From the NCBI GenBank assembly GCA_022843125.1, contig JALHOG010000001.1:6088-70087 (forward strand): a stretch of DNA of 64,000 nucleotides. Reading direction: 5' to 3'. Below are positions 1 to 64,000 of this stretch, in pieces. Position numbers and translations under genes: made by a program. The stretch comes from Ilumatobacteraceae bacterium. GTDB taxonomy: Bacteria > Actinomycetota > Acidimicrobiia > Acidimicrobiales > Ilumatobacteraceae. The notes under the pieces were generated by a model that worked only from the letters and a program-made list of their open reading frames with translations, had not been told where the DNA came from and did no database searches. How positions within the stretch are numbered: the first letter of the stretch is position 1; every line of letters starts with the position of its first letter.

Positions 1-245
1 CGGGGATACCGCAGCTCGCCGAGCGCTCGGAGCGTGCTCTCGATCACCGCCGCTTCATCGTGCGCGGGCACGAGCATGAGGAAGCGGTGCACAGGCGCCC
101 CGTCGATCGCCGGGCGTGAGCGTCGCGCCCCGGCGAGCGTGAGCAGGCCGAGGTACGCCGCGATCGCCGCGTTGACGGCGGTCAGGACGGCGAGCGGCGC
201 GTCGGCTGCGGTGCCGGCGGCTCTGATGCCGCGTCGAGGGTGCAT
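1..245 (-). CDS. glycosyltransferase family 2, N-terminal fragment (gene runs off the window start)
   Basis: Absent from the ORF track because it has no stop in the window. My reverse translation from ATG at 245 gives MHPRRGIRAAGTAADAPLAVLTAVNAAIAAYLGLLTLAGARRSRPAIDGAPVHRFLMLVPAHDEAAVIESTLRALGELRYP. That is a TM helix followed by the VPAxxE...L..L..YP opening typical of GT2 enzymes. The start lies 2 nt after the upstream stop (248-250). Confidence 0.6.
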   Translation of the reverse strand, partial: MHPRRGIRAAGTAADAPLAVLTAVNAAIAAYLGLLTLAGARRSRPAIDGAPVHRFLMLVPAHDEAAVIESTLRALGELRYP

Positions 246-247
246 CG

Positions 248-838
248 TCAGACCGTCGACTCGGGAAGGATCCGGGCGGGTACGCCAACGGCAGTGCAAC
301 GATCTGGGACGTCACGCAACACGACAGCGTTCGCGCCGACTCTGGCGTCGCAGCCGACCGTGATCCCGCCCAGGATGCGGGCGCCGACCCCGATGAACGC
401 ACGGTCGCCCACCACGGGCCACACCCCATCCTCGAGCGTGCCGAATGTGACCTGCCCGACGACGGTGACGTCCTCGCCGATCGAGGCGGCATGGAGGACG
501 CAGCCCACCGGGTGGGCGATGTACAGCCCGCCGCCCACCGGGGTCGACGGCGCGAGTTCGAGACCGTACAGCCGCAGGAGGCGTCGTTGGACGTAGCCGC
601 CGACACCACGGACACCGGCAGCGCGACACCATTGAGCGAACCTGAACCACGCCATCGCACGCAACGGTGGGTACCGGATGAGCAGCCGCAGGGCGATCGG
701 CCACGTCACCTCGGAGGGGTCGGCGACCTGCTGCGGTCTGACCCAGCGCGCGGCATCGCGCGTGAAGTTGACGATGTGTTCGCCGCCCGCCGGACGCAGC
801 ATGGTGCGTAGTCTGCCACCGGGGGCGAACATCTCCAT
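248..838 (-). CDS. hexapeptide-repeat (LbH) O-acetyltransferase, serine-acetyltransferase/WcaB-like
   Basis: C-terminal part of ORF 248..1324. It contains IGEDVTVVGQVTFG...VVGDRAFIGVGARILGGITVGCDARVGANAVVLRDVPDRCTAVGVPARIL. I trimmed it to ATG 838 (MEMFAPGG) because the upstream part overlaps the acyltransferase gene ending at 877. Confidence 0.8.
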   Translation of the reverse strand: MEMFAPGGRLRTMLRPAGGEHIVNFTRDAARWVRPQQVADPSEVTWPIALRLLIRYPPLRAMAWFRFAQWCRAAGVRGVGGYVQRRLLRLYGLELAPSTPVGGGLYIAHPVGCVLHAASIGEDVTVVGQVTFGTLEDGVWPVVGDRAFIGVGARILGGITVGCDARVGANAVVLRDVPDRCTAVGVPARILPESTV

Positions 839-876
839 GTGAATTCGGTTGGGCGGCTCGGCGCGCCGCCGGCCCG

Positions 877-2079
877 TCACCCAGCGCCGCCCCACCGGCC
901 GACGATGGCGTTCCGGGCCGGTACCTCGAGCCAGCGGTGAGCCAACGCCGAGGCCCCGAGCGTGACGACCACCGCGCAGATGGCCTCCAGCTGCGTCGGA
1001 GGTGCGGGGCCGTCGTTGACGACCAGCCACGCAGCCCACTGGAGGATGTAGAACGCGTAGCTGACCTCGCCGAGCCGGACCATCGGACGTGTCGCGAGGA
1101 TCCGACTCAGCGGGCTCGAGCCCCACGCGACTGCAGCGATGATGGCCACCACCACGGGGAGGTACACCGCGAAGAGCCGCAGATCGACCAGCGCTCGGGC
1201 GTCGGTGGCTGCGGGGTAGCAGGCCGCCGCAGGGCACGGTGACGTGAACTGGATGGCGACGGCTCCGACGCAGGCGCCGATGAGGAGCCCCGAACGCACG
1301 CGCTGTGACTCCAGCCATCGCCAACCGCCGCGTGCGTCACGCCGGTACTCGGTGCGGAACGCAGCGCCGAGGAGACAGCCGATCACGAACTCGCCGAGCC
1401 GCAACGCCGGGATGTTGGCGAGCCGGCTGACGATCAGTCGGGCGCCGTCGACGTCGCCGTTCCGGCCGAGCAGGTAGGCGCCGGCAGCGATCGAGATCGT
1501 GACGTACGCGGTGATCTGGATGACAGCGACCGACGCGATCGCACGCCCGATCCAGCGTCGCCGCATGATCGGCCACACCACCATCGGGACGAGCAACGGA
1601 AACGTCACGTAGAAGAACGCCTCGACCGAGATGCTCCATGCGGGCCCGTTCCAGAGGTTGAACACCTGGAACGGGAACCACGCCTGCACCAGTAGGACGT
1701 TGGCGACGAACCCCACGACCACCGCTGCGGCGCCGTGCTCGGTGAAGGGATCGCGAAGTGCGAGAACGAGCGGTGCCACGAGTGCGAGAGCGAGGAGATG
1801 GAGCGGTGTGATCCGGGCGAACCTCGCGATGGCGAAGCGGCGCATGGAGCCGTCGCTCGTTCGTCGCGCGAGACGTTCTCCATACGTGTGCACGAGCACG
1901 AACCCGCTCAGCACGAAGAACAGGGAGACGCCCGCGCCGCCCTGGGCAGCGGCGGTCGGGTCGAGCCCCGGGATCATCTCCGGGAAGTGTTCGATCGCGA
2001 CCACTACGGCGGCGACGAACCGCAGCCCGGTGAGCGAGTCGATCCGCTCGCTGCCGGTTGTCGTGACGGGTGCAGTCAT
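877..2079 (-). CDS. membrane acyltransferase family 3 (OafA-like O-acyltransferase)
   Basis: ORF 877..2169. The protein is multi-TM and opens with LTGLRFVAAVVVAIEHF, typical of acyltransferase_3. Start taken at ATG 2079 (MTAPVTTTGSERIDSLTGLRF). The upstream GTG/ATG at 2169 is also possible. Confidence 0.8.
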   Translation of the reverse strand: MTAPVTTTGSERIDSLTGLRFVAAVVVAIEHFPEMIPGLDPTAAAQGGAGVSLFFVLSGFVLVHTYGERLARRTSDGSMRRFAIARFARITPLHLLALALVAPLVLALRDPFTEHGAAAVVVGFVANVLLVQAWFPFQVFNLWNGPAWSISVEAFFYVTFPLLVPMVVWPIMRRRWIGRAIASVAVIQITAYVTISIAAGAYLLGRNGDVDGARLIVSRLANIPALRLGEFVIGCLLGAAFRTEYRRDARGGWRWLESQRVRSGLLIGACVGAVAIQFTSPCPAAACYPAATDARALVDLRLFAVYLPVVVAIIAAVAWGSSPLSRILATRPMVRLGEVSYAFYILQWAAWLVVNDGPAPPTQLEAICAVVVTLGASALAHRWLEVPARNAIVGRWGGAG

Positions 2080-2250
2080 GCCGAGCGGCCTCCGCCGCAG
2101 GGACGGTCGCGCTCGGGCATCTCGATCGAACGTGGCCGGGGCCCCACAGCGGACCTCCTCTCGGGTCAACGAAGGCTAGGGCACGGCTGACACACGATCG
2201 CATTCGAATCTGCAGGGTCGCGGCGGCGTCACTCGGGTAGCGTCTGGCCG

Positions 2251-3618
2251 GTGACGGAGCGGCGGAAACTCCTTCCCTTGTCGGCCTGGTGCTTGGTTGC
2301 CTGCGTCCTCGTCGCGGCTGCGTGCTCGGCAACCGAGGACTCTGCGGTGGCGCCCACCACGGTGGCGAGCCCGACCGAGGTGGAGCCCACGGTCCAGCCG
2401 GAGCCGTCGATCGTGTCCACGATTGCGCCGCCCCCGCGAGTGGCGTCGCCAGCGACGCTCGACGGTGAGCGGTTCGTCGAGACGTTCGACGGGGCCCCCG
2501 CGTCGCCCACTCCGTGGCGCCCGAGCAACTGGGACGTCACGGTGCACTCCCGGGACGTGTCCACCTTCGAGCAGCTCGAGCCGATGGCTGCGGAGCACGG
2601 TCCGGACTGCGCCGGGCCACCGGCGACCCACGAGAGCTCGACGTACGAGAGCGCCGTCTATCAGTGTCGGGATCACGTGATGACGGCCATCAACGCCGGT
2701 GGATACGCGATGATCTACCTCACCCCTGATCGTATGGTCGACTTCTCCGAGGGTGAGGCGGTCATCCAGGTCGACGTCTCCACGTTGCGGAGCTCCGATC
2801 GGGACTGGTGGGACGTCTGGATCACGCCGTACGACGACAGCCTGCAGCTGCCGCTCGATCTCGGATCCGACGTCGACGCCACCGGACCACCCAGGGTCGG
2901 GATCCAGGTCACCCTCGCCACCGAGAACCAGATGAAGGCCGTCATCTGGGACGACTTCGAGGCGGTGCAGTTCCCCGACTGGCCCAACGACGCGGTCACC
3001 GGTGACACGTTCACCGGCTACGAGACGTTCCTGACGCCCGACGCGGCACGCAGAGACACCTTCGAGATCGCCATCTCCCGGAACCGTCTCCGCGTCGGCA
3101 TGCCGCAGTACGACTTCTGGTGGGTCGACACCGAGATCCCCGAGCTCGACTGGACGCAGGGCGTGGTCCAACTCGGGCACCACTCCTACAATCCCACGAA
3201 GGACTGCAACGTCGACAACACGCCGGTGCCGCCGGTCGCCGAGTGTCTGCCGAACACCTGGCACTGGGACAACCTGGTGATCGACCCGTCAGTCGGTTTC
3301 TCGATCGTCCAGGTGACGCCGACGCAGGCGGATGCTTCGTCGTCGGTCGTGGAGCTGGAACAGGCGGCGCTCCCGGACTCGCACCTGCGCTTCACCGGGA
3401 TCGGCAATCAGCTCCAGGTCCGCTTCGACGGAGCAGCATGGGAGGACGCACAAGTCCAGGCAACCCAGCGCGAGACCAAGGAAGAGCACTTCGCGAGCTA
3501 CTGGCACCCGATCCCGACCGGGACGACCCGGGTCGAGTTCCGTGGTGAAGACTGGTGGGGAGGGCCGTGGCTCGTCCGGGGTGTTTCGGCGTGGAGCCCG
3601 GCGGTCGTCGCGAACTGA
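2251..3618 (+). CDS. predicted lipoprotein of unknown function
   Basis: ORF track. The N-terminus MTERRKLLPLSAWCLVACVLVAAACSATED has a basic n-region, a hydrophobic core and lipobox-like LVAC/AAAC. The mature part is Trp/Asp-rich (DWWDVWITP, NTWHWDN) and I recognise no family. Confidence 0.6.
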   Translation: MTERRKLLPLSAWCLVACVLVAAACSATEDSAVAPTTVASPTEVEPTVQPEPSIVSTIAPPPRVASPATLDGERFVETFDGAPASPTPWRPSNWDVTVHSRDVSTFEQLEPMAAEHGPDCAGPPATHESSTYESAVYQCRDHVMTAINAGGYAMIYLTPDRMVDFSEGEAVIQVDVSTLRSSDRDWWDVWITPYDDSLQLPLDLGSDVDATGPPRVGIQVTLATENQMKAVIWDDFEAVQFPDWPNDAVTGDTFTGYETFLTPDAARRDTFEIAISRNRLRVGMPQYDFWWVDTEIPELDWTQGVVQLGHHSYNPTKDCNVDNTPVPPVAECLPNTWHWDNLVIDPSVGFSIVQVTPTQADASSSVVELEQAALPDSHLRFTGIGNQLQVRFDGAAWEDAQVQATQRETKEEHFASYWHPIPTGTTRVEFRGEDWWGGPWLVRGVSAWSPAVVAN

Positions 3619-3790
3619 CTGCGGTGAGCCGAGCGGCTCGCCGAGCCACGGCGCGCAACGGAAGGTCACCGATCGTGGGGGAGCGCTACAGTCGGCCGGA
3701 TGGCGGCGGGAACGTGTGCGCGACGCGAGCGCGTCGCGATCGTCCTCGTGCGCCGGACGCTGCGGATCGGATGCGCGCTGGTGATGCTCT

Positions 3791-5290
3791 GTGAGCGATG
3801 ACCTGATCGGCGACGACCCGCCCGCAGCCGTGGCCCCCGACCGATCGTCGGTACGGCGCAACCTCGCGACCTTGATGACGTCGCAAGTCGTCACGTGGAC
3901 CCTCGCGACGGCGAGTGCCTACATCGTCCCGAGGTTCCTCGGACCTGCGGTGCTCGGTGAACTGCGCCTCGCGACGTCGCTGTGGTTGCTCGCCGCCACC
4001 GTCGCAGCCGTCGGCACCACTCAGTACCTCCAGATCGAGATCGCCCAGAACTCCCAGCGCGGGCTCGAGCTGGTGGGGCCGACGCTCGTGCTCCGCACCC
4101 TCGTCCTGCTCGGCGGCGCCGGCGTCATCGGGCTCTACGTGGGCTTGACGGACGGCTCGGGTCGCTTCTTCCTGATCGTCGGGCTGGCCGGGGCGGCGGC
4201 GACCGTGATGCTGTGGGCCGACGCACTCGGCGCGGCATTCATGGGCCTGGAACGGATGTCGGTGCCGGCGCTGGCGAACGGGCTCAACAAGGGGATCTAC
4301 TTCGTCGGCATCGTGATCCTGCTCGGTGTCGGAGCGGGCGTGTGGGGCGTGCTCGGTGTCACCATCGCGGCGCCGCTGATCGTGCTCGTCTACCTCATGG
4401 TGCAGTTCGGTCGACGGGCGCCACTGTCATTCGCCGGCTGGCCCGCCGAATCGCGACGGATCTTCGGGGCGAGTCGTACATTCATGGCCGCGACAGTGGC
4501 GTTGGTCGCGTACCAGCAGATCGACATGATCGTCATCTCATGGGTCGCCGATGAGGAGGACCTCGGCTGGTACGGCGCGGCTGACGTGTTGTTCGGCTCG
4601 CTGCTGTTCCCGGCAACGGTGCTGATGGGAGCGATCTTCCCGACACTCGGCCGCCTGCACAAGAGCGATCCGGCCGAGCTGCGCCGTCTCGTGGAGCGGG
4701 CGTTCTCGTTGCTCGTGCTGGCGGCAGTGCCGATCGGTCTCGGCACCATGGTCATCGCTCCCCGCTTCGCGCCGCTCCTCTACGGCGATGACTTCGCCGA
4801 GACCGGACAGGTGCTCGAAGTACTCGGACCGGTGGCGATCCTGACGTTCGGCACGATCCTGTTCGGCACCGTCGCCCTCACCACCGAGCGCGGGTCGTTG
4901 TGGGTCGCGGTGATGTTCGGCGCGGCAGCGCTCACCATCCCGCTCGACCTGCTCCTCGTGCCCTGGGCTGACGACCGCTACGGCAACGGCGCTGTCGGGG
5001 GTGCGCTCGCATACGTCGTCACCGAGGCGATCCAGTTCGGGATCGGGATCGTGGTCGTGACTCCCTTTCTCCTGAACCGCGCCCTGCTGTGGAGAGTCGC
5101 TCGGATCGCCATCGCCGGTGGCGCCATGTTGGCGGTCGGGCTGCTGCTGCGGTCCTCCCCCCAACTCGTCACCATCGCCGCATGCACGGGGGTGTACGCA
5201 GTCGGCATCCTGGCTCTCCGTGTGCTCTCCGAGGACGAGCGTCAGATGATCCGTGGCCTGCTCGCCAAGGTCGGGGTCGGCTCCGCGTGA
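3791..5290 (+). CDS. polysaccharide/oligosaccharide flippase (Wzx/MOP superfamily)
   Basis: ORF track, 499 aa. It is highly hydrophobic with about 12-14 predicted TM segments. Its size and layout fit the polysaccharide biosynthesis protein family, and it sits in a glycan locus. Confidence 0.75.
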   Translation: MSDDLIGDDPPAAVAPDRSSVRRNLATLMTSQVVTWTLATASAYIVPRFLGPAVLGELRLATSLWLLAATVAAVGTTQYLQIEIAQNSQRGLELVGPTLVLRTLVLLGGAGVIGLYVGLTDGSGRFFLIVGLAGAAATVMLWADALGAAFMGLERMSVPALANGLNKGIYFVGIVILLGVGAGVWGVLGVTIAAPLIVLVYLMVQFGRRAPLSFAGWPAESRRIFGASRTFMAATVALVAYQQIDMIVISWVADEEDLGWYGAADVLFGSLLFPATVLMGAIFPTLGRLHKSDPAELRRLVERAFSLLVLAAVPIGLGTMVIAPRFAPLLYGDDFAETGQVLEVLGPVAILTFGTILFGTVALTTERGSLWVAVMFGAAALTIPLDLLLVPWADDRYGNGAVGGALAYVVTEAIQFGIGIVVVTPFLLNRALLWRVARIAIAGGAMLAVGLLLRSSPQLVTIAACTGVYAVGILALRVLSEDERQMIRGLLAKVGVGSA

Positions 5291-5360
5291 GTGTGACGCC
5301 GGGGCGATGCCTCGCCCATGCGGCAGGCACTCCGCCCCCGCATCGGCGGAGGACGAATAC

Positions 5361-6569
5361 ATGAACACGGGTTCCGCAGATCGACTACCATCGGGGCCGA
5401 TGAGGCCGGCACGATCCAACGGGCGGGATGACCGGGTCCGGCTGTTGCTGATGACCAACTCGGTCGCCGTCGGCGGGATGGAGGAGCACGTTCGCCTGAT
5501 CGCTCAGGAGCTCGATCGCAGCCGCTTCGAGGTACATGCAGTGCTGCCCGACTGGTCGGCCACGAACGACTGGGCTCCGGCGCTCGGGGCCGCCGCCGAC
5601 ACGCTGACCTTCCTCACGCCCGATCGGCGGCACGGTGCCTCGGCGCAGGTGCGGGAGCTGTGGCGGCTCGTACGGTTCGCACGCGCGAACCGGTTCGACG
5701 TGGCGCACGTGCACGGCACGTCGTATCACGGCCTGTCACTCACGATCCTCGCCCTCCGCCTCGCCGGGGTCCGCCGCATCTGTCTGACCGAGCACCTCGC
5801 TCCCGAGGAACCCCAGTCGCGCCGACTCCGCCTCATGAGGGCGGGCCTCTCCCGCATGCTGTCGGTCCTGGTCGCCGTGTCCGAGAACAACCGCGACGCT
5901 CGCGTCGCCAACCTCGGCATGCCGGCCTGCCCGATCGAGGTCGTCAACAACGGCATCGACGTGTCGCGGTTCGACAGTGCCGACGACCCTGCGTCGGCGG
6001 CGGCTCTTCGCGAGGAGATCGGCATCGACCCGGGGGCGCTCGTCGTCGGCACCGCCATCAGGCTGGAGGCCGACAAGGGTGTCGACGACCTGGTGCGGGC
6101 GTTCGCCCTCGTCCGCGAGCGGCACGGCGACGCCGAGCTCCTGATCGTCGGGGACGGCTCGCAGCGGCTCGCGCTCGAGGCGTTGGCCGAGCAGTGCGGC
6201 GTTGCGGACCACACGCGCTTCGTCGGGTTCCAGCCTGCACCCCAGCCGTACATCCGCCTCATGGACGTGTTCGTGCTGCCGGTGCCGTTCGGTTCGGCCT
6301 CGATCGGCTTGCTCGAGGCCATGGCGATGTCGCGACCGTGCGTGATCACCTTCGGCGGCCGCAAGGAAGCGGTCGTCCACGACGAGTGCGGGTATTGCGC
6401 TGCGCCGAGAGACCCCGCCTCGCTCGCCCATCACATCGGACTCCTGCTCGATGACGATGAACGGCGGATGGAGTTCGGGCGCAAATCCCGTGAGCGGGTC
6501 GAACGCGAGTATTCTGCAGTCCGAGTGGCTCGCCATCTGGAGGTGATCTACGGCGGATCGATGGGTTAG
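5361..6569 (+). CDS. glycosyltransferase family 4 (GT-B)
   Basis: ORF 5253..6569. Contains RVRLLLMTNSVAVGGMEEHV plus the C-terminal GT4 signature (FVLPVPFGSASIGLLEAMAMSRPCV). Start chosen at ATG 5361, preceded by GGAGGA. ATG 5400 is an alternative. Confidence 0.85.
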   Translation: MNTGSADRLPSGPMRPARSNGRDDRVRLLLMTNSVAVGGMEEHVRLIAQELDRSRFEVHAVLPDWSATNDWAPALGAAADTLTFLTPDRRHGASAQVRELWRLVRFARANRFDVAHVHGTSYHGLSLTILALRLAGVRRICLTEHLAPEEPQSRRLRLMRAGLSRMLSVLVAVSENNRDARVANLGMPACPIEVVNNGIDVSRFDSADDPASAAALREEIGIDPGALVVGTAIRLEADKGVDDLVRAFALVRERHGDAELLIVGDGSQRLALEALAEQCGVADHTRFVGFQPAPQPYIRLMDVFVLPVPFGSASIGLLEAMAMSRPCVITFGGRKEAVVHDECGYCAAPRDPASLAHHIGLLLDDDERRMEFGRKSRERVEREYSAVRVARHLEVIYGGSMG

Positions 6570-6572
6570 GTA

Positions 6573-7694
6573 ATGCGACGATTTCGAATCGCGTTCGTGC
6601 TCGACCAGGTAGCGGGGCACGTCACGAACGCACAGAACCTGCGGCGTGTCCTCGAGGACGACGACGAGATCGACCCTGTCTGGGGCGAGATCAACTACGT
6701 CAAGGAGGGCGGTCGGATCGAGCGTGCTCACGACCATCTCCGCTGGCTACCGTCGCATCCGTTCGGCGTTGCTCGTGGCGTCGTCGAGCAGCGGCGAGTC
6801 CTCACCCAGCGGCCTGTCGATGCGATCATGACGAACACGTCGATCGCTCACTACCAGGTAGGCCCGTTGCGGCGGACCCCGACGCTGTTCGACTTCGACT
6901 CGACCCCCGTGCAGCTCGACCGCATGGGCGGGTACGCCGACCCTGACAGCGGTGCGACGGCGTGGGCGAAGCTGCGCCTGATGCGCCGTCTGTTCCATTC
7001 CGTCGACATCAACCACGCCTGGTCCCACTGGGCGCAGCAGTCGGTCATCGATGACTACGGCGTCGATCCGAACACGGTCGTGGTCAACCCTCCGGGGGTC
7101 GACCTCGCTCGCTGGACCACGCACGGCCGCTCACCCTCGACCCCGGGCGAACCTTCACGGGTGCTGTTCGTCGGTGGCGACTTCGAGCGCAAGGGCGGTC
7201 ACGATCTCCTCGCCTGGCACGCGTCGCTCGCGCCGGGCACCGTCGATCTCGACATCGTGACCCGGGAGGACGTGAGCGCACAGCCCGGGGTGAAGGTGCA
7301 CCACGGGCTCCAACCGAACAGCGCCGAACTGATGGAGCTCTATCGGAGAGCCGACGTGTTCGTGCTGCCGAGCCATGGAGAGTGCTTCGGCATCGCCACG
7401 GTCGAGGCGATGGCCTGCGGCATTCCTGTCGTCGTCAGCGATGTGGGCGGTACCGCAGACATCGTCGATCCTGGCGAGAACGGCTACATCGTGCCCGCCC
7501 ACGACGCACCCGCGCTGGGGCGCGCGATCGAGCAGATCCTGGCAGATCCGGCGATGGCCGCCCACATGGGGCGGCACGGTCGATCGATCGCCGAGGAGCG
7601 TTTCGACGTGTCCCGCAATGCGAAGCGCACGCTCGAACTCCTCAAGCAACTCGCCGATCGCAGTCGGTCGGCGTCAGCGTCAGCGCCGGCGTAG
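6573..7694 (+). CDS. glycosyltransferase family 4 (GT-B)
   Basis: ORF track. Contains FVGGDFERKGG...ADVFVLPSHGECFGIATVEAMACGIPVVVSDVGG (E-x7-E region). It is a paralogue of the GT4 at 17405..18553. Confidence 0.85.
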   Translation: MRRFRIAFVLDQVAGHVTNAQNLRRVLEDDDEIDPVWGEINYVKEGGRIERAHDHLRWLPSHPFGVARGVVEQRRVLTQRPVDAIMTNTSIAHYQVGPLRRTPTLFDFDSTPVQLDRMGGYADPDSGATAWAKLRLMRRLFHSVDINHAWSHWAQQSVIDDYGVDPNTVVVNPPGVDLARWTTHGRSPSTPGEPSRVLFVGGDFERKGGHDLLAWHASLAPGTVDLDIVTREDVSAQPGVKVHHGLQPNSAELMELYRRADVFVLPSHGECFGIATVEAMACGIPVVVSDVGGTADIVDPGENGYIVPAHDAPALGRAIEQILADPAMAAHMGRHGRSIAEERFDVSRNAKRTLELLKQLADRSRSASASAPA

Positions 7695-8654
7695 CGCCGT
7701 CACCCGCGCTCGGGCATCGCGAACGATCGGCCTCAGCGGGCTGAACTCGACGGACGCTCGGACCCGGCGCACCGCATGCCTCCATCCCGTCGACTCGACC
7801 CGTCGGTACTGCGTGATCATGCCATCGAGCCGGCGCTCGGGCCGGAACCCGACGCGTTGGATGAGGCGCTGCAGTGGAAGTTCGTCGTCGTAGAGGAACT
7901 GGGCGTTCTCGGCGGTGCGCGGTCGGACGGCGAAGTTCGCGAACAGCAGGCCGTCACTCGCGATCGCGTCGTGCAGTTGCCGGAGCACGGTCTCGAGGTC
8001 GGGGATGTGCACGAGCGTGTCGATCGCCGTCACCACGTCGTAGCGGGCGGTCGCGAGCAGGTCGTCGTTCAGGTCGATCGACCGGATGTGATCGCCGCGG
8101 CGGCCGTGGCGGAACTGCGCGAACTCCAGCATCGACGTTGCGATGTCGGCCATGTCGGACTCGAAGCCCAACCGGTGGAACATCTGACTGGTGACGCCGA
8201 CGCCACACCCGAAGTCGAGGTGGCGGCCGCGGGTGACCCCCTGATCGGCCAGCTCCGATGCGATCGCCGCGCTCACGGGGTAGCGGTAGAGCTCGGCCTG
8301 CAGGTAGGCGAACCAGAGTAGGTCGAAGCTCCATGACCGGGTGGTGCGGTAGAAGTCGGTGATGCCCGCCGGCGACTCGCGGTCGTCGGCCGACCACTCC
8401 TCGGTCGACCACTCCTCCCAGTGCACGCAACGGTGCACCACCTCGTCGGGCGAGAGTTCGTAGTACTCGGACAGGTCGGCGACCACACCATCGCGGACCG
8501 ATCCGCCATCGAGCCGCAGCGAGTCGCGGAAGCGCTCGAGCGCCGGGCTCTGGGCTGCGCGCGACATGATCGCGCTGAAGTCGGCCGGATCGGGTGCCGG
8601 CTCGTCCGGATCGAGCGGGTCGGGGTGCAGGCCCCCTTTGTCGGGTCCGCTCAC
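7680..8654 (-). CDS. class I SAM-dependent methyltransferase
   Basis: C-terminal part of ORF 7680..9110. Motif I is LDFGCGVGV, followed by YDVVTAIDTLVHIPD. Start taken at GTG 8654, which overlaps the upstream stop as GTGA. ATG 8567 is an alternative. Confidence 0.75.
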   Translation of the reverse strand: MSGPDKGGLHPDPLDPDEPAPDPADFSAIMSRAAQSPALERFRDSLRLDGGSVRDGVVADLSEYYELSPDEVVHRCVHWEEWSTEEWSADDRESPAGITDFYRTTRSWSFDLLWFAYLQAELYRYPVSAAIASELADQGVTRGRHLDFGCGVGVTSQMFHRLGFESDMADIATSMLEFAQFRHGRRGDHIRSIDLNDDLLATARYDVVTAIDTLVHIPDLETVLRQLHDAIASDGLLFANFAVRPRTAENAQFLYDDELPLQRLIQRVGFRPERRLDGMITQYRRVESTGWRHAVRRVRASVEFSPLRPIVRDARARVTALRRR

Positions 8655-9568
8655 GCGCTCGCCCCTCTCGGACGTCGGGCGACACCCATGGCGCTGCGGG
8701 ACAGCCCGAGCAGCACGTGGGGGAGCGAGAACCGGCACGCGTACCAGGTGCTGCGCACCGCTCGGATGCGCGCCCCGTTGCGCCAGTTCTCGCGTGCGTA
8801 GTTCATGAACACGCCGGCGCACCATCCGTGGTGCCGCCACAGGATCGGCCGGAGCCGCAGCTTCGTCGTCAACGGCAGGTCGGCGGTCTGGCGGCGGAAG
8901 ATCATCCCGATCTCGTCGAAGCGATCCCACGACAGCTTCTCCTCCGCCTGGTCTCGCTGGCGGAACAGCAACACCGGTACCTCGATGGCGCCGACCGGGT
9001 GCTTCTTCGCGATTCGCAACAGCCAGTCCCAGTCGCTGTCGCTGATGTAGCGACCGTCGTAGGCGCCCGCCTCGCGCGCCCGGTCCATCCGCGTGAGGAT
9101 CGTGGCGCACTGCGGGAAGTACCCGAGCAGACGCTCGAAGATCATCCCCGAAGCCAGCGGCCCGCTCGGGAACGGTTCGGCGAACGGCTCGAGTGCGGAC
9201 GTGGTCATCTGCGCCTGCCCGTGCACGGCGGCGTACTCCGGATGCGCGTCGAACGCGGCGAGCTGTGCCGAGATCGCAGCGGGGAGCAGGACGTCGTCGT
9301 CGTCGACGAGGCAGTAGAAGTCGCCGGTGGCGGCGTCGAGGCCGCGGTTGCGGGCGCCGGCCATGCCGAGGCCCATCGTTCGGACCACGGTGACCGGGTA
9401 CCCGGCGAGGACCGCCGAGGTGTCGTCGGTCGAACCGTCATCGACGACGACGATCTCGAGATCGAATCGCGACTGGTCGAGTGCCAGAGCCGACTCGATC
9501 GCCGCACCGACCACACGGGCCCGGTTCCTCGTGGTGATGACGATGCTGACGACCGGACGCTGCGTCAT
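8651..9568 (-). CDS. glycosyltransferase family 2
   Basis: Part of ORF 8651..9898. Opens [20 protein letters not shown]...EIVVVDDGSTDDT...DDDD (DxD). ATG 9568 overlaps the upstream stop as ATGA. Confidence 0.85.
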   Translation of the reverse strand: MTQRPVVSIVITTRNRARVVGAAIESALALDQSRFDLEIVVVDDGSTDDTSAVLAGYPVTVVRTMGLGMAGARNRGLDAATGDFYCLVDDDDVLLPAAISAQLAAFDAHPEYAAVHGQAQMTTSALEPFAEPFPSGPLASGMIFERLLGYFPQCATILTRMDRAREAGAYDGRYISDSDWDWLLRIAKKHPVGAIEVPVLLFRQRDQAEEKLSWDRFDEIGMIFRRQTADLPLTTKLRLRPILWRHHGWCAGVFMNYARENWRNGARIRAVRSTWYACRFSLPHVLLGLSRSAMGVARRPRGASA

Positions 9569-10329
9569 GCCGCCGCCCTCACGTCGTCGAGTGGCCGGTA
9601 CGCCGGGACGTCGAGGAGGCGGTCGACCGTGACGAACTCGTAGCCACCCGCCACGAGTTCGGGAACGATGCGGCGCATCGTTTCGACGGTGACCGACTTG
9701 TCCCACTCCTTCACCAGCGGAAAGGCGTCGTGGAAGCAGAAGATGGAACCGGGCTTGGCGTCGGCGATCGCCTGGCGGGCGACATCGTCCGGGTCGGGTT
9801 CGGGGACCTTCCAGTCGAGCGTGTAGACGTCCCAACCGACGATCGTGTAGCCGAGCCGATGCAGACGGCGGCCCTCCCATGGGGTGAGCCACCCCCACGG
9901 AGGTCGGTAGAGGGCGGGGCGCTTGCCGAGGACGGTGGCGATGCGAGTCTCGGCATCGACGATGTGGTCGGTGTCGCGGAACGACAGACCTGCGCCGCGG
10001 CTGTGGCGTTGGGAGTGGCTGCCGACGACATGGCCTTCGCGATCGGTTCGCTCGAGGATCTCCGGGTTCATGGCCACGTTCTCGCCGACGCAGAAGAACG
10101 TGCCGGGCACTCCGAGCTCGCCGAGGACGTCGAGGAGGCGCTCGGTCGACCCGACGCAGGGGCCGTCGTCGAACGTGAGGGCGACGCGCTTGGAGGTCCG
10201 GGGGCCGTGGTAGACGTACTGCCCCCGTCCGCCGTACGGCGGGGACAGCAGCTTCGTGAGGACCGGATCTCCGATCGAGTACACGAGGTTGCCGAGGTTC
10301 ACGTCGACTCCTCCGTCATCCGAGATCAC
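9565..10329 (-). CDS. polysaccharide deacetylase (CE4 / NodB homology domain)
   Basis: ORF track. Contains [10 protein letters not shown]...PGTFFCVG...[11 protein letters not shown], the NodB motifs 1-3. Confidence 0.85.
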
Positions 10330-11473
10330 CGGCGACTCGTCGCACGGCGTCGATCACGTACTCGATGTCGGCGTCGTCCATGGTGGGGTAGAGCGGCAAC
10401 ACGACGTGCCGGTCCTGGGCCCATTCGGAAACGGGCAGATGGTGGTCGCCGGCGTACGGCACCTCACGATGCGCGTTCATGATCCCGCGGCGTGACGACA
10501 CCCCCACATCGAGGAGCGCCTGCATGAACGCCCGCTGGTCGGCGCCGTCGGGGATGCGGATCGCATAGCTCTGGAAGTTGCTCCGGGCCCACTCGGGTTC
10601 GTGTGGCGGTTCGATGCCCGCCACCTGGGCGAACGCGTCGTTGTATCGGGTCGCGATCTCACGGCGGCGAGCCACGATGTCGGGCATCCGCTTGAGCTGC
10701 TCGCGCCCGACAGCAGCCTGGATGTCGGTCATGCGGTAGTTGAAGCCGATGACCGAGTGCTCCTCGAAGATGACCTGGTTGGCGCTGTGGCGCACACGGT
10801 CGTTGACCGACATGCCGTGCTGGCGGAGCAGCTTGAAGCGCGCATCGAGCTCGGGATCGTGTGTGGTGAGCATGCCGCCGTCGCCGGTGCTCATCACCTT
10901 GCGCGGATGGAACGAGAAGCACGCCACGTCGCCGTGGGGGTGCCCGATGCGGTGCCAGTCGCCGTCGACGAGCACCTCGCTGCCGATCGCGCAGGCAGCG
11001 TCCTCGACGACGGGCAGGCCGCGCCGCCGGCCGATCTCGACGATCGCGGTGAGGTCGCACGGCAGCCCGATCTGGTGCACGCACAGGATCGCCCTGGTGC
11101 GATCGGTGATCGCCGCCTCGATGAGCGCGGGGTCGAGGTTCTTGGTCGCGGCATCGACATCGACGAACACCGGCGTCGCACCGCAGTACGTGATCGAGTT
11201 GGCGGTGGCGATGTAGGAGTGGCTGACGGTGATGACCTCGTCGCCGGGTCCGACGCCGACGCCCATCAGCGCCAGGTGCAATGCCGTCGTGCAGTTCGAC
11301 ACCGCGGTCGCGTGAGGGGCGCCCACGAACGTCGCGAACTCGTGCTCGAACGCGGCCACCTCGGGGCCCTGGGTCACCCAACCCGACAGGATGACCCGCT
11401 GCGCGGCGTCGGCCTCGGGCTGGCCCATCACGGGCTTGGCGATCGGTACGTTGCGGAGGGCTACATCGCTCAT
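10316..11473 (-). CDS. DegT/DnrJ/EryC1/StrS family sugar aminotransferase
   Basis: ORF 10316..11497. Contains [13 protein letters not shown]...[32 protein letters not shown]...[15 protein letters not shown] (PLP lysine region). Start taken at ATG 11473, which forms an ATGA overlap with the upstream stop. Confidence 0.9.
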
Positions 11474-12444
11474 GTCGGATCTCCGTTCACGCGCCACCAG
11501 TCGACGAGTTGTCGCAGCCCGGTGTGGAGATCGACCTCGGCGACGAAGCCCAGGCGCTCACGTGCGGCCGACACGTCGGCGAGTCGGCGCGGCACCGGGT
11601 TGACCGACCGCTCGGGGCCGTACTCGGGCTGCAGGTCGGCGCCCATCACCTCGGTGAGCGCGGCGGCGAGACCGTTGAGGCTCGTCTCGGTCGCGCTGGC
11701 GATGTTGAAGATCTCGTCGTTCGCATCCGACTGTGCGGCCAGGATGTTGGCGCGGGCGATGTCGGTGGCGTAGATGAAGTCCATCGTCTGCTTGCCGTCA
11801 CCGAAGATCAGCGGTGGCTCACCGGCGGTGATCCGGTTCATCCAGCGGATCAGCACCTCGGTGTAGACGCCGATCGTGTCCATCCGTGGGCCGTACACGT
11901 TGAAGTACCGGAGCCCGACGTACGGCAGGCCGAACATGTCGTTGTACGACCGCAGCAGACCCTCGTTGTAGACCTTGAGCGCACCGTAGAGCGTGCGGTT
12001 GTTGTACGGGTGGTGCGACTCGTTGGTGGGGAACGACTCGGCGAGGCCGTACACCGATGCGCTCGACGACGCGATCACCTTGCTGGCGCCGGCGCGATGA
12101 GCGGCATCCACCACGTTGAAGGTTCCGGTCCCGAGGACGTCGTGCGCGAGCCGCGGATCCTCCGCACAGTGCGTGATGCGGATCGCCGCGAGGTGGAACA
12201 CGAGATCGGCGCCGTCGATGGCCTTCGTGACGGCGTCGGCGTCGCGGACGTCGCCCTCGACGATCTCGACCGGCCCGCGCGCCATGGCGTCGGCGAGGTT
12301 CGACATCCGCCCTCGCGTGAGATTGTCGAACACCACGATGTCGCCGTAGGTGCCCTGTTCGCGGCCGGCGACGAGGAGGTCGACGACGTGCGAGCCGATC
12401 AGGCCGGCACCTCCGGTGACGACGACTTTGCCGTAGTCGGGCAT
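11470..12444 (-). CDS. NAD-dependent sugar epimerase/dehydratase (extended SDR)
   Basis: C-terminal 324 aa of ORF 11470..13782. Opens [22 protein letters not shown] (GxxGxxG) and has YGALK (YxxxK). The upstream 445 aa of that ORF is an out-of-frame read across the next gene. Confidence 0.9.
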
Positions 12445-12464
12445 GGGTGTCTCCTGTTTCTGCG

Positions 12465-13577
12465 TCAGCGTGCGTCGCACCAGGCGCGCACGGCGGTGAC
12501 GACGCGCTCCTGCTGCTCGGGGGTGATCTCGGGGAACATCGGGAGCGACAGCACCTCGTCGGCGGCGGCCTCGGCGTGCGGGAAGTCGCCGCGACCATGG
12601 CCCAGCTCGGCGAAGGCCTGCTGCAGGTGGACCGGGATCGGGTAGTGGATGCCGGTGCCGACACCCTGCTCGGTGAGATGAGCCTGCAGCCCGGCGCGGT
12701 CGTCGGTGCGGATCGCGTACACGTGGTACACGTGGCGGCGGTCGTCGAGCTGGCGAGGCACCTCGACGCCCGATCCGGCGAGCCACTCGTCGTAGCGGGC
12801 AGCGGCGGCGCGGCGGGCCTCGGTCCACCCTTCGATGTGCGCCATCTTCACCTTCAGCACGGCGCCCTGCATGCCTTCGAGCCGGTAGTTGAAGCCCTTG
12901 AGGACGTGGTGGTACTTCTCTTCGGCGCCCCAGTCGCGGAGCATGCGCACGGTTCGGGCGACCTGGTCGTCGCTCGTGGTGACAGCACCACCTTCGCCGT
13001 AGGCGCCGAGGTTCTTGCCGGGATAGAAGCTGAAGCAACCGGCGAGTCCGATCGACCCGGCGCGACGGCCCCGGTACTCGGCGCCGTGCGCCTGCGCTGC
13101 GTCCTCGATCACGGCGATGCCGCGACGGTCGGCGACTTCGACGATCGGATCCATGTCGGCCATCTGGCCGTAGAGGTGAACGGGCACGATGGCCTTGGTG
13201 CGCTCGGTGATCGCCGCCTCGATCGCCCTCGGGTCGATCGTGAACGACACGGGGTCGATGTCGACGAAGACCGGGGTGGCACCGCAGTAGTCGATCGCCG
13301 ACACCGATGCGATGAACGTGTGGGGAGTGGTGATCACCTCGTCGCCGGGCCCGATGCCCGCCGCGAGCATGGCGAGGTGCAGGGCGCTGGTCCCGGAGCT
13401 GGTGCCGAGCACGTGCGTGCTCTGCGCATACGGCGCGAACAGCGATTCGAACGCGACGACGTCGCGGCCCAGGACGAACTGGGTGCTGTCGAGCAGCGCG
13501 AGGACCGCCTCGTCGATGTCTGCCTTGATCGAGAGGTACTGCGCCCGCAGGTCGACGAAGGGAACGGAACCGGACAT
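12465..13577 (-). CDS. DegT-family aminotransferase, WbpE-like
   Basis: Part of ORF 12465..13775 from [25 protein letters not shown]. Contains [31 protein letters not shown] and FSFYPGKNLGAYGEGG. Confidence 0.9.
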   Translation of the reverse strand: MSGSVPFVDLRAQYLSIKADIDEAVLALLDSTQFVLGRDVVAFESLFAPYAQSTHVLGTSSGTSALHLAMLAAGIGPGDEVITTPHTFIASVSAIDYCGATPVFVDIDPVSFTIDPRAIEAAITERTKAIVPVHLYGQMADMDPIVEVADRRGIAVIEDAAQAHGAEYRGRRAGSIGLAGCFSFYPGKNLGAYGEGGAVTTSDDQVARTVRMLRDWGAEEKYHHVLKGFNYRLEGMQGAVLKVKMAHIEGWTEARRAAAARYDEWLAGSGVEVPRQLDDRRHVYHVYAIRTDDRAGLQAHLTEQGVGTGIHYPIPVHLQQAFAELGHGRGDFPHAEAAADEVLSLPMFPEITPEQQERVVTAVRAWCDAR

Positions 13578-14605
13578 CAGACACTCCCTCGCATCGGCAG
13601 GATCTCGATCGGCAGCCCGCGTCGGGCCATCGACTCGTGGGCGGCTTCGAGGATTCGGACGACCCGCAGGCCGGCGCGCCCGTCGGACAGGGGCGTGTCG
13701 CCGGAGATGATGCAGTCGACGAAGTGCTGCGTTTCGATCGCGAGGGCCTCGACGTTGTCGAGCCGCGGCGCCCACATGTCACCGGTGCGGTACCCGACGT
13801 GCCGCTGGTACACGGCCTCTTCGGCCTCGTCGAGGATCACGCCCTTGTCGTAGACCTTGACCTTCTCGCTCATGTCGACATCGTCGAAGACCACCATCTT
13901 CTCCGAGCCGCAGAGCAGCGTCTGGCGCACCTTGACCGGTGCAAGCCAGTTGACGTGGAAGTGGGCGATCAGGTTGTCGGGGAACATGCACGTGAGGTAC
14001 GCCATGTTCTCCGGCTGCCCCGGCACGTGCGCGACGCCCGTGGCCGACACCGTCACCGGGTCGCAGTCGAGCAGGTAGTCCATGATCGACAGGTCGTGGA
14101 CGGCCAGGTCCCACATGACGCTCACGTCGCTCTGGAACAGGCCGAGGTTCACGCGAACCGAGTCGTAGTAGTACAGCTTCCCGAGCTCGCCCGCTGACAC
14201 CAGCTCGTGGATCTTACGGACCGCGCTCGTGTAGATGAATGTGTGGTCGACCATCAGCGTCAGCTCGCGCTCGTCGGCGAGAGCGATCAGCTCCTCGCCC
14301 TCGGCCGAGGTCGCGGTGAACGGCTTCTCGACGAAGACGTGCTTGCCGGCGAGCAGCGCTTGTTTGGCGAGCGGGTAGTGGGTGCTCACCGGCGTGGCGA
14401 TGACAACGGCGTCGACCGCCGGGTCGGCGAGCATCGCGCCGGCGTCGGTGTACGTGTTCACCGCCGGATAGAGCTTGTTGACGACACCGAGCCGCTCCTG
14501 GCGGCCGTCGCACACGGCCACGACACCGGCGCCGTCGACCTGCGCGAAGTTCCTGACGAGGTTGGGGCCCCAGTAGCCGTATCCGATGACGCCGATCCCG
14601 ATCAT
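13577..14605 (-). CDS. Gfo/Idh/MocA oxidoreductase, WbpB-like
   Basis: ORF track. Opens [20 protein letters not shown] (Rossmann fold) and has the EKP motif in HVFVEKPF. Confidence 0.9.
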
Positions 14606-15165
14606 GCTCGCTCCGCCTCGTGCACGCTGGCCGTGCGTGCCTCATCTGCCGTCTCGAAGCGCTGGCCGGCCGCGCTCACGTATCCGATGATCCGACCCGG
14701 GTTCCCGATCACGAGCGCGTGGTCGGGCACGTCCTTGGTGACGACGGTACCGGACCCGATCATCGCCCATCTGCCGATTTCGATGCCGGTGACGACCACT
14801 GCGCCGGCGCCGATCGCGGCGCCGTGGCGCACGACGGTGCGGCCGAGTTCCCAGTCGTCGGCGGACTTCAGCGCACCCGCCGGCGTGATCGCCCGCGGCA
14901 CCTTGTCGTTCGTGAAGATCACATGCGGTCCGACGAACACGCCGTCTTCGAGCGTGACGCCCTCGTACAGTGATGCGTTGTTCTGGACCTTGACGTTGTC
15001 GCCGAGCTCGACGTCGACGTCGACGAAGCAGTTGCGCCCGAGGATGCAACCGCGTCCGACTCGTGCGCCGGCCCGGACCTGCACGAGTGCCCAGACCTTC
15101 GTGCCGTCGCCGAGGGTTGCACCGTCTTCCACCAGTGCGGTGGGGTGCACGAAGGTCCCACTCAT
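14602..15165 (-). CDS. LbH N-acetyltransferase, WbpD-like
   Basis: ORF track. Hexapeptide repeats run through [21 protein letters not shown]...[41 protein letters not shown]. Confidence 0.85.
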
Positions 15166-15346
15166 CGTCCGATCATCCGTTCACTTCCGCCGTTCACGGG
15201 CCCATACCCGCTGTGTCAACATTGTGCACGCTACTGGCCGTCGGACGGGGCGCGATTTCAAGATTCACCGACCGTTTACCGTGGAGCGCGCGAGCCCGGC
15301 CACTGATCGTCCGATCGGCGCCGCCCCGACCGTCAGCGCGGTCGGA

Positions 15347-16324
15347 TCATCCCACGAGACGGTCGAACGCCTCGCGCCCACCGAGCTCATCGGCCATCCC
15401 CCGGTGCAGCTCGACGGCGTAGACGCCGCTGAGGGCGTACCGGCGGACCCGAACGAGACGTGTCTGCAGCGCGAGGCGTTCGAGCAGGGCGACCGATCGG
15501 GTGCGCCACCGGTCGGAGCGGATGCATCGCTTGACGAGCACGCGGATCGCGACGTGGTGCTGGCGGAACGTGTGGCGGCGGAAGCCGTAGATCCACGATT
15601 GCCCGCGATCCCGGGCGAAGACGATCTCGTTGCGGCCGTACAGGTACGCCGCAGACCGCCACGCCTCGTACGAGCGCTCGGCGTAATGCTCGCCTCTGGC
15701 GGACGGCTCGAAGTGGAACGTGAGGCCGTGGTCGGCCAGGCGGAACGCGAGCTCGATGTCCTCCGCCCGGCGAAACTCGGTGTCGAAGCCGCCCACGTCG
15801 ATCAGGTGCGATCGCCGCACCGACGCGTTCCCGGTGTAGAACTGCCGCGACGTCGCCTCGTACCTGCCCTGCAGCATGTCGTCGTACTGCTTGGCGAGCA
15901 TCGCCTGCTCCCAGGCGATCCATGGCGACATGTCATGGTCGGGAGGGTCGAGCATCGGCCCGATCACCACGACGCGATCGCCGAGGCGATGGTGGGCATC
16001 GCGGTGCGCTCGGAGCAGGCGTGCGTCGGCGACGACGTCATCGTCGACGAACACCACCAACTCGCCCATCGCTCGGGCGACGCCTGCGTTGCGTGCCCCG
16101 GCCGGACCCTGGTTGGCTTGGACCAGCGCGACGATCGGGAGCGGCACGTCCGCACTGTGGAGGTAGGCGTCGGTGTCGTCGGTACTGCCATCTGACACGA
16201 CGATCACCTCGAACGGCTCGTCGATGTCCTGCACGGCCAGCGATCGCAACACCCGGTGCAGACGCTCGCGCCGGTTGAAGGTGGGGACGACGACGCTGAT
16301 CCGCGGCGAGACCGGGTCGTTCAC
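15347..16324 (-). CDS. glycosyltransferase family 2
   Basis: ORF track. Contains [24 protein letters not shown]...[13 protein letters not shown]...VFVDDDV. Confidence 0.85.
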
Positions 16325-16863
16325 AGCGTCTTCACGACCTTGGCGGGTACCCCGACGGCCACGGAGCGGGGAGGGATGTCGTGCGTGACGACACTGCCGA
16401 TGCCGATGACCGAGTCGTCACCGATGGTGACCCCGGGCATCACGATCACACGCGCGCCGAGCCAGACGTTCTCACCGATCGTGATCGGTCGTGCCGTCGG
16501 CGGCTCGAGGCGCCGTTCGGGGTCGACGTCGTGGAATCCGGTGTCCATGATCATGCAGTGCGGGCCGATCAGTGCCCGCGGGCCGATCGTGACGCGCTCG
16601 ATCGCGACGATCGAGCACCCGAAGTTGATGAGCGATCGCTCGCCGATCTCCAGCGTCGCACCACGCTCTGCAACGAGCTCCAGGGTCGCAACGGTCGACA
16701 CGAACTGGACGCGGTCGCCGATCAGCAGGTTGCCGCGAGCGATCACGACCGGGCGACCGCGGAGTCGGACGCGCGCTCCGAGCCGAGCTGCACGCCGGAG
16801 GTACCAGCGTGCTCGCAACGTCGCGACGGCGTCGCCGCGGCGTTGCCACGCGCGACGGATCAC
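16321..16863 (-). CDS. LbH acetyltransferase (maltose/galactoside O-acetyltransferase-like)
   Basis: C-terminal part of ORF 16321..17361. Contains [51 protein letters not shown]. Start taken at GTG 16863, which overlaps the upstream stop as GTGA. Confidence 0.75.
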
Positions 16864-17408
16864 GGCAGTTCCCGAACAGGTCGAGCGGGAACGCCGGCGA
16901 CGAGCGTGTTGGGAGCGACGTCGCTGGCAACCACGGACCCGGCCGCGACGAGCGAACCTGGACCGATGGTGACCCCTGGGAGCACTGTCGCTCGTGCGCC
17001 GAGCCAGCAGCCGTTCCCGATGGTCACGGGCGCCGTTCGGTTGGCGGCAGCGCGTTGTGACGCATCGCCGATCTCGTGCGTCTGCGTCAGGAGCATCACG
17101 TTCTGGCCGATCGCCACGTCGTCGCCGATCTCGATCCGATCGGAGGCGTCGAGGTAACACCCTGCGTTGATCCAGACGCGGGCGCCGATCTCCACACGTC
17201 GAGCGCCGTTGCGTCCGGCGATCGTGAGGTGTCCACCGATCACTGACGCTCGACCGATCCGAACCCCGGCGCTCCGGAACAGCTTCGTGCGTACTCGGTT
17301 GCCGACGAGGTCGGGCAGCGCGCCGCTCACCGCTTCGGCGAGCGGCAGCATCGGCCGGCATCCGTTGAGCTCCTCACGAGCGACGCGGACGATCCGTCGA
17401 AGTTTCAC
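16860..17408 (-). CDS. LbH acetyltransferase (tandem paralogue of the preceding gene)
   Basis: ORF track. Contains [51 protein letters not shown]. Confidence 0.8.
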
Positions 17409-18553
17409 GTCGGAACCGTTCGCAGGCCCGCAGCTCCCTCGAGCAGCGCAGCGATCCGGCGGGCATTGGCGCGAGCATCGTGATCTGCTTCGGCGAGCGC
17501 CCGAGCGCCTGCGCCCAGGCGGCGACGCATCTCGCCGTCAGCGACCAACTGCCGCAACGCATCGCGTAGCGCATCTCGATCCGACGGCGGCACGAGCGCT
17601 CCGGTCGATCCTGGTCGGACGATCTCGCTGATCGCCCCGACGTCGGTCGAGATCAGCGGGAGACCGGCCGCAGCAGCTTCGGCGAGCACCATCGGGAGGC
17701 AGTCGCCCAGGGTCGGTAGGCAGAAGATGTCGGCGGCGTGGTATTGGGCGATCAGTTCCGGACTGTTCGACGTGAGCCCGCGATGCACCACGACGCCGGG
17801 CTCCTCGCTGACGTCCGCACCGGTGACGAGATGGAGTTCGATCGACGGCAGCCCCGACTCGAGGTTGAGGGCCCGCACGGCGTCGATCAGGAGATCCCCG
17901 CCCTTGCGGCGCAGGTCGCCGCCGACGAACAGCACACGGACAGGTTGCCCCGCAGCGACGGCGGGCGCATCGGGGCGCGCCCATCGCTCGACGTCGACGC
18001 CCGGTGCGATCACGGTCACCCTCGTCGCATCGACCCCGTAGGCGTCGACGAGGCCACGCTTTCCCCAGTGCGACCACGACACGATGTGCTGGGCCCGACG
18101 GAAGCAGGCGCGATTCGCCCGGAACTTGAGGGCCTCGACGCGTGGGTGGGATCGATCGTGCGCGTAGAACTCACCGAGTTCGTCGTACTGCTTCGGTGTG
18201 GCGTCGATCGACACCACGGTGGGTGTCGATCGCATCCACGGGCCGAGCAACACGGCGGGCACCTGGGTGTGGACGAACATCGCGGCCGGACGCCCGCTCC
18301 GGCGCCGCCGGAGGATCAGCCCGCGCGCGGCGCGGGCACCGGCGCGCACCGTCCAGTTCGTCCAGATCGGGAACGACCATCGGCCGACGTCGAAGGGCAC
18401 GAGGAGGAACTCGGGCGCGAGGTGGCCGTCGTCAGGCACGAGGGCCCGAAGGTTCTTGGTGTGCGTCACGTGGCCCAGCGTCTGTTCCATCACGAACAGC
18501 GCCGCAGGGCGATGTCGGCCGTGATCGCGACTGGATCGCCTGTCGTGCGCCAC
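17405..18553 (-). CDS. glycosyltransferase family 4 (GT-B)
   Basis: C-terminal part of ORF 17405..19015. Contains FVGGDLRRKGGD...ADIFCLPTLGDCLPMVLAEAAAAGLPLISTDVGA. Its N-terminus aligns with the GT4 at 6573 (ALFVMEQTLGHVTHTKNL versus AFVLDQVAGHVTNAQNL). Start at GTG 18553 is tentative. Confidence 0.8.
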   Translation of the reverse strand: MAHDRRSSRDHGRHRPAALFVMEQTLGHVTHTKNLRALVPDDGHLAPEFLLVPFDVGRWSFPIWTNWTVRAGARAARGLILRRRRSGRPAAMFVHTQVPAVLLGPWMRSTPTVVSIDATPKQYDELGEFYAHDRSHPRVEALKFRANRACFRRAQHIVSWSHWGKRGLVDAYGVDATRVTVIAPGVDVERWARPDAPAVAAGQPVRVLFVGGDLRRKGGDLLIDAVRALNLESGLPSIELHLVTGADVSEEPGVVVHRGLTSNSPELIAQYHAADIFCLPTLGDCLPMVLAEAAAAGLPLISTDVGAISEIVRPGSTGALVPPSDRDALRDALRQLVADGEMRRRLGAGARALAEADHDARANARRIAALLEGAAGLRTVPT

Positions 18554-18834
18554 CTGATGTCCGTTCTCGTCGATCCCGCCTGATCGCTGCCCCGAGCAGA
18601 CAGCGATCACGATGGTAGCGGCGCGCACCGCCGAGCGTCGCCGGTGCTGACCGCGTTGCAGGGTGAGTTCACTCAGGGTTCTCTCAAGAAGGACGGGTCG
18701 CCCTCCGATAGGCGATCGATGAAGCAGAAGTCGGTCGACCGCGCATCGACAAGGGGCTACCGTTGCGCCGGGCGATCTCCGGCGCCGACCGATCGACCAG
18801 GTTCGGCGGGTCTGCAGATCGAGGCGGAGAAGAG

Positions 18835-21800
18835 ATGAGCGGAGAAGCGGGAACGAGCGTGCCGGCACGCCGCGTCGCGATCGTCGGCGACGCGACGTTG
18901 ACCGGGCAGTGCGTCGAGGTGGCGCGTGGACGCGGGCTCGATGTCGTGGTCGTGGCGACCGAGCACCCCCACGTACGAGCGCAGGCCTCGGAGTTCGGTG
19001 TCCCCGTCGTCGCATCGGCCGACGTCGTCCGGGGCGCGCTCGACGTGTTCGAGTTCGACGTGCTCCTGAGCATCGCGAACCTCCGTGTGCTGCCCGAGTC
19101 GGTGCTGCGCCGTGCTCGGTACGCGATCAACTTCCACGACGGGCCGCTGCCGGCGCTCGCAGGGCTGAACGTCACCACATGGGCGATCCTCGCCGGTGCC
19201 GAGACCCATGCCGTCACGTGGCACCTGATGACCGACGACGTGGATGGCGGCGCCGTCGTCACCACCGAGTCGTTCGACATCGACGGCGATGACACCGCGT
19301 TCTCGCTCAATGCTCGCTGCTACGAGGCGGCGATGGTCAGCTTTCCGCGCGTGGTCGATGCGCTCGTGTCCGGTCGGATCGAGGCGACGCCGCAGCCGGC
19401 CGGGGAGCGGCGCACGTGCAAACGCTTCGAGCGTCCTGCGTTGATCATCGATCCGGCTCGTCACGCAGTCGCAACGGTCCGGGAGATCCGCGCCTGCAGC
19501 CTCGGTCATGCCGCTCCCAACTCGATCGGCGCGTCGCACCTCATTGCCAACGGACAGGTCGTGGTCGTCACGGGTGCTCGCATCGCCGAGTCCGTCGGGG
19601 CGCCGGCCGGCACGGTGACGATCGACGATGGCGCGCTCCGGTTGGCGGCCACCGGTGGTGACATCGTGATCGACGGGATCGAATCGGTCGACGGCCGTCA
19701 GCTCCTGCCTGCCGACGCGCTCGCCACTCTCGGCCTCACGTCAGGCTCGGTCGTGCCGAGCCCGGCGCCTGCGTTGGCGGATGCATTCGCCGCGCTCGAC
19801 CCTGCCCTCGCCCGCCATGAACCCTTCTGGCGAACTGCGCTCGCGGGCATGTCGTCCTCGGCACGACCGTGGTTCCTCGAACGCCCCACGTCGTCGCCGG
19901 CGGTGGTGCGCCGCGACCTGCCACGCGGCGCAACGCCCGACGACGTGGCTGCCGCCATCGCGGCATGGAGCCGCCGAGCGCTCGGCGCCGCCGAGGCGGT
20001 GTTCGCCGTCGCCGACGAGTCGGCACGATCCTGCGTCGCAGCGCTGTTCCCGCTCGCACAGCAGCCCGTGGTGCGGATCGCCGTCGACGACGGCGTCCCG
20101 TTCGGAGAGCTCTGCCACCGAGCTGCGCGCACGCGGACCGAAGCACTCGACCACGGGCCGTTCCTGAGCGACCTGGTCGGACGTGATCCGGTGCTGCGAG
20201 GGACGGTGATCGCGCCGCATCTGACACTCGACACCAGAACCGCCGAGATCGCGCCCGACGCCCATCCACACGCACCGTCATCGACGCTGCGCGTGGGCGT
20301 CCACGACGGACGCCTCGAGTGCCGCGGGCCTGCTGAGCAGCGCTCGCTCGAGCGGTTCGCCGATCAGATCGTCGTGCTGCTGGCCGCCGGCCTCGCGGCT
20401 CCCGGCACACCCATCGGCGAACTGCCGATGCTCGGCGCCGACGAAGTCGCCGAGCTCGATTCGATCAACCGCACCGAGATCACGTTCGACCGCGACGCCA
20501 CGATCGACGAGCTGTTCCGCCGGCAGGCCGAGCGCACACCGGCCGCGCCCGCACTCACATTCGGCGGCGAGACGCTCACCTACGAGCAACTCACCCGACG
20601 CGTCGACGCGATCGCTTCCCAGCTCGCTGCAGCCGGTGTCGGGCGGAACGACCGCGTCGGCATCGCGCTCGAGCGGAGCGCCGACATGGTGGCGTCGGTA
20701 CTCGCCACGCTCGCGTGCGGTGCCGCCTACGTGCCGCTCGACCCCACCTACCCGCCCGACCGCATCTCGCTGATGATCGAGGACAGCGGTCTGCGGGTCC
20801 TCGTCGCCGAGCCCGGCAACCCCGTGGTCGTCGGCGCGCCCGATGGCGTCGTGGTGATCCAGCCGACGCCCGACAGAACCGGCGCCGGTGCGTCCCTGCC
20901 GGTGGGCGGCCACATCGCCGACGATCTCGCGTACGTCATCTACACCTCGGGTTCGACGGGCACGCCCAAGGGCGTGATGCTCGAGCACCGGAACGTCGTC
21001 AATTTCTTCGCGGCCATGGACGCCGTGATCGACCACGATCCCCCCGGCGTCTGGCTCGCCGTCACGAGCCTCTCGTTCGACATCTCCGTCCTGGAGTTGC
21101 TGTGGACCGTGACCCGCGGCTTCCACGTCGTCGTCAAGCCGGACAGCGGGGCGAAGGCGATGCGACGGCACGCTCCGGCTCTCCGGCCGATGTCGATGAG
21201 CCTCTTCTACTTCGCTGCCGGCGAGGACACCGCCGCCGACGGCTATCGGCTGCTGCTCGACAGTGCTCGGTGGGCCGATGCCCAGGGGCTGGAGGCGGTG
21301 TGGACGCCCGAGCGGCACTTCCACGCGTTCGGCGGTGCCTACCCCAACCCGTCGGTGATCGGCGCCGCGATCGCTGCCGTCACCGATCGCATCCGCATCC
21401 GTGCGGGCAGCGTGGTGGCCCCGCTGCACTCGCCGGCCCGGATCGCCGAGGAATGGGCCGTCGTCGACAACCTGTCGGGTGGTCGCGTCGACATCTCGTT
21501 CGCAGCCGGATGGCAGCCCAACGACTTCGTCCTCAACCCCGATGCGTACGCGACCGCCCGCGAGTCGCTGCCGAGCATCGTCGACACCGTGCGGCGGCTG
21601 TGGCGCGGCGAATCGGTCGACATGGCAGGTCCCGACGGCGCGATGGTGCCCATCCGGACCCTCCCGCGCCCGATCCAGCCGGAACTCCCGGTGTGGCTCA
21701 CCTCGGCCGGGTCGACCCCCACCTTCGAGCGCGCCGGGGCGATGGGTGTCAACCTGCTCACGCACCTCCTCGGCCAGTCGATCGAGCAGCTGGCGGAGAA

Positions 21801-23496
21801 CGTCGCCGCGTATCGGCGGGCGTGGCGCGACGCAGGCCACCCGGGCGAGGGGCGTGTGACGCTCATGCTGCACACCTACCTGCACGACGACGCCGACGAG
21901 GCACGTCGCGTCGCCCATGAACCGATGAAGCGGTACCTCGGCACGGCGGCCGGCCTGCTCCGCAACATGGCCTCGGCGTTCCCGGTGTTCGCGGGGAGCG
22001 GGAAGGACGCCGACGAGGCGTTCGCCTCGCTGACCCCCGACGAGCTCGACCAATTGCTCGAGATGGCGGCCGCTCGCTACCTGCACACGAGTGGCCTGTT
22101 CGGCACGGTCGACGACGCCGCCGAGCTGCTCGCCCGGTGCAGCGCCGCCGGTGCCGACGAGATCGCGTGCCTGGTCGACTTCGGCATCGACACCGACGCC
22201 GTGCTCGGCTCCCTGCCGTTGCTCGGCGCCGTGCACAATCGGTTGGTCGCCGGTCGGGCGGCCGGGTCACCGGCGGTATCGGAGGCTGTCGACGCGCTCG
22301 ACGTCTCGTTCGCCCAGCTCGTCGCCGATCACTCGGTCACCCACCTGCAGTGCACACCGTCGTTGGCCACGATGCTCGTCGCCGATCCCGCCGACCGCGC
22401 TGCGCTCGGCACGATCCCGCATGTCATGCTCGGTGGCGAGGCGCTCCCGACAGCGCTCGCATCCGAGCTGACGGCGATGTTGCCGGGCCGGCTCACCAAC
22501 ATGTACGGCCCGACCGAGACCACCATCTGGTCGCTCGTGCACGACGTCACATCGGTGCCTTCGACGGGCATCCCGATCGGCCGCCCGATCGGGAACAACA
22601 CGGTCTTCGTGCTCGACCCCGCTGGGCGTCGGCTCCCGATCGGCGCGTTCGGTGAGCTCCACATCGGCGGTGACGGGGTGGCGCGCGGATACCACGAGCG
22701 ACACGAGCTCACGGCACAGCGCTTCGTCGACCGGCCGGGCATGGGCCGCGTGTACGCGACCGGCGACGTCGTCCGGTTCAACGGTGACGGGATCGTCGAG
22801 TTCGCCGGGCGCTCTGATCACCAGGTGAAGATCCGTGGCCATCGCATCGAGCTCGGCGAGATCGAGACCGTGATCGACGGCCACCCCGACATCGTCCAAT
22901 CGGTCGTCGTCGCCCACCGCCCTCCGACGGGCGACCCGCGGCTGGTGGCCTTCGTGGTCACGAGCGCCGGGGTGCCCGTCGACGAGGCGCTCGTGCGCAG
23001 CTCGGTCGGCGAGCGGCTCCCCGAGGCGTATGTGCCGACTCGCGTGGTGCGGCTCGACGGGTTGCCGCTCACCCCCAACGGCAAGACCGACCGGAGCCGG
23101 CTGGAAGCCGATGTCGAGGCGTACCTCGCAGGTGTGCCCGATGTCGAGCTCGCCACTCCTGTTCTCGACGACGACACGGAACAGCTCGTGGCCGAGGTGT
23201 GGCAGGCCGAGTTGCGCCGTCCAGTCGGACCCGATGACAACTTCTTCGAGATCGGCGGCAACTCGCTGCTCGCCGTCACGGTGTTCCGCTCGGTGTGCGA
23301 GCGGACGGGTGCCGAACTCGCACTGACCGACGTCTTCCGCTTCCCGACGATCCGCACCTTCGCCGCCCACCTCCGACGTGTCTCCGAGCAGCGCGCCGGT
23401 GGCGCGTCCGGCCCGGAGGCAGCGGCATCGGCGCCGAGCGGCGCGATCGACCGCGGCGCGATGCGGCGGCGGGCGCTCGCCAGGCGAGGGGGATGA
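18835..23496 (+). CDS. NRPS loading protein: formyltransferase-like, C-terminal half of a condensation domain, adenylation domain interrupted by an LLM, then PCP
   Basis: ORF 18763..23496. Start taken at ATG 18835, preceded by GAGGCGGAGAAGAG. A-domain core motifs are A3 YTSGSTGTPKG (20941-20973), A4 FDIS (21076-21087), A5 NMYGPTE (22498-22518), YATGD, GRSDHQVKIRGHRIELGEIE and PNGKTDR. The PCP motif FFEIGGNSL has its Ser codon at 23263-23265. Confidence 0.9.
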   Translation: MSGEAGTSVPARRVAIVGDATLTGQCVEVARGRGLDVVVVATEHPHVRAQASEFGVPVVASADVVRGALDVFEFDVLLSIANLRVLPESVLRRARYAINFHDGPLPALAGLNVTTWAILAGAETHAVTWHLMTDDVDGGAVVTTESFDIDGDDTAFSLNARCYEAAMVSFPRVVDALVSGRIEATPQPAGERRTCKRFERPALIIDPARHAVATVREIRACSLGHAAPNSIGASHLIANGQVVVVTGARIAESVGAPAGTVTIDDGALRLAATGGDIVIDGIESVDGRQLLPADALATLGLTSGSVVPSPAPALADAFAALDPALARHEPFWRTALAGMSSSARPWFLERPTSSPAVVRRDLPRGATPDDVAAAIAAWSRRALGAAEAVFAVADESARSCVAALFPLAQQPVVRIAVDDGVPFGELCHRAARTRTEALDHGPFLSDLVGRDPVLRGTVIAPHLTLDTRTAEIAPDAHPHAPSSTLRVGVHDGRLECRGPAEQRSLERFADQIVVLLAAGLAAPGTPIGELPMLGADEVAELDSINRTEITFDRDATIDELFRRQAERTPAAPALTFGGETLTYEQLTRRVDAIASQLAAAGVGRNDRVGIALERSADMVASVLATLACGAAYVPLDPTYPPDRISLMIEDSGLRVLVAEPGNPVVVGAPDGVVVIQPTPDRTGAGASLPVGGHIADDLAYVIYTSGSTGTPKGVMLEHRNVVNFFAAMDAVIDHDPPGVWLAVTSLSFDISVLELLWTVTRGFHVVVKPDSGAKAMRRHAPALRPMSMSLFYFAAGEDTAADGYRLLLDSARWADAQGLEAVWTPERHFHAFGGAYPNPSVIGAAIAAVTDRIRIRAGSVVAPLHSPARIAEEWAVVDNLSGGRVDISFAAGWQPNDFVLNPDAYATARESLPSIVDTVRRLWRGESVDMAGPDGAMVPIRTLPRPIQPELPVWLTSAGSTPTFERAGAMGVNLLTHLLGQSIEQLAENVAAYRRAWRDAGHPGEGRVTLMLHTYLHDDADEARRVAHEPMKRYLGTAAGLLRNMASAFPVFAGSGKDADEAFASLTPDELDQLLEMAAARYLHTSGLFGTVDDAAELLARCSAAGADEIACLVDFGIDTDAVLGSLPLLGAVHNRLVAGRAAGSPAVSEAVDALDVSFAQLVADHSVTHLQCTPSLATMLVADPADRAALGTIPHVMLGGEALPTALASELTAMLPGRLTNMYGPTETTIWSLVHDVTSVPSTGIPIGRPIGNNTVFVLDPAGRRLPIGAFGELHIGGDGVARGYHERHELTAQRFVDRPGMGRVYATGDVVRFNGDGIVEFAGRSDHQVKIRGHRIELGEIETVIDGHPDIVQSVVVAHRPPTGDPRLVAFVVTSAGVPVDEALVRSSVGERLPEAYVPTRVVRLDGLPLTPNGKTDRSRLEADVEAYLAGVPDVELATPVLDDDTEQLVAEVWQAELRRPVGPDDNFFEIGGNSLLAVTVFRSVCERTGAELALTDVFRFPTIRTFAAHLRRVSEQRAGGASGPEAAASAPSGAIDRGAMRRRALARRGG
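18868..19700 (+). other. formyltransferase-like domain (N and C subdomains) of the loading protein; boundaries approximate
   Basis: Contains RRVAIVGD...AINFHDGPLPALAGLN. Asn 19129-19131 and His 19135-19137 match the N-x-H of FMT/GART-type transferases. LMTDDVDGG supplies the Asp. Confidence 0.7.
21190..22230 (+). other. LLM domain inserted between A4 and A5 of the adenylation domain; boundaries approximate
   Basis: Contains MSMSLFYFAAGEDTAADGYRLLLDSARWADAQGLEAVWTPERHFHAFGGAYPNPSVIGAAIAAVTDRIRIRAGSVVAPLHSPARIAEEWAVVDNLSGGRVDISFAAGW...ACLVDFGIDTD. This is the pattern of FMN-dependent LLM domains found embedded in NRPS/PKS proteins. Confidence 0.8.
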
Positions 23497-26400
23497 GCGT
23501 GCAGGACGACGCAAACGCCGAGACAGACATCGCGATCGTCGGCATGTCGGGCCGCTTCCCGGGCGCGCCCGACGCCGAGGCGCTGTGGGAGCGCGTCGTG
23601 GCCGGCGACGACTGCCTCGCCGATCTCGACCCGAGATCACTCATCGCCGCCGGTGTCGACGCAGCGCTGGTTCGCCGACCCGAGTTCGTGCCGCGTGCCG
23701 GCGTGATCGAGGGCGTCGATCAGTTCGACCACGACTTCTTCGGGATCAGCCACCGCGATGCGTCGGTCATGGATCCGCAGCACCGGCATTTCATGGAGTC
23801 GGCGTGGGAGGCGCTCGAGTCGTCGGGCAACACGCCCGAGGGCTTCGACGGGGCGATCGGTGTGTTCGCCGGGTCCGGGATGAACACGTACCTGCTGCAC
23901 AACCTGCTGACGAACCCGTCGCTCGTCGAACAGCTCGGCTGGTTCCTGCTCCGTCACACCGGGAACGACAAGGACTTCCTCACCACCACGCTCTCGTACC
24001 GGCTCGGCCTCCGCGGCCCCTCGGTCAACGTGCAGACCGCCTGCTCGACGTCGCTCGTCGCCGTGCACCTGGCGGTGCAGAGCCTGCTCTCGTTCGAGTG
24101 CGACCTGGCGCTCGCCGGCGGCGTCACGATCGAGTTCCCGCACGGTCGCGGCTACGAGTACCGCGAGGGGGAGATCCTCTCCCCGAACGGTCGCTGTCGA
24201 GCGTTCGATGCCGCATCCGACGGGACGGTCATCACCGGGGGTGCTGCGGTCGTGGCCCTCCGCCGCCTCGCCGACGCCCAGCAGAACGGCGACCCGATCC
24301 TCGCGGTCATCAAGGGCTCGGCCGTCAACAACGACGGCAACCGCAAGGTGGGGTACTTGGCACCCAGCGTCGACGGCCACGCAGATGTGGTCAAGGAGGC
24401 GCTCACGGTCAGCGGTGTCGACCCGAGGTCGATCGGCCTGCTCGAGGCCCACGGCACGGGCACCGCCGTCGGTGACCCGATCGAGGTCGCCGCACTCACC
24501 GAGGCGTTTCGCTCGGGCACCGCCGACCAGGGCTTCTGCCGGCTCGTCTCGACGAAGCCCAACATCGGGCACCTCGACACGGCGGCCGGCACGGCGAGCC
24601 TCATCAAGGTGGTCCAGGCGTTACGCCACGGCATCCTGCCCCCGCTCGCCAACCACACCGCGCCGAGCCCGCTGCTCGGCATCGAGCGGACCCCGTTCGT
24701 GCTGTCGGCCGAGGCCGCCCCATGGACCGCTGACGGCCCGCGCCGGGCCGGCGTCAGCTCGCTCGGTGTCGGTGGCACGAATGCGCACGTGGTCGTCGAG
24801 GAGGCGCCGCCCGTACCGCCGACGCCCGCGGCAGTTCCGGGGCAGATCATCACGTTGTCGGGCTCCTCGCGTGCGGCGGTCGACGACGCGGCCGAGCGTC
24901 TCGCCGCATTCATCGAGCGGCAGCCCGAGACCAACCTCGCCGACGTTGCGCACACGATGATCACGGGCCGCCGTGTGCATCGCCATCGGCGGGTGGTGGC
25001 CGTCACCGATGCGTCCAGCGCGCCCGCAGAGCTCCGTAGCACCGATCGTCGGCGCTGTCCAACGGCCGAGGCGCCCGCCGAGCGACCCCAGATCGCGTTC
25101 GTCTTCCCGGGCGGTGGCTCGCAATACCCGGGCATGGGGGCCGGGCTCGACGCCCGTTTCGACGAGTTCCACCGCGTCCGGCGTGAGGGCATCGAGATCG
25201 TGCGTCGGCTCGGCGGTGCCGATCTCGACCCGCTGCTCTCCGACGGTGGCGACGCCGATCTGCTCCGCCAGCCGACCGCGTCGCTGCCCGCCGTGTTCAT
25301 CACGTCGACCGCGCTCGCCCGCCAGTGGCAGACATGGGGCGTCGAGCCGGACGTCATGGTCGGGCACAGCCTCGGTGAGTACGTCGCTGCGCACCTCGCG
25401 GGCGTGATCTCGTACGAGGACGCGCTGCGGCTCGTGGTCGTCCGCTCGGCGCTCATGGAGCGCGCAGCCGTCGGTGGTGCGGCGATGCTCGTCGTTCCAC
25501 TGCCCGAAGCCGAGGTGGTGCGTCGGCTCCCCGCCGAGCTGTCGCTCGCCACGGTGAACACCGACGACGAGTGCGTCGTCGCCGGCCCGGCCGACGCCGT
25601 GTCCCGGTTCGCCGACGCCCTGACCGGAGAGGGCATCGAGGTGACCCGCATCCCGCTCGCCGCCGCAGCTCACTCGTCGATGCTCGACGGCGTGCTCGAC
25701 GAGTTCGAAGCGGTCGTGCGCACGGTCACGCTCCACTCGCCGCAGCGTCCATATCTCTCGAACGTCACCGGGACCTGGATCACCGAACAGCAGGCCACCG
25801 ACCCGCGCTACTGGGTGCAGCACCTGCGGGGCACGGTCCGCTTCGCAGACGGGCTGCGGACGGCGATCGGGGAGCGAACGACCGTCGTGGTCGAGCTGGG
25901 CCCGGGCCAGACGCTGGCGTCGTACGCCCGCCGCAGCGGCCTGCCCGTGCGGGCGATCTCGACCCTGCGACACCCCGACGACCTCGTCAGTGATGTCAAC
26001 CACACGCTGGGTGCGTTCGCGCAGCTCTGGACGCACGGAGTCGACGTCGACCTCGACCACACGACAGGTGAGGGTCGAGGTGAGGGTCGCCGGAAGCTCC
26101 GGCTGCCGACCTACCCGTTCCAGCGGGTGCGGTGCTGGATCGAGCCGGGCAGCGGTTCGGCGCTCGGAGGGAGCAATCCCTCGGCGTCGACCGACATCGA
26201 ACCCGCCGTCGAACGGTTCGCGGACGTCGATCAGATGGGTTGGCAGCTCACCTGGGTCGAAGCGCCTGATCCCGAGCGCGTCGCGAGCGAGCGGCGCTGG
26301 ATCGTCGTCGGCGGCGCGGATGCGGTCGTCGACGAGCTACGGTGCCGTGGGCGCACGGTCGTGCGCCGCGATCGTCTCGTGCTCGACGATGCCGAGTTGG

Positions 26401-29400
26401 TGGGCGATGAGTCCGCCCCGGTGGGCGTGCTGCTCGCCGGTTCGGGCGGCGACGTCGAGGGAGCGATGTCGCTCTGGCTCGATCAGGCTGCGGACGCCGT
26501 CCGCTGGCTGTCGAACACGTCGACCGACCCGCGCTTCGTCGCACTCACCTCGGCGGCGATGCCCGCTGGAGGCTCGGTCACGAACCCCATCGACGCACTC
26601 GCGATGGGTGCGGTCCTGGTGGCGCCCCGCGAGTACGCCGGGCTCGCGACGGCCCTGGTCGATGTCGTCGAGGGTGCCGACGTCGACATCGGTGCGATCG
26701 TCGACGAGATCGAGGGGGCGAGCGGCATCGTGGTGCTGGGCGACGGGCAGCGCCGCTCGCCGGGACCGGTCGCCGAGGCGCCGACATCGTTCGACGCGCA
26801 GCCGGGGATCCGGCACGGCGGGACCTACGTGGTCACCGGTGGATTGGGCGGGATCGGTGAGGTGATCGCAGCGCACCTCGCGACGCAGCACGCGACCAAC
26901 CTGGTGATCCTCACCACCGACGACCTCCCCCGGGGGATCGATCGCGACCGCTTCCTTCGCCGGCACGCGTACGACCACCCCACCTGCCGCCGCCTCCGGA
27001 GGATCGCCCATCTCGAGCAGCTCGGCGTCAAGGTGGTCGTCGAGCGCGCCGACGTGAGCGACCCCGACCAGATCCGGGCGGCACTCGACGCTGCCGAGCG
27101 GACCGTCGGTCCGATCGACGGTGCGATCCACGCTGCGGGCCGGTTGCGCGACCGCCCGATCGGGCTCGCCACGCCCGACGACCACCGGTTCGTCATCGAG
27201 CCGAAAGTCGGCGCGGCGGTCGTGCTCGCGTCCGAGCTCGCACGACGCGGCGCCGATCTGCTCGTGCTCGTGTCGTCGACGAGCACGATCCTCGCTCCCG
27301 AGGGCCAGATGTCGTACGTCGCTGCCAACGGTGTGCTCGACGCGATGGCCGGCGACCGGAACGGACTCCGGATCGTGACGCTGTCGTCGGGCGTCTGGTC
27401 GGGTCTCGGCATGGCGACCGAGGCCGGCCGGCGTTCCCGACTCGCGCTTCCGGGCGGCGACGCGCTGGAGCACCCGGTGTTCGCCGAGGGAGGGCTCGAC
27501 CATCGCGGCGATTTCGTCGCGACCGGGCAGCTCCACCCGCAGCACCACTGGGTGGTCGATGATCACCGGACTGCCGATGGCACAGCGGTCCTGCCCGGAA
27601 CCGGGCATGTGGCGCTCCTGCTCGCAGCGGCCCGGCTCGCCGGGGTGAACCACCCGCAGCTCGACGACGTCACGCTGATCGAGCCCCTGATCGTCCCCGA
27701 TGACCGTCCGGTGACGGTGCGGGTCGTGGTCGAGCGCGACGTCGACGGTCGCAGGGCAGTGCGCGTCGACAGCGATGGTGGAGGGGGCGCACAGTGGACG
27801 ACGCACAGCGAAGCGACCGTGTCGGATGGGCCCGCCGCAGCGCGCCGGATCGACATCGATGCGATCGTCGCACGCTGCGGACTCGATGCGGGTCATCCCA
27901 TGGCGGCGGCGGCGGAGCACCTCGTGCTCGGGCCGATGTGGCAGCTGGACGGCCAGGTGTGGCTTGGCGACCGCGAGGCCTTCGGACGGGTCGCAGGAGG
28001 CGACGACACCGATGTCGACGACGGATGGATCGCACATCCCTCGGTGGTCGATCTGGCCACCGGTGTCGCGATCGCGCTGGCCGCATCGGAAGGTTCGCAG
28101 CTCTTCGTGCCCGTTGCGTACGAAGCGGTGCGTCTCAGCGCTCCGGTGATGGGCCCCTGTGTCGTACACGCGACGCGGCGCCCCTCCGACACCGGAGACC
28201 TCGTCGCCGACATCGTGATCGCGAATGCGGATGGCACGGCACTGCTCACGATCGACGGTCTCCACCTTCGCGGGATCGACGTCTCCGTGTTGTCCAATGC
28301 ATCCCAACACCACACGGCCGGAGCACCGGGCGGAGCGGGAACGGACCGCGGCGTGCTCGATCTCGCCGAGCCGCTCGGCCTGCGCCCCGAGGAGGCACTT
28401 CCCTGGTTCGATCGTCTGGTGGGGTCCGACCTCGACCGGGTCATCGTGACGTCGATCGACCTCGAATCGCTGCGACGCACCGAAGCACCGGCTCACGGGG
28501 GCACGCCTGCGGCGGTCGACCGACCCGGCGTCACGGCCGGTCTCGACGATCAGCTCACACTGATGTGGCAGGAACTGCTCGGCGTCGCCCAGGTCGGACC
28601 CGACGACGACTTCTTCGACCTCGGCGGGCACTCCCTCATGGCGATCCGCCTCATGACGCGCATCAAGCGCGAGCTCGGCGTGCGCTTCGAGCTCTCGACG
28701 ATCTTCGAGGCATCGACCGTCCCTGCGCTCGCGGCCCTCGTCCGGCAGCAGCGCCCGGACATCGATGCGGCCCTGTCGTCGTCATCGGGTGAGGCCGCAG
28801 CCGCGCCCCTCGCCGTCGGTCAGATGCCGGCACCAGTGCGCAAGCAACTCGTGACGATCAGTCGTCGTGGGGAGCGGCGGCCGTTCTACGTGGTGCACGG
28901 TGCCGGCGGCAATGTGCTGTTCCTGTCGACGCTCGCACGCGCGCTCGCCGGAGATCGGCCGATCCACGGCTTCCAGGCGATCGGCGTCAACGAAGGTGAG
29001 ATCCCCGATCGGTCGATCGAGGAGATGGCGGCCCGCTACGTCGCCGAGCTGCGAGAGCACTCCCCGGCCCCCTATCTCCTGGGCGGGTACTCGGGCGGTG
29101 GGATCGTGGCGCTCGAGATGGTGCGGCAGCTCGCTGCGCTGGGTGACCAGGTGGAGCACCTCGTCCTGTTCGACAGCGCACCACCGGGAACCACCTGGCC
29201 ACGATTCCGCGTCCGCTGGACCCGTCTGCTCCGCCGGCTGCTCGCCGGCGAGGCGGCACCCGTCAAGGCGCACACCATCCGGGGCGTGAAGGCGTCGCTG
29301 CGGCGAGTACTGCCGGAGCGGGCCGAACAGCGCCAGGAGCATGACCTGCAGGAGCGAGCGCTCGGCTACGCCGGCGACGACACGGGATTCGTCAACCTCT

Positions 29401-29693
29401 TCTACTATTTCTCGGCGACTGCGGACCAGTACAGCATCGGCACCTACGACGTCGATGTGACCGTGATGAAGGCCAACCACGTGTGGCCGGTTCACCGCGA
29501 CGACTACTACTGGTCCGACTACATCGTCGGGCAGCTCACGTGGCGCAGCGTCCCCGGGGATCACCACTCCATGTTCTATCCGGAGCACGCACCGGCACTG
29601 GCTGCGGCGGTTCGCGCCGTGCTCGACCCGCTCGACGCGGCGAGCGCGCCCCTTGACACAGACGGTGGTCGGGCAGCCGCGGATCGCCCGTGA
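23493..29693 (+). CDS. type I polyketide synthase, KS-AT-KR-DH-CP-TE
   Basis: ORF 23295..29693. ATG 23493 overlaps the upstream stop as ATGA. The KS motif TACSTS has Cys at 24042-24044, followed by EAHGTGT and NIGH. The AT motif GHSLGE has Ser at 25368-25370. The KR has GTYVVTGGLGGIG (26821-26859) and a SYVAAN Tyr at 27315-27317. The DH has HPVF...DDHRTADGTAVLPG with His at 27564-27566, then LGPMW and HPSVVDLATG. The carrier motif FFDLGGHSL has Ser at 28632-28634. The TE has GGYSGGG (29083-29103). Confidence 0.95.
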   Translation: MSVQDDANAETDIAIVGMSGRFPGAPDAEALWERVVAGDDCLADLDPRSLIAAGVDAALVRRPEFVPRAGVIEGVDQFDHDFFGISHRDASVMDPQHRHFMESAWEALESSGNTPEGFDGAIGVFAGSGMNTYLLHNLLTNPSLVEQLGWFLLRHTGNDKDFLTTTLSYRLGLRGPSVNVQTACSTSLVAVHLAVQSLLSFECDLALAGGVTIEFPHGRGYEYREGEILSPNGRCRAFDAASDGTVITGGAAVVALRRLADAQQNGDPILAVIKGSAVNNDGNRKVGYLAPSVDGHADVVKEALTVSGVDPRSIGLLEAHGTGTAVGDPIEVAALTEAFRSGTADQGFCRLVSTKPNIGHLDTAAGTASLIKVVQALRHGILPPLANHTAPSPLLGIERTPFVLSAEAAPWTADGPRRAGVSSLGVGGTNAHVVVEEAPPVPPTPAAVPGQIITLSGSSRAAVDDAAERLAAFIERQPETNLADVAHTMITGRRVHRHRRVVAVTDASSAPAELRSTDRRRCPTAEAPAERPQIAFVFPGGGSQYPGMGAGLDARFDEFHRVRREGIEIVRRLGGADLDPLLSDGGDADLLRQPTASLPAVFITSTALARQWQTWGVEPDVMVGHSLGEYVAAHLAGVISYEDALRLVVVRSALMERAAVGGAAMLVVPLPEAEVVRRLPAELSLATVNTDDECVVAGPADAVSRFADALTGEGIEVTRIPLAAAAHSSMLDGVLDEFEAVVRTVTLHSPQRPYLSNVTGTWITEQQATDPRYWVQHLRGTVRFADGLRTAIGERTTVVVELGPGQTLASYARRSGLPVRAISTLRHPDDLVSDVNHTLGAFAQLWTHGVDVDLDHTTGEGRGEGRRKLRLPTYPFQRVRCWIEPGSGSALGGSNPSASTDIEPAVERFADVDQMGWQLTWVEAPDPERVASERRWIVVGGADAVVDELRCRGRTVVRRDRLVLDDAELVGDESAPVGVLLAGSGGDVEGAMSLWLDQAADAVRWLSNTSTDPRFVALTSAAMPAGGSVTNPIDALAMGAVLVAPREYAGLATALVDVVEGADVDIGAIVDEIEGASGIVVLGDGQRRSPGPVAEAPTSFDAQPGIRHGGTYVVTGGLGGIGEVIAAHLATQHATNLVILTTDDLPRGIDRDRFLRRHAYDHPTCRRLRRIAHLEQLGVKVVVERADVSDPDQIRAALDAAERTVGPIDGAIHAAGRLRDRPIGLATPDDHRFVIEPKVGAAVVLASELARRGADLLVLVSSTSTILAPEGQMSYVAANGVLDAMAGDRNGLRIVTLSSGVWSGLGMATEAGRRSRLALPGGDALEHPVFAEGGLDHRGDFVATGQLHPQHHWVVDDHRTADGTAVLPGTGHVALLLAAARLAGVNHPQLDDVTLIEPLIVPDDRPVTVRVVVERDVDGRRAVRVDSDGGGGAQWTTHSEATVSDGPAAARRIDIDAIVARCGLDAGHPMAAAAEHLVLGPMWQLDGQVWLGDREAFGRVAGGDDTDVDDGWIAHPSVVDLATGVAIALAASEGSQLFVPVAYEAVRLSAPVMGPCVVHATRRPSDTGDLVADIVIANADGTALLTIDGLHLRGIDVSVLSNASQHHTAGAPGGAGTDRGVLDLAEPLGLRPEEALPWFDRLVGSDLDRVIVTSIDLESLRRTEAPAHGGTPAAVDRPGVTAGLDDQLTLMWQELLGVAQVGPDDDFFDLGGHSLMAIRLMTRIKRELGVRFELSTIFEASTVPALAALVRQQRPDIDAALSSSSGEAAAAPLAVGQMPAPVRKQLVTISRRGERRPFYVVHGAGGNVLFLSTLARALAGDRPIHGFQAIGVNEGEIPDRSIEEMAARYVAELREHSPAPYLLGGYSGGGIVALEMVRQLAALGDQVEHLVLFDSAPPGTTWPRFRVRWTRLLRRLLAGEAAPVKAHTIRGVKASLRRVLPERAEQRQEHDLQERALGYAGDDTGFVNLFYYFSATADQYSIGTYDVDVTVMKANHVWPVHRDDYYWSDYIVGQLTWRSVPGDHHSMFYPEHAPALAAAVRAVLDPLDAASAPLDTDGGRAAADRP

Positions 29694-29852
29694 ACACCGG
29701 GAGAACAGAGAGAAATCCGGTAGCGGGGCAGCCGCGCGTTTGATAACCATGTGTGATGACCGGCGGGTCAGCGGTTCAATGCTCGTGCTACGTGGTGCGA
29801 GCAGACCTCATTCGACGGGCATCATCGGTGAGTGGCGGGAAGGAAGCGAGTC

Positions 29853-31166
29853 ATGGAAACACAAGCGATGCAGGTGGCGATCATCGGCACGGGCTACGTC
29901 GGGCTCACCACTGGGGTGTGCCTCGCTCACCTCGGCGCCCACGTGATCTGCTGCGACGTCGACGAGCGCAAGGTCACCCTGCTCAAGAACGGGGTCGTGC
30001 CGATCGTCGAGGACGGCCTCGCCGAGGTCATGCAGGGTGCGATCGACGCCGGACGGCTGTCGTTCGTCGTCGGGAACGATCCGGCGGTCCGCACCGCTGA
30101 TGTCGTCTTCCTCTGCGTGCCGACCCCGCAGGACGAGGACGGCTCCGCCGACCTGTCGTATGTGCGTGCGGCAGCCACCGAGATCGGTCCGATCCTCAAG
30201 CCCGGCGCCGTGGTCGTCAACAAGTCGACCGTGCCGGTCGGTTCGTTCGGTGTCGTCGGAGAGACCCTCGACCGGGACGACGTGTCGGTCGTGTCGAACC
30301 CCGAGTTCCTCCGCGAGGGCACGGCGCTCCACGACTTCCTCAATCCCGACCGGGTCGTGATCGGGTCCGACGACGAGCGGGCAGCGCAGATGGTCGCCGC
30401 CCTGTACGCGGGCCTCGACACCCAGTTCGTCTTCACCGATCCCACGTCGGCCGAGCTCATCAAGTACGCCGCGAACGGGTTCCTCGCGATGAAGATCTCG
30501 TTCATCAACAGCGTGGCCGCACTGTGCGAGCACGTCGGCGCCGACATCGCTCGCGTCGTCGAGGGCATCGGGAGCGACCGCCGGATCGGGTCGCAGTTCC
30601 TCCAGCCCGGCCCCGGCTGGGGCGGGAGTTGCTTCCCGAAGGACTCGCGTGCCCTCGTCTCGACCGCGGCACAGCACGGGTACGACTTCTCGCTCATGCG
30701 CGGCGTGATCGACATCAACGAGCAGCAGTACGACCGCATGGTGCACAAGGTGATGGCGGCTGTCGGTCGTGACGTGTCGCTCGACGGTGTGGTGGTGGGT
30801 GCGCTCGGGCTCACCTTCAAGGCCGGCACCGACGATCTGCGCGAGTCGCCCGGCCTCCGGGTGATCGACGTGCTACGCGCTCGAGGCGCGACGATCCAGG
30901 CCTACGACCCGACGACCACCGGTGAGCTCAACCCGATCCAACGGGAACGGCTCGCCGGGCTCAACCTCAAGGCGGGTGCACTCGATGCAGCGCACGGTGC
31001 CGACGTCGTGGTCATCCTCACCGAGTGGCCCGAGTTCACCACGCTCGATCTGGAGAAGGTGGCGAGCGTCATGCGTGGCGCAGCGGTCGTCGACTGCCGC
31101 AACCTGCTCGATGGAGACCTCGTCCGCAGCGCGGGGCTCGGGTATCAGGGGGTCGGCCGCTCGTGA
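29853..31166 (+). CDS. ugd: UDP-glucose 6-dehydrogenase (UDP-glucose/GDP-mannose dehydrogenase family)
   Basis: ORF 29832..31166. Contains [23 protein letters not shown] and GGSCFPKD with the catalytic Cys. ATG 29853 is preceded by GGAAGGAAG. ATG 29868 is an alternative. UDP-GlcNAc versus UDP-Glc specificity cannot be decided by eye. Confidence 0.85.
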
Positions 31167-32140
31167 TCACACATCGCACCTTGGTCGCCGGCGGTGCCGG
31201 CTTCCTCGGGTCGCACCTGTGCGACCTGTTGATCGAGCGCGGCGACCATGTCGTGTGCGTCGACGACTGCAGCACCGGCCGGATCGAGAACATCGAGCAC
31301 CTGGTCGATCACGATCGCTTCCGTTTCATCCATCATGACGTCGTGCAACCGGGGCTCGACGAGCTCGTCGCCGGCGTATGGGCAGGCGAGCACCCGACCC
31401 GGGTGATGCACATGGCGAGCCCGGCCTCCCCGCCGGAGTACCTGCGCCGTCCGATCGACACCTTGGAGGTCGGCAGCGTCGGGACGAAGCGCCTCCTCGA
31501 CCTGGCGCTCGTCGCGGGCGCACGGTTCTTCCTCGCCTCCACCAGCGAGGTCTACGGCGACCCGCTCGTGCATCCCCAGCCCGAAACGTACTGGGGCAAC
31601 GTCAACCCGATCGGCGAACGCTCGGTGTACGACGAGTCGAAGCGCTACGCCGAGGCGATCACGATGGCCTACCACCGCGAGTTCGACCTCGACATCCGGA
31701 TCGTGCGCATCTTCAACACGTACGGTCCGCGCATGCAGGCCGACGACGGCCGCGTCGTGACGAACTTCGTCAACCAAGCGCTGCGCGGCGATCCGCTCAC
31801 CGTGTTCGGCGACGGCAAGCAGACCCGCAGCTTCTGCTACGTCGACGACGAGGTGCGAGGGTTGCTCGCACTGATGGAGGGCCCGGTCACAGGGCCGGTC
31901 AACATCGGCAACCCCGGCGAGTTCACGATGATCGAGTTCGCCGAACTCGTGCTCGAGCTCACCGGGTCGCCATCGGTGATCGAGCATCGGCCATTGCCCT
32001 CCGATGATCCGAAGGTGCGTCAGCCCGACATCACGATCGCCCGAGACGTCCTCGGCTGGGAACCGACGATCGAGCTCCGCGACGGCCTCACCCGCACGAT
32101 CGACTGGTTCCGGGCGAAGTCGGCCGAGCGCGTCGCTTGA
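31163..32140 (+). CDS. uxs: UDP-glucuronate decarboxylase (UDP-xylose synthase family)
   Basis: Part of ORF 31025..32140. Contains [15 protein letters not shown] and [39 protein letters not shown], typical of UXS. GTG 31163 overlaps the ugd stop as GTGA. Confidence 0.85.
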
Positions 32141-32142
32141 CG

Positions 32143-32697
32143 TCACGCCTCGACGCATGCGTCGGAGGCGGACCCGCTCGGCTCCGGCGTCCAGAAGGTG
32201 CAGGCGCCGGCGGCAGCGAGGAGCACGTACTCGATCAGGGTGCCGACGCGCAGGTCGAAGATCTCGCGCCGGTAGAGCAGCGAGTCGACCTGGTGGAGGG
32301 ACACGGTCCTGACTGCGACGTACGCACCGACCGTGAGCACCATCACCGTCATCGGGAGATAACGCCGCCGGCGCTCCGGGATCCGCCAACACGCTGCGGC
32401 GACCGAGACCAACCAGGCACCTCCGACGGCCAGCACCACGGCGGCCTGGAGCGGCCGCCGAGCGTCGTACCAGCCGGCTTCGTATGCTTCGCCACGCACC
32501 TGATCGATGACCCATTCCGCGAGCCCCTGCGCTCGGCCGAGGGCCATCACGAAGAACACCCAGGCGGTCATCAGCCAGAACGGCCGCCAGGTCGCCGGAT
32601 CGGCACGGTCTTCACGCCGGCCGGCGAGCAGCGCCAGGACGCCGACCGCGACGTACGCCAACAGACGGAGCCAGTTCTGGTCGGCCCACTGGAGCAT
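32143..32697 (-). CDS. integral membrane protein, unknown function
   Basis: ORF track, 184 aa with about 5 hydrophobic segments. It starts 3 nt after the stop of the PLP-enzyme gene. No family recognised. Confidence 0.5.
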   Translation of the reverse strand: MLQWADQNWLRLLAYVAVGVLALLAGRREDRADPATWRPFWLMTAWVFFVMALGRAQGLAEWVIDQVRGEAYEAGWYDARRPLQAAVVLAVGGAWLVSVAAACWRIPERRRRYLPMTVMVLTVGAYVAVRTVSLHQVDSLLYRREIFDLRVGTLIEYVLLAAAGACTFWTPEPSGSASDACVEA

Positions 32698-32700
32698 GGC

Positions 32701-33906
32701 TCACCCGAACGTCGCGTCGAGTGCGGCGGTGAGATCGGCGACGAGGTCGCCGGGATCTTCGAGACCGACGGAGAAGCGCAGGTGGCCGAGCCGCCGGAAC
32801 GGTTCCGGATAGTAGGCGACCCTGGGTCCGTCGGTGCCGACATGGACGATCAGCGATTCGTCGTGGCCGAGCGACACCGCCGACGTGATCACACGCAGGT
32901 TCGCGACGAATCGGTTCTGGGTTGCCGGGTCGCCGTCGACGGCGAACGCCATCATCGCGCCGAAGCCACGACCGCCGAACTGGCGCACCGCCAGCGCGTG
33001 CTGTGGATGGGCATCGAGGCCCGGGTACGCCACGTAGGCCACCCGAGCGTCGGCGGCGAGCGCTTCGGCGAGGTGCACTGCGGTGTCCATCTGGCGCTGT
33101 AGCCGGAGCGGCAGGGTGATCGAACCGCGAGCGATGAGCCACGCGTTGAACGGTGAGATCACGCCGCCGACGTCGACCATCGCATCGGTCTTGATCGGCT
33201 GGACGAGCTCGCGCCTTCCGATCACGGCGCCACCCATCGCGTCGCCATGGCCGTTGATGAACTTCGTGAGCGAGTGCACCACGAGGTCGGCGCCGTCGGC
33301 GAGCGGGCGGTAGAGCGGGGGCGGCGAGAACGTCGAGTCGACCGAGACGATCGCCCCTGCGGCATGCGCGAGTTCGGCGACCGCAGCGATGTCGGTCACG
33401 CGGGTCGTCGGGTTGGCGATCACTTCGAGGTGGACGAGCTTCGTGTCGGGTCGGATTGCCGCACGCACCGCATCGAGGTCGGACGTGTCGACGAAGGTCG
33501 CCTCGATGCCGTACCGCTCGGGGAGGAGGTCACGGAAGAGACGGAACACCGCCTCGTACGCGATGTCGGCGACGACGACGTGATCACCGGTGCGGAGATG
33601 GGTGAAGAACACGGCGTGCAGCGCAGCAACGCCCGATGCCAGGACGACGGCGTCCTCGCCACCGTCGAGCACCGCCAGCTTCTGCTGCAGGGCCAGCTGG
33701 TTGGCACCTGAGTTGCGCGTGTACAGGGGGATGTCGGTGCCCGACCAACTGATCGCCGACGGGTCGTCGGGCAGGGCGTACGAGTTCGCCATGACGATGG
33801 GGGAGCGGATCGCCCCCGAGCCAGCGTCGATCGCGTTACCTGCATGGACTGCCTGGGTGGCGAACGCCAGCGTGGTCGGGTCGTGCTTGTCGGGTCGCGG
33901 CGTCAC
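32701..33906 (-). CDS. Cys/Met-metabolism PLP-dependent enzyme (cystathionine gamma-synthase / gamma-lyase / O-acylhomoserine sulfhydrylase fold)
   Basis: ORF track. Contains TLAFATQAVHAG...IVMANSY...YTRNSGANQLALQQKLAVLDGGEDAVVLASG...VVHSLTKFINGHGD. The TK in SLTKF is the PLP lysine. It starts 9 nt after the NRPS stop. Confidence 0.85.
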   Translation of the reverse strand: MTPRPDKHDPTTLAFATQAVHAGNAIDAGSGAIRSPIVMANSYALPDDPSAISWSGTDIPLYTRNSGANQLALQQKLAVLDGGEDAVVLASGVAALHAVFFTHLRTGDHVVVADIAYEAVFRLFRDLLPERYGIEATFVDTSDLDAVRAAIRPDTKLVHLEVIANPTTRVTDIAAVAELAHAAGAIVSVDSTFSPPPLYRPLADGADLVVHSLTKFINGHGDAMGGAVIGRRELVQPIKTDAMVDVGGVISPFNAWLIARGSITLPLRLQRQMDTAVHLAEALAADARVAYVAYPGLDAHPQHALAVRQFGGRGFGAMMAFAVDGDPATQNRFVANLRVITSAVSLGHDESLIVHVGTDGPRVAYYPEPFRRLGHLRFSVGLEDPGDLVADLTAALDATFG

Positions 33907-33915
33907 TCACGAATC

Positions 33916-36900
33916 CTACGGGGCGACGCAGGCAGCGAGCTCGGACTCGATCGCAGCGCCGAGCGCGGACGAGTTCGCCATCTCGACGAGACCGGCGTGC
34001 GTGCCACACACGGCGCGTGTGGTGATCCGGCCGGTCGTGATGCCGAACCAGCCCGTTTCGACGGCGCTGCGCCGATCCGGCGCGTTCCACTCCTCGCTGA
34101 GGATGAGCGCGACGTCCGTGCAGAGGCTGGGGGGTTGATACACGGCGTGGGCCGTCGCGTGTTGCCGCCTGACCTGAGCGATGCGGACCTCGGTCGGCGA
34201 TCCCACCCGCGTCTGAACGACGCGCTCGTACACCAGATGGAGCTGCCATGAGATCGCCTGCCGAAGGCGTCCGTCTCGGAAGTACTGCCATGCACGACGC
34301 ACGGGATGGACGCGGCCACGAGCCGACAACGGTGCACCCGGTGCCTCCGCGTCGACGAGCACCAGCAGATCGGCGGCTTCACCGCGCCGCTCGAGCTGGA
34401 AGACCATCTCGGCGGCGACCGTACCACCGGCGCAGTGGCCGCCGATGAGGTATGGCCCAGCTGGCTGGACATCGCGGATCTCTGCGAGGTAGTGCTCGGC
34501 CATCGCCTCCACGGTGGCGTGAGCCGAGTCCCCGGTGTCGATTCCCTGGGGTTGCAGCACGTAGAGGGGGCGACGGCCGAGCACCTGTCCGAGGTTCGCG
34601 AAGCTCAACGACGTGATGAGGTACGGCGCCACGTAGAAGAAGGGGCGTTCGTCACCCGCCGGCTGGATCGGCACGAGCGAGGTCCACTTCGATGCCGTCC
34701 CTGACTCGACGGCGGTGGCGAACTCCATCAACGTCGGCGTCTGGAAGATCGACGACAACGGGACCTCGACGCCGAGCCGCCGCTCGACCTCGCTGATCAG
34801 TCGGATCGCGAGGAGGGAGTGGCCGCCGAGGTGGAAGAAGTTGTCGTGGCGTCCGATGGTGGGGGTGTCGAGGACGGTGGCCCAGATGGTGGCGATGGTG
34901 GTTTCGGTGCCGGGGTGGGGTGGTTGGTGGGTGGTGTCGTGGTGGGGGGTGTGGTGGGTGGTGGGTGGTGGGAGTTGGTTGCGGTCGATCTTGTTGGTGG
35001 TGGTGAGTGGGAAGGTGTCGAGGGGGACCACGATGGTGGGGATCATGTGGTCGGGGAGGGTGCGTTGGCACCAGGTTCGGATGTCGTGTGGTGTGGGTGG
35101 TGTGGTGTGGGGTGTGGTGGTGATGTAGGCGACGAGGCGGGTGTCGTCGGGGGTGGGTTGGTGGGTGGTGACGGCGCTGGCGGTGATGTTGGGGTGTTGG
35201 TCGAGGGTGGCTTCGATTTCGCCGAGTTCGATGCGTTGGCCGCGGAGTTTGAGTTGGTGGTCGGTGCGGCCGTGGAAGTGGTAGGTGGGGGGTTGGTCGG
35301 GGTTGGTGTGTCGGTGGGCGAGGTCGCCGGTGCGGTACATGCGGTCGCCGGGGTGGAAGGGGTCGGGGAGGAAGCGTTCGGTGGTGAGGTCGGGGCGGTT
35401 GTGGTAGCCGCGGGCGACGCCGTTGCCGGCGATGTAGAGCTCGCCGATGGTGCCGTCGGGGACGGGTTGTTGGTGGTCGTCGAGGACGTAGACGCGTGTG
35501 CCGGGAATCGGCGACCCCAACGCCACCACCGACGCGAGTGCGGCGGAGAACCCGTCGGGCAGTCGCTCGAAGGTCGACCACACCGTGGTCTCGGTCGGGC
35601 CGTAGACGTTGAACACACGGCCGGCGACCCCGGCGAGCTGAGTCGCGAGCTCCGGGGTCATGACCTCGCCGCCGCACACGGCAGTGAGTGAGGAATCGGG
35701 CGGGAGCCCTCCGTCCAGGAGCATTCGCCAGCGGGTCGGTGTCGCCTGCACCAGCGTCGCCCCGTTCGACCGCACGAGGTCGATCAGCGCCCGGGGGTCG
35801 GTCGTCTCATCGCGTGTGGGCACGGTGATCGACGCTCCGACGGCGAGCGGGAGCAGGATCTCCATCAACGAGGGGTCGAAGGACAGTCGAGTGAGCGCCA
35901 CGACGACGTCGTCGTGCGTGAGCTCGAGCCGTGCCTGCGCGCCCACCAGGAAGTGCAGCAACTGGCGTCGCTCGACCAGGACGCCCTTCGGTCGGCCGGT
36001 CGAGCCCGACGTGTACATGATGTAGGCCGAGTCGTGCGGCCCTCCGCGGGGAGCGACTGGGCTGCCGACCGGCTGCGAGAGCACGTCCGAGATGTCGACG
36101 GTGACGGTCGTTCCGGGGCCGGAGTCCTGGTCGCTGCGGGTGGTCGCCGTTCGGTCGACCAGCATGAGCGCACATTCGCTGTCTTCGGTGATGAACCGCA
36201 GACGGTCGACGGGCAGGTCCGGATCGAGCGGAACGAAGGCGGCTCCCGCCCGCAGCACGCCGACGACCGCGGCGATCATCTCGGGGGAACGCTCGAGCCG
36301 GATGCCGACGCGTGTCTCGCGACCGGCACCCCGGTCGATCAGGAATGTCGCGACTCGATCGGCCCAGTCATCGAGTGTCCGGTAGGTGACGGAGTCTCCG
36401 CCGCAACGCACGGCGATCTGCTCAGGGTCGGCGATCGCCCGCTGTCGGAGAGCGCTGTCCGGGTCGGGCATGTCCGAGTTCGGCTCGGCTGCTGCGGCCG
36501 CCCACTCCTGGCGCAATGCAGCCGTCTCGGCACCGGAACACAGGGGGAGCACCACCGTCGAGATCTCCGGCGTCTCGATCCCCGCTTCGAGGATCCGCCA
36601 GAAGCGCTCCAGCGTCTCCTCGATCCGCGCACGATCGAACAGGTCCGTGTCGTACTCGACCACGGCGAGCTGCGCAGCGGTGCTGATCGCGAGCGACAAG
36701 TCGAGCTGCGTCGCTCCGCGGTCGACGTGCACGAACTCGACGTCGACACCATCGAGTTGGGGTAGCCCGAACGGAGCATTCAGAACGTTGAAGAACGTCC
36801 GATAGAGCGCCGGGCGCTCCCGCAGCCCGGCGGTGCCGAGACGCGTGACGACCTGAGCGAACGGTGCGTCCTGATGATCGAACGCTTCGAGCGAGCCTGC

Positions 36901-39900
36901 TTCGACCGTGCGGACGAGTTCGAGGAACGTCGGTGCTCCAGATGTGTCGGTCCGCAGGACCAGCGTGTTCACGAGCGACGCGACGAGGTTCTCGCTCTCG
37001 AGCCAGTTGCGATTGGCGATCGCCGTCCCTGTGGTGACATCGCTCGCTCCGGACAGGCGTGCAACGACGAGTTGGAACGCAGCGAGCATCACCATGAACG
37101 GCGACACCTGGTGCGTTCGGCAGAAGGCCTGGAGTGCGTCGAACAGCCCCTCGGGGAACGGGGCCGTGATCGTCTCGCCCTGGGATGTGACGACGAGCGG
37201 TCGCGGTCGGTCCGATGGGAGCTCGGGTGCGCGTGCGTCGCGAAGCCGGTTCACCCAGTAGTCGATGTGCTCGTCGACGATGCGCCCGTCGACCAGCGCA
37301 CGATGCCACCGGGCGTACTCCCCGGCGTGTCCGGGATCTTGCAGGTCGGCGCCGTGTCCGAGCCGGAGCGCGTTGTACGACGCAGCCACCTCGCTGGTGA
37401 GCAACCCGAACGCCCACTCGTCCCCGATGATGTGATGCATCGACACGAGCACCCCGTGGTCGTCGTCGGCGAGCCGGTAGAGCTTCAGACGGATCAGGGG
37501 CAGCTGGTCGAGTCGGAACGGTTCGGTCGCGTCGGCGGTGATCGTGGCGAGGGCCGCATCCCATCCGAGCGGGGACTGACCTGCGCCGAGGTCGACGATC
37601 TCGAGCCCGACATCGGGTGCGTCGTCGAGGACCCGTTGAACGGGTGCGCCGTCGACGACCGGGAAGATCGACCTCAGGCCGGCATGGCGCTGCACGACGG
37701 TCGCGACGGCATCCTGGAGATGGTCCAACTCGAGCGGCCCTCGGAGGCGGCCGGCGAACGTGATGTGGTAGGCGAGCCCGTCGGGTTCCAGCTCGTGCAG
37801 GAACCACATGCGCTCCTGCGAGTAGCTGAGCGGGAAGTCGCCGGCATGGTTCGTTCCCTGGTCGTCGGCGCTCGCCGGGCGTACCGGGACGACGGCGTGC
37901 TCGTCGATGGCGGCGGCCAACTCGGCGACGGTCGGGTGCCTGAACACCGCGCTGACCGGGACCTCGACGCCGAGCTCTCGCCGGAGACGCGACGCGATGC
38001 GGGTGGCGAGGAGGGAGTGGCCGCCGAGGTGGAAGAAGTTGTCGTGGCGTCCGATGGTGGGGGTGTCGAGGACGGTGGCCCAGATGGTGGCGATGGTGGT
38101 TTCGGTGCCGGGGTGGGGTGGTTGGTGGGTGGTGTCGTGGTGGGGGGTGTGGTGGGTGGTGGGTGGTGGGAGTTGGTTGCGGTCGATCTTGTTGGTGGTG
38201 GTGAGTGGGAAGGTGTCGAGGGGGACCACGATGGTGGGGATCATGTGGTCGGGGAGGGTGCGTTGGCACCAGGTTCGGATGTCGTGTGGTGTGGGTGGTG
38301 TGGTGTGGGGTGTGGTGGTGATGTAGGCGACGAGGCGGGTGTCGTCGGGGGTGGGTTGGTGGGTGGTGACGGCGCTGGCGGTGATGTTGGGGTGTTGGTC
38401 GAGGGTGGCTTCGATTTCGCCGAGTTCGATGCGTTGGCCGCGGAGTTTGAGTTGGTGGTCGGTGCGGCCGTGGAAGTGGTAGGTGGGGGGTTGGTCGGGG
38501 TTGGTGTGTCGGTGGGCGAGGTCGCCGGTGCGGTACATGCGGTCGCCGGGGTGGAAGGGGTCGGGGAGGAAGCGTTCGGTGGTGAGGTCGGGGCGGTTGT
38601 GGTAGCCGCGGGCGACGCCGTTGCCGGCGATGTAGAGCTCGCCGATGGTGCCGTCGGGGACGGGTTGTTGGTGGTCGTCGAGGACGTAGACGCGTGTGCC
38701 GGGAATCGGCGACCCCAACGCCACCACCGACGCGCCGGGCTCGATCAGCTGTGCTGTGGCGAACACCGTCGATTCGGTCGGGCCGTAGGTGTTCCACACA
38801 GCGCCGGCGCGAGCGTTGAGGGCCGCAGCGAGATCCAGCGTCAGAGCCTCGCCGCCGCTCACTGCGATGAAGTCGCCGCGTCCCTCCCATCCCCACTCGA
38901 GCAGCATCCGCCACGCCGTCGGGGTCCCATCCATGTATGTCGCACCCACCGTGTCGAGCAGTCGGCTCAACGCTGCCGCGTCGGTTCGGGTGGAGTCGTC
39001 GGCGATGACCAGCTCGGCGCCGACCAGGAGCGCCATGAAGATGTCGGTGACGGAGGTGTCGAACGAGATGGCCGACTGACAGACCACCACGTCGTCGGGC
39101 CCCACACCGGTCAGATCTGCGAGAGCCAGTGCCCGCTGAGCAACCGCCCACTGCTCGATCTCGACGCCCTTCGGGGTCCCGGTCGAGCCTGACGTATACA
39201 TGACGTACGCGAGACTGTCCGGTCCGACCGCCGGGAGTTCTGCTGTGGAGTCGGGGAGATGCCGGGGGTCGATGCGCGTGATGTCTGCGAGCGGCCCAGG
39301 AACGGCCGCATCGGAGATGAGCACCGTCGCACCTGCATCCTGCACCATGAACGCCATCCGATCGACCGGGAGGTTCTGGTCGATCGGGACGTACGGGACC
39401 CCCGCCTTCAGGCAGGCGACGAGCGCTGTCACGAGGCCCACCGAACGCTCGATGATCACGCCGGCCGATGAACCATCGGTGGTGTGGAGGGCGATCGCCC
39501 GGGCCATCGCTTCGGAGTGGTGCTCGAGTTCGGCGTACGTGAGGTGTGTCTCACCGCAACGAACGGCGGTGCGATCGGGCCATCGCTGGCACCGGTCACG
39601 GAGCAGTGCGGCCAAGCTCGTCGTGTCGGTCGGTGCCGATGCGATGGCAGCCCACTCGGCTGCGAGGGCGGCGCGCTCGTGGGTGCCGAGCAGCTGCAAC
39701 TGCGCGACGTCGCGATCGACGTCGACCCGGCCGGTCATGATCACTCGCCAGACCCGATCGAGCAACACCCTGACCTCGTGGGCGTCGAAGTACTCGCTCC
39801 CGAACTCGGCGCCGAAGTAGAGGCGGTCCGAACCGTCCGAGAGCAGCAGTGTCAACGGGAGAGCCGCAGGCCGGTGCGTATGGCTGACCGAGTTGATCTC

Positions 39901-41091
39901 GAGGCCACCGAGTGTCGCCACGATGCCGGGAACGCTGAGTGACGTCCCGGCGATGGTGTCGGGGTCGACCAGTCGGGTCGACTTCTGCCAGATGAATCCG
40001 ATCGTGGCCGAGGGCATCGGGAGCCCTTCCGACCTCAGCACCTCGACGACCTGTTGGAACGGGATGGCGCGGTGCGCCTTGGCCTCCGCGATCTCGTCGG
40101 CGACTGATCGGACGACTGTCCGGAACGAACTGCGCGGCTGGGCCCGCTGCAGCAACAGACTCGGTTCGGCGAAGCATCCGATCGTGCGTGCCGTGCGATG
40201 GGTGCGCCCGGCCCAGGTCGTCACCACGGCGATCTCATCGAGCTGTTGGGTCCGGAGGAGCACGACGTGCAGCGCGGCGAGCACGATCGCTTCGCGCGGC
40301 ACGCCGAGTTCACGTGCGAGCGACACGAGCGCGTCGTTCTCTTCGGACGAGACATCGCGGTGGACGATCTCGCCACGGTGTGGATCGGCGCCCGGTTGCG
40401 GGGTGGGGAGGCGGGGGACCGTCGCAGCACCACCCGCTGCGAACGTTCGGCGCCAATGCGCGAGGCACGCGTCCGCTCGCGGGTGCTCGTCGAGGGCCGA
40501 TTGATCAGCGACATGATCGGCCCATCGCCGACCGGACACCCGACCGGACACCCGAGGGGTCTCGGGCTGACCGCCTCGCAACCCGCCGTAGTGCGAGTTG
40601 ATCTCGGTGAAGAGCACCGCGAGCGACCACAGATCGACGACCAGGTGGTGCGCGGCGAGAACCACGACGTGGTCGTCGTCGCTGACGCGCAGGACCGCGA
40701 TCCGACACAGCGGTCCGCGTTCCAGGTCGTACGCGCGCGCGGCGAACTCCGACACGTACGACGACACACGTTGCTCGTCCCAGTCCGGAGCGTCGACCAC
40801 CGTGTGCTCCATCTCGGCCGGGGCGTCGAGCCGGAGCCGAGGTTCGCCGTCGACGTCGATCAGCCGAGCCCCCAGGATCTCATGGCGCGCCACGACGTCG
40901 AGCGCACCGGCCACGTAGGCGTCGGTGTCGAGCTGCTCGACGATTCGGAACGTGGCGATCAGCCTGTTGACGATCGAGTCGCCGACGATCTGCTCGCGGA
41001 TCCACATCGATCGTTGAACGGGTGTGAGCGGCAGCTGATCGGCTGTCGGTGCCACATGACCGTGACTGGTCTGGGTATGCGGCGCCGTCAT
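33916..41091 (-). CDS. non-ribosomal peptide synthetase, C-A-PCP-C-A-PCP-TE
   Basis: ORF 33916..41193. Start taken at ATG 41091 (MTAPHTQTS). C1 has HHLVVD (40633-40650). A1 has A3 YTSGSTGTPKG (about 39166-39201). The PCP1 Ser codon is 38014-38016. C2 has HHIIGD (37420-37437). A2 has A3 YTSGSTGRPKG (about 35983-36021). The PCP2 Ser codon is 34816-34818. The TE spans about 34680-33919 and carries GGHCAGG. Confidence 0.95.
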   Translation of the reverse strand: MTAPHTQTSHGHVAPTADQLPLTPVQRSMWIREQIVGDSIVNRLIATFRIVEQLDTDAYVAGALDVVARHEILGARLIDVDGEPRLRLDAPAEMEHTVVDAPDWDEQRVSSYVSEFAARAYDLERGPLCRIAVLRVSDDDHVVVLAAHHLVVDLWSLAVLFTEINSHYGGLRGGQPETPRVSGRVSGRRWADHVADQSALDEHPRADACLAHWRRTFAAGGAATVPRLPTPQPGADPHRGEIVHRDVSSEENDALVSLARELGVPREAIVLAALHVVLLRTQQLDEIAVVTTWAGRTHRTARTIGCFAEPSLLLQRAQPRSSFRTVVRSVADEIAEAKAHRAIPFQQVVEVLRSEGLPMPSATIGFIWQKSTRLVDPDTIAGTSLSVPGIVATLGGLEINSVSHTHRPAALPLTLLLSDGSDRLYFGAEFGSEYFDAHEVRVLLDRVWRVIMTGRVDVDRDVAQLQLLGTHERAALAAEWAAIASAPTDTTSLAALLRDRCQRWPDRTAVRCGETHLTYAELEHHSEAMARAIALHTTDGSSAGVIIERSVGLVTALVACLKAGVPYVPIDQNLPVDRMAFMVQDAGATVLISDAAVPGPLADITRIDPRHLPDSTAELPAVGPDSLAYVMYTSGSTGTPKGVEIEQWAVAQRALALADLTGVGPDDVVVCQSAISFDTSVTDIFMALLVGAELVIADDSTRTDAAALSRLLDTVGATYMDGTPTAWRMLLEWGWEGRGDFIAVSGGEALTLDLAAALNARAGAVWNTYGPTESTVFATAQLIEPGASVVALGSPIPGTRVYVLDDHQQPVPDGTIGELYIAGNGVARGYHNRPDLTTERFLPDPFHPGDRMYRTGDLAHRHTNPDQPPTYHFHGRTDHQLKLRGQRIELGEIEATLDQHPNITASAVTTHQPTPDDTRLVAYITTTPHTTPPTPHDIRTWCQRTLPDHMIPTIVVPLDTFPLTTTNKIDRNQLPPPTTHHTPHHDTTHQPPHPGTETTIATIWATVLDTPTIGRHDNFFHLGGHSLLATRIASRLRRELGVEVPVSAVFRHPTVAELAAAIDEHAVVPVRPASADDQGTNHAGDFPLSYSQERMWFLHELEPDGLAYHITFAGRLRGPLELDHLQDAVATVVQRHAGLRSIFPVVDGAPVQRVLDDAPDVGLEIVDLGAGQSPLGWDAALATITADATEPFRLDQLPLIRLKLYRLADDDHGVLVSMHHIIGDEWAFGLLTSEVAASYNALRLGHGADLQDPGHAGEYARWHRALVDGRIVDEHIDYWVNRLRDARAPELPSDRPRPLVVTSQGETITAPFPEGLFDALQAFCRTHQVSPFMVMLAAFQLVVARLSGASDVTTGTAIANRNWLESENLVASLVNTLVLRTDTSGAPTFLELVRTVEAGSLEAFDHQDAPFAQVVTRLGTAGLRERPALYRTFFNVLNAPFGLPQLDGVDVEFVHVDRGATQLDLSLAISTAAQLAVVEYDTDLFDRARIEETLERFWRILEAGIETPEISTVVLPLCSGAETAALRQEWAAAAAEPNSDMPDPDSALRQRAIADPEQIAVRCGGDSVTYRTLDDWADRVATFLIDRGAGRETRVGIRLERSPEMIAAVVGVLRAGAAFVPLDPDLPVDRLRFITEDSECALMLVDRTATTRSDQDSGPGTTVTVDISDVLSQPVGSPVAPRGGPHDSAYIMYTSGSTGRPKGVLVERRQLLHFLVGAQARLELTHDDVVVALTRLSFDPSLMEILLPLAVGASITVPTRDETTDPRALIDLVRSNGATLVQATPTRWRMLLDGGLPPDSSLTAVCGGEVMTPELATQLAGVAGRVFNVYGPTETTVWSTFERLPDGFSAALASVVALGSPIPGTRVYVLDDHQQPVPDGTIGELYIAGNGVARGYHNRPDLTTERFLPDPFHPGDRMYRTGDLAHRHTNPDQPPTYHFHGRTDHQLKLRGQRIELGEIEATLDQHPNITASAVTTHQPTPDDTRLVAYITTTPHTTPPTPHDIRTWCQRTLPDHMIPTIVVPLDTFPLTTTNKIDRNQLPPPTTHHTPHHDTTHQPPHPGTETTIATIWATVLDTPTIGRHDNFFHLGGHSLLAIRLISEVERRLGVEVPLSSIFQTPTLMEFATAVESGTASKWTSLVPIQPAGDERPFFYVAPYLITSLSFANLGQVLGRRPLYVLQPQGIDTGDSAHATVEAMAEHYLAEIRDVQPAGPYLIGGHCAGGTVAAEMVFQLERRGEAADLLVLVDAEAPGAPLSARGRVHPVRRAWQYFRDGRLRQAISWQLHLVYERVVQTRVGSPTEVRIAQVRRQHATAHAVYQPPSLCTDVALILSEEWNAPDRRSAVETGWFGITTGRITTRAVCGTHAGLVEMANSSALGAAIESELAACVAP
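34432..34434 (-). other. TE active-site nucleophile codon is TGC (Cys) in the GxCxG motif GGHCAGG
   Basis: Plus strand 34424-34450 reads ccaccggcgcagtggccgccgatgagg. In gene sense this is CTC ATC GGC GGC CAC TGC GCC GGT GGT, or LIGGHCAGG, in frame with the stop at 33916. Confidence 0.9.
34808..35536 (-). repeat. 729-bp direct repeat, copy A (module 2: A-domain A6-A10 region, linker, and start of PCP up to GGHSLLA)
   Basis: Base-by-base comparison by eye found it identical to 38006..38734, at an offset of 3198 bp (a multiple of 3). The encoded 243 aa are identical in both modules. Confidence 0.9.
38006..38734 (-). repeat. 729-bp direct repeat, copy B (module 1: A-domain A6-A10 region, linker, and start of PCP)
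   Basis: Identical to 34808..35536. Divergence begins immediately outside both ends: agtgcgg versus ccgggct on one side, atc versus gtg on the other. Confidence 0.9.
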
Positions 41092-41820
41092 GCGTCCCCG
41101 TCGGGGCGGGGCACAGCGATGGCCGACCGACCGATTCGGCGTCCCCCCGGCACGCCATGCGTCAGCCGACCGCACGAAGCCACGCGAGACCACACGTGCA
41201 CCAGTTGTCTCCTCCGATTGTTGCGGGGGTGAAGGCGTGCGCCGCCCAAGCGTGTGGTCATGTCAATGGTAACCAACCCGCAGGGCTGGATTTGGCATTC
41301 TTGACGAAATCTGCAAACGGCGGCGGGCTGCCCGCGGGTACATCCGGCCCTTGCGGCGCTCTGCACCGCCGGTCGTCAACAGCCGATTCCCTGGATCTGA
41401 TCGGGTGCATCATCGAGCGCGTCTTCGAACAGACCGCACACCTCGCCGACGGCCCTCGACCACATCAGTGCTGCAACTCATCCCGCTCTTCCTGATCGCC
41501 GTGTGGAACCGAATCAACCTGCTCTACGTCGTCATCCGTGGTCGTGTTCGACGATAGTCGATCCTCTCCGAGTGCGGTCTCGAGATGCGGCGACCGGGGA
41601 GTGGGACGTGCACGGTGAATCGGCTCGGTGAACGTCGTCGTCGCTCAGGTCAATGACTCCACCGAGTGACATCTCGACAGGGCCGATGGCTCGGGCAGGT
41701 GCGCTCGACGGAGCCTCACCGGCTCGATCGCCGAAGACGTCGAGGTGAGCGGCAGCAGCCGGGTTCGTGTCGCATCGGAGGGTTACCCGGTTGCGGAGTC
41801 CGGCAGTCGGCGCGATCTGC

Positions 41821-42321
41821 TCAGGTGACGAACGGGACGTATCCCTGGACGTCGACGATGACGTGAGTGCTGCCCGTGCCGCCGCACACGACCTCGATCG
41901 AGTTCTCCTGGCCGACGGTCGTCAGGGCGAGGTTGGCGAGCGTCTGCCCGCCTGTCGTCCAGTTGACGTTGGACGTCCCCGGCGTGTCGAGCTCGCCCGA
42001 CGCGTCGCCGCCCCACACCGTGAGGAACCCGCCGCCGACGGTCTGGGTGATCGTGACGTTGACGAACACCGCGAGCGCGAACTCGGGATATGCGGCACCG
42101 ACGTTCACGGCCACCGAGTCGCCGGGTCGGAACGCGCGGCCGCCGAGCACGCTCGTGGTCTGGCGCGAGTCGAACACGCGGATCGGCGACAGCAGTGTGA
42201 CGAGCTGGCCGGCGATCGGTGTCGGCGTCGCTGCGAGGGCGGGGCGACCGGCGATCGGAGCAGCAACAGCGGCAGCACCTCCGACGGCGATCATCCGGCG
42301 GCGGGAGAAGAGTGCGGGCAT
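41821..42321 (-). CDS. Tat-signal secreted protein, unknown function
   Basis: ORF track. MPALFSRRRMIAVGGAAAVAAPIAGRPALA-AT has a twin-arginine motif and an AxA cleavage site. A strong RBS, GAGGAGG, lies upstream of ATG 42321. The mature domain has a beta-rich pattern (RVFDSR...FLTVWGG...SNVNW...VIVDVQGYV). Confidence 0.7.
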   Translation of the reverse strand: MPALFSRRRMIAVGGAAAVAAPIAGRPALAATPTPIAGQLVTLLSPIRVFDSRQTTSVLGGRAFRPGDSVAVNVGAAYPEFALAVFVNVTITQTVGGGFLTVWGGDASGELDTPGTSNVNWTTGGQTLANLALTTVGQENSIEVVCGGTGSTHVIVDVQGYVPFVT

Positions 42322-42413
42322 GACGAGACCTCCTCGGTTCGTCCTTCCATCATGCGCTCACGACCCTCCGGGCGCCAGCACGGGGCGTGTCAGGCGGCGA
42401 GGGCGGGTCTCGC

Positions 42414-43697
42414 TCAGCCCCAGGTGACCGGGAGACGGCTGGGGCCTCGGAAGCTGATGTTGGGGAACGGGACGGTGGCCCGGTCGTCAGCGAGGGCGAG
42501 GGTGGGAAGACGATCGAGGACGACCTCGAGCACGATCCGCGCCTCGAAGCGGGCGAACTTGGCACCGAGGCAGTAGTGGTTGCCCTTGCCGAACGAGATG
42601 TTCTTGACCGCATCGGGCCGGCTGATGTCGAATCCGTCGGGGTCGTCGAACGCATGTGGGTCCCGATTGGCCGCGGCCAGGTTGAGGAAGATCGGGGTGC
42701 CGGCGGGCAGGTCGACGCCGCCGAGCGTGGTGTCGCAGGTGGTGACCCGCCGCCAACCGATCTGCGGCGAGTTCCAGCGGATGACCTCCTCGAGCGCCTT
42801 GGGGACGAGCGTCGGATCGGCCACCAACGCCTGCCACGCATCGCGACGGGGCAGCAGGGACACCAGCGCGTTGCCGATGAGGAGCGTCACGGGCTCGTGC
42901 CCTGCGAACGACAGGCCGTAGAGGATCGACTCGACCTCTCGGTACGACAGGTCGTCCGGGTTCGCGAGGTGGTATCCGATCAGCTCGGACGCCAGATCGT
43001 CACCGGGCTCGGCGCGCTTCCCTGCAGCGAACTCACGGACGTACCGCCAGTACGCCAGCATGTTGGTGGTGATGTCGACCTGCTCGGTCGGGGTCGGCTG
43101 CCCCCAGGAGAAGGCCAACCGGTTGGCGCACCAGTCCTTCAGTTGCTGGTCGTCACGTTCGGGGAAGCCGATGAACCGGAACACGACCTCGCCCGGTAGC
43201 GGGTAAGCGAGCGATGCCACGAAATCGGCGGGTGGCCCCGCGGCGAGCATGGTGTCGACGAGCTCGTTGGCGCGCCGGCGGATGTACGGCTCGAGCGTCT
43301 GGATCCGCCGGTTCGAGAACAGCAGCTTCGTGTAGTTGCGGATGCGGCCGTGGTCGGGCTCCTGGCGGTTCGACATCACCGCGACCGGGTCGAAGTCGGG
43401 CGCGGCGAGCACAGCGGCAGCGTCGGCCGTGATCGGGAAGACCGGATCCTGGACGTTCGCCGACGAGTACACGTCGGGGTTCATGAACACCTCGGTCACC
43501 AGGTCCATCTGCGACACCATGACGAAGCCGAGCGACTCGGCGTAGACCACCGGCGCCGTCTCGCGGATCGCCGACGCGATCGGGTACGGGTCGGCGACGT
43601 ACTCCGCCGCGAGCGGGCTGAATCCGTGGTCGACCGGGCAGCCCGCGGGAATGGGCGGCGGCCCGCTACGGATCTGGTGGTACGCGGTCTCGGTCAT
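42414..43697 (-). CDS. cytochrome P450
   Basis: C-terminal 427 aa of ORF 42414..44321, starting at MTETAYHQ with RBS GAGGGGGA. The heme-binding loop is FGKGNHYCLGAKFA, the EVIRW region gives ExxR, and the I-helix reads GLSFAGHEPV. Confidence 0.9.
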   Translation of the reverse strand: MTETAYHQIRSGPPPIPAGCPVDHGFSPLAAEYVADPYPIASAIRETAPVVYAESLGFVMVSQMDLVTEVFMNPDVYSSANVQDPVFPITADAAAVLAAPDFDPVAVMSNRQEPDHGRIRNYTKLLFSNRRIQTLEPYIRRRANELVDTMLAAGPPADFVASLAYPLPGEVVFRFIGFPERDDQQLKDWCANRLAFSWGQPTPTEQVDITTNMLAYWRYVREFAAGKRAEPGDDLASELIGYHLANPDDLSYREVESILYGLSFAGHEPVTLLIGNALVSLLPRRDAWQALVADPTLVPKALEEVIRWNSPQIGWRRVTTCDTTLGGVDLPAGTPIFLNLAAANRDPHAFDDPDGFDISRPDAVKNISFGKGNHYCLGAKFARFEARIVLEVVLDRLPTLALADDRATVPFPNISFRGPSRLPVTWG

Positions 43698-43827
43698 CGG
43701 ATCCCCCTCGTTGCGCCGACACCCCAGATCGTGACAGCGATCACCGCAACAGGAAAGCCGGTTCTGTACATCCGGGCGATGAGGAGAACTCATCGACGCG
43801 CGCCTCCAGATCGCGGCGGGCGTTACC

Positions 43828-44502
43828 GTGCGACGTGTGTCCAGCCGCGAGCCCGCCGATGATGCCGTCGAGCCGGTGACCCGCGCGCTCGAGGCGCTCG
43901 GGCTGGCGATCGATCGGCCCCAGCTCCGGTTCGGGGCGTCGGCGATCGACGCCGGGGCGATCGCGGATCTCCGGCCGGAGGAGGCGGTCGCGGTCGCCGC
44001 CTCGGTCGCATCGCGTCGCGCCGAGTTCGCGAGTGGCCGAACGCTGCTGCGGCGGGTGCTCGGCGTCGACGTCGCCGTCCCGGTCGGCGCAGATCGGCGC
44101 CCCGTGCTGCCGCCGGACGTCACGGCCTCCGTGGCGCACGACGCCGACCTCGTGATCGTGGCGGTGGCCCGCGACCAACCCTTCACCGTCGGGATCGATG
44201 TCGAACGCGTCGGCGCCGTCGATCGCACGCTCGTTCCGATCGTGCTTCGACCCGACGAGCCAGGCATCGATCCGACCCTCGCGTTCTGCGCGAAGGAGGC
44301 GGTGTACAAGGCGTGGAGCATGGCCGGCGGCCGTTTCCTCGAGCACCACGACGTCCGTCTGTCGATCGTCGGCCCGACCGTTCACGCCGAGGTGCTCGCC
44401 GTCGGGCCCGACGACCCGACGGTGCGGATCGGCGGCGGTTGGGCGACCACCGCGGGGCGTTACGTGGTCCTGGTCGTCGCCGAACCGGTCGGCGCTCGAT
44501 GA
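43828..44502 (+). CDS. 4'-phosphopantetheinyl transferase (Sfp/EntD type)
   Basis: ORF track. Contains SVAHDADLVIVAVA, TVGIDVERV and FCAKEAVYKAW, the PPTase motifs. The GTG start at 43828 is tentative. Confidence 0.8.
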   Translation: MRRVSSREPADDAVEPVTRALEALGLAIDRPQLRFGASAIDAGAIADLRPEEAVAVAASVASRRAEFASGRTLLRRVLGVDVAVPVGADRRPVLPPDVTASVAHDADLVIVAVARDQPFTVGIDVERVGAVDRTLVPIVLRPDEPGIDPTLAFCAKEAVYKAWSMAGGRFLEHHDVRLSIVGPTVHAEVLAVGPDDPTVRIGGGWATTAGRYVVLVVAEPVGAR

Positions 44503-44552
44503 CCGGCGATGAGCGCTCCGCCCGGATGTCGTTGGTTCCATAGGCTGCGCTC

Positions 44553-45494
44553 ATGGGTTCGTCATTCACCCTCCGTCAGCTCGCCTACTTCGTCGCGGCG
44601 GCCGATCACGGCTCGATGACCGCAGCGGGTCGAGCGGTGCACGTGTCGCAGTCTGCGATCTCGCTGGCCGTGGGCGACCTGGAGCGCGAGCTCGGCGCTC
44701 AGCTGTTCGTCCGCGCGCACGGCCTCTCGTTGACGCCGGCCGGGCATCGCATCATCGCCGGAGCCCGCGAGTTGCTCGCCGGCGCGGCCGCCCTCGCCGA
44801 TGACGCACGCGAGCTCGGCGACGCGTTGACGGGCGATCTGACGGTGGCCTGCTACGACACGATCGCTCCGTTCCTGATGCCGCAGCTCGTGGCCGGCTTC
44901 GCCGTCAAGGAGCCCGATGTCCGGCTGGATGTGCGAGAAGGTGACATGGCCGAACTCCACGAGCTGGTGCGATCGGGCGGGAGCGAGCTGATGATCTGCT
45001 ACGACCTCGATCTCGGGCGCGACATCGCGGCCACCCCGCTGCTGGCCACGCGCCCCTACGTTCTGTTGCCGGCGGATCACCCGCTGACCGAACGCGACGA
45101 GATCCCGCTCGGTGAGCTCGCCGGCCAACCACTCGTGCTGCTCGACCAGCCGCAGCCCGCTGCGTACTTCCTCGGACTCTTCGCCGCCGCCGGGCTCACG
45201 GCGCGGATCGCGCACCGGACCTCCAGCTTCGAAATGGTCCGCTCGCTCGTGGCGAGATCGCTCGGCTGTTCGTTGCTGATCCAACGACCGGCGCTCGATG
45301 TGAGCTATGAGGGTCTGCCACTGGCGTGCCGCCCGTTGGCCGACCCGGCGCGAACGTTGACGATCGTCGCCGCCGCGCCGCGCACGACCCGAGCCACCCG
45401 CCGTGCCACTGCGTTCATCGCGCACTGCGTCGATCACCTGGCGGTCGGCGCACCTCCGACCGAGTACGTGCACCCGCCGGCCGTATCCGCCTGA
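44553..45494 (+). CDS. LysR family transcriptional regulator
   Basis: ORF track. The N-terminal HTH is LRQLAYFVAAADHGSMTAAGRAVHVSQSAISLAVGDLERELG, followed by a substrate-binding domain. Confidence 0.9.
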   Translation: MGSSFTLRQLAYFVAAADHGSMTAAGRAVHVSQSAISLAVGDLERELGAQLFVRAHGLSLTPAGHRIIAGARELLAGAAALADDARELGDALTGDLTVACYDTIAPFLMPQLVAGFAVKEPDVRLDVREGDMAELHELVRSGGSELMICYDLDLGRDIAATPLLATRPYVLLPADHPLTERDEIPLGELAGQPLVLLDQPQPAAYFLGLFAAAGLTARIAHRTSSFEMVRSLVARSLGCSLLIQRPALDVSYEGLPLACRPLADPARTLTIVAAAPRTTRATRRATAFIAHCVDHLAVGAPPTEYVHPPAVSA

Positions 45495-45721
45495 TCACCC
45501 GGCGGTGGGAACGAGGTGCATGGAACTGGCCCGTTCGGGGTATCAGGCTGCGGGCGGGCCGATCCTGCCCACCACCCCTCCCTCACCGTGTACCCGTCGT
45601 TCAGCCCCCTGCGCCGCCCGCCGTCTGCGCCCAGCCCGGCGCAGGTCGGCGACCCTCTGGGATCACCCTGGTGGGCGATCAGGTCGCGCGGCAGGATGGT
45701 CGCCGTGATCGGAACGTCGTC

Positions 45722-48196
45722 GTGACCTCCGCCGATACGGGTGTGCCGGCCGGTCGATCGGGCGGGGGCGACTCCGAGCGCGCTCGCGCCGAGCGGGTGC
45801 TGTCGGTCGTGCAGGCGATCGACGAGGGCTACTGCGTGTCCGAGATCGTGGTCGACGAACACGGCGTGCCATGCGATTACCGGTTCCTCGAGGTCAACGC
45901 CGCTTTCGAGCAGCTCACGGGGTTGGTCGATCCCGTCGGCCGCTGCGCCCGCGACATGGTTCCTGGCCTGGAGGACCACTGGATCGAGACCTATGCCCAG
46001 GTGGCGCTCGACGGCGAACCGATCCGGTTCGAGCAGGGTTCGGACGCCATGGGACGATGGTTCGACGTGTTCGCGCTGCCGATCGCGCCGTACGGGCGAT
46101 TCGCGCTCGTGTTCCGGGATCAGACCGAGCGGCACGCGGCCGAGATGGCGCTGGTGGAGAGCGAGCACCGGTTCCGGACGATGGCCGACCAGCTGCCGAT
46201 GTTCATGTGGGAGCACGACGCCAGCGGGGCCGTGCGCTGGGTCAATCAGACGCTCTGCGACTTCGCGGGGCTGACCCGGGAGCAGATGATCGCCGACGGT
46301 TGGCAATCGACAACTCACCCCGACGACGACCTCAGCCTCGCCGTCGGATTCTTGGAGTCGGTCGATCGACGCACCGAGTTCCACGGGCAGGCCCGCCTGC
46401 GACGTTCGGACGGCGAGTGGCGATGGATCGAGACATGGGGCAGGCCCCGATACGGCACGGCGGGCGACTACCTCGGCCACCTCGGCACGAGCATCGACGT
46501 CACCGATCGGGTCGAGAGCGAGCATGCGGTCCGCAGCGGCGCCCGGTTCCTGCGGCGCCTGATCGACAACCTGTTCGCGTTCGTCGGCGTGTTGACGCCC
46601 GACGGCACCCTGATCGAGGCGAACCGGGCGCCGCTCGACGCGGCCGGCATCAGCTCGGCCGACGTGATCGGCCGGAAGTTCTGGGAGGCCCGGTGGTGGA
46701 CGGTCGACTCCCGCACGCAGCAGCAGCTTCGCGATGCCATCGAGCGTGCCGCCGCGGGCGAGGTCGTCCGCTACGACGTCCAGGTCCGCGGCACCGGTGA
46801 CGACCTGATCTGGATCGACTTCCAGCTCGCGCCGCTGCGCGACGACAACGGCACGGTCACCCATCTCGTTCCCTCCGGCCACGTGATCAGCGAGCGGATC
46901 GAGACCGAGCAGCGACTCGCGGCCGCGCTCGACGCCGAACGGCGCACCCGCGAACGCGTCGAGTTGCTCCAGCGCAACGCCACACAGCTCGCAGGCGCGA
47001 TCACGATCGACGAGGTGGCGTCGGCCCTGCTCGACGAACTGAGCGACTCGATGGGGCTCGACCTCACCGCGCTGAACGTCGTGCGCGGTGACCGCCTCGA
47101 GGTCATCGCTCCCTCGCAGATGCCCGACGAGGCCGTGTCGAGGTACCAGGACGTGTCCGTCGAGGCCGATCTGCCCGGTCCGATCGCGATCCGGACGAAC
47201 CAGCCCGTCGTCGTCAGCGGGCGCGAGTTGATCCGCGAGCGGTTCCCCGACGTCGTCGACGCCGCCAACCAACTCCCCGCCATCGAGACCATCGCCACCT
47301 TGCCGCTGCGCGCCGCATCCGGGCGCCCGATCGGGGCGCTGTTCCTGGCCTCGCCGAAGAGCGGTTGGCTCGACGCGAACACGCTCGACCTCCTCACCAG
47401 CATCGCCGGTCAGACCGGCCTCGCTCTCGAGCGCGCCCAGCTCCACCGTGAGCTGATCGAGGCGCACCAGGTCGAGCACACGATCGCGCTGCAGCTGCAG
47501 CGAGCGATGCTGCCGGACCGGGTGGTCGAGATCCCGAACGTGCACATCGCTGCCCGCTACGTCGCCGCCGGTGACCTCATGGCGATCGGGGGAGACTGGT
47601 ACGACACGTTCGCCTGGTCGGACAGGCACGTCGCCGTGACCGTCGGCGACGTCGTCGGCCACGATCTGGCCGCGGCGACCACGATGGGGCGATTGCGGAT
47701 CGGCGTCAACGCGTTGATGCAGCACTGCGACTCGACCCCGTCGTCGGTCCTCGATGCGTACGCCGGCTACGGGGCCGACCTCGGTCCGGCGTTCGCCACC
47801 GCGACGTGCGTCGTCATCGACGCCGTAACGGGTTCGCTCAGCTACGCCAACGCCGGCCATCCCGCACCGCTCGTGGTGATGCCCGACGGGGATGTCCGCT
47901 GGCTCGCCATGGCTGGGTCGCCGCCGCTCGGCGTGCCGACGACCGCCGGACATGCCGGGCAGATCAGTCAGCTACCGCCCGGTGCGACGGTCGTGCTCTA
48001 CTCCGACGGCTTGATCGAGCGTCGTCGGGTCCCGCTCGACATCGGGTTCGCGCGGCTCGCGGCCAGCGCTGCACAGCACGCAGCAGCCGACGTCGACCAG
48101 CTCGCGGACGCGATCCTCGCCGATCTCACCGACGACCACATCGCCGACGACGTGATCGTCGTCTGCGTTCGATGGACCCCTCCGGTCGATGACTGA
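45722..48196 (+). CDS. multi-PAS, GAF, PP2C (SpoIIE-type) sensor serine phosphatase
   Basis: Part of ORF 45326..48196. Three PAS-like blocks are present, including FRTMADQLPMFMWEHDASG and FLRRLIDNLFAFVGVLTPDG. A GAF-like region follows, then PP2C/SpoIIE motifs (GGDWYD, VGDVVGHD, YANAGHPAP, LYSDGLIE). Start at GTG 45722 is tentative. Confidence 0.8.
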   Translation: MTSADTGVPAGRSGGGDSERARAERVLSVVQAIDEGYCVSEIVVDEHGVPCDYRFLEVNAAFEQLTGLVDPVGRCARDMVPGLEDHWIETYAQVALDGEPIRFEQGSDAMGRWFDVFALPIAPYGRFALVFRDQTERHAAEMALVESEHRFRTMADQLPMFMWEHDASGAVRWVNQTLCDFAGLTREQMIADGWQSTTHPDDDLSLAVGFLESVDRRTEFHGQARLRRSDGEWRWIETWGRPRYGTAGDYLGHLGTSIDVTDRVESEHAVRSGARFLRRLIDNLFAFVGVLTPDGTLIEANRAPLDAAGISSADVIGRKFWEARWWTVDSRTQQQLRDAIERAAAGEVVRYDVQVRGTGDDLIWIDFQLAPLRDDNGTVTHLVPSGHVISERIETEQRLAAALDAERRTRERVELLQRNATQLAGAITIDEVASALLDELSDSMGLDLTALNVVRGDRLEVIAPSQMPDEAVSRYQDVSVEADLPGPIAIRTNQPVVVSGRELIRERFPDVVDAANQLPAIETIATLPLRAASGRPIGALFLASPKSGWLDANTLDLLTSIAGQTGLALERAQLHRELIEAHQVEHTIALQLQRAMLPDRVVEIPNVHIAARYVAAGDLMAIGGDWYDTFAWSDRHVAVTVGDVVGHDLAAATTMGRLRIGVNALMQHCDSTPSSVLDAYAGYGADLGPAFATATCVVIDAVTGSLSYANAGHPAPLVVMPDGDVRWLAMAGSPPLGVPTTAGHAGQISQLPPGATVVLYSDGLIERRRVPLDIGFARLAASAAQHAAADVDQLADAILADLTDDHIADDVIVVCVRWTPPVDD

Positions 48197-48214
48197 CGGG
48201 GCGCCGCATGCCGT

Positions 48215-49462
48215 TCAGGACGGCGCCGTCCGGGTTTCGTCGGCGGCGAGCCGGGCACGCGCGGGGCGGGTTGCTGCGAGGTACACGGCCGAAGCGCCGA
48301 TGCCGATCACCGCGAAGCAGGCGATCGCGGCCCGGACCCCGATCACGTCGGCGAGCAGCCCAGCGGCCACGTTCGAGATCGTGATGATCAGCGTGACGAT
48401 GCCGAAGTCGCCTGCGATGATGCGCCCGCGCACGTGGTCGGGCGCCCGCGCCTGGAGTCCGTAGGTCGACAGCGTCCACTGGGCGCCACCGCCGAGGTGG
48501 GCGAGGAGCACGAGCACGAGCGCCACGGTGAACAACGGGGCGACGCTGAGGCCGAGATAGCACACGCCGAACGCCGCTCCCGACCACCCACAGACACGCA
48601 ACACGCGTGCGAGCGACGGCCCGACGAAGCGAGCGGCGATCAGCGGACCGAGCGCGACCCCGACGCCGCGAGCGCCGATCATCAGGCCCGTTTCGCGGTC
48701 GCCGCCGCCGAGCTCGGTGGTGACCAGGACGGCCAGCAAGCCCACGATGCCTGCGCCCATCGCGAACGAGGCCTTCGACGCGAGGAGTGCGAGCAGGACC
48801 GTGTCGCGGCGGGCGAAGCCGATCGCCTCGCGCATGTCGGCGATCGGCCGCATGCGGGTCCGGGTGGTTCGGTCGTCGCGCTCAGCTTGCATCGGGCGAC
48901 GGATCATCATCACCACACCCGACGCCACCACGAACGAGCATGCGTTGACGATGAAGGCGACGTCGCGGCCGAACACGCCGGCGACCACACCGCCGAGGGC
49001 CGCACCGATCGCGAGCATCGCTCCCCACAACGAACCGAACAGGAGCGCCGCCTTCGCCAGTTCCCCGGAGGAGCGGGTGAGGTTCGGGAGCGCCGCCTGG
49101 GCGGACGGGCCGACGAACGAGCCGAAGGCGGAGATCGCACAGAGGCACAGGTAGCCGACCCACAAGGTGCCGACGGAGTCGACGAGGAGGAGCCCCGCCG
49201 CCGCGACCGCCTGCATGATCGACACCGTGCTGATGACGAGTTTGCGGTTGAACCGATCGGCAACCGGCCCGGAGATCGGCGTCATCAGGAACGCGGGGAG
49301 CGCCTGGGCCACGTAGACCAGGGTGACGAGGATCGAGCGGTCGCTGATGTCCTGCACGGCGCCGACGAACGCCACGTACGCGAACCAGTCACCCATGTAC
49401 GAGATGACCTGAGCGAGGAACAACGACCGCACGTCTCGGTTCGTTCGCAGCAGCGTCCACAT
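48215..49462 (-). CDS. MFS transporter (EntS/MFS_3-like)
   Basis: ORF 48215..49483. It has 12 TM-like segments and the N-terminus MWTLLRTNRDVRSLFLAQVISYMGDWF. ATG 49462 is preferred. GTG 49483 is an alternative. Confidence 0.85.
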   Translation of the reverse strand: MWTLLRTNRDVRSLFLAQVISYMGDWFAYVAFVGAVQDISDRSILVTLVYVAQALPAFLMTPISGPVADRFNRKLVISTVSIMQAVAAAGLLLVDSVGTLWVGYLCLCAISAFGSFVGPSAQAALPNLTRSSGELAKAALLFGSLWGAMLAIGAALGGVVAGVFGRDVAFIVNACSFVVASGVVMMIRRPMQAERDDRTTRTRMRPIADMREAIGFARRDTVLLALLASKASFAMGAGIVGLLAVLVTTELGGGDRETGLMIGARGVGVALGPLIAARFVGPSLARVLRVCGWSGAAFGVCYLGLSVAPLFTVALVLVLLAHLGGGAQWTLSTYGLQARAPDHVRGRIIAGDFGIVTLIITISNVAAGLLADVIGVRAAIACFAVIGIGASAVYLAATRPARARLAADETRTAPS

Positions 49463-49505
49463 GCCCGCTCGTTCATAGCGCACGCCGAGCCGGCGCTCGC
49501 GGTCG

Positions 49506-49533
49506 ACGTCACGTCACGTCACGTCACGTCACG
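49506..49533. repeat. pentanucleotide microsatellite (ACGTC) x5.6
   Basis: Read directly as acgtc acgtc acgtc acgtc acgtc acg. It lies 23-44 nt upstream of the possible MFS starts. Confidence 0.95.
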
Positions 49534-49869
49534 CCGAACCCGCCGTCACATGTTCGCGAGGCGACCCCGGTGGACTCGGCTGGCGGGACAGCCGATCCGG
49601 CCCGGGGCCACCACCGACCATCACGGGTCGGTACCTCGACGCTACGGACGTCGTCGCCGGGTGCGGCTCGCCCGCACGGGTGCTTCCTCGGGCTCGTCGC
49701 CGGCACGATCGAGCGCAGCGGATACCGCACGTTTGAGTGGATCGGACCGGGGTTACAACCGTTGTCGTCGGGGGACGACCCGCGACGTCGAGCGGGCACC
49801 TCGCACCCGCGACACCCCACTCGGACACACGCAACTGACATCCAACCCACTCACACCAGGAGATCACCC

Positions 49870-50154
49870 ATGTTCGGCTTCATCGTGTTCCTGCTCATCG
49901 TCGGTGTCATCGCCGGCTTCGTCGCACGGCTGCTCGTGCCGGGCCCAGATCCGATGTCGATCGTCGGCACGATCGCGCTCGGTATCGTCGGATCGTTCGT
50001 CGGCGGCTTCATCGGTTGGGCGATCTTCGGCAAGGACTTCAGTGAAGGCGCGCTCCAGGCGTCCGGGCTGATCGGTTCGATCGTCGGAGCCGTTGTCGCG
50101 CTGCTCGTCTACCGGGCGTTCAGCGGTCGTGGCAACCGACGCACCCTCGCCTGA
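49870..50154 (+). CDS. GlsB/YeaQ/YmgE family stress-response membrane protein
   Basis: Inner part of ORF 49570..50154. MFGFIVFLLIVGVIAGFVARLLVPGPDPMSIVGTIALGIVGSFVGGFIGW is typical of the transglycosylase-associated (GlsB) family. RBS AGGAGA lies 6 nt upstream of ATG 49870. Confidence 0.85.
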   Translation: MFGFIVFLLIVGVIAGFVARLLVPGPDPMSIVGTIALGIVGSFVGGFIGWAIFGKDFSEGALQASGLIGSIVGAVVALLVYRAFSGRGNRRTLA

Positions 50155-50177
50155 TCGAACCGTCGACCGGTGCAACC

Positions 50178-50393
50178 TCAGCGGTTGGCGCGTCGTCGGC
50201 TGGCGGGGCGGATCTCCGCGGCGACGCACCGTACGTAGGCGCCGGCGGCGCAGGCGGCGAACCAGGGGGCGAGGTACGCCCATCGCCAGCCGTCGTTGCG
50301 ATCGGCGTCGGGCGTGACGGCCGCGTCGTCGCGGGTGCGGTCCCGCACGTGGGTCCACGATGTTGCGACGTCACGGTCGGCGACGGCGATCAC
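50178..50393 (-). CDS. small hypothetical protein (71 aa)
   Basis: ORF track. Third-position GC is very high in this frame, as read codon by codon. It has a hydrophobic C-terminal segment. No family recognised. Confidence 0.35.
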   Translation of the reverse strand: MIAVADRDVATSWTHVRDRTRDDAAVTPDADRNDGWRWAYLAPWFAACAAGAYVRCVAAEIRPASRRRANR

Positions 50394-50545
50394 AGCGCCC
50401 TCCGACCGAATCGACCAGGAGCCGCGGTGCGGAACCTGATGCCGGAAGAGTGGACGAGTTTCCTTGGCGAAGCCATGGCTTGCCTCCTCGAAGAGCGGGT
50501 GGCGGAGAGGATTCCCCGTCGCGAGGCTTTGTATGCGTTACGTGG

Positions 50546-51058
50546 TCATTCTGCCACGTTGCGCACGATTGGGCGAGGCACCCCCGGCGCGACCGTTCGC
50601 GCGAGGATGCCGAGCGTCGAGCGCAGCGTCAGCTCGGAGATGATCGGGAAGATGTCGCGCTCGCGCCACACGCTGTCGATCCGCGACCAGTCGTAGTAGG
50701 AGGTGACCAGGGTGGCCGGCCCGTCGCCGGTGTCGATCGGTTCGAGCTGGTATCCGTAGATGTGCCCGATGTGCGGCGTGATCTGACCACGGATCGTCCA
50801 GGCGATCTCGAGATCCTCCTCGTACTCGGTGAACACGACCGAGACGTCGTACAGCCCGAGCGGGAAGTCGTTGAGGGCCTCGCGGTCCATGTGGATCACG
50901 AACTCGTCACCCACCTGCGAAGCCGGCTCGCCGGTGGCCGACATGAGCATCCCCGAGGCATCGATAGCGACGTGACCGGCAGGGTCTCGCAGCACCGAGA
51001 AGATGGCGGCCGGCGAAGCGGGGATCACCCGTTGGACCTCGAAGCGTTCTGCGGTCAT
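50546..51058 (-). CDS. SRPBCC (START/Bet v1-like) family protein
   Basis: C-terminal 170 aa of ORF 50546..52072, starting at MTAERFEVQRVIPASPAAIFSVLRDPAGHVAID. This opening is typical of polyketide-cyclase/SRPBCC proteins. Confidence 0.75.
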   Translation of the reverse strand: MTAERFEVQRVIPASPAAIFSVLRDPAGHVAIDASGMLMSATGEPASQVGDEFVIHMDREALNDFPLGLYDVSVVFTEYEEDLEIAWTIRGQITPHIGHIYGYQLEPIDTGDGPATLVTSYYDWSRIDSVWRERDIFPIISELTLRSTLGILARTVAPGVPRPIVRNVAE

Positions 51059-51133
51059 GGTCGCAGCCTGCCACGTGGGGTAGAAACGCGACATGTCATG
51101 GCAGGTCGAACGTCGTCGGGTGGTCTCGGCCGG

Positions 51134-52078
51134 ATGGTCGCGATGAGCGAGGATCGGTTGCGGTTGCTCGTCGTGGGCGCCGGTCGCATGGGGCGGGTGC
51201 ACCTGCGTGCGATCGAGGCCTCGTCGGCCGCGGTGGCGACGGTCGTGGTCGAGCCGTTCGATGCCGCCCGCGAGTCGCTCTCGGGCCAGGGGTTCGAGGT
51301 GTGGCCGTCGCTCGACGACGCGCTCGCAGCCGGTGGGTTCGATGCGGCGCTGATCGCTGCTCCGTCGCCGCTCCACCCTGGCCTCGTGGCGTCGCTGATG
51401 GCGGCCGGCGTGCCGACGCTGTGCGAGAAGCCGCTCGGTCTGCACAGCAACGACACGGCGCAGGCCGCGGCGCTCGCCGCCGACGCAGGCGTCGCGCTGC
51501 AGATCGGGTACTGGCGCCGGTTCGTTCCCGAGTTGCAGGTGCTCCGAGACGAGATCGCGAGCGGGCAGCTGGGCGACATCGCGATGATCCAGGCCTGGCA
51601 GTGGGACGGCGAGCCGCCTGCGGCCGCCTTCCGGCTCACGAGCGGCGGGCCGCTGCTCGACATGGGCGTGCACGAGTTCGACATGGTGCGTTGGCTCACC
51701 GGCCAGGACATCGCGCTGCTGGCCGTCGTCGACAGCGGGGTCAACTCCGTCGAGCCGGTCGAGGGCGACCCGGAGAGCGTGCTCGCCACCGGAAAGCTGT
51801 CGGGTGGCGGCGTTGCCGTCATCTCCCTCGGGCGACGTTTCGACCGCGGCGATTGCTGCTGGGTCGAGGTGATCGGCACCAGAGGTTCCCGACGGTGCGA
51901 GTTCATGATCGGCGATGCCGGCGACGTCGTGTTCCAGTCGGCGCTCGTCGCCCAGGTCGACGCGTTCGTGGCGATGGTGCGCGGCGCTCCGTCGTCGGCC
52001 GCCACTGCCGACGATGCGGTGGCTGCACTCCGAGCGGTCGAGCTCGGCACCGCGATGTACGCCAACCAGCACACGTGA
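51134..52078 (+). CDS. Gfo/Idh/MocA oxidoreductase (inositol 2-dehydrogenase-like)
   Basis: C-terminal part of ORF 50360..52078. Contains LRLLVVGAGRMGRVHLRAI and TLCEKPLG (EKP motif). The start is ATG 51134 or 51143. Confidence 0.85.
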   Translation: MVAMSEDRLRLLVVGAGRMGRVHLRAIEASSAAVATVVVEPFDAARESLSGQGFEVWPSLDDALAAGGFDAALIAAPSPLHPGLVASLMAAGVPTLCEKPLGLHSNDTAQAAALAADAGVALQIGYWRRFVPELQVLRDEIASGQLGDIAMIQAWQWDGEPPAAAFRLTSGGPLLDMGVHEFDMVRWLTGQDIALLAVVDSGVNSVEPVEGDPESVLATGKLSGGGVAVISLGRRFDRGDCCWVEVIGTRGSRRCEFMIGDAGDVVFQSALVAQVDAFVAMVRGAPSSAATADDAVAALRAVELGTAMYANQHT

Positions 52079-52092
52079 GATCCGGAGCTCCC

Positions 52093-53004
52093 ATGAACGT
52101 CACCATCGCCAACGCACCGATCAGCTGGGGTGCGTTCGAGCTCACCGTCGGCCAGCACCCGGGCGTTCCCGACGCCGATCGCATCCTCGAGTTGCTCGTC
52201 GAGGCGGGGTACGACGGCATCGACCTCGGGCCCGTCGGCTACCTCGGGCGCGGCAACGAGATCCGGTCCCGTCTCGCCCGCCACGGCATCGGGCTCGCCG
52301 GCGGCTACATCGAGTTGCCGTTCTCCGACCACGATGCACTCACCGGGAAGCTGGCCGAGCTCGACGATCTGCTCGACACGTTCGATGAGGCCGCACCCGC
52401 CTCGGGGCCCGCGCCGCGTCCCACGATCGCCGATGGCGGCGCTCCGCACCGGCGGGTCGCGGTCGGTCGCTCGGCCACCGATCGGTCGGTCGGTCTCGAC
52501 GACCGCCAGTGGCAGCAGTGGGCCGCCGGGATGGCGATCGTGCTCGACCGGTGTCGGTCACGTGGCTACGAACCGACGCTGCATCCCGAGACCGGCACCT
52601 TCATCGAGGCCGAATGGGAGATCGATCGCGCGCTCGAGCTCACCGAGGTGGGGCTGTGCCTCGAGACCGGGCACCAGATGGTGGGCGGCGGGGACGCGCT
52701 CGTCACGCTCGAACGGTGGGGTGACCGGATCAACCACGTCCACGTCAAGGACGCGCGTGCGTCGGTGATCGACCGCATCGTCGATGATGGAATGCCGGTC
52801 GAGTCGATCTGGCAGGAGCGAGCTTTCTGCGCCCTCGGTGACGGCGACGTGGCGATCGGCGCGATCCTCGACCGGCTCGCGGCGACCGACTACTCGGGTT
52901 GGGTCGTCGTCGAGCAAGACATCTTCCCAGGCCCCGACGACCCCGCCGCCGCCCAGCGCGACCAGGTCGCCAACCGCGCCCTCCTCCGCGCCCACGGCTT
53001 CTGA
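52093..53004 (+). CDS. sugar phosphate isomerase/epimerase (xylose isomerase-like TIM barrel, IolE-like)
   Basis: C-terminal part of ORF 51301..53004. Contains MNVTIANAPISWGAFE...HPETGTFIE...HVHVKD...WVVVEQD. RBS GGAG lies before ATG 52093. Confidence 0.8.
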   Translation: MNVTIANAPISWGAFELTVGQHPGVPDADRILELLVEAGYDGIDLGPVGYLGRGNEIRSRLARHGIGLAGGYIELPFSDHDALTGKLAELDDLLDTFDEAAPASGPAPRPTIADGGAPHRRVAVGRSATDRSVGLDDRQWQQWAAGMAIVLDRCRSRGYEPTLHPETGTFIEAEWEIDRALELTEVGLCLETGHQMVGGGDALVTLERWGDRINHVHVKDARASVIDRIVDDGMPVESIWQERAFCALGDGDVAIGAILDRLAATDYSGWVVVEQDIFPGPDDPAAAQRDQVANRALLRAHGF

Positions 53005-53031
53005 GCGGACGAACGGGCATGATGAGGCTCT

Positions 53032-54057
53032 ATGCCGTCGCTCGATGACTACGCCCGTGTCCCCCTGCTGTTCGGTCCGTCACCGATCCATCCGTTGCCA
53101 CGGTTGTCGGCTGCGCTCGGTGGGGGAGTCGAGATCTGGGCGAAGCGGGAGGACTGCAACTCCGGCATCGCCTTCGGCGGGAACAAGGTCCGCAAGCTCG
53201 AGTACCTCGCGGCCGACGCGATCGCGCAGGGGTGCGACACGCTGGTGTCGATCGGAGGCATCCAGTCGAATCACACGCGCCAGGTCACCGGCGTCGCGTG
53301 CGCACTCGGGCTGAAGGCCGTCACGGTCCAGGAGGGCTGGGTCGACTGGCCCGACGCCGCCTACGACAAGGTCGGCAACATCCAGCTCACCCGGATCATG
53401 GGGGGCGACATCCGCGTCGACCCGGCCGGGTTCGACATCGGCATCCGCGATTCATGGCGTCGGGCGATCGACTCGGTGATCGAGGCGGGCGGCACGCCGT
53501 ACCCGATCCCGGCGGGCGCGTCCGACCACCCGCTCGGCGGGATGGGGTTCGCCAACTGGGCCCGCGAGGTCGCGCAGCAGGAGGTGGAGCGGGGGATCTT
53601 CTTCGACCACGTGATCGTGTGCACCGTCACCGGTTCGACCCACGCCGGCATGATCGCCGGCTTCGCCCTGGAAGATCGGCCCGACCGGCGCCTGATCGGG
53701 ATCGACGCATCGAAGACGCTCGACCAGACGATCGACCAGGTCACCCGCATCGCGACCGACACCGCCGCGAAGATCGGCGTCGACCGCGACCTTCGGCCCG
53801 ACGAGATCACGGTGCTGCCCGGCTACGAGGGCCCGGCGTACGGCGTGCCCGACGAGCAGACGATCGAGGCGATCCACCTCGCGGCGCGAACCGACGGCAT
53901 GCTCACCGACCCGGTCTACGAGGGCAAGTCGATGGCCGGCCTGATCGGGCTGATCCGCAGCGGCGAGATCCCGCCCGGCTCGAAGGTGCTCTACGCCCAC
54001 CTCGGCGGCCAGACCGCCCTCCCCGCCTACGCAGGAGCCAAAGGCCTCGGCTCGTGA
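53032..54057 (+). CDS. acdS: 1-aminocyclopropane-1-carboxylate deaminase
   Basis: ORF track. It is colinear with characterised AcdS throughout: [74 protein letters not shown]. Confidence 0.9.
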
Positions 54058-54136
54058 CGGAATGGGTCAGACCAACTCCGTCACAACTCCGTCACAGCCC
54101 GAGCCGTGACGGAGTTGGTCTGACCCATTCCGTCAC
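54054..54136. terminator. 31-bp perfect inverted repeat (83-nt hairpin element) between convergent genes; candidate bidirectional terminator or REP/MITE-like element
   Basis: The left arm 54054-54084 is gtgacggaatgggtcagaccaactccgtcac. It equals the reverse complement of the right arm 54106-54136, gtgacggagttggtctgacccattccgtcac. The loop is 21 nt. No U-tract follows. Confidence 0.6.
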
Positions 54137-54429
54137 GCAGTGGCGATGTGGGCGCGGACCGACGTAGCCGTCTCGTCCATCCAGCCCTTCTTCGTCGCGT
54201 AGGCGATCATCGTGTCGAAGTTGGTGGCGAACTCGGGGTCGCCCACCTGGGCCAGACCCGAGGTGCGCAGCCAGTCGATGTCGGCCCACACGTGACCGTC
54301 GTCGGCCTGGCGAACGAACTCGTCGTACTGGATCGTGTCGAGCTCGGTCTCGCATTCGGCGTGCAAACGGTCGAGCCGGTCGGCGTCGGTGAGGCGCGGC
54401 GGGGTGTCGGCTCGGAGCACGATGATCAT
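54133..54429 (-). CDS. hypothetical protein (98 aa)
   Basis: ORF track, ATG start (MIIVLRADTPPRL...). Codon bias is good. No family recognised. Confidence 0.5.
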   Translation of the reverse strand: MIIVLRADTPPRLTDADRLDRLHAECETELDTIQYDEFVRQADDGHVWADIDWLRTSGLAQVGDPEFATNFDTMIAYATKKGWMDETATSVRAHIATA

Positions 54430-54454
54430 GCGGCGTGTCCTATCACGCTGCGTG

Positions 54455-55360
54455 TCACGCTGTCCCGCCGAACAACGCCTCCATCACCTCGGCGACGATC
54501 TGGGAGCGCGGCGGCATCCCCGGCATCTGCTCGACCGGTTGCGGATCGACGCGATCGCCGATCGTGTGGAAGCGATCCATCGCGATCTCGACGAACTCGG
54601 GATTCGGGAAGACCCAGTACCTGCCGGCGCGCACCGCGTCGATCACATGATCGGCGACGGCGGCCGGCTGCATCCCCTCGTCGATCGCCCGCCCGACGTA
54701 CTTCCGGGCCACCTCGCCCGCCGGGTCGACCGCCGGGCGCTCGCCGAGTTCGTCGGGCCAGTTGCGCTCGGCGTCGAGGATGCTCGTGCGGATCCAACCG
54801 GGGCACAGGCAGCTGACGCCGATCGGCAGCCCTGCGGTGCGCAGCGTGCCGTACAGACCTTCGGTGATCGCGACGACGGCGTGCTTGCTGGCGTCGTACG
54901 CGGGGGAGAAGCCGGGGATCAATCCGGCCATCGACGCCGTGTTGACGATGTGGCCCTGACCCGCCGCAGCGAGGTGCGGCAGGAAGCTTCGAACCCCGTG
55001 GACGACGCCCCAGAAGTTGACGTTCATCACCCACTGCCACGACTCGATGCCGCCGAACCACGGGTCGCCGCCACCGGCGACGCCGGCGTTGTTGCACACC
55101 AGGTTGACGGTGCCGAACCGCTCGATCGTCGCGGCCGCGAGCGCGTCGACCTGTTCGACCTTGCTGACGTCGGTGCGCACCGCCAGCACGTCGACACCGT
55201 GGGCGTCGGCGATCGAACGGCTCGCCGCATCGAGTGCGTCGTCCTGGACGTCGGCGATCACGATCGAGCAGCCCTGCGCGGCGAAGGCGTTCGCCATCGC
55301 CAACCCGATGCCGCTGCCGCCACCGGTGACGACTGCAACCGTTCCGGTCCCCAGATCCAT
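54455..55360 (-). CDS. short-chain dehydrogenase/reductase (classical SDR)
   Basis: C-terminal 301 aa of ORF 54455..55906. Contains MDLGTGTVAVVTGGGSGIGLA (TGxxxGxG), NNAG, and S...YDASK (YxxxK). Confidence 0.9.
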   Translation of the reverse strand: MDLGTGTVAVVTGGGSGIGLAMANAFAAQGCSIVIADVQDDALDAASRSIADAHGVDVLAVRTDVSKVEQVDALAAATIERFGTVNLVCNNAGVAGGGDPWFGGIESWQWVMNVNFWGVVHGVRSFLPHLAAAGQGHIVNTASMAGLIPGFSPAYDASKHAVVAITEGLYGTLRTAGLPIGVSCLCPGWIRTSILDAERNWPDELGERPAVDPAGEVARKYVGRAIDEGMQPAAVADHVIDAVRAGRYWVFPNPEFVEIAMDRFHTIGDRVDPQPVEQMPGMPPRSQIVAEVMEALFGGTA

Positions 55361-55458
55361 GCCCGACCCCCTCGTTCGTCTCGGCGGCGAACCTAACGCG
55401 CACGGTGTCACCCGCCCGAGCTGCCGCCTGCCCCGAGCGGCGACGGTACCGTGCGGGC

Positions 55459-55743
55459 GTGCACGCCGCCGCGTACCAGGTCGACATCCGGATCCCCACT
55501 GCACAGTCCCTGAAGGACCGCCGCCAGGTCGTCCGGTCCATCCTCGCCGTCGCCCGGGAACGCTTCCACGTGTCGGCAGCCGAGGTGGGCGGACAGGACA
55601 CGTGGCAGCTCGCGTCGTTCGGTTTTGCCGTCGTTGCTTCTGAGGCCCGGCTGGTCGACGAGACGCTCGACGAGATCGAGCGCTACCTGTGGTCGCGCCC
55701 CGAGATCGAGGTGCTCGGCGGGGAGGTCCGCTGGGTCGAATGA
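55459..55743 (+). CDS. DUF503 (YlxP-like) family protein
   Basis: Part of ORF 55405..55743, starting at GTG 55459. VHAAAYQVDIRIPTAQSLKDRRQVVRSILAVARERF matches the DUF503 opening (SLKxKR). Confidence 0.7.
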   Translation: MHAAAYQVDIRIPTAQSLKDRRQVVRSILAVARERFHVSAAEVGGQDTWQLASFGFAVVASEARLVDETLDEIERYLWSRPEIEVLGGEVRWVE

Positions 55744-55791
55744 CGCTCGGAAACGGGTCCGATTCGTCTGGGCCGATCCTGTCGTCCCGCC

Positions 55792-55820
55792 TGTCAATTT
55801 TGCCGCGACCTCGATAGCGT
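55792..55820 (+). promoter_or_regulatory. candidate sigma-70-type promoter of the cold-shock gene
   Basis: TGTCAA (55792-55797), a 17-nt spacer, then TAGCGT (55815-55820, TANNNT type). It lies about 57 nt upstream of ATG 55878. Pattern match only. Confidence 0.3.
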
Positions 55821-55877
55821 TTCGGTGATGTCTCGTCCCACGGTGGGGCGGGGCGAGTTACAGAAAGCAGCAATTCA

Positions 55878-56078
55878 ATGGCCACCGGCACTGTGAAGTT
55901 CTTCAATGATCAGAAGGGCTTCGGTTTCATCAGCCGTGAGGACGGCCCCGACGTGTTCGTGCACTTCTCGAACATCGAGGGCACCGGCCGTCGCACCCTC
56001 CTCGATGGTCAGGCAGTCGAGTTCGAAATCGCACCGGGCCGTAAGGGTCCCGAGGCGACCAACGTTCGCGTCGTCTGA
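55878..56078 (+). CDS. cspA: cold-shock protein (CspA family)
   Basis: ORF track. [33 protein letters not shown] carries the RNP1 (KGFGFI) and RNP2 (VFVHF) motifs. Confidence 0.95.
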
Positions 56079-56154
56079 TCGTCCCGAGACGGGCGCTCGG
56101 CGCCCACGGCGTGATGTCGGTGACTTCGTCGCCGGTCGCGCCACCACTCTGATT

Positions 56155-56181
56155 CGGCCGGCCCCTCGGGGCCGGCCGTTT
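56155..56181 (+). terminator. GC-rich hairpin plus short T-run downstream of csp, between convergent csp and ppc
   Basis: cggccggcccc (56155-56165) pairs with ggggccggccg (56168-56178), followed by ttt. Confidence 0.55.
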
Positions 56182-56189
56182 CGCGTCTG

Positions 56190-58955
56190 TCAGCCGGAGT
56201 TGCGCAGGCCGGTGGCGATCGTGTTGAGGGTCAGTTGGATGCCGCGCTCGATCCGCTCGTCGCGGTCGCCGGCGCGGTGGCGCTGCAGCAGTTCGACCTG
56301 CAAGACGTGGAGCGGGTCGAGGTACGGGAATCGGTTTCGTATGCTGCGCGAGAGCGCGGGGTTGGTGGCGAGCGGATCAGGCGACCCGGTGAGCCGGGCG
56401 TGCCACTCGCGGGCGAGCGCGTGCTCCGCCGAGATCATCGCGAGGATGTCGTCTCGCAACGACGCATCGGTGACCAGCGCTTCGGCGTACCGCCTGCCGA
56501 TCGCGAGGTCGGTCTTGGCCAGCACCATGCCCATGTTGTCGAGCGCGGTCCGCAGGAACGGCCAGTCGGCGTGCATGCGTTCGAGCAGTGCCGCTCGTTC
56601 CGGGGTGCTCGCGAATGATTCGAACGCCGATCCGACGCCGTACCACCCCGGCAGGTTGAGACGGCACTGGCTCCACCCGAACACCCACGGGATCGCGCGG
56701 AGATCCTCGATCCGGTCGCTCTGCTTGCGTGAGGCCGGCCGGCTGCCCACGTTGAGCGTCGCGATCTCGCCGATCGGCGTGATCTGGCGGAAGAACTCGA
56801 CGAATCCGGGATGGCCGACGAGGTCGCGATAGGCGCCGAGCGCGAGTGCTGCGAGTTCCTCCATCGCCTCGGTGTAGGCGTGGGCGTCGGCTCCCAGTCG
56901 CTCGCCGTCGAGGAAGCTCGCCTCGAGGGTGGCGGCAACCAGCGTCTCGAGATTGCGTCGTGCCGATGCCGGTTGCGCGTACTTCGCAGCGACCATCTCG
57001 CCCTGCTCGGTCAGGCGCAGCGCGCCGCGCACCGAGCCCGGCGGCTGGGCGAGGATCGCCTCGTACGCCGGGCCGCCGCCGCGGCCCACGGTGCCGCCGC
57101 GACCGTGGAACAGACGGATGCGCACACCGTGGCGTTCGGCCGTGGCCACCAACGCCTTCTGGGCCCGGTACAGCTGCCACTGCGCAGCGAGGTAGCCACC
57201 GTCCTTGTTGGAGTCGGAGTAGCCGATCATGACCTCCTGACGCTGGTCGCGCGAGGTGACGATCTGTGCGTAGCGCTCGTGCGTGAGGAGCGCGTCGAGC
57301 GTTGCCGAGGCCTGGTGCAGGTCGGTGATGGTCTCGAACAGCGGGACGATGTCGAGGGCGGAGGTGATCGTCCCGGCCGCGGCGTCGACTCGGACGAGGC
57401 CGACCTCTTTCAGGAGCACAGCGACCTCGAGCACGTCGCTGACCGATTCCGCTTTCGAGATCACGTAGTGGGGCACGGCTCGCTCGCCGAAGCGGGCGTG
57501 GGCGGACGCGGCCTCGCGCAGCACCGCGAGCTCGCTGGTCGTCAGCTCGTCGTAGTGGACGAACGGTGTGACGAGCGGACGTTGGCCGCCGAGCTCGGCC
57601 GTCAGGAGTTCGACGCGAGCGGCTTCGGGGAGCCCGATGTAGTCGTCGGCCACACCGGCGGCCCGGAACAGCGCGGCGATCACCTGATCGTGGACCTCGG
57701 AGTTCTGGCGCATGTCGAGCCCGCACAGGTGTGCCCCGAAGATCTCGATGCTGCGCCGAACCGGGTCGACGAGCGCGTCGGCGAGGGCACCGGCCCCGTG
57801 GGACTGCAGCGAGTCGATCACGATGTCGAGGTCCGCAGCGATCTCGGCTTCGCTCTCGTACGGCGGCAGGTCGGAGTGGGGCGGCGGCCCAGGCACCTGG
57901 TCGAGCACGAGCGACGCCATCGCCCACATCCGGGCGTGGATGCCGCGCATGGCGCGGCGGTACGGCTCGTCGCTGCGGAACGGTGAGTCGTCGTGCGCCG
58001 CGTCGGCGAGCGCCACCAGGCGGTCGGTCGGGCGGATCAGACGGTCCGACATCGACAGCTCGAGCGACAACCGGAAGATCGCACCGAGGTGATACTCGAA
58101 CGCCGCCTCGGCATGCGACTCCACGGCGAGCCGGAGCACGGGTGCGGTGACGAACGGGTTGCCGTCGCGATCGCCGCCGATCCAGGACCCCATCGACACG
58201 ACCTGCGGATTGCGGACGTCGTGGCCGAGGCGTTCGGCAGCGAGCCGTTCGAGGTCGCGGGTGAGCGTGGGGACGGTGGCGAAGATGCTCGACCGGTAGT
58301 AGCGCAGCGCTTCATTGATCTCGTCGCGGACTCGGAGCTTGGAGAGCCGCACCTCGGCGGTCTGCCAGAGCGCCAGCACCTCGAGTTGCAGCAGGTCGTC
58401 GATCTCGGCCAACTCGGTCGGGCTGCCCGCCGCGGGAGCGCGTCGTTGGAGGAGGCGGGCGACGTTGTCGACGTGATTCAGCACGGTCTTGCGGCGTACC
58501 TCGGTGGGGTGGGCCGTGATGACCGGCGAGACGACCACCGTGGCCAGTGCGGCGGCGATCGCCGTCGCGTCGACGCCTTTCGCGAGGAGATGGTCGAAGC
58601 TCGCGGTCAGGCTGCCCGTCTGCGAGCCGGTCCCGGCGTCGCGGTGGAACCGCCGACGCCGCTCCTGGTGCACGTCCTCGGCGGTGTTCGCGAGCAGTGA
58701 CAACCATCCGAACGCGCGGATCAGGTGCACCTGATGGTCGAGATCGCTGCCGCTGAGTTCGGCGGTGAGCGCCGGGACCGGATCGTTGCCGTCGCGGCGC
58801 TCGCTGACCGCGGTCTGGCGGACACGCTCGACAAGATCGAACGCTTCGGTTCCTGCGTGCGCGCGCAGTACGTCGCCGATCAGCCGACCGAGCAGTCTGA
58901 TGTCGTCACCGGCGTCGTAGGTGGGACGGTGGGCGTCGATGGCCGGGTCGCTCAT
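56190..58955 (-). CDS. ppc: phosphoenolpyruvate carboxylase
   Basis: ORF track, 921 aa. Contains VITAHPTEVRRKTV, GYSDSNKDGG, FHGRGGTVGRGGGP and the C-terminal LRNSG. Confidence 0.95.
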   Translation of the reverse strand: MSDPAIDAHRPTYDAGDDIRLLGRLIGDVLRAHAGTEAFDLVERVRQTAVSERRDGNDPVPALTAELSGSDLDHQVHLIRAFGWLSLLANTAEDVHQERRRRFHRDAGTGSQTGSLTASFDHLLAKGVDATAIAAALATVVVSPVITAHPTEVRRKTVLNHVDNVARLLQRRAPAAGSPTELAEIDDLLQLEVLALWQTAEVRLSKLRVRDEINEALRYYRSSIFATVPTLTRDLERLAAERLGHDVRNPQVVSMGSWIGGDRDGNPFVTAPVLRLAVESHAEAAFEYHLGAIFRLSLELSMSDRLIRPTDRLVALADAAHDDSPFRSDEPYRRAMRGIHARMWAMASLVLDQVPGPPPHSDLPPYESEAEIAADLDIVIDSLQSHGAGALADALVDPVRRSIEIFGAHLCGLDMRQNSEVHDQVIAALFRAAGVADDYIGLPEAARVELLTAELGGQRPLVTPFVHYDELTTSELAVLREAASAHARFGERAVPHYVISKAESVSDVLEVAVLLKEVGLVRVDAAAGTITSALDIVPLFETITDLHQASATLDALLTHERYAQIVTSRDQRQEVMIGYSDSNKDGGYLAAQWQLYRAQKALVATAERHGVRIRLFHGRGGTVGRGGGPAYEAILAQPPGSVRGALRLTEQGEMVAAKYAQPASARRNLETLVAATLEASFLDGERLGADAHAYTEAMEELAALALGAYRDLVGHPGFVEFFRQITPIGEIATLNVGSRPASRKQSDRIEDLRAIPWVFGWSQCRLNLPGWYGVGSAFESFASTPERAALLERMHADWPFLRTALDNMGMVLAKTDLAIGRRYAEALVTDASLRDDILAMISAEHALAREWHARLTGSPDPLATNPALSRSIRNRFPYLDPLHVLQVELLQRHRAGDRDERIERGIQLTLNTIATGLRNSG

Positions 58956-59092
58956 GGTCAGACAGTTTGCACGAGGGGCGATCGTCGCGCTTCCGGTTCA
59001 TGGTGCGTTCACGCGGAGTGGGCGGTTGGTTCGCGCACGGTCATGTCGAGGTTCATCGACGGAACCCGGCGGAGTGGGTACCGTACGAGCCG

Positions 59093-60319
59093 ATGGCTGG
59101 TCCGAAGGTGCTCGTGATGGTGTTGGCCGGTGGAGAGGGCAAGCGCCTGCTCCCGCTCACGAACGATCGGGCCAAGCCCGCCGTTCCATTCGGGGGTGCG
59201 TACCGCATCATCGACTTCGCGTTGTCGAACTTCGCCAACGCCAACATGTTGAAGATCGTCGTGCTCACCCAGTACAAGAGCCACAGCCTCGACCGTCACA
59301 TCAGCCAGACCTGGCGATTCTCGACGCTCCTCGGCAATTACGTCACGCCGGTGCCTGCGCAGATGCGACGTGGCCCGCAGTGGTTCCGTGGGTCGGCCGA
59401 CGCGATCTACCAGAACCTCAACCTCATCACCGACGAGCGCCCCGACATCGTCTGTGTCTTCGGGGCCGACCACATCTACCGCATGGATCCGCGCCAGATG
59501 GTCGACCACCACGTCGCTTCGGGGTCCGGGGTGACCGTGGCGGCGATCCCGGTCCCCAAGCACGAGGCGCACCAGTTCGGCGTGATCGAATCCGACGCCG
59601 ACGGTCGCATCATCGAGTTCCACGAGAAGTCGCTGAGCGCACCCACCATGCCGGGCGACGACACCCGCTGTCTTGCGAGCATGGGCAACTACGTGTTCGA
59701 CACCCAGACACTCGTCGACATCGTCACGCCCAACGAGAAGGAACCGCTCACCGACATGGGCGGTGACGTGATCCCGGCGCTCACTCGCCAAGGAGTCGCC
59801 CAGGTGTACGACTTCTCGTTGAACGAGGTGCCCGGCCAGGACGAGCGCGAGCGTGGTTACTGGCGCGACGTCGGCACCATCGACGCCTACTACGACGCCA
59901 ACATGGATCTCATCGCGCCGGTGCCGGTCTTCAACCTCTACAACGAGCAGTGGCCCGTCTACACCCACCGCCGCCCGCTCCCGCCGGCGAAGGTGTCGCG
60001 CGGGGTCGGTGGCGAACCCGCGTTCGTCGACGGATGCCTCCTCGGTCAGGGTTCGATCGTGTCGGGCGCCCACGTCGAGCGATCGATCATCAGCCCCGGC
60101 GCCTTCATCGATCACGACGCCCACGTGACCGACTCCATCATCATGGAGGGTGTCCACATCGGCGCCGGCGCTCGCCTGAAGCACTGCATCATCGACAAGA
60201 ACGTGATCGTGCCCGACTGGCACCGGATCGGTTTCGATCGGGAACGCGACGCCGAGCACCACACGCTCAGCGACAGTGGTGTCGTCGTCGTCGAGAAGGG
60301 CCGCGTGATCGGCGCGTAG
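59093..60319 (+). CDS. glgC: glucose-1-phosphate adenylyltransferase
   Basis: Part of ORF 58967..60319, starting at ATG 59093. Contains VLVMVLAGGEGKRLLPLTNDRAKPAVPFGGAYRIIDFALSN and QWFRGSADAIYQN. Confidence 0.95.
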   Translation: MAGPKVLVMVLAGGEGKRLLPLTNDRAKPAVPFGGAYRIIDFALSNFANANMLKIVVLTQYKSHSLDRHISQTWRFSTLLGNYVTPVPAQMRRGPQWFRGSADAIYQNLNLITDERPDIVCVFGADHIYRMDPRQMVDHHVASGSGVTVAAIPVPKHEAHQFGVIESDADGRIIEFHEKSLSAPTMPGDDTRCLASMGNYVFDTQTLVDIVTPNEKEPLTDMGGDVIPALTRQGVAQVYDFSLNEVPGQDERERGYWRDVGTIDAYYDANMDLIAPVPVFNLYNEQWPVYTHRRPLPPAKVSRGVGGEPAFVDGCLLGQGSIVSGAHVERSIISPGAFIDHDAHVTDSIIMEGVHIGAGARLKHCIIDKNVIVPDWHRIGFDRERDAEHHTLSDSGVVVVEKGRVIGA

Positions 60320-60363
60320 TCGCAGCTCCCGATACAACTCGATCGGGCATGTGGTGTGGTGTA

Positions 60364-60374
60364 TGGTCTGACCA
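60364..60374. promoter_or_regulatory. candidate FadR/GntR-type operator TGGTCTGACCA
   Basis: This is a perfect palindrome (TGGTC-T-GACCA) that matches the TGGT-N3-ACCA core of FadR-subfamily operators. It lies 38 nt upstream of the first gene of an operon encoding a FadR/GntR regulator, and overlaps a TATGGT -10-like hexamer (60362-60367). Confidence 0.4.
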
Positions 60375-60411
60375 TCAGTCCATCTCTCCGGACTCGTGGG
60401 AGGAACGCCGT

Positions 60412-60912
60412 ATGGGGATCAGCCGGATGAATCACGCCGTGCTGTACGTGCGCGACGCCCGCCGTCAGCAGCGGTTCTACGCCGAGGTGTTGGGGTTCTC
60501 CACGGTGATCGATCACCCGGACGGGGCGTTCGTGTTCATGCGAGGGCCCGACTCGGCCAACCATCACGACATCGCGTTCTTCACCATCGGGGCCGACGCC
60601 GCACCGAGCGAGGCGGGGCAACGAACCGTCGGGATGTACCACATCGCCTGGGAGGTCGGGACGCTCGACGAGCTGGTCGACGTGCGCGAGCGGCTCCGGG
60701 CCGCCGGTGCGCTCGTGGGCGCGAGTGACCACGGGGCCAACAAGAGCCTCTACGCGAAGGATCCCGACGGCCTCGAGTTCGAGGTCATGTGGCTGGTTCC
60801 GGCCGACCGGTGGGGAGACGAGGAGAACGAGGCGATCATCCGACCGCTCGATCTCGATGCCGAGCTGCTCGTCGACGCCCGCCTGAGCAGCGGCGGGGGA
60901 GCGGGCTCGTGA
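60412..60912 (+). CDS. VOC (glyoxalase/bleomycin-resistance/extradiol dioxygenase) family protein
   Basis: Part of ORF 59950..60912, starting at ATG 60412 with RBS GGGAGGA. Contains MNHAVLYVRDARRQQRFYAEVLGF...HIAWEV...LYAKDPDGLEFEV. Confidence 0.8.
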   Translation: MGISRMNHAVLYVRDARRQQRFYAEVLGFSTVIDHPDGAFVFMRGPDSANHHDIAFFTIGADAAPSEAGQRTVGMYHIAWEVGTLDELVDVRERLRAAGALVGASDHGANKSLYAKDPDGLEFEVMWLVPADRWGDEENEAIIRPLDLDAELLVDARLSSGGGAGS

Positions 60913-61634
60913 CCGTCGAGTTCGGCCCGGTCACCCGCCAGACTGTCGCCGAGCAGGTGCGTGCCCGCCTTGCCGAGCGGATCGCATCCGGTGAGCTGGC
61001 GCCCGGGTCGCCCGTGCCCGCCGAGCGGACCCTGAGCGAGCAGTTCGGAGTGGCGCGCACCTCGGTACGCGAAGCGCTCCAGGGCCTCGTGTCGAAGGGG
61101 CTCGTCGAGCGTCGCGGCAACCGCATGTACGTCGCCGAGTTGTTGCCCGGGGTCGCGTTCGCGACCCCCGACCAGACGGCGGCCGACTCGCGCAAGCAGT
61201 TCGTCGCCCAGCTGTTCGAGACCCGTCGCGTGCTCGAGCTGCCGATCTTCGAGCTCGCCGGTTGTCGCGCCTCGGCCGACGAGCGCGACTCGATCCGGCG
61301 CGCGGCGCAGGAGTTCTGGTTCGGCATGCCGCTCGAGGAGTTCCGGGTGCTCGACCGCCGGTTCCACACCATGATCGCCCACGCCTGCGGCAATCCGCTG
61401 CTGGTCGAGATGTACGGCAAGGTGCTCGACGCGCTGTTCCGGAGCTCGGAGTTCGAGTCGCTCCTGTTCCACGAGGCCAACCGCGAGCAGGTCGACGAGC
61501 TGATCGCCGGCTCGATCCGTGAGCACCAGGCCATCGCGAAGGCCTTCCACGACGGCACGTCGGTCGACGTGATGGCCGCCGCCGAGCAACACCTCGCCAA
61601 CGTCGAGCACCGCATGGTCGACGACCTCATCTGA
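60909..61634 (+). CDS. GntR family transcriptional regulator, FadR subfamily (FCD C-terminal domain)
   Basis: Part of ORF 60789..61634. Contains LPAERTLSEQFGVARTSVREALQGLVSKGLVERR (winged HTH). GTG 60909 overlaps the VOC stop as GTGA. Confidence 0.85.
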   Translation: MTVEFGPVTRQTVAEQVRARLAERIASGELAPGSPVPAERTLSEQFGVARTSVREALQGLVSKGLVERRGNRMYVAELLPGVAFATPDQTAADSRKQFVAQLFETRRVLELPIFELAGCRASADERDSIRRAAQEFWFGMPLEEFRVLDRRFHTMIAHACGNPLLVEMYGKVLDALFRSSEFESLLFHEANREQVDELIAGSIREHQAIAKAFHDGTSVDVMAAAEQHLANVEHRMVDDLI

Positions 61635-61661
61635 TCTGACACCACCCCACCAGAGGACACG

Positions 61662-62045
61662 ATGGATCCCAGCCACCCCTACTGCTACTTCCTCGAGGAC
61701 GACAAGTTCCTCGAGACCGACCGACCGGGTTTCCGGCGCCGGATCATCACCGGTGAGCACCTGCAGATGTGCTTCTGGCGGATCAAGGGTGGTGCCACCG
61801 GCAGCTATCTGCACCACCACGTCGAGAACGAGCAGCTCGGCATGATCATGCGCGGCAAGCTCGACTTCCGCATCGGCGACCCCGACAGCGACGAGCGGGT
61901 CGTGCTGAGCGCCGGGGAGGCCTACCTCGCGCCCAAGGCGGTGTGGCACGGCGACTCGGTCTTCGTCGGGGATGACGAGTACGACGAGTGCTGGATCCTC
62001 GACATCTTCTCCCCGCCCCGCGCCGACTTCGCGAAGGAGGGGTGA
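61662..62045 (+). CDS. cupin domain protein
   Basis: ORF track. Contains GSYLHHHVENEQLGMIMRGKLDF...GEAYLAPKAVWHG, a two-motif cupin pattern. RBS AGAGGA. Confidence 0.7.
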   Translation: MDPSHPYCYFLEDDKFLETDRPGFRRRIITGEHLQMCFWRIKGGATGSYLHHHVENEQLGMIMRGKLDFRIGDPDSDERVVLSAGEAYLAPKAVWHGDSVFVGDDEYDECWILDIFSPPRADFAKEG

Positions 62046-64000
62046 CCGTGGGCGAACGCGACTGGCGGCTCGCCGTCGACATCGGCGGCACCTTCACCGA
62101 CCTCGTCCTGCTCGACGCGAGCACCGGCACCGTGGTGGTCGACAAGACGCTCACCACCCCCAGCGCGCCCCTCGATGGCGTGCGTCGCGGCGTCGGCCAG
62201 CTGCTCGCCAAGGCGAACGTGCGCCCGAGCGACATCACCGCGCCGATCGTCCACGCCACCACGCTGATCACCAACGCCCTGATCGAGGGCAAGACCGGGC
62301 GCGCCGGGCTCGTCACCACCGACGGTTTCGGCGACACGTTGCTCATCCGCGACGAGCACCGGTACGACATGTACGACCTCCAGATCGAGTTCCCGGCACC
62401 GCCGATCCCGCGCGACCGTACCTTCGAGATCTCGGAGCGGGTGTCCGCGCAGGGTGCCGTGGTCGAGGTGCCGGGCAGTGGAGCCCTCGACGCGCTCGTC
62501 GCCGAGCTGGCCGCAGCGAACCTCGAGTCAGTGGCGGTGTGCTTCCTGAACAGCTACGTCAACGCCGCCAACGAGCGGGTGGTCGCCGACCACATCCGCA
62601 GCGAGCTCGGCATCCCGGTGTGCATATCGGGCGAGGTGTCGCCGCAGATCCGCGAGTACCCGCGCATGATCACCACCGCCTGCAACGCGGCGACGATGCC
62701 CGTCATCGGCCCGTACCTCGACGAGCTGCAGAAGTGGCTCTCGGCCGAGGGGTTCGGCGGATCGGTCCTGATGATGCTGTCGAACGGTGGCGTGGTCTCG
62801 GCCGACGACGCCGCACGCTTCCCGATCCGTCTCGTCGAGAGTGGCCCGGCCGCCGGTGCGCTCGCCGGCTCCTGGTTCGCGAAGCGGATGGACCTGGAGC
62901 GCCTGATGTGCTTCGACATGGGTGGGACCACCGCCAAGGCGTGCCTGATCGAGCACGGGCAGCCCGAGCTCACGAACACGTTCGAGGTCGCCCGCATCTA
63001 CCGCTTCAAGAAGGGTTCGGGCTTCCCGGTGTCGGTGCCGTCGGTCGATCTCGTCGAGATCGGTGCCGGCGGCGGCAGCCTGGCCCGCGTCGACCAGTTC
63101 GGCCTGTTGAAGGTCGGGCCCGAGTCGGGCGGCGCCGATCCCGGCCCGGCCTCGTACGGTCGCGGCGGCACCGAGCCCGCCGTCACCGACGCCGACGTCC
63201 TGCTCGGCCTGCTCGACCCGGCCGGCTTCCTGGGCGGCGACATGCCGCTCGACGCCGGCCTCGCCGAGAGCGCCGCCCGCCACGTCGCCGATGCGCTCGA
63301 CCTCGACGTGATCGACACCGCCTCGGGCATCCACGAGGTCGTCAACCAGAACATGGCGGCCGCCGCCCGCATGCACGCGGTCGAGATGGGCGTCGACCTG
63401 CGCGGCATCCCGGTCATCGCGTTCGGCGGTGCCGGCCCGGTGCACGCGTGCGGCGTGGCCGAGCTGCTCGAGTCGCCACAGGTCGTGTTCCCCGTGAACG
63501 CCTCGGTGCTGTCGGCGTTCGGCACGCTCGTGTCGCCCGTTCGGATCGACCTCGCACGCTCGATGGTGCGTGACCTCGCCTCGATCGACGAGGCCGAACG
63601 TGACGCGGTGCTCGACGAGCTGCGCACCGAGGGGCGCCGCGTGCTGCTCGCAGCAGGCGTCGACGCCGACGCCGTGCGTTTCCGGTACGGCGCCGACGTG
63701 CGGTACACCGGCCAGGGCAACGAAGTGACGATCTGGGTGGGTGAGGGCGACAGCTGGCCTGCCACGTCGGACGAGCTGAGGGAGGGGTTCGAGCGCGAGT
63801 ACCGCCGGATCTACGGTCTCACGATCCCCGACGTCGGCCTGCAGGCCGTCACGTGGCGGATCTCTGCCGTGTCGGAGGCGGCCGAGTTCGAGCCGGGCGC
63901 GGTCGCAGCCGGCACCGGCGCCGTGCCGAAGGGCCGGCGGCCCGTGTGGTTCACCCGCGGCGAGCCCGCCCAGCAGGTGGACGTCTACCAGCGGTCCTCG
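62042..64000 (+). CDS. hydantoinase/oxoprolinase family protein (HyuA-like), 3'-truncated by the window end
   Basis: Absent from the ORF track because there is no stop in the window. My translation from GTG 62042 gives VTVGERDWRLAVDIGGTFTDLVLLD...TTLITNALIEGK...VAFGGAGPVHA, which is in frame at 63413. The start overlaps the cupin stop as GTGA. Confidence 0.85.
   Translation, partial: MTVGERDWRLAVDIGGTFTDLVLLDASTGTVVVDKTLTTPSAPLDGVRRGVGQLLAKANVRPSDITAPIVHATTLITNALIEGKTGRAGLVTTDGFGDTLLIRDEHRYDMYDLQIEFPAPPIPRDRTFEISERVSAQGAVVEVPGSGALDALVAELAAANLESVAVCFLNSYVNAANERVVADHIRSELGIPVCISGEVSPQIREYPRMITTACNAATMPVIGPYLDELQKWLSAEGFGGSVLMMLSNGGVVSADDAARFPIRLVESGPAAGALAGSWFAKRMDLERLMCFDMGGTTAKACLIEHGQPELTNTFEVARIYRFKKGSGFPVSVPSVDLVEIGAGGGSLARVDQFGLLKVGPESGGADPGPASYGRGGTEPAVTDADVLLGLLDPAGFLGGDMPLDAGLAESAARHVADALDLDVIDTASGIHEVVNQNMAAAARMHAVEMGVDLRGIPVIAFGGAGPVHACGVAELLESPQVVFPVNASVLSAFGTLVSPVRIDLARSMVRDLASIDEAERDAVLDELRTEGRRVLLAAGVDADAVRFRYGADVRYTGQGNEVTIWVGEGDSWPATSDELREGFEREYRRIYGLTIPDVGLQAVTWRISAVSEAAEFEPGAVAAGTGAVPKGRRPVWFTRGEPAQQVDVYQRSS

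Follow-up and report, generated by a model that had tools for sequence, protein, structure and literature searches.

Genes of the window, the whole stretch of 64,000 nucleotides that was analysed, were called with GC3 guidance and scanned with Pfam and NCBIfam models. The glycan block spans positions 251 to 18553. It encodes three GT4 and two GT2 glycosyltransferases, a Polysacc_synt flippase, two DegT aminotransferases, an SDR epimerase/dehydratase, a GFO/IDH/MocA sugar oxidoreductase, three hexapeptide acyltransferases, an Acyl_transf_3 protein, a methyltransferase and a polysaccharide deacetylase. The original prediction counted nineteen glycan-assembly genes; we found 17 complete genes, of which 2251-3618 belongs to no Pfam family, and one partial, unannotatable ORF at the edge of the window. 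The scanned ORFs of the window include no initiating phosphoglycosyl transferase, Wzy or Wzz.

At the left end, the minus strand carries a weakly matching hexapeptide-repeat acyltransferase (251-870, start approximate; Hexapep E 1.9e-5, under the gathering score), for which the GC3 frame favours coding, and an OafA-type membrane acyltransferase (877-2169; Acyl_transf_3, PF01757, E 3e-26) with at least seven hydrophobic segments. On the plus strand, the product of 2251-3618 has a lipobox-like N-terminus and 967 homologs in a homolog search, with zero Pfam or NCBIfam matches. Its AF2 model (pLDDT 89) matched L-type lectins and GH16-like glucanases in Foldseek, and it is predicted to be a secreted lipoprotein with a ConA-like lectin/glycanase fold. 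In two other loci, L082 and L084, paralogs immediately precede the NRPS loading gene. The Wzx-type flippase (3791-5290; PF01943/PF13440) and two GT4 genes (5253-6569, Glycos_transf_1 E 1e-30; 6573-7694, E 4e-29) are also on the plus strand. The second GT4 is 43% identical to the one downstream of the PKS in L084.

The other glycan genes are on the minus strand. These are a SAM-dependent methyltransferase (7680-8650, start approximate; Methyltransf_23/12/11), a GT2 (8651-9560, start approximate; Glycos_transf_2 E 1e-25) and a NodB-type polysaccharide deacetylase (9565-10329; PF01522 E 1e-24; NCBIfam PgdA/NodB, below cut-off), possibly a de-N-acylase or deformylase. They are followed by a DegT/PseC/ArnB-type sugar aminotransferase (10316-11497; PF01041 E 1.5e-112; NCBIfam PseC and ArnB at ~293 bits, below cut-off), an SDR nucleotide-sugar epimerase/dehydratase (11470-12450, start approximate; Epimerase E 5e-52; NCBIfam LegB/GalE-like, below cut-off) and a second DegT-type aminotransferase (12465-13580, start approximate; PF01041 E 6e-124). 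The GFO/IDH/MocA oxidoreductase (13577-14605; Pfam) resembles nucleotide-sugar 3-dehydrogenases, its top NCBIfam match being UDP-GlcNAc 3-dehydrogenase, below cut-off. Beyond it lie a NeuD/PglB/VioB-type hexapeptide N-acetyltransferase (14602-15165; Hexapep E 4e-23; TIGR03570, below cut-off), an EpsD-like GT2 (15347-16324; Pfam; NCBIfam EpsD 312 bits against a cut-off of 370) and a hexapeptide O-acetyltransferase-like gene (16321-16900, start approximate; Hexapep; NCBIfam LacA/Maa/WbbJ-like). The minus-strand glycan operon is opened by a GT4 gene (17405-18553; Pfam). Its GTG start is at 18553, where the glycan genes had been predicted to end, and the ATG of the NRPS loading gene is at 18835. 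Thus, the predicted 281-bp divergent spacer (18554-18834) was confirmed. Neither a sigma-70 consensus nor an Rfam match was found in this spacer.

The NRPS loading module (18835-23496, plus strand) has the architecture formyltransferase-A(LLM)-T (Pfam; TIGR04020, 465 bits), which is common to more than 1400 homologs. A luciferase-like monooxygenase (LLM) of the MupA/Atu3671 type interrupts its A domain between motifs A4 and A5. The specificity code, DILQMGMIWK, is of Gly type and is kept across phyla, and the formyltransferase triad N99/H101/D137 is invariant in 13 homologs. By sequence, the formyltransferase domain is nearer to ArnA, Fmt and sugar N-formyltransferases (E ~1e-11) than to LgrA (8e-5). 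The stop of this gene overlaps the start of the PKS gene by 4 bp (ATGA, 23493-23496). The PKS (23493-29693, plus strand) is a single type I module, KS-AT-KR-DH-ACP-TE, as judged from Pfam and the active-site motifs TACSTS, HGTGT, GGTNAH, GHSLG and GGYSGGG. The predicted formyltransferase domain, LLM-split A domain and KR-before-DH order were all present. The predicted Cys-TE also exists, in the dimodular NRPS described below (GGHCAGG), whereas the TE of the PKS carries the normal Ser.

Directly downstream of the PKS and co-directional with it are ugd, encoding UDP-glucose 6-dehydrogenase (29832-31166; three Pfam domains; TIGR03026 435 bits, over cut-off), and uxs, encoding UDP-glucuronate decarboxylase (31163-32140; E 8e-105 to human UXS1 structures). 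The PKS stop is at 29693. The predicted distance of 159 bp to ugd is correct if translation starts at ATG 29853; from GTG 29832 it is 138 bp. The spacer contains no terminator-like element and folds no better than shuffled sequence.

After uxs there is a convergent operon of P450, dimodular NRPS and PLP-enzyme genes, followed by the PPTase gene. The predicted second NRPS, P450 and PPTase were all present in our Pfam results. The dimodular NRPS (33916-41091, minus strand; start uncertain, 41007 to 41193) has the order C-A-T-C-A-T-TE, with the C-domain motifs HHLVVD and HHIIGD and the specificity codes DTTDVGTVFK and DPMQVGVVWK. Also on the minus strand are a cytochrome P450 (42414 to ~43650, start approximate), a small secreted protein with a Tat-like signal (41821-42321; no Pfam match), a PLP enzyme of the Cys/Met-metabolism gamma-lyase/synthase family (32701-33906; PF01053 E 1e-97; NCBIfam matches all below cut-off) and, as the last gene, a small membrane protein with three hydrophobic segments and no Pfam match (32143-32697). 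The membrane protein has a 40% identical homolog right after the PKS in L001 (Ilumatobacter). The top NCBIfam match of the P450 is a cyclodipeptide-synthase-associated subfamily (148 bits, below cut-off). The Sfp-type 4'-phosphopantetheinyl transferase (43828-44502, plus strand; 4PPT_N/ACPS) is 51% identical to the PPTase right after the PKS in L081.

The pair of loading NRPS and PKS, with or without the PPTase, was found in at least 596 genomic places in many phyla, and the pairing is retained in most of the 80 loci retrieved. This unit is a widespread orphan cassette that includes the Roseobacter cluster, which was published by Martens et al. (cited in PMC4337385) as an orphan combination of NRPS, PKS, glycosyltransferase and PPTase. 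The Roseobacter cluster has the same formyltransferase-A(LLM)-T loading NRPS, KS-AT-KR-DH-ACP-TE PKS and Sfp-type PPTase as the window, and the Rhodobacteraceae loading NRPSs are 39-43% identical to that of the window. However, the gene order is PKS, GT2, NRPS in Roseobacter and NRPS, PKS in the window, and the window PPTase is displaced by 14 kb that hold ugd-uxs and the second NRPS operon. The GT2 subfamily that lies between the Roseobacter PKS and NRPS accompanies the cassette in 44 of the retrieved loci; its ortholog is absent from the window.

The original prediction proposed following the glycan genes and megasynthases together across genomes. Of the 58 cassette loci flanked by 8 kb or more, 48 have core polysaccharide genes within 10 kb of the cassette, 41 have two or more and 27 have three or more, at 1.85 matches per 10 kb. 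The PEP carboxylase loci used as controls, which come from a different collection and one housekeeping gene, had none (0/16, no glycan matches in 226 kb; Fisher 7.9e-10, for a set that is not phylogenetically independent). When Rhodobacterales were excluded, the numbers were 20/30 and 0/16 (5.8e-6). About one third of these well-flanked non-Rhodobacterales loci (10/30) have the cassette without glycan genes, and in L169 and L170 the cassette and PPTase have sulfatases, an amidase and a 2OG oxygenase as neighbours and no glycan genes.

The glycan context varies between genomes, which argues for selection and not for inherited synteny. In L083 the cassette is found with Wzy_C, WecG, GT2 and GT4 genes. 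In L084 the loading NRPS is followed on one strand by PKS, DegT, GT4, GFO and epimerase genes. L085 has the order PKS, GT2, loading NRPS, PPTase, flanked by WecG and by GT4, flippase, Wzz and Bac_transf genes. UDP-sugar dehydrogenase genes occur in L086, together with Asn synthase and deacetylases, and in L030, together with a CapD-type dehydratase and a Wzc-like kinase. In L030 and L021 the PKS lacks the TE and runs on into ordinary C-A-T modules.

The dimodular NRPS is rare. We found only two full-length orthologs and a 3' fragment of a third, and all of them keep the Cys-TE. The only well-flanked ortholog, in L087, is on the same strand behind GT4, acetyltransferase, flippase and GT2 genes, 175 bp past the GT2, with ugd-uxs close by. 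Six of its glycan neighbours are orthologous to window genes, with 48-74% identity. The L087 operon's first GT4 is 56% identical to the window gene at 17405-18553, its acetyltransferase 68% to 16321-16900, its flippase 48% to that of the window and its GT2 66% to 15347-16324; the identities of ugd and uxs are 70% and 74%. The predicted association holds for this NRPS and glycan genes in one independent genome, but there it is found without the cassette, and no PKS lies within 10 kb. In L081, whose cassette is the nearest relative of that in the window (70-73% identity), the 3' fragment lies beside the cassette in convergent orientation (58% identity, Cys-TE included).

The adjacency to glycan genes is unlikely to be accidental, because the cassette recurs in differently arranged polysaccharide loci of many phyla, because the L087 NRPS is co-directional with orthologous glycan genes beside ugd-uxs orthologs, and because L081 also carries an adjoining ortholog of the dimodular NRPS. 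Our preferred but tentative reading is that bases 1-44.5 kb may form a composite Wzx-type surface-glycopolymer locus in which two thiotemplate (carrier-protein) modules are incorporated, and that these modules may supply short acyl or peptidyl substituents for the surface glycan. The locus probably belongs to a monoderm member of the Acidimicrobiia, and its glycopolymer probably contains GlcA/Xyl and amino sugars. The assembly lines would probably add an unusual non-sugar group to this glycan and not make a mycobacterial-type glycolipopeptide. To our knowledge, no polysaccharide bearing such a substituent has been described.

The original prediction was a decorated glyco-lipopeptide of a new enzymatic type, compared with mycobacterial glycopeptidolipids (GPLs). 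Such a product would have a fatty-acylated peptide core and methylated, acetylated sugars. As in the GPL locus, NRPS, PKS, glycosyltransferase, methyltransferase (one here) and acetyltransferase (several here) genes are contiguous in the window. However, FAAL/FadD and any long-chain or iterative PKS are absent. By its code the loading module is specific for Gly and not for a lipid, and one PKS module would add only C2. The window has two NRPS modules and a TE compared with four and a reductase in GPL loci, and GT2/GT4 enzymes with a Wzx flippase instead of GT1 Gtf enzymes with MmpL/Gap. No MmpL or Gap transporter was seen among the ORFs scanned across the window. We consider a GPL-like product very improbable, and the lipopeptide part of the prediction and the GPL analogy are not supported. 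Its view of the glycan genes and megasynthases as one system gains from the recurrent co-localisation elsewhere. The loci that have the cassette but no glycan genes, and L087 with the dimodular NRPS and glycan genes but no cassette, speak in part against that view, and a single product is therefore unproven.

A more serious alternative, though still somewhat unlikely, is that the polysaccharide locus shares a variable region with two self-contained secondary-metabolite clusters, the cassette and the dimodular NRPS operon. Each cluster would release a small free product through its own TE. Both megasynthases do end in a TE, which fits free-product release and counts against glycan substitution. 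The loci with cassette and PPTase alone point the same way, as does the P450, which resembles types that tailor free cyclodipeptides. The missing cassette-associated GT2 also counts against glycan substitution. The TE-less PKSs of L030 and L021 look like normal hybrid natural-product lines, and we identified no transferase to pass an acyl or peptidyl group from its carrier to a sugar. Evidence against separate clusters is the strong enrichment of core glycan genes by the cassette in many phyla and varied arrangements, the GT2 inside the Rhodobacterales operon, the co-directional sugar genes behind the L084 PKS, and the L087 gene order with its six orthologous glycan neighbours. It is doubtful, in our judgement, that the NRPS/PKS product is an aglycone to which the GT2/GT4 enzymes attach xylose, GlcA or amino sugars, and that it is exported as a discrete glycopeptide-polyketide and not as a polymer substituent. 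Such an aglycone would be a short acyl chain derived from formyl-glycine, which the N-terminal C domain of the dimodular NRPS might link to the dipeptide. In that C domain the HHxxxD motif is intact while a donor carrier in cis is lacking, the ACP of the PKS is encoded 4 kb away, both systems also adjoin in L081, and the TE-less PKS variants hand their chain to a C domain. This explanation shares the co-localisation evidence, and it agrees with the lack of Wzy, Wzz and an initiating transferase in the window scan. Against it, Wzy_C, Wzz, Bac_transf, WecG and a Wzc-like kinase, all parts of the classical polymer machinery, are encoded in related loci, the PKS ends in a TE of its own, and the L087 ortholog has no PKS nearby. 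Natural-product glycosylation is usually carried out by GT1 enzymes, which are absent from the window.

For the glycan-substituent reading, gene content, domain architectures, intact active sites and recurrent glycan co-localisation are established; we infer which substrates are used, what chemistry follows and, most of all, that the products reach a sugar. Before the flippase exports the glycan, the short acyl or peptidyl products would be attached to one of its sugars in nucleotide-linked or lipid-linked form. One likely acceptor would be an amine formed by the GFO oxidoreductase together with the DegT aminotransferases. A similar logic is found in Dlt D-alanylation of teichoic acids and butirosin AHBA side-chain attachment, in which an adenylation enzyme and a carrier likewise build a small (amino)acyl group destined for a sugar. 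In butirosin biosynthesis (BtrI/J/K/O/V/H/G), an LLM hydroxylase acts on a carrier-bound, N-protected gamma-amino acyl chain. The resemblance would be a functional analogy only: the window modules are full NRPS/PKS megasynthases with their own TEs, and no DltB/DltD-like or BtrH-like transferase was identified in the window.

The specificity code suggests that the loading NRPS activates glycine. The intact formyltransferase triad, together with the known F-A(Gly)-PCP loading modules OzmO, PtxE and CongA of oxazole polyketides (PMC5764310), suggests that the tethered glycine is N-formylated. Those modules also have a formylation domain fused to a Gly-type A domain and a carrier, and feed a malonate-adding PKS. 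Compared with them, the window A domain is interrupted by the LLM, and the window PKS would reduce and dehydrate the beta-keto group that is required for oxazole formation; the window showed no OzmP/CongE-type ATP-pyrophosphatase cyclodehydratase. The LLM probably hydroxylates the alpha-carbon. At the same site between A4 and A5, MtaG and MelG (myxothiazol and melithiazol) have a luciferase-like flavin monooxygenase in a glycine-specific A domain, and its role is alpha-hydroxylation of an N-acyl-glycyl thioester (PMC10204066). MtaG and MelG are terminal C-A(MOx)-PCP-TE modules, whereas that of the window is for loading and includes a formyltransferase; its N-acyl group would be formyl, and the chain would be extended by the PKS and not released as an amide.

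The PKS would add one C2 unit, reduce it and dehydrate it, to give a four-carbon 4-formamido-enoyl chain or a glyoxylyl-derived chain. The formyl group may also shield the gamma-amine against lactamisation, a protective-group logic that is established for gamma-amino thioesters (PMC4737276). The dimodular NRPS, the P450 and the PLP enzyme would produce a tailored dipeptide, and the Sfp-type PPTase would prime the carriers.

The NRPS-PKS genes of this locus belong to a known orphan cluster family, here combined with a second, rare NRPS within an extensive glycan locus. Because the window has about 69% G+C, coding frames were picked by third-position GC and then scanned with Pfam and NCBIfam. 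The glycan locus (251–18553) contained 17 complete genes. Five encode glycosyltransferases, three of the GT4 type (5253–6569, 6573–7694 and 17405–18553) and two of the GT2 type (8651–~9560 and 15347–16324). A Polysacc_synt flippase is encoded at 3791–5290 and a protein without any family at 2251–3618. The others are two DegT aminotransferases, one SDR epimerase/dehydratase, a GFO/IDH/MocA oxidoreductase (top family match: UDP-GlcNAc 3-dehydrogenase), three hexapeptide acyltransferases, one Acyl_transf_3 membrane acyltransferase, one methyltransferase and one NodB-type deacetylase. The original prediction had counted nineteen genes, and beyond these 17 we found only one partial edge ORF with no family match. 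A Wzx flippase, several glycosyltransferases and nucleotide-sugar modifying enzymes are all features of a Wzx/Wzy-dependent locus. No initiating phosphoglycosyl transferase, Wzy or chain-length regulator was found in the ORFs scanned across the window, and the locus runs to the left window edge. Related loci do carry Bac_transf, Wzy_C and Wzz.

As predicted, exactly 281 bp separate the glycan block from the divergent loading NRPS gene: the last GT4 gene, on the minus strand, has its GTG start at 18553, and the ATG of the NRPS gene is at 18835. The loading NRPS (18835–23496) is composed of Formyl_trans_N, an AMP-binding domain interrupted by a luciferase-like monooxygenase, LLM (TIGR04020, 465 bits), and PP-binding. 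The A4 motif FDISVLEL lies at residues 748–755, the LLM at 788–1133 and the A5 motif NMYGPTE at 1222–1228. The NRPS stop and the PKS start overlap in ATGA. In Pfam, the PKS (23493–29693) has the order KS-AT-KR-DH-ACP-TE, with KR preceding DH. Its catalytic motifs TACSTS, HGTGT, GGTNAH, GHSLG and the Ser thioesterase motif GGYSGGG are intact. The predicted formyltransferase, LLM-split A domain and KR-DH order were thus all seen in the Pfam and NCBIfam scans. The predicted Cys thioesterase (GGHCAGG) is also present, but on the second NRPS and not on the PKS.

The ten A-domain specificity residues were taken by alignment to the GrsA Phe-A domain, using a GrsA fragment that gives back the known code DAWTIAAICK. 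The loading code DILQMGMIWK resembles the glycine code DILQLGLIWK and is kept from Acidimicrobiia to Rhodobacteraceae and Gemmatimonadota. The formyltransferase triad N99/H101/D137 was invariant in the 13 diverse homologs compared. In sequence comparison the formyltransferase domain matched ArnA, Met-tRNA formyltransferase and GDP-perosamine N-formyltransferase better (E ~1e-11) than the F domain of LgrA (8e-5). Such kinship would be compatible with an aminoacyl-carrier or a sugar substrate alike and does not decide between them. The AT specificity motif is AAAHS (residues ~722–728) and not the canonical HAFH or YASH. AAAHS, AAGHS, IAAHS or VAAHS is kept in most cassette PKSs (compared: the fetched loci L081–L085 and L169), and a variant without TE (L030) has HAFHS. 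The extender unit may be other than plain malonyl-CoA.

As predicted, ugd and uxs stand close behind the PKS gene. The spacer is 138 or 159 bp, depending on the ugd start, and uxs comes next. uxs matched human UDP-glucuronate decarboxylase with an E value of 8e-105. No terminator-like element was seen in the PKS-ugd spacer, and its folding was no better than that of shuffled sequence. Scans of the divergent and PKS-ugd spacers for sigma-70 promoters and intrinsic terminators, which are weak for high-GC Actinomycetota, were empty. Rfam at the gathering threshold gave no match anywhere in the window. We ruled out ugd as a WbpA-type UDP-GlcNAc dehydrogenase completing a WbpB/E/D pathway, as its top families are UDP-glucose dehydrogenases. 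An Arn-type Ara4FN pathway with ArnC-like GT2s, whether those of the window or the cassette-associated ones, was not supported: the ArnC match was negligible, and uxs is a true UXS and not an ArnA-type oxidase.

A minus-strand operon runs towards uxs and encodes a P450, a small Tat-signal protein, the second NRPS (NRPS2, 33916–41091, C-A-T-C-A-T-TE), a Cys/Met-family PLP enzyme and a small membrane protein. An Sfp-type PPTase gene (43828–44502) closes the block. Beyond it are LysR and PAS-GAF-SpoIIE regulators and then housekeeping genes. The LysR gene and the PAS-PAS-GAF-SpoIIE (PP2C) phosphatase gene immediately follow the PPTase (44553–48196), and after the phosphatase there is an MFS transporter on the opposite strand (48215–49483). 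These three may serve regulation or export in the locus.

The loading NRPS and the PKS, often together with the PPTase, form a widely spread cassette. More than 1400 homologs of the loading NRPS came up in a protein search. Among the 120 listed, almost all had the full Pfam architecture, Rhodobacteraceae included, and a few were incomplete or of other domain composition. The closest named homologs among the matches listed were from Ilumatobacter, Desertimonas and Acidimicrobiaceae MAGs (52–57% identity), which makes an Acidimicrobiia origin of the window probable. A scan of one genome per species placed the cassette at at least 596 genomic places, from which 80 loci were fetched. These came from Acidimicrobiia, other Actinomycetota, many Rhodobacteraceae, Sphingomonadales, Burkholderiales and Rhizobiales, and also from Myxococcota, Planctomycetota, Gemmatimonadota, Acidobacteriota, Chloroflexota, Bacteroidota and cyanobacteria. 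When the window proteins were used as tblastn queries, most of the 80 loci had a one-module PKS adjoining the loading NRPS, and a PPTase was often there too. The closest relative, L081, is 70% and 73% identical to the window and has NRPS, PKS and PPTase in this order without gaps; the order is the same in L082 and L169. The window PPTase is 51% identical to that of L081, yet it lies 14 kb from the PKS, with ugd-uxs and the NRPS2 operon between.

One report describes the Roseobacter version as a four-gene cluster of NRPS, PKS, glycosyltransferase and PPTase, found in 28 of 57 genomes and with an uncharacterised product (PMC4337385). A 2023 survey still gave no MIBiG match for it (PMC10584327). 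In the literature we found no characterised product of the Roseobacter cluster and no formyltransferase/LLM NRPS tied to polysaccharide. At no fewer than 596 places and in about half of sequenced roseobacters, the cassette is among the most widely distributed orphan thiotemplate systems. The window shares with the Roseobacter-type cluster the loading NRPS (formyltransferase, LLM-interrupted A, T) and the adjoining one-module PKS (KS-AT-KR-DH-ACP-TE). However, the GT2 between or beside the megasynthase genes is missing from the window, where tblastn with the GT2 of the Rhodobacteraceae locus L085 gave no match at E<1e-3. Orthologs of this GT2, whose subfamily accompanies the cassette, are present in 44 of the loci fetched.

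Seven Pfam-annotated contexts of relatives had adjoining glycan genes, in a different arrangement each time. Upstream of the cassette, L082 (58% identity to the window NRPS) has GT4, Acyl_transf_3, DegT and GT2 genes. L083 (57%) has Wzy_C, WecG, two GT2 and one GT4-type genes upstream, and a hexapeptide transferase and PIG-L downstream. In L084 (56%), NRPS, PKS, DegT, GT4, GFO and epimerase follow one another on a single strand. L085 (Seohaeicola) has WecG, then PKS, GT2, NRPS and PPTase in this order, then GT4, flippase, Wzz and Bac_transf. L086 (Gemmatimonadaceae) has a UDP-sugar dehydrogenase, Asn synthase, deacetylases and GT2, and L030 (Acidimicrobiales) a UDP-sugar dehydrogenase, a CapD-type dehydratase, a Wzc-like kinase and an epimerase. 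The seventh, L087, carries an NRPS2 ortholog near ugd, uxs, GT4, hexapeptide transferase, flippase and GT2 genes.

To quantify this co-occurrence, 33 core glycan query proteins were compared with all fetched loci (E<1e-6, at least 40% query coverage). The queries covered GT2, GT4, WecG, Wzy, Wzz, Bac_transf, flippase, DegT, UDP-sugar dehydrogenase, deacetylase and Acyl_transf_3, and only loci whose flanks extended at least 8 kb past the anchor were counted. At least one match was found in 48 of 58 cassette loci, at least two in 41 and at least three in 27, with 1.85 matches per 10 kb. The Rhodobacterales reached 28, 27 and 20 of 28 loci (2.56 per 10 kb), and the other orders and phyla 20, 14 and 7 of 30 (1.09 per 10 kb). 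Loci around PEP carboxylase relatives, used as control, gave no match at any level (0/16 each; 0 in 226 kb). Against this control, Fisher's exact test gave 7.9e-10 with all cassette loci and 5.8e-6 when the Rhodobacterales were left out; the control contigs are metagenomic, come from another collection, are related to one another and share a single housekeeping anchor gene. Only 16 control loci were usable because most control contigs were short. The co-occurrence was seen across genomes, but not everywhere: 10 of the 30 non-Rhodobacterales loci had no match, and two marine Acidimicrobiaceae loci (L169 and L170, 57% identity) have cassette and PPTase without any glycan biosynthesis gene. The cassette is preferentially, not always, embedded in polysaccharide loci. 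In L169 and L170, which form a distinct genomic niche, cassette and PPTase lie between two sulfatase genes, with hydrolases, a TetR regulator, an amidase and a 2OG-Fe oxygenase.

NRPS2 is much rarer. Among 5.8 billion proteins, only P0122 (53%) and P0175 (41%) had the full architecture with more than 40% identity, and the remaining matches were generic NRPSs of ~33% identity. Around P0122 (L087), ugd, uxs, YchF and Bac_transf (minus strand) are followed by GT4, hexapeptide transferase, flippase, GT2 and NRPS, these five all on one strand. Six of these neighbours are orthologous to window genes: ugd (70%), uxs (74%), GT2 (66% to 15347–16324), hexapeptide transferase (68% to 16321–~16900), GT4 (56% to 17405–18553) and flippase (48% to 3791–5290). 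Thus, the gene set stayed together in two genomes despite rearrangement. The incomplete, convergent last gene of L081 is an ortholog of the NRPS2 T-TE end (58%), so the closest cassette relative also has both systems side by side. The Cys thioesterase motif GGHCxG is kept in 4 of 4 NRPS2 orthologs. The A-domain codes DTTDVGTVFK (A1) and DPMQVGVVWK (A2) recur in L087, A2 identically and A1 at the nine aligned positions. L087 lacks the P450, the PLP enzyme and both small proteins of the operon, which are therefore lineage-specific additions. The C-A-T modules that follow PKS variants without TE were ruled out as NRPS2 orthologs, as their codes differ and their identity is only ~35%.

Two published systems resemble the loading NRPS. 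The F-A(Gly)-PCP loading modules of oxazolomycin, phthoxazolin and conglobatin give formyl-glycyl-S-PCP to a PKS (PMC5764310), and the window matches the OzmO-type module in its invariant triad and Gly-type code (DILQMGMIWK). In the OzmO/OzmP system, however, this module is accompanied by an ATP-pyrophosphatase cyclodehydratase (OzmP/CongE/PtxD), and the first PKS module leaves the beta-keto group in place; neither feature is in the window, and the ORFs scanned in 1–44.5 kb gave no PP-loop or Asn-synthase-type domain. An oxazole product is unlikely because an OzmP/CongE-type cyclodehydratase is absent and the PKS reduces and dehydrates the beta-keto group. In MtaG and MelG, a monooxygenase between A4 and A5 hydroxylates the alpha-carbon of the N-acyl-glycyl thioester, after which the carbinolamide can break down into an amide and a glyoxyl thioester (PMC10204066). 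The LLM/FMO of their glycine A domain takes the same place as the LLM of the window. Whereas MtaG/MelG are terminal C-A(MOx)-PCP-TE modules with C-terminal amide release, the window has a loading module without C, and a PKS comes next.

By analogy, the A domain would activate glycine, the formyltransferase would N-formylate it and the LLM would hydroxylate its alpha-carbon. The starter unit is probably N-formyl-(alpha-hydroxy)glycyl or glyoxylyl, because the LLM is at the MtaG/MelG position, for which the hydroxylation chemistry is published. One PKS extension with reduction and dehydration would then give a four-carbon enoyl chain. In addition, the formyl group would keep the gamma-amino thioester from closing to a lactam; such protective-group logic is known from butirosin, vicenistatin and desertomycin (PMC4737276). 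In L030 and L021, the PKS lacks a TE and the chain is passed to C-A-T modules. The cassette chain can therefore be an N-acyl starter for peptide synthesis, which makes its hand-over to the N-terminal C domain of NRPS2 conceivable. We asked whether this C domain is a lipo-initiation starter, and its PDB sequence matches were ordinary elongation C domains.

Dlt- and butirosin-like decoration uses a dedicated sugar transferase (DltB/DltD, BtrH), whereas Pfam and NCBIfam scans of the window gave no match to MBOAT/DltB, DltD or a BtrH-like transferase. Carrier-to-sugar transfer could, speculatively, be the work of the thioesterases, of the Acyl_transf_3 protein or of the hexapeptide transferases, a group in which LpxA and LpxD set a precedent for acyl-carrier donors. 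In L085, the PPTase is directly followed by two unannotated paralogs of 320 and 837 aa (15391–18863), and a ~9-TM membrane protein precedes the PKS (799–2262). All three lack a Pfam or NCBIfam match, and they might supply the missing transfer or polymerase functions. The lipoprotein encoded at 2251–3618 of the window was ruled out as the acyl transferase, since its predicted fold is an extracytoplasmic ConA-like lectin/GH16-like beta-sandwich (pLDDT 89). It has no Pfam model and 967 homologs were found, with ~50% identity between Acidimicrobiia and Chloroflexota. Two paralogs of it each lie directly upstream of the cassette in L082 and L084.

The original prediction was that the fused glycan and NRPS-PKS genes may make one glyco-lipopeptide of a new type, like mycobacterial glycopeptidolipids (GPLs). 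In GPL synthesis, a four-module NRPS (Mps1/Mps2) ends in a reductase that gives alaninol, whereas NRPS2 has two modules, a Cys-TE and no reductase domain. Long-chain acyl supply (FadD/FAAL), a lipid-forming Pks and PapA3-type transfer, which serve GPL, were not found in the window; its AMP-binding domains are all A domains of NRPSs, with codes for amino acids, and its sole PKS module adds one C2 unit. GPL also uses GT1-type Gtf enzymes and MmpL/Gap export, whereas the window glycosyltransferases are all GT2 or GT4 with a Polysacc_synt (Wzx) flippase, and no scanned ORF of the window has an MMPL domain. With no lipid loading and this different architecture, a GPL-like lipopeptide is very improbable. 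For the wider notion that glycan genes and megasynthases belong together, recurrent, rearranged co-localisation gives real but indirect support.

Because both modules recur, rearranged, beside glycan genes, and on the same strand in L084, L085 and L087, we tentatively favour, on genomic grounds and at somewhat below even chances, thiotemplate-made substituents on the surface glycan. If the systems are instead independent neighbours, the locus is two orphan clusters beside an exopolysaccharide locus; the loci without glycan genes agree with this, the recurrence does not, and we consider it rather unlikely. A discrete glycosylated metabolite seems less likely again. More cautiously than for the glycan substituents of this locus, we propose that such NRPS/PKS lines may be dedicated to providing Wzx-dependent surface polysaccharides with short acyl or peptidyl substituents. 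This would be an uncharacterised mode of decoration in hundreds of genomes and many phyla, with the Roseobacter NRPS-PKS-GT-PPTase cluster as one instance and the two-module window locus as the most elaborate seen. If true, it would extend the range of glycan substituents by a new chemical class, explain the failure of genome mining to tie these clusters to metabolites, and bear on the cell-surface properties of abundant marine and soil bacteria. Since the cassette and, independently, NRPS2 prefer polysaccharide loci, the proposal is testable: the product should be sought on the glycan and not in organic extracts.

The NRPS2 gene contains a 300-nt direct repeat (34802–35101 and 38000–38299, 99% identical), whose spacing of 3198 nt equals one module. 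The repeat spans the A-domain end, a Pro/Thr/His-rich linker and the T-domain start, and GC skew is strongly positive over both copies. This suggests recent gene conversion between modules, or possibly assembly collapse. Upstream of NRPS2, ~630 bp (41194–41823) have no coding signal and no Rfam match. For a locus this compact the stretch is exceptionally long, and it might be regulatory. A homolog (40%) of the small membrane protein (32143–32697) directly follows the PKS in L001, an Ilumatobacter chromosome (21023–21370, minus strand), and a DegT aminotransferase comes next; it is another thread between the cassette and the NRPS2 system.

Follow-up and report, generated by a model that had tools for sequence, protein, structure and literature searches.

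A predicted NRPS starter protein with a formyltransferase domain and a condensation-domain C-lobe in an Ilumatobacteraceae bacterium

The stretch of 64,000 nucleotides of Ilumatobacteraceae DNA analyzed here (the window) contains a nonribosomal peptide synthetase (NRPS) gene of unusual build, in which a formyltransferase (F) domain and a region resembling only one half of a condensation (C) domain precede the adenylation (A) domain. This raises the questions which acceptor the F domain formylates and what the half-C domain does in front of the A domain. The NRPS gene (18835-23496, + strand) codes for a protein of 1553 amino acids with the order F, C-lobe, A(Gly) with an inserted luciferase-like monooxygenase (LLM), and PCP, as annotated from the ORF translation by Pfam and NCBIfam. 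Its start codon is the ATG at 18835, which follows ggcggagaagag and has an RBS of the GGAG type upstream.

The formyltransferase domain

The catalytic N-terminal subdomain (aa ~10-200; 18862..19434, + strand), delimited by PF00551 and the ArnA/Fmt alignment, is followed by a C-terminal beta-barrel subdomain of the Fmt/ArnA type (aa ~205-305; 19447..19749, + strand), which was located by phmmer and Foldseek. In Pfam, Formyl_trans_N (PF00551) matches aa 65-174 with an E-value of 3e-14 and 53.6 bits, against a gathering cut-off of 26.1. Using phmmer against the PDB, aa 8-310 could be aligned with the formyltransferase domain of ArnA up to ArnA residue 307 (E 4e-12) as well as with Met-tRNA formyltransferase (E 4e-11), the identity to ArnA/Fmt being only about 22%. 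PF02911 was not matched by Pfam in the window protein; it is precomputed for several homologues. An AlphaFold model of aa 1-560 (pLDDT 90.4, pTM 0.86; the structure models rest on shallow alignments of 24 and 12 sequences) superposes in Foldseek on whole Fmt and ArnA-FT chains including their C-terminal subdomain (TM 0.80-0.83 per target, E 6e-21). Sequence comparison and modelling thus confirm the predicted full formyltransferase of the Fmt/ArnA type with N- and C-terminal subdomains, and the original prediction, which had named this region a formyltransferase, is borne out by Pfam, phmmer and AlphaFold/Foldseek. The nearest solved relatives are ArnA, Fmt and WbkC, which are sugar or tRNA formyltransferases; the phmmer match to the F domain of LgrA is much weaker (E about 2e-4).

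In the phmmer alignment, AINFHDGPLP pairs with AFNLHGSLLP of ArnA, and VTWHLMTDDVDGG pairs with VTLHRMVKRADAG. The triad of ArnA is in register with the window protein, with Asn99 at 19129-19131, His101 at 19135-19137 and Asp137 at 19243-19245. The positions that had been proposed before for Asn and His proved to be exact, and the alignment shows no mis-registration of the triad. All three residues are invariant in the 67 full-length homologues (67/67), which come from many phyla. This argues for a working enzyme and against a dead domain, and the F domain is apparently active, as judged from its sequence. The N-x-H of AINFH as a chance motif was rejected due to the profile E-values and the same conservation.

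The triad also bears on the reading that the F domain formylates a thiol, i.e., the phosphopantetheine arm in a HypX-like manner, or is dead, with glycine reaching the polyketide synthase (PKS) un-formylated. HypX makes formyl-CoA, its N-terminal domain shares the fold, and it is among the structural matches, but it scores far below ArnA and Fmt. With an A domain that loads glycine on this PCP, a formyl-S-PCP starter would be redundant, and a free alpha-hydroxyglycyl thioester is expected, from its chemistry, to lose ammonia spontaneously. Together with the invariant triad, this makes such a role of the F domain highly improbable.

The condensation-domain lobe

The region downstream of the F domain (aa ~311-551; 19765..20487, + strand) was assigned by profile search, hhalign and Foldseek to the C-terminal lobe of a C domain, with equivalents of the motifs C5-C7. 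Taken alone, aa 311-560 give no match to Condensation models of Pfam or NCBIfam even at E 10, and a motif search found no HHxxxD anywhere in aa 1-560. Among solved C domains, a 12-sequence profile of the region matches C-terminal halves exclusively, including those of EntF (236-453, E 4e-10), McyB, Txo1/2, PvdL, the teicoplanin X-domain and CDA-C1. In hhalign it covers the columns 190-443 of the 443-column C domain from the other NRPS of the window. Since the Foldseek search with the whole didomain was dominated by formyltransferases and silent on the second half, the region was modelled separately (pLDDT 89.5), and the top 50 Foldseek matches of this model are NRPS C-domain-family structures only (E 6e-10, TMq 0.52-0.66). 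A C domain of two lobes was not found, as the residues before aa 311 have the formyltransferase fold. The lobe contains the conserved residues E329, W332, R381, D446, R450 and P452, and its GRDP resembles the RDxSRNP motif.

Profile, hhalign, Foldseek and motif search agree with the earlier claim of a C-terminal subdomain devoid of HHxxxD, and these sequence and model data confirm the assignment of aa ~311-551 to the C-terminal lobe only, with neither an N-lobe nor HHxxxD present. The region had been placed correctly, but its proposed end at 20470 lies about 6 codons short of nt 20487 (aa 551); aa 561 (nt 20515) is the first residue of the A domain. As no catalytic C domain is present before the A domain, the NRPS protein can only start a chain.

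In C domains, contacts to the T domain have been placed in the C5-C6 region, and the C:A didomain has been described as a stable platform (PMC10212144, PMC10510592). By analogy, the half-C domain is most likely a structural platform for the core of the A domain and a docking face for its own PCP, and the formyltransferase most likely stands in the place of the lost N-lobe. The pTM of 0.86 suggests that F domain and C-lobe form a fixed didomain. This confident model is also in line with a different role, in which both parts form an active chimeric "formyl-condensation" domain, with the C-lobe steering the phosphopantetheine arm into the F site and perhaps gating the choice of the aminoacyl group. 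The length of the C-lobe is constant in every relative examined, the six residues listed above are conserved, and F plus C-lobe heads NRPSs with other A-domain specificities too. Furthermore, F domains of the LgrA type work without a C-lobe (PMC10510592), so that the lobe is unnecessary merely for carrying an F domain. However, the conserved positions belong to the generic fold motifs C5-C7, and no catalytic residues can be named in the C-lobe. An active chimera of this kind is therefore considered rather unlikely, and the lobe is treated in the following as a platform.

The glycine starter and its locus

The A domain is split between the motifs A4 and A5 by an FMN-dependent luciferase-like monooxygenase. 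Its N-terminal part, through motif A4, comprises aa 561-785 (20515..21189, + strand; PF00501), with the Pfam match at aa 561-779 corresponding to the profile positions 1-255. The C-terminal part with A5-A10 comprises aa 1134-1440 (22234..23154, + strand; TIGR01733, AMP-binding_C). Between these two AMP-binding halves, the inserted monooxygenase of the MupA/Atu3671 family (aa 788-1133; 21196..22233, + strand; TIGR04020, PF00296) matches TIGR04020 with an E-value of 1e-139 and 465 bits vs a cut-off of 244. The PCP (PP-binding) follows at aa 1451-1513 (23185..23373, + strand; PF00550, E 2e-12).

The specificity code of the A domain, DILQLGMIWK, is that for glycine, and its D-I-L residues lie within SFDISVLELLW. 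The glycine code DILQ[LVI]GMIWK is found in about 62 of the 67 homologues. Five homologues (5/67) lack the monooxygenase, and precisely these, and no others, have non-glycine codes, from which it follows that the monooxygenase goes with glycine. Based on the A-domain code, an N-formylated, glycine-derived starter is the most economical reading.

The partner of the NRPS is a type I PKS with the order KS-AT-KR-DH-ACP-TE (23493..29693, + strand; Pfam), which adjoins the NRPS gene. The start ATG of the PKS shares the NRPS stop in an ATGA overlap, and the two genes are translationally coupled. The active-site motifs TACSTS, HGTGT, NIGH, GHSLG and GYSGG are present, and the KS, AT and TE motifs are intact.

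From these parts the following pathway can be proposed. The A domain would load glycine onto the PCP, and the F domain, like those of LgrA and OzmO, would formylate the glycyl amine with N10-formyl-THF as the donor. The formylated starter would be an N-acyl-glycyl thioester, the class of substrate which is hydroxylated at C-alpha by the inserted monooxygenase of MtaG, MelG and SolF, and an N-acyl group would also be required for the resulting hemiaminal to persist. The KS would accept the N-formyl-(alpha-hydroxy)glycyl unit and add one malonyl unit, and after processing by KR and DH the TE would release or transfer a C4 acid. Due to the context of the locus, the product is probably attached to a cell-surface polysaccharide or primes it. 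Taken as a whole, the explanation of the NRPS as the initiation module and first gene of a two-protein NRPS-PKS assembly line, with an N-formylglycine starter, its hydroxylation, a one-module PKS and the half-C domain as platform, is the best one and is held to be fairly probable. The original prediction of an N-formylated, glycine-derived starter fits the glycine code; that the final product is formylated is not assured, as an N-formyl hemiaminal can lose formamide, and the formyl group may be only a feature of the intermediate.

A loader of the OzmO type forming an oxazole was set aside as well, since no cyclodehydratase of the OzmP/CongE type is annotated near the cassette and the beta-keto group on which the oxazole cyclisation depends would be lost through the KR and DH of the PKS.

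The genes 5′ of the cassette (877..18700, listed without a strand; Pfam and NCBIfam scans) belong to polysaccharide biosynthesis. They encode an acyltransferase-3, a Wzx-type flippase, three GT4, one GT2, a methyltransferase, a deacetylase, two DegT aminotransferases, a sugar 3-dehydrogenase-like enzyme, and sugar N- and O-acetyltransferases. On the 3′ side, genes for a UDP-glucose 6-dehydrogenase-like enzyme and an SDR epimerase/dehydratase are found (29832..32140, + strand; Pfam and NCBIfam scans). The only PPTase-like ORF in the window (43783-44502, match at 44074-44313) is located about 20 kb from the cassette, and the Shimia GT2 has no match within the window.

Due to the ArnB-like aminotransferase, the UDP-glucose dehydrogenase and the SDR similar to the C-terminal part of ArnA, a sugar acceptor is conceivable. 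The F domain would then N-formylate a nucleotide-activated amino sugar, such as a UDP-4-amino sugar in an ArnA-like reaction, and its fusion to the NRPS would only serve co-expression or co-localisation. Consistent with this, LgrA-F is matched far less well than ArnA-FT (E 4e-12) and WbkC, a formyltransferase of GDP-perosamine, and cassettes lie within polysaccharide loci in several phyla. The UDP-Ara4N aminotransferase model is second-best, below its cut-off, for one of the two DegT aminotransferases, and the ArnA C-terminal match of the SDR is sub-threshold as well (89 bits vs a cut-off of 777). On the other hand, the amino-sugar genes of the window are not kept beside the cassette elsewhere, whereas the order F, C-lobe, A and PCP is constant in 80 of 80 fetched loci and also in multi-module NRPSs. 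Moreover, the F domain of LgrA formylates a PCP-bound amino acid, and the same has been proposed for OzmO, CongA and PtxE (PMC4504003, PMC5764310). A sugar as the acceptor is thus improbable, and PCP-bound glycine is preferred.

Proteins with the layout F, half-C, A[LLM] and PCP gave at least 596 matches in a one-genome-per-species collection, and the PKS adjoins the NRPS in 54 of the 80 fetched loci, most of the remainder being truncated by contig ends. F plus half-C is also common without the monooxygenase, heading NRPSs with other A-domain specificities, and F/C-lobe/A/PCP proteins of 1140-1210 aa were found among the relatives. Among the matches listed, the closest relatives of the F domain of the window belong to the Acidimicrobiia (44-50% identity). 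Polysaccharide genes surround the locus of the window, that of Shimia and that on a Parasedimentitalea plasmid, and the cassette typically lies inside Wzx-type polysaccharide loci. Plasmid-borne examples come from Parasedimentitalea, Paracoccus, Aminobacter, Rhizobium, Bradyrhizobium, Mycetohabitans and Streptomyces; the plasmid search tied none of them to a named product. The F region is also matched by three Sinorhizobium pSymA records, and the one inspected adjoins IS elements as well as genes for AMP-binding and adenylation-domain proteins.

Word-indexed protein searches yielded 24 and 15 metagenomic proteins, most of which were partial, and no named characterised homologue, and a cluster look-up of ten homologues of the ~1.2-kb class gave generic names only. 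In the full-text literature search, only part of which was aimed at the architecture of F domains, no description of the F plus half-C layout was found. The novelty that had been claimed for the combination therefore holds in so far as the full arrangement of F, half-C and LLM-split A was not found in any characterised pathway. It was worded too strongly, since this layout with a PKS is widespread, a Roseobacter gene set has been reported, and F plus half-C without LLM is common.

A more far-reaching reading can be offered tentatively; as a whole it is doubtful rather than probable. According to it, the F domain would have replaced the N-lobe of the C domain to give a chimeric "formyl-condensing" didomain, with the C-lobe as A-domain platform and entry for the acceptor PCP. 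NRPSs would have arrived at N-formylation by two independent structural routes, of which this one would be far more widespread than that of LgrA. In the monooxygenase branch, formylation would chiefly serve to make the glycine starter a substrate for alpha-hydroxylation, namely an N-acyl-glycyl thioester, and the N-formyl hemiaminal (or glyoxylyl) C2 starter would give a reactive C4 unit by the one-module PKS. This unit might cap, prime or decorate surface polysaccharides in hundreds of species, including those with the orphan Roseobacter cluster.

To our knowledge, LgrA is the only source of structures of N-terminal formylation domains. The build found here, a full Fmt-like F domain with a kept condensation C-lobe, differs from it and heads very many NRPSs. 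It represents a natural experiment on the contribution of the C-lobe to module architecture, i.e., platform and PCP docking, and is relevant for NRPS engineering. The coupling of glycine code and monooxygenase, with formyl-THF as the sole N-acyl donor, suggests a specific chemical logic of the starter.

Comparison with known systems

LgrA of linear gramicidin (PDB 5ES5-5ES9, 6MFW-6MG0) likewise has an N-terminal F domain of the N10-formyl-THF type fused before an A-PCP starter, and LgrA 36-164 aligns with aa 64-191 in the catalytic region. Its F domain consists of the N-terminal 193 residues, abuts the A domain directly and occupies the position of a C domain relative to it (PMC10510592). The F domain of the window, in contrast, has about 300 aa with a full C-terminal subdomain, and F and A are separated by a C-lobe of 240 aa. 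No monooxygenase is present in LgrA, which loads valine and delivers to a C domain, whereas the module of the window would feed a KS.

The best matches in sequence and fold, the N-terminal domain of ArnA and Fmt, correspond to the F domain of the window over about 300 residues, C-terminal subdomain as well as N/H/D triad included. They are, however, free-standing or directed to sugars or tRNA, while the domain of the window is fused into an NRPS. The X-domain of glycopeptide synthetases (PDB 4TX2/4TX3), which is among the profile and fold matches of the half-C region, also has a C-domain fold without the catalytic motif. It keeps both lobes and recruits P450s, unlike the window protein with its C-lobe only, on the N-terminal side of the A domain.

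OzmO, CongA and PtxE (oxazolomycin, conglobatin and phthoxazolin) are annotated as F-A-PCP and pass N-formylglycine starters to the KS of a PKS (PMC4504003, PMC5764310, PMC9057759). The lengths of OzmO (1196 aa) and PtxE (1154 aa) (PMC9057759, PMC5764310) would fit an F domain (~305), a C-lobe (~245), an A domain (~520) and a PCP, and they resemble those of the F/C-lobe/A/PCP proteins of 1140-1210 aa, so that, judged by size only, an unannotated half-C domain is probably present there. Their A domains differ in having no monooxygenase, and their systems contain the cyclodehydratases OzmP/CongE for the oxazole and long PKS lines, compared with the single KS-AT-KR-DH-ACP-TE in the window.

In MtaG, MelG and SolF, a flavin monooxygenase inside the glycine A domain hydroxylates the C-alpha of N-acyl-glycyl-S-PCP (PMC10204066). 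Their C-A(Gly)[monooxygenase]-PCP modules contain the same LLM family, and glycine code and monooxygenase are coupled in the family of the window protein, too. Those modules act in elongation or termination, and a complete catalytic C domain supplies the N-acyl chain, whereas the module of the window is a starter, for which formyl from the F domain is the only available N-acyl group.

Finally, a set of four genes for an NRPS, a PKS, a glycosyltransferase and a PPTase was described in 28 of 57 Roseobacter genomes, its product being uncharacterised as of 2015 (PMC4337385). The loci of Shimia, Parasedimentitalea and other Rhodobacterales contain exactly this set, as PKS, GT2, NRPS and PPTase, and the window contains the orthologous NRPS beside a KS-AT-KR-DH-ACP-TE PKS. 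In the window the gene order differs, with the NRPS preceding a directly coupled PKS, and the adjacent GT2 and PPTase orthologues are absent. The prediction of the starter chemistry made here renders the question of the product of the Roseobacter NRPS/PKS cluster more tractable.

The gene and its formyltransferase domain

Based on codon-position GC and the ORF listing, the NRPS gene lies at 18835-23496 (+) and encodes 1553 aa. Its ATG is preceded by ggcggagaagag, and its TGA shares bases with the ATG of the next gene (ggggATGAgcgtg, 23493-23496). The window has a G+C content of about 69%. For the GT4 gene upstream, the longest ORF, 17405-19015 (-), runs 180 nt past the NRPS start (18835, +). 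Its Pfam matches are confined to the part from aa 214 onwards, so the true start is probably internal; a short promoter region would then lie between the two divergent genes at about 18.7-18.83 kb.

The Pfam search returned Formyl_trans_N at aa 65-174 (E 3e-14), as had been expected. Among PDB sequences searched with phmmer, aa 46-310 matched residues 44-307 of ArnA (E 4e-12) and aa 8-277 matched Fmt of B. anthracis (E 4e-11), whereas the F domain of LgrA gave a much weaker match (E about 2e-4), restricted to aa 64-191. The catalytic positions are taken by Asn99, His101 and Asp137, because the NRPS motifs are in register in the ArnA alignment (AINFHDGPLP over AFNLHGSLLP, TWHLMTDDVDGGAVV over TLHRMVKRADAGEIV). 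In the AlphaFold model of aa 1-560 (pLDDT 90.4, pTM 0.86), about 300-320 residues superpose on complete Fmt and ArnA-FT chains (Foldseek, target-normalised TM 0.80-0.83, lowest E 6e-21), so that the domain includes the C-terminal subdomain of Fmt and ArnA. The LgrA F domain, with 193 residues (PMC10510592), is much shorter. Pfam, phmmer and the model thus agree on the predicted formyltransferase with its N/H/D triad, whose Asn and His had been placed to the nucleotide. The three residues are conserved to at least 90% in 78 aligned homologues and are invariant in 67/67 full-length ones; an inactive domain is disfavoured by this conservation.

The C-terminal lobe of a condensation domain

The region at aa 311-560 has no Pfam match, even at E 10, so that the predicted condensation homology was recovered by profile and fold searches but not by Pfam. 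A profile (A2) built from the alignment of this region in 12 homologues matched no PDB chains outside the condensation family, and each match fell in the C-terminal half of the chain. The matches include EntF (236-453, E 4e-10), McyB, Txo1/Txo2, PvdL, TomB, the teicoplanin X-domain, RzmA-Cs and CDA-C1. Aligned by hhalign to a C domain of the other NRPS in the window, the lobe corresponds to columns 190-443 of 443 (E 3e-5). When it was modelled separately (pLDDT 89.5), all of the 50 best Foldseek matches belonged to the NRPS C-domain family (E 6e-10 to 2e-6, TMq 0.52-0.66). Profile, hhalign and model place this C-lobe at about aa 311-551 (19765-20487, +). By eye, ARHEPFWRTAL was assigned to the "yW...L" helix after C4, LFPLAQQPVVRI to C5, LDHGPFLSDL to C6 and GRDP to C7, and HHxxxD was not found anywhere in aa 1-560. 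The description as only the C-terminal half of a condensation domain, devoid of HHxxxD, is therefore correct, as profile, hhalign, fold and motif search agree.

In the 78 aligned homologues, E329, L336, D446 and R450 are conserved to at least 90% and W332, R381 and P452 to 80-90%. Since C domains contact the PCP in the C5-C6 region and form a stable platform with the A domain (PMC10212144, PMC10510592), we propose by analogy that the C-lobe retains both roles, the formyltransferase replacing the N-lobe. A more active part, in which the C-lobe and the F domain would form a chimeric formyl-condensation domain, is considered unlikely.

The monooxygenase-split A domain and the partner PKS

The A domain is split in two by Pfam (AMP-binding at aa 561-779 and in a later stretch, AMP-binding_C) around Bac_luciferase at aa 793-1108, and PP-binding follows at aa 1451-1513. 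The insert belongs to TIGR04020, the MupA/Atu3671 natural-product luciferase-like monooxygenase (LLM) family (NCBIfam, 465 bits, cut-off 244). The ten specificity positions, DILQLGMIWK, read as a glycine code, and DILQ[LVI]GM[IV]WK occurs in about 62 of the 67 full-length homologues. Absence of the monooxygenase and a non-glycine code coincide exactly, in the same five homologues (L028, L036, L038, L053 and L072); they keep F and C-lobe and carry the codes DLFNLGLTYK, DLTKIGEVGK twice, DVWHCGLIDK and DLYNLGLTYK. In L028, L053 and L072 a TE directly follows the PCP, and a partner PKS is lacking.

The partner PKS (23493-29693, +) has the Pfam order KS-AT-KR-DH-ACP-TE and contains the motifs TACSTS, HGTGT, NIGH, GHSLG and GYSGG. 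Its KR (aa 1176-1368) lies ahead of the DH-like region (aa 1404-1661), although in textbook cis-AT modules DH precedes KR; this order resembles that of PUFA-synthase PfaA-type proteins. The DH motif HRTADGTAVLP (HxxxxGxxxxP) is one residue longer than the canonical one.

Domain order, conserved triad, glycine code and the coupling of monooxygenase and glycine are regarded as established. The F-headed NRPS has no catalytic C domain, and the coupled PKS is a single module ending in TE. In the proposed route, the F domain would convert Gly-S-PCP with formyl-THF to N-formyl-Gly-S-PCP, which the LLM would hydroxylate with FMNH2 and O2 to N-formyl-alpha-hydroxy-Gly-S-PCP. The KS would add one malonyl unit, followed by KR/DH processing and release or transfer by the TE, with the formamide either kept or lost to give a glyoxylyl-derived unit. 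Flavin monooxygenases inserted in glycine modules, like SolF (solanimycin) and MtaG/MelG (myxothiazol/melithiazol), hydroxylate the C-alpha of N-acylated glycyl-S-PCP (PMC10204066), and TIGR04020 members are alpha-hydroxylases in several assembly lines (PMC8739492). Formylation is chemically sensible because N-acylglycyl thioesters are the substrates of the characterised monooxygenase modules, and un-acylated alpha-hydroxyglycine would collapse.

Genomic context, distribution and known systems

Polysaccharide genes surround the NRPS/PKS pair. Upstream are acyltransferase-3, a Wzx-type flippase, GT4s, a methyltransferase, a deacetylase, two DegT aminotransferases, a sugar 3-dehydrogenase-like GFO enzyme, NeuD/PglB-type and O-acetyltransferases, GT2 and GT4; downstream are a UDP-glucose 6-dehydrogenase-like enzyme (29832-31166, +) and an SDR epimerase/dehydratase (31025-32140, +). 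One DegT enzyme (10316-11497, -) has UDP-Ara4N aminotransferase as second-best NCBIfam match, below cut-off and just behind PseC, and the SDR matches the ArnA C-terminal region below threshold (89 bits, cut-off 777). Taken together, the three could mean that the polysaccharide contains a 4-amino sugar, Ara4N-like or other. These genes and the closest structural relatives of the F domain would fit an ArnA-like, sugar-directed activity, but the fusion to the NRPS is invariant and the sugar genes are not conserved elsewhere, which makes this quite improbable compared with formylation of the PCP-bound glycine.

A second NRPS (33916-41193, -, 2425 aa) with two C-A-PCP modules and TE adjoins a Cys/Met-metabolism PLP enzyme (32701-33906, -) and a P450-like ORF (42414-44321, -). 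It is unrelated to the F-headed NRPS and forms a small cluster of its own next to the polysaccharide genes; the GC skew is strongly positive (0.21) in two of its 2-kb bins, at 34-36 and 38-40 kb. A high-GC3 ORF (43783-44502, +) is the single PPTase candidate of the window. It overlaps the long ORF on the minus strand that is listed as P450, and weakly matches the Sfp-type PPTase behind the Shimia NRPS (36% over 92 aa, E 5e-8).

A pattern scan with one genome per species gave at least 596 confirmed relatives. The best 80 of these belong to Acidimicrobiia (the closest among the matches listed, 44-50% identity), Rhodobacterales, Burkholderiales, Hyphomicrobiales, Sphingomonadales, Myxococcota, Planctomycetota, Acidobacteriota, Gemmatimonadota, Verrucomicrobiota and Bacteroidota. 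The length of complete copies varies strikingly little (about 1520-1590 aa). A PKS homologue lies downstream, upstream or divergently inside the fetched locus in 54 of these best 80; the other loci are mostly short or truncated contigs. Clustering of flanking ORFs with Pfam revealed a GT2 in 25 loci and an Sfp-type PPTase in 24 (23 by tblastn), as well as recurrent Wzx, Wzz, initiating sugar transferase and AT3/SGNH acyltransferases. On a Parasedimentitalea plasmid, the cassette is flanked by a tyrosine kinase, a sugar transferase and glycosyltransferases. The homologue L082 (Parasedimentitalea plasmid pW43C, 4948-9558, 1536 aa) has the order F / C-lobe / A[LLM] / PCP and is named [quoted passage not shown] in RefSeq. 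Such names mask the NRPS and formyltransferase nature of the homologues, which may be a reason why the architecture stayed unremarked.

In an exhaustive HMMER search the C-lobe profile matched 15,245 proteins at E <= 1e-3. Many of the top 150 match at about residues 300-575 and are F-headed, with about 1140-1210 aa (F / C-lobe / A / PCP, no insert), 1520-1590 aa (insert) or 3000-6000 aa (multi-module NRPSs), which makes F + C-lobe a general device for initiation; the remainder are large NRPSs matched via ordinary C domains. Two multi-module NRPSs, from Mycetohabitans rhizoxinica HKI 454 (L083, plasmid pBRH01 446323-453936, 2537 aa) and a plasmid of Streptomyces sp. NBC_00158 (L081, 369893-379255, 3120 aa), match F and the first part of the C-lobe N-terminally (query aa 8-358 and 16-345, respectively).

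The original interpretation was largely right, but the novelty claimed for F with half a C domain and an LLM-split A domain was too wide, as the family is widespread. The Rhodobacterales loci (PKS / GT2 / NRPS / PPTase) correspond to a four-gene cluster reported to be conserved among Roseobacters, where 28 of 57 genomes have it, with its "product not yet characterized" (PMC4337385). The glycine-specific OzmO (1196 aa; PMC9057759) and PtxE (1154 aa; PMC5764310) are annotated as F-A-PCP, but their lengths suit F + C-lobe + A + PCP rather than an LgrA-like module of about 790 aa, and the best database match of OzmO in its day was the pederin C-A-PCP protein PedF (PMC9057759). Judged from these lengths, characterised oxazole loaders probably have this head as well. 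The retention of the C-lobe, the Fmt-like length of the F domain and the union of both, in a starter, with a glycine A domain split by a monooxygenase appear to have gone unrecognised.

Follow-up and report, generated by a model that had tools for sequence, protein, structure and literature searches.

The closest described relatives of the module considered here are the terminal modules MtaG and MelG of the myxothiazol and melithiazol assembly lines. Their monooxygenase (MOx) domain, located between motifs a4 and a5 of the adenylation (A) domain, hydroxylates the alpha-carbon of glycine; the amine or amide then departs and the glyoxylate stays bound to the T domain (PMC10204066; PMC11342130). 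As in MOx-bearing crz-like nonribosomal peptide synthetases (NRPSs), the A domain is of the Gly type and the inserted domain is a luciferase-like monooxygenase (LLM). All four known MOx-bearing Gly domains have the code DILQLGMIWK (PMC12283262). A flavin monooxygenase is also found in the A domain of the Gly module SolF (solanimycin), where alpha-hydroxyglycine is retained and extended (PMC10204066), but it is inserted between a8 and a9 of an internal module, whereas the module described below is a loading module interrupted between a4 and a5.

Other Gly modules initiate chains. In the biosynthesis of oxazolomycin (OzmO), conglobatin (CongA), phthoxazolin (PtxE) and rhizopodin, loaders made of an N-terminal formyltransferase (F), a Gly A domain and a peptidyl carrier protein (PCP) feed the ketosynthase (KS) of a polyketide synthase (PKS; PMC5764310), a layout and a hand-off that are shared by the present module. 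As described in the same paper, the OzmO/CongA/PtxE-type loaders have neither an oxygenase in their A domain nor a spacer corresponding to the C-terminal lobe of a condensation (C) domain, both of which are present here, and they are paired with an ATP-pyrophosphatase cyclodehydratase (OzmP, CongE or PtxD, with the motif SGGKDS) leading to an oxazole (PMC5764310).

The window, i.e., the whole stretch of 64,000 nucleotides that was analysed, carries at 18835-23496 an NRPS loading-module gene encoding 1553 amino acids (+ strand, as for all its domains and for the adjoining PKS gene). Its product is identical to the database protein P0001, and the sequence located 5' of its ATG at 18835 is GGAGAAGAG. 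The translation of this open reading frame and its Pfam and NCBIfam domains give the succession F, C-lobe, N-terminal part of A, MOx, C-terminal part of A and PCP. As the N-terminus includes a formyltransferase and the C-terminal half of a C domain (C*), the order of the module is F-C*-A(MOx)-PCP. The initial annotation had seen a starter module located upstream of a KS; its starter position and the downstream KS hold, but the A domain does not come first, being preceded by F and the half C domain. The PCP (23185-23373; Pfam PP-binding, E 2e-12) harbours the motif FFEIGGNS, whose serine, S1477 (codon 23263-23265), is invariant in the family alignment. The stop codon of the NRPS gene and the start codon of the PKS gene, at 23493, share the sequence ATGA. 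No flavin reductase gene was identified adjoining this pair.

Pfam and NCBIfam both break the A domain into two stretches surrounding one LLM. The N-terminal part (20515-21171; Pfam AMP-binding stretch 562-780) includes motifs A1 to A4, among them A3 (YTSGSTG, 20941-20961) and A4 (FDIS, 21076-21087), and the C-terminal part (22300-23094; second TIGR01733 stretch and AMP-binding_C) includes motifs A5 (NMYGPTE, 22498-22518) to A10 (NGKTDR, 23077-23094). Counted from the start methionine, FDIS lies at residues 748-751, the LLM at about 788-1133 and NMYGPTE at 1222-1228. Inspection of the translation revealed all the core motifs from A1 to A10 as well as the PCP serine. Once the LLM is excised, the A domain aligns over its full length with NRPS A domains of solved structure, the best PDB match being the LgrA initiation-module structures.

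The specificity code reads D235 I236 L239 Q278 M299 G301 M322 I330 W331 K517 (DILQMGMIWK), its positions being set by canonical motif anchors and family conservation rather than by direct alignment with GrsA (1AMU). Position 278 lies in LQCTPS (22345-22362) and positions 299 and 301 in MLGGE (22426-22440). This mapping is supported by the uniformity of the ten columns, which read DILQ[MLFC]G[MLV][IV]WK in all 38 aligned family sequences. The code is identical at nine of ten positions to DILQLGMIWK, which is found unchanged in seven of the 38 homologs. Judging from this code, the interrupted A domain would activate glycine and load it on the PCP. For the pocket region from A3 to A6, the best match is the A domain of LgrA module 2; as this Gly domain has a different glycine code, the match is uninformative about the code. 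The interruption of the A domain after A4 and before A5, seen in the sequence, and the ten-residue glycine-type code, extracted by eye, were both borne out at the exact motif coordinates (FDIS, LQCTPS, MLGGE, NMYGPTE and NGKTDR).

The insert (21196-22233) is an FMN-type LLM. The comparison with TIGR04020 proposed earlier gave a full-length match, covering profile positions 1-340 of 341 (E 9.6e-140; 465.5 bits for a cutoff of 244.45), and Bac_luciferase is also detected (E 4.6e-46). These E-values rule out that the splitting of the A domain by an oxygenase is due to chance. The best PDB match is the oxygenase domain of PuwE (6KET; E 1e-101 over 344 residues), and the TIGR04020 model names MupA/Atu3671-type LLMs. 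The insert shares with PuwE the motif PERHFHAFGG, and both carry R-H where LuxA-type enzymes carry H-H. The PuwE domain is credited with hydroxylating the alpha-carbon of an acyl chain bound to a carrier, which gives a 2-hydroxy acyl product (PMC4219810). It is located between PKS and NRPS modules and uses a fatty acyl substrate, whereas the insert described here lies inside an A domain.

The suggested homology to the MtaG/MelG-type cassette also stands, although the likeness is drawn from database relatives and published descriptions rather than from the MtaG sequence. The C-A(MOx) proteins P0052 and P0066 share about 51-57% identity with the module over the A core and MOx, and their insertion boundaries are identical. 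The TIGR04020 family of the LLM is common to the module and to MtaG/MelG, their glycine codes are the same except for one L/M change at position 299, and the substrate expected in both is an N-acylated glycyl thioester. The differences concern the surroundings of the cassette. The module described here is the first of its line whereas MtaG and MelG are the last of theirs, and the source of the N-acyl group is a fused formyltransferase instead of a functional C domain, this latter being reduced here to its C-lobe. Furthermore, the carrier passes its substrate to the KS of a separate protein, whereas that of MtaG and MelG passes it to a thioesterase (TE) of the same module, which releases a primary amide. 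Given this transfer to a KS rather than to a TE, the carbons derived from glycine would be kept and not discarded.

The F domain (18856-19665; Pfam Formyl_trans_N, E 3e-14) combines a catalytic N-subdomain and an FMT-like C-terminal subdomain. Its triad N99/H101/D137 is kept in 35 of 36 F-bearing homologs. The best PDB phmmer matches are the Met-tRNA formyltransferase 4IQF (residues 8-277), sugar N-formyltransferases, ArnA, GART and the F domain of LgrA. This latter, from the F-A-PCP initiation module of linear gramicidin, is detectably but weakly related (E about 3e-5), the domain being nearer to Met-tRNA and sugar formyltransferases. LgrA formylates valine, lacks MOx and is followed by a C domain, whereas the present module has a Gly code and MOx, and is followed by a KS.

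Pfam does not match the 360-residue spacer located behind F, and the N-lobe motif of C domains, HHxxxDG, is absent from the whole 1553-residue protein. At FWRxxL and at the C-A linker, BLASTP aligns this spacer weakly with the C domains of P0052 and P0066. The AlphaFold2 model of the segment 19732-20490, built from a 16-sequence alignment, has a pLDDT of 91.2 and a pTM of 0.88, and the best 50 PDB matches listed by Foldseek are all NRPS condensation folds with a probability of 1.0. Against stand-alone C domains, TMq is about 0.6-0.65 and TMt about 0.4. The segment is thus assigned as the C-terminal lobe only of a C domain, and it is proposed to be a structural vestige inherited from a C-A(MOx) ancestor. 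A unit made of F and the partial C-lobe also heads ordinary NRPSs devoid of MOx.

The adjoining gene (23493-29693) encodes a single-module PKS. Its Pfam domains are a KS (23523-24653), an acyltransferase (AT, 25098-25928), a ketoreductase (KR, 26820-27398), a dehydratase (DH, 27504-28277), a carrier (T, 28551-28742) and a TE (28881-29615). The translation displays the Cys/His/His residues of KS, GHSLGE of AT, GGLGGIG and SYVAAN of KR, HRTADGTAVLP of DH, GGHSL of the carrier and GYSGGG of TE. The location of KR before DH and the PCP-like carrier are atypical, so that this PKS could act iteratively, which would make the size of the product uncertain.

Taken together, these domains suggest that the loading module probably delivers an oxidised N-formylglycine, or glyoxylate resulting from its breakdown, to the one-module PKS. 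Glycine activated by the interrupted A domain would be placed on the PCP and, considering the N-terminal domain and its triad, formylated to N-formylglycyl-S-PCP as in other F-A-PCP loaders. The embedded FMN-dependent LLM, by homology with the A-MOx domains of MtaG and MelG, would then hydroxylate the glycine alpha-carbon. F would here supply the N-acyl group that the upstream chain supplies in MtaG. The N-terminal F had initially been missed; as the module starts with a formyltransferase and a half C domain, the expected substrate of MOx is N-formylglycyl-S-PCP, an amide as in MtaG, and not free glycyl-S-PCP. The N-formyl-alpha-hydroxyglycyl thioester would either go intact to the KS or lose formamide, leaving a glyoxylyl-S-PCP starter. 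One malonyl extension, ketoreduction and dehydration on the PKS, whose translation is coupled to that of the NRPS, and release by TE would give a small C4 acid. Candidate products are 4-formamido-4-hydroxybut-2-enoate, 4-oxobut-2-enoate or their butenolide forms. As a whole, this scheme, in which a loader with four activities, F-C*-A(Gly)::MOx-PCP, is followed by one PKS round, is considered reasonably probable. The formation of an oxazole, as in oxazolomycin, is rejected since the window includes no OzmP-like gene. None of its six frames encodes an SGGKDS protein, and the Pfam annotation of nine related loci shows no cyclodehydratase of the OzmP/CongE/PtxD type. The looser pattern SGG.DS has one six-frame match in the window, SGGGDS at nucleotide 45758, within an open reading frame (45326-48196) encoding a PAS/GAF/SpoIIE phosphatase.

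The fate of the hydroxylated intermediate can be read in two ways. It is possible, if somewhat doubtful, that the carbinolamide survives, N-formyl-alpha-hydroxyglycine being extended to an N-formyl hemiaminal or to 5-formamidobutenolide from which a CE4 deacetylase or deformylase may later strip the formyl group. In more than 100 protein clusters, F strictly accompanies the MOx cassette, which argues for this reading. Furthermore, some natural products keep alpha-hydroxyglycine (PMC10204066), and its retention and extension in SolF provide a precedent for a surviving carbinolamide. CE4 polysaccharide-deacetylase genes are found in the window (9565-10329) and in the related locus L004, and the F domain is ArnA-like. 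In the Ara4N pathway, the formyl group is removed by ArnD. However, glycan loci of any kind commonly carry CE4 genes, which are missing from most of the family loci examined, and the sole characterised A-MOx modules end in cleavage.

Such a cleavage is central to the other reading, which is judged unlikely. Formylation and hydroxylation would there serve only for a net oxidative deamination on the carrier; formamide would be lost and the KS would extend glyoxylyl-S-PCP to 4-oxobut-2-enoate or 5-hydroxybutenolide. The by-product that MtaG throws out would then be the building block. The cassette and the code are those of MtaG and MelG, in which the N-C-alpha bond is reported to break spontaneously after hydroxylation, leaving T-bound glyoxylate (PMC11342130; PMC10204066). 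An aldehyde product would also fit with the genes for an aldehyde-oxidase-family MoCo protein and an SDR located beside the NRPS gene in L088, and for an aldo-keto reductase and a GMC oxidoreductase located after the PKS gene in L005, but such accessory oxidoreductases vary between loci and are not conserved. Moreover, hydroxylation of free glycyl-S-PCP would give glyoxylyl directly, which would make the conserved F superfluous unless the oxygenase requires an amide. Acyclic N-acyl-alpha-hydroxyglycines can also survive, as in solanimycin B and spergualin (PMC10204066).

It is very improbable that MOx does not act on glycine, whether it alpha-hydroxylates the polyketide on the PKS carrier, as PuwE- or MupA-type LLMs, or is a structural relic. 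PuwE, its closest solved relative, does have a PKS context, and the PCP-like PKS carrier (GGHSL) might be within reach of a domain borne by the NRPS. However, whatever follows downstream, the glycine code and the insertion boundaries that go with the cassette are unchanged in all the cases examined (38 of 38 aligned sequences plus L009 and L010). A relic is also disfavoured by the mean identity across the family, which reaches 61% for MOx, on a par with the adenylation core and ahead of all the other segments, compared with 27% for the C-lobe. Finally, it is conceivable in a glycan locus, but extremely improbable, that the formyltransferase is simply joined to the NRPS and takes as its substrate an amino sugar from the glycan pathway encoded around it, rather than the carrier-bound glycine. 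The domain is close to Met-tRNA and sugar formyltransferases, sugar N-formyltransferases and ArnA outscore LgrA F in the PDB, and two sugar aminotransferases are encoded near the pair. However, F domains of the LgrA type are also relatives of sugar formyltransferases, the F and partial C-lobe unit heads ordinary NRPSs, and the fusion is kept in loci (L001, L003, L087 and L088) without glycan genes within 10 kb.

Besides these relatives, the preferred scheme, i.e., a formylating and oxidising glycine loader feeding one PKS module, brings together two known NRPS devices, the formylation of a glycine starter and an oxygenase in a Gly A domain, in a combination that was not found described in the open-access literature. 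In the same way, a search confined to open-access papers revealed no description of an F-A(MOx)-PCP module or of what the Rhodobacteraceae NRPS/PKS pair makes. With such a fusion, the chemistry of alpha-hydroxyglycine would no longer end a chain but start one, and carrier-bound glyoxylate, if it is really extended, would be a new kind of PKS starter. The compact module, a single 1553-residue protein, would also bear on the need of MOx for an N-acyl substrate and on whether N-acyl-alpha-hydroxyglycyl thioesters last long enough to be extended.

The module is not peculiar to the window but is part of a large, phylogenetically wide and generically annotated family, widespread among bacteria of the sea and of soils. 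When proteins are clustered at 90% identity, the F-C*-A(MOx)-PCP architecture is found in more than 100 clusters, carried by Acidimicrobiia, Rhodobacteraceae, Ramlibacter, Gemmatimonadota, Acidobacteriota and Planctomycetota. A PKS homolog is located within 10 kb of the NRPS gene in 12 of 13 family loci, L087 being the exception. The cassette, made of the NRPS and one PKS module and often accompanied by a PPTase, is spread over at least six phyla, including the abundant marine Rhodobacteraceae and Ilumatobacteraceae. This conservation, joined to its frequent location in glycan loci, suggests that its small product is probably common ecologically.

Surface-glycan genes are found in five of the 13 loci (the window, L002, L004, L005 and L086) and lie on both sides of the pair in the window; the eight others, among them L001, L003, L087 and L088, have none within 10 kb. 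As the two-gene cassette is often embedded in such loci, its product may be added to a glycan or occur along with one. A more far-reaching proposal, which seems distinctly unlikely, is that formylation provides an oxygenase-ready amide whose hydroxylation and loss of formamide would yield carrier-bound glyoxylate, used as an aldehyde-bearing PKS starter; hundreds of marine and soil lineages would then make a reactive C4 enal or butenolide, often from surface-glycan loci, that would modify or cross-link cell-surface polysaccharide.

A second NRPS gene of the window (33916-41193, - strand) was considered as a member of the same pathway and then set aside: it lies on the opposite strand, encodes a TE of its own and is without counterpart in related loci. 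A search of representative sequences with the N-terminal 545 residues gave 824 matches at E<=1e-30, a number that over-counts the family since the F and partial C-lobe unit is not restricted to MOx-bearing proteins. The scan of genome contigs with generic NRPS motifs retrieved mostly unrelated NRPSs, the full-length family members being those of L006, L007, L008 and L011 only.

The NRPS loading-module gene (18835-23496, plus strand, 1553 aa) encodes, according to Pfam, a Formyl_trans_N domain, two AMP-binding stretches with Bac_luciferase between them, an AMP-binding_C and a PP-binding domain. The insert in the adenylation (A) domain belongs to TIGR04020, the NCBIfam model of the MupA/Atu3671 family of natural-product LLMs; the match (nucleotides 21196-22233) spans profile positions 1-340 of 341 and reaches 465.5 bits for a cutoff of 244.45. 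The carrier serine and 10/10 adenylation core motifs are present in the protein. The split of the A domain by an LLM monooxygenase insert (MOx) is confirmed, with E-values that exclude chance. The initial annotation, which had described a glycine-type A domain interrupted by an LLM, was right in this observation, since Pfam and NCBIfam domains and motifs agree, and all its motif coordinates proved exact. Its interpretation holds in part: the wide spread of the module was not known to it and it overlooked a formyltransferase (F), which changes the substrate expected for the oxygenase. The module does not begin at the A domain, as F and half a condensation (C) domain precede it, and its architecture is F - C-lobe - A(N) - MOx - A(C) - PCP.

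Residues 8-277 align to Met-tRNA formyltransferase over both its subdomains; further matches are to sugar N-formyltransferases, ArnA, GART and, less strongly, the F domain of LgrA. The catalytic Asn-His-Asp triad (N99, H101, D137) is kept in 35 of the 36 F-bearing homologs. The following region, residues 300-552, has no Pfam match. AlphaFold2, run on a 16-sequence alignment, models it with confidence (pLDDT 91.2, pTM 0.88), and the best 50 Foldseek PDB matches listed all belong to NRPS condensation-fold domains (probability 1.0). Normalised to the query, TM-scores reach about 0.6-0.65; normalised to stand-alone C domains they are only about 0.4, which indicates half a C domain, corresponding to the C-terminal lobe. 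BLASTP gives weak matches to genuine C domains at the mid-domain FWRxxL motif and the C-A linker, and the HHxxxDG motif is found nowhere in the NRPS protein. F and part of the half-C spacer (19732-20490 in the window) also head ordinary multi-module NRPSs without LLM insert (P0210, P0216 and P0225). Because of this occurrence, F plus C-lobe may be a general, undescribed design for formylating initiation modules.

The specificity code of the A domain reads DILQMGMIWK, with GrsA numbering placed from motif anchors rather than by direct alignment to 1AMU: FDISVLE gives positions 235, 236 and 239, LQCTPS 278, MLGGE 299 and 301, NMYGPTETTIW 322, 330 and 331, and NGKTDR K517. In a MAFFT alignment, the code columns of all 38 homologs follow DILQ[M/L/F/C]G[M/L/V][I/V]WK, among them DILQMGMIWK (21 times) and DILQLGMIWK (7 times). 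A survey from 2025, covering 2051 A domains, found exactly DILQLGMIWK in all four known MOx-bearing glycine domains, and variation among glycine codes at positions 299, 322 and 330 (PMC12283262). The window code thus matches the MOx-associated glycine code at 9 of 10 positions. The A(MOx) proteins of two related loci (L009 and L010), which have no F domain, carry the same code.

Both the A-MOx glycine cassette and the F-A(Gly)-PCP loader are already known. In the terminal modules MtaG (myxothiazol) and MelG (melithiazol), the MOx lies between a4 and a5 and hydroxylates the glycine alpha-carbon, after which the nitrogen-bearing part departs and carrier-bound glyoxylate stays (PMC10204066, PMC11342130). 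Two database proteins, P0052 and P0066, have a complete C domain ahead of the same cassette; they share about 51-57% identity with the window protein over A core and MOx, with identical insertion junctions. Unlike the MtaG type, the window module has no functional C domain upstream and is not terminal with a TE; unlike the OzmO type, it has an interrupted A domain and no partner cyclodehydratase. The fusion of cassette and loader, with half a C domain between them and heading a one-module PKS, was not found described in the open-access literature. The best reading of the kept C-lobe is a remnant, left from a C-A(MOx) ancestor, that preserves the C:A platform. Compared with the window protein, the F-type family is most conserved in the MOx insert and the central part of the A domain (61% mean identity), ahead of the F domain (47%) and the C-lobe (27%); this pattern argues that the oxygenase is functional and that the C-lobe has a mainly structural role. 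Among solved structures, the insert is closest to the oxygenase domain of PuwE (6KET, E 1e-101), to which formation of the 2-hydroxy group on a carrier-bound acyl chain is assigned (PMC4219810); both share a PERHFHAFGG motif, at a site where LuxA-type enzymes have H-H.

The PKS gene (23493-29693) starts with an ATG at 23493 that overlaps the NRPS stop codon as ATGA. Its Pfam order is KS-AT-KR-DH-carrier-TE, with intact KS Cys/His/His, AT serine, KR, DH and TE serine motifs. It shows some oddities: KR lies ahead of DH, the carrier motif is PCP-like (GGHSL), and the AT specificity motif is AAAHS instead of HAFH or YASH. All NCBIfam models stay below cutoff; the top one, PKS_plus_SDR, scores 916 bits for a cutoff of 1740.

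In the most likely mechanism, glycine would be adenylated and loaded onto the PCP, then formylated by the F domain, the role proposed in F-A(Gly)-PCP loaders feeding a KS, i.e., OzmO (oxazolomycin), CongA (conglobatin), PtxE (phthoxazolin) and the rhizopodin loader (PMC5764310). The embedded oxygenase would then hydroxylate the alpha-carbon of the resulting amide, a substrate of the MtaG class. F would thus provide the minimal N-acyl group that comes from the upstream chain in MtaG. Two fates are plausible for the predicted N-formyl-alpha-hydroxyglycyl-S-PCP: it could survive and be extended, by analogy with the alpha-hydroxyglycine that survives in solanimycin B (PMC10204066), or lose formamide, so that glyoxylyl-S-PCP would be extended. 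A single extension with subsequent KR, DH and TE action would yield a C4 acid or a butenolide; the PKS may also act iteratively. An oxazole route is unlikely because an OzmP-type cyclodehydratase is neither encoded in the window nor listed in the related loci.

When 5.8 billion proteins were searched, over 100 clusters (90% identity) proved to share the Pfam set of the window protein and its length, about 1500-1600 aa; the closest is 69% identical. The closest sources are Ilumatobacter, Desertimonas and Acidimicrobiaceae; others are Phaeobacter, Pontibaca, Seohaeicola, Ramlibacter, Gemmatimonadaceae and Planctomycetes, and a genome scan added Pelagimonas, Roseovarius, Ruegeria and Acanthopleuribacter. 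Protein naming is generic in every source. Among 13 loci compared (the window, L001-L008, L011 and L086-L088), a PKS homolog lies within 10 kb of the NRPS in 12, the exception being L087, from a Planctomycetes genome. A PPTase gene adjoins in L001, L002 and L088. In L002 (Rhodobacteraceae, Seohaeicola), the order is PKS - GT2 - NRPS - PPTase, with the glycosyltransferase between the synthases; the PKS is likewise upstream in L006 (Pelagimonas) and L007 (Roseovarius). No homolog of this GT2 was detected in the window by tblastn. An SDR and an aldehyde-oxidase-family MoCo protein (L088, 14892-17962) and an aldo-keto reductase and a GMC oxidoreductase (L005, 21017-23441) stand beside the cassette; such aldehyde-handling enzymes would fit an aldehyde-bearing product.

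In the window, the upstream neighbour of the NRPS is a divergently transcribed GT4 glycosyltransferase gene, and the NRPS is therefore the first gene of its operon. Amino-sugar glycan genes of a large locus flank the NRPS/PKS pair on both sides (5253-17400 and 29832-32140). Besides GT4 and GT2 transferases, they encode a CE4 deacetylase (9565-10329), two DegT aminotransferases (10316-11497 and 12465-13775), a UDP-GlcNAc 3-dehydrogenase-like oxidoreductase (13577-14605), a NeuD/PglB-type N-acetyltransferase (14602-15165), an O-acetyltransferase (16321-17361), a nucleotide-sugar dehydrogenase (29832-31166) and an epimerase (31025-32140). In 5 of the 13 loci (the window, L002, L004, L005 and L086) the pair lies among glycan genes, a frequent context that suggests, speculatively given this count, a product linked to surface polysaccharide. 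Within the glycan locus of L086 (Ilumatobacter sp.) that also holds the family NRPS, positions 817-2723, a few genes upstream of this NRPS, encode an FkbH-like protein together with a free-standing carrier protein, a system of the glyceryl-ACP type.

A second, separate NRPS region occupies 32701-44502 of the window. It comprises a C-A-T-C-A-T-TE synthetase (33916-41193, minus strand), a Cys/Met-family PLP enzyme beside it (32701-33906), an ORF with a P450-like C-terminus (42414-44321, minus strand) and a weak match to an Sfp-type PPTase (44023-44469, plus strand), the sole PPTase match in the window. Downstream (44553-48196) are a LysR regulator (44553-45494) and a PAS/GAF/SpoIIE phosphatase (45326-48196).
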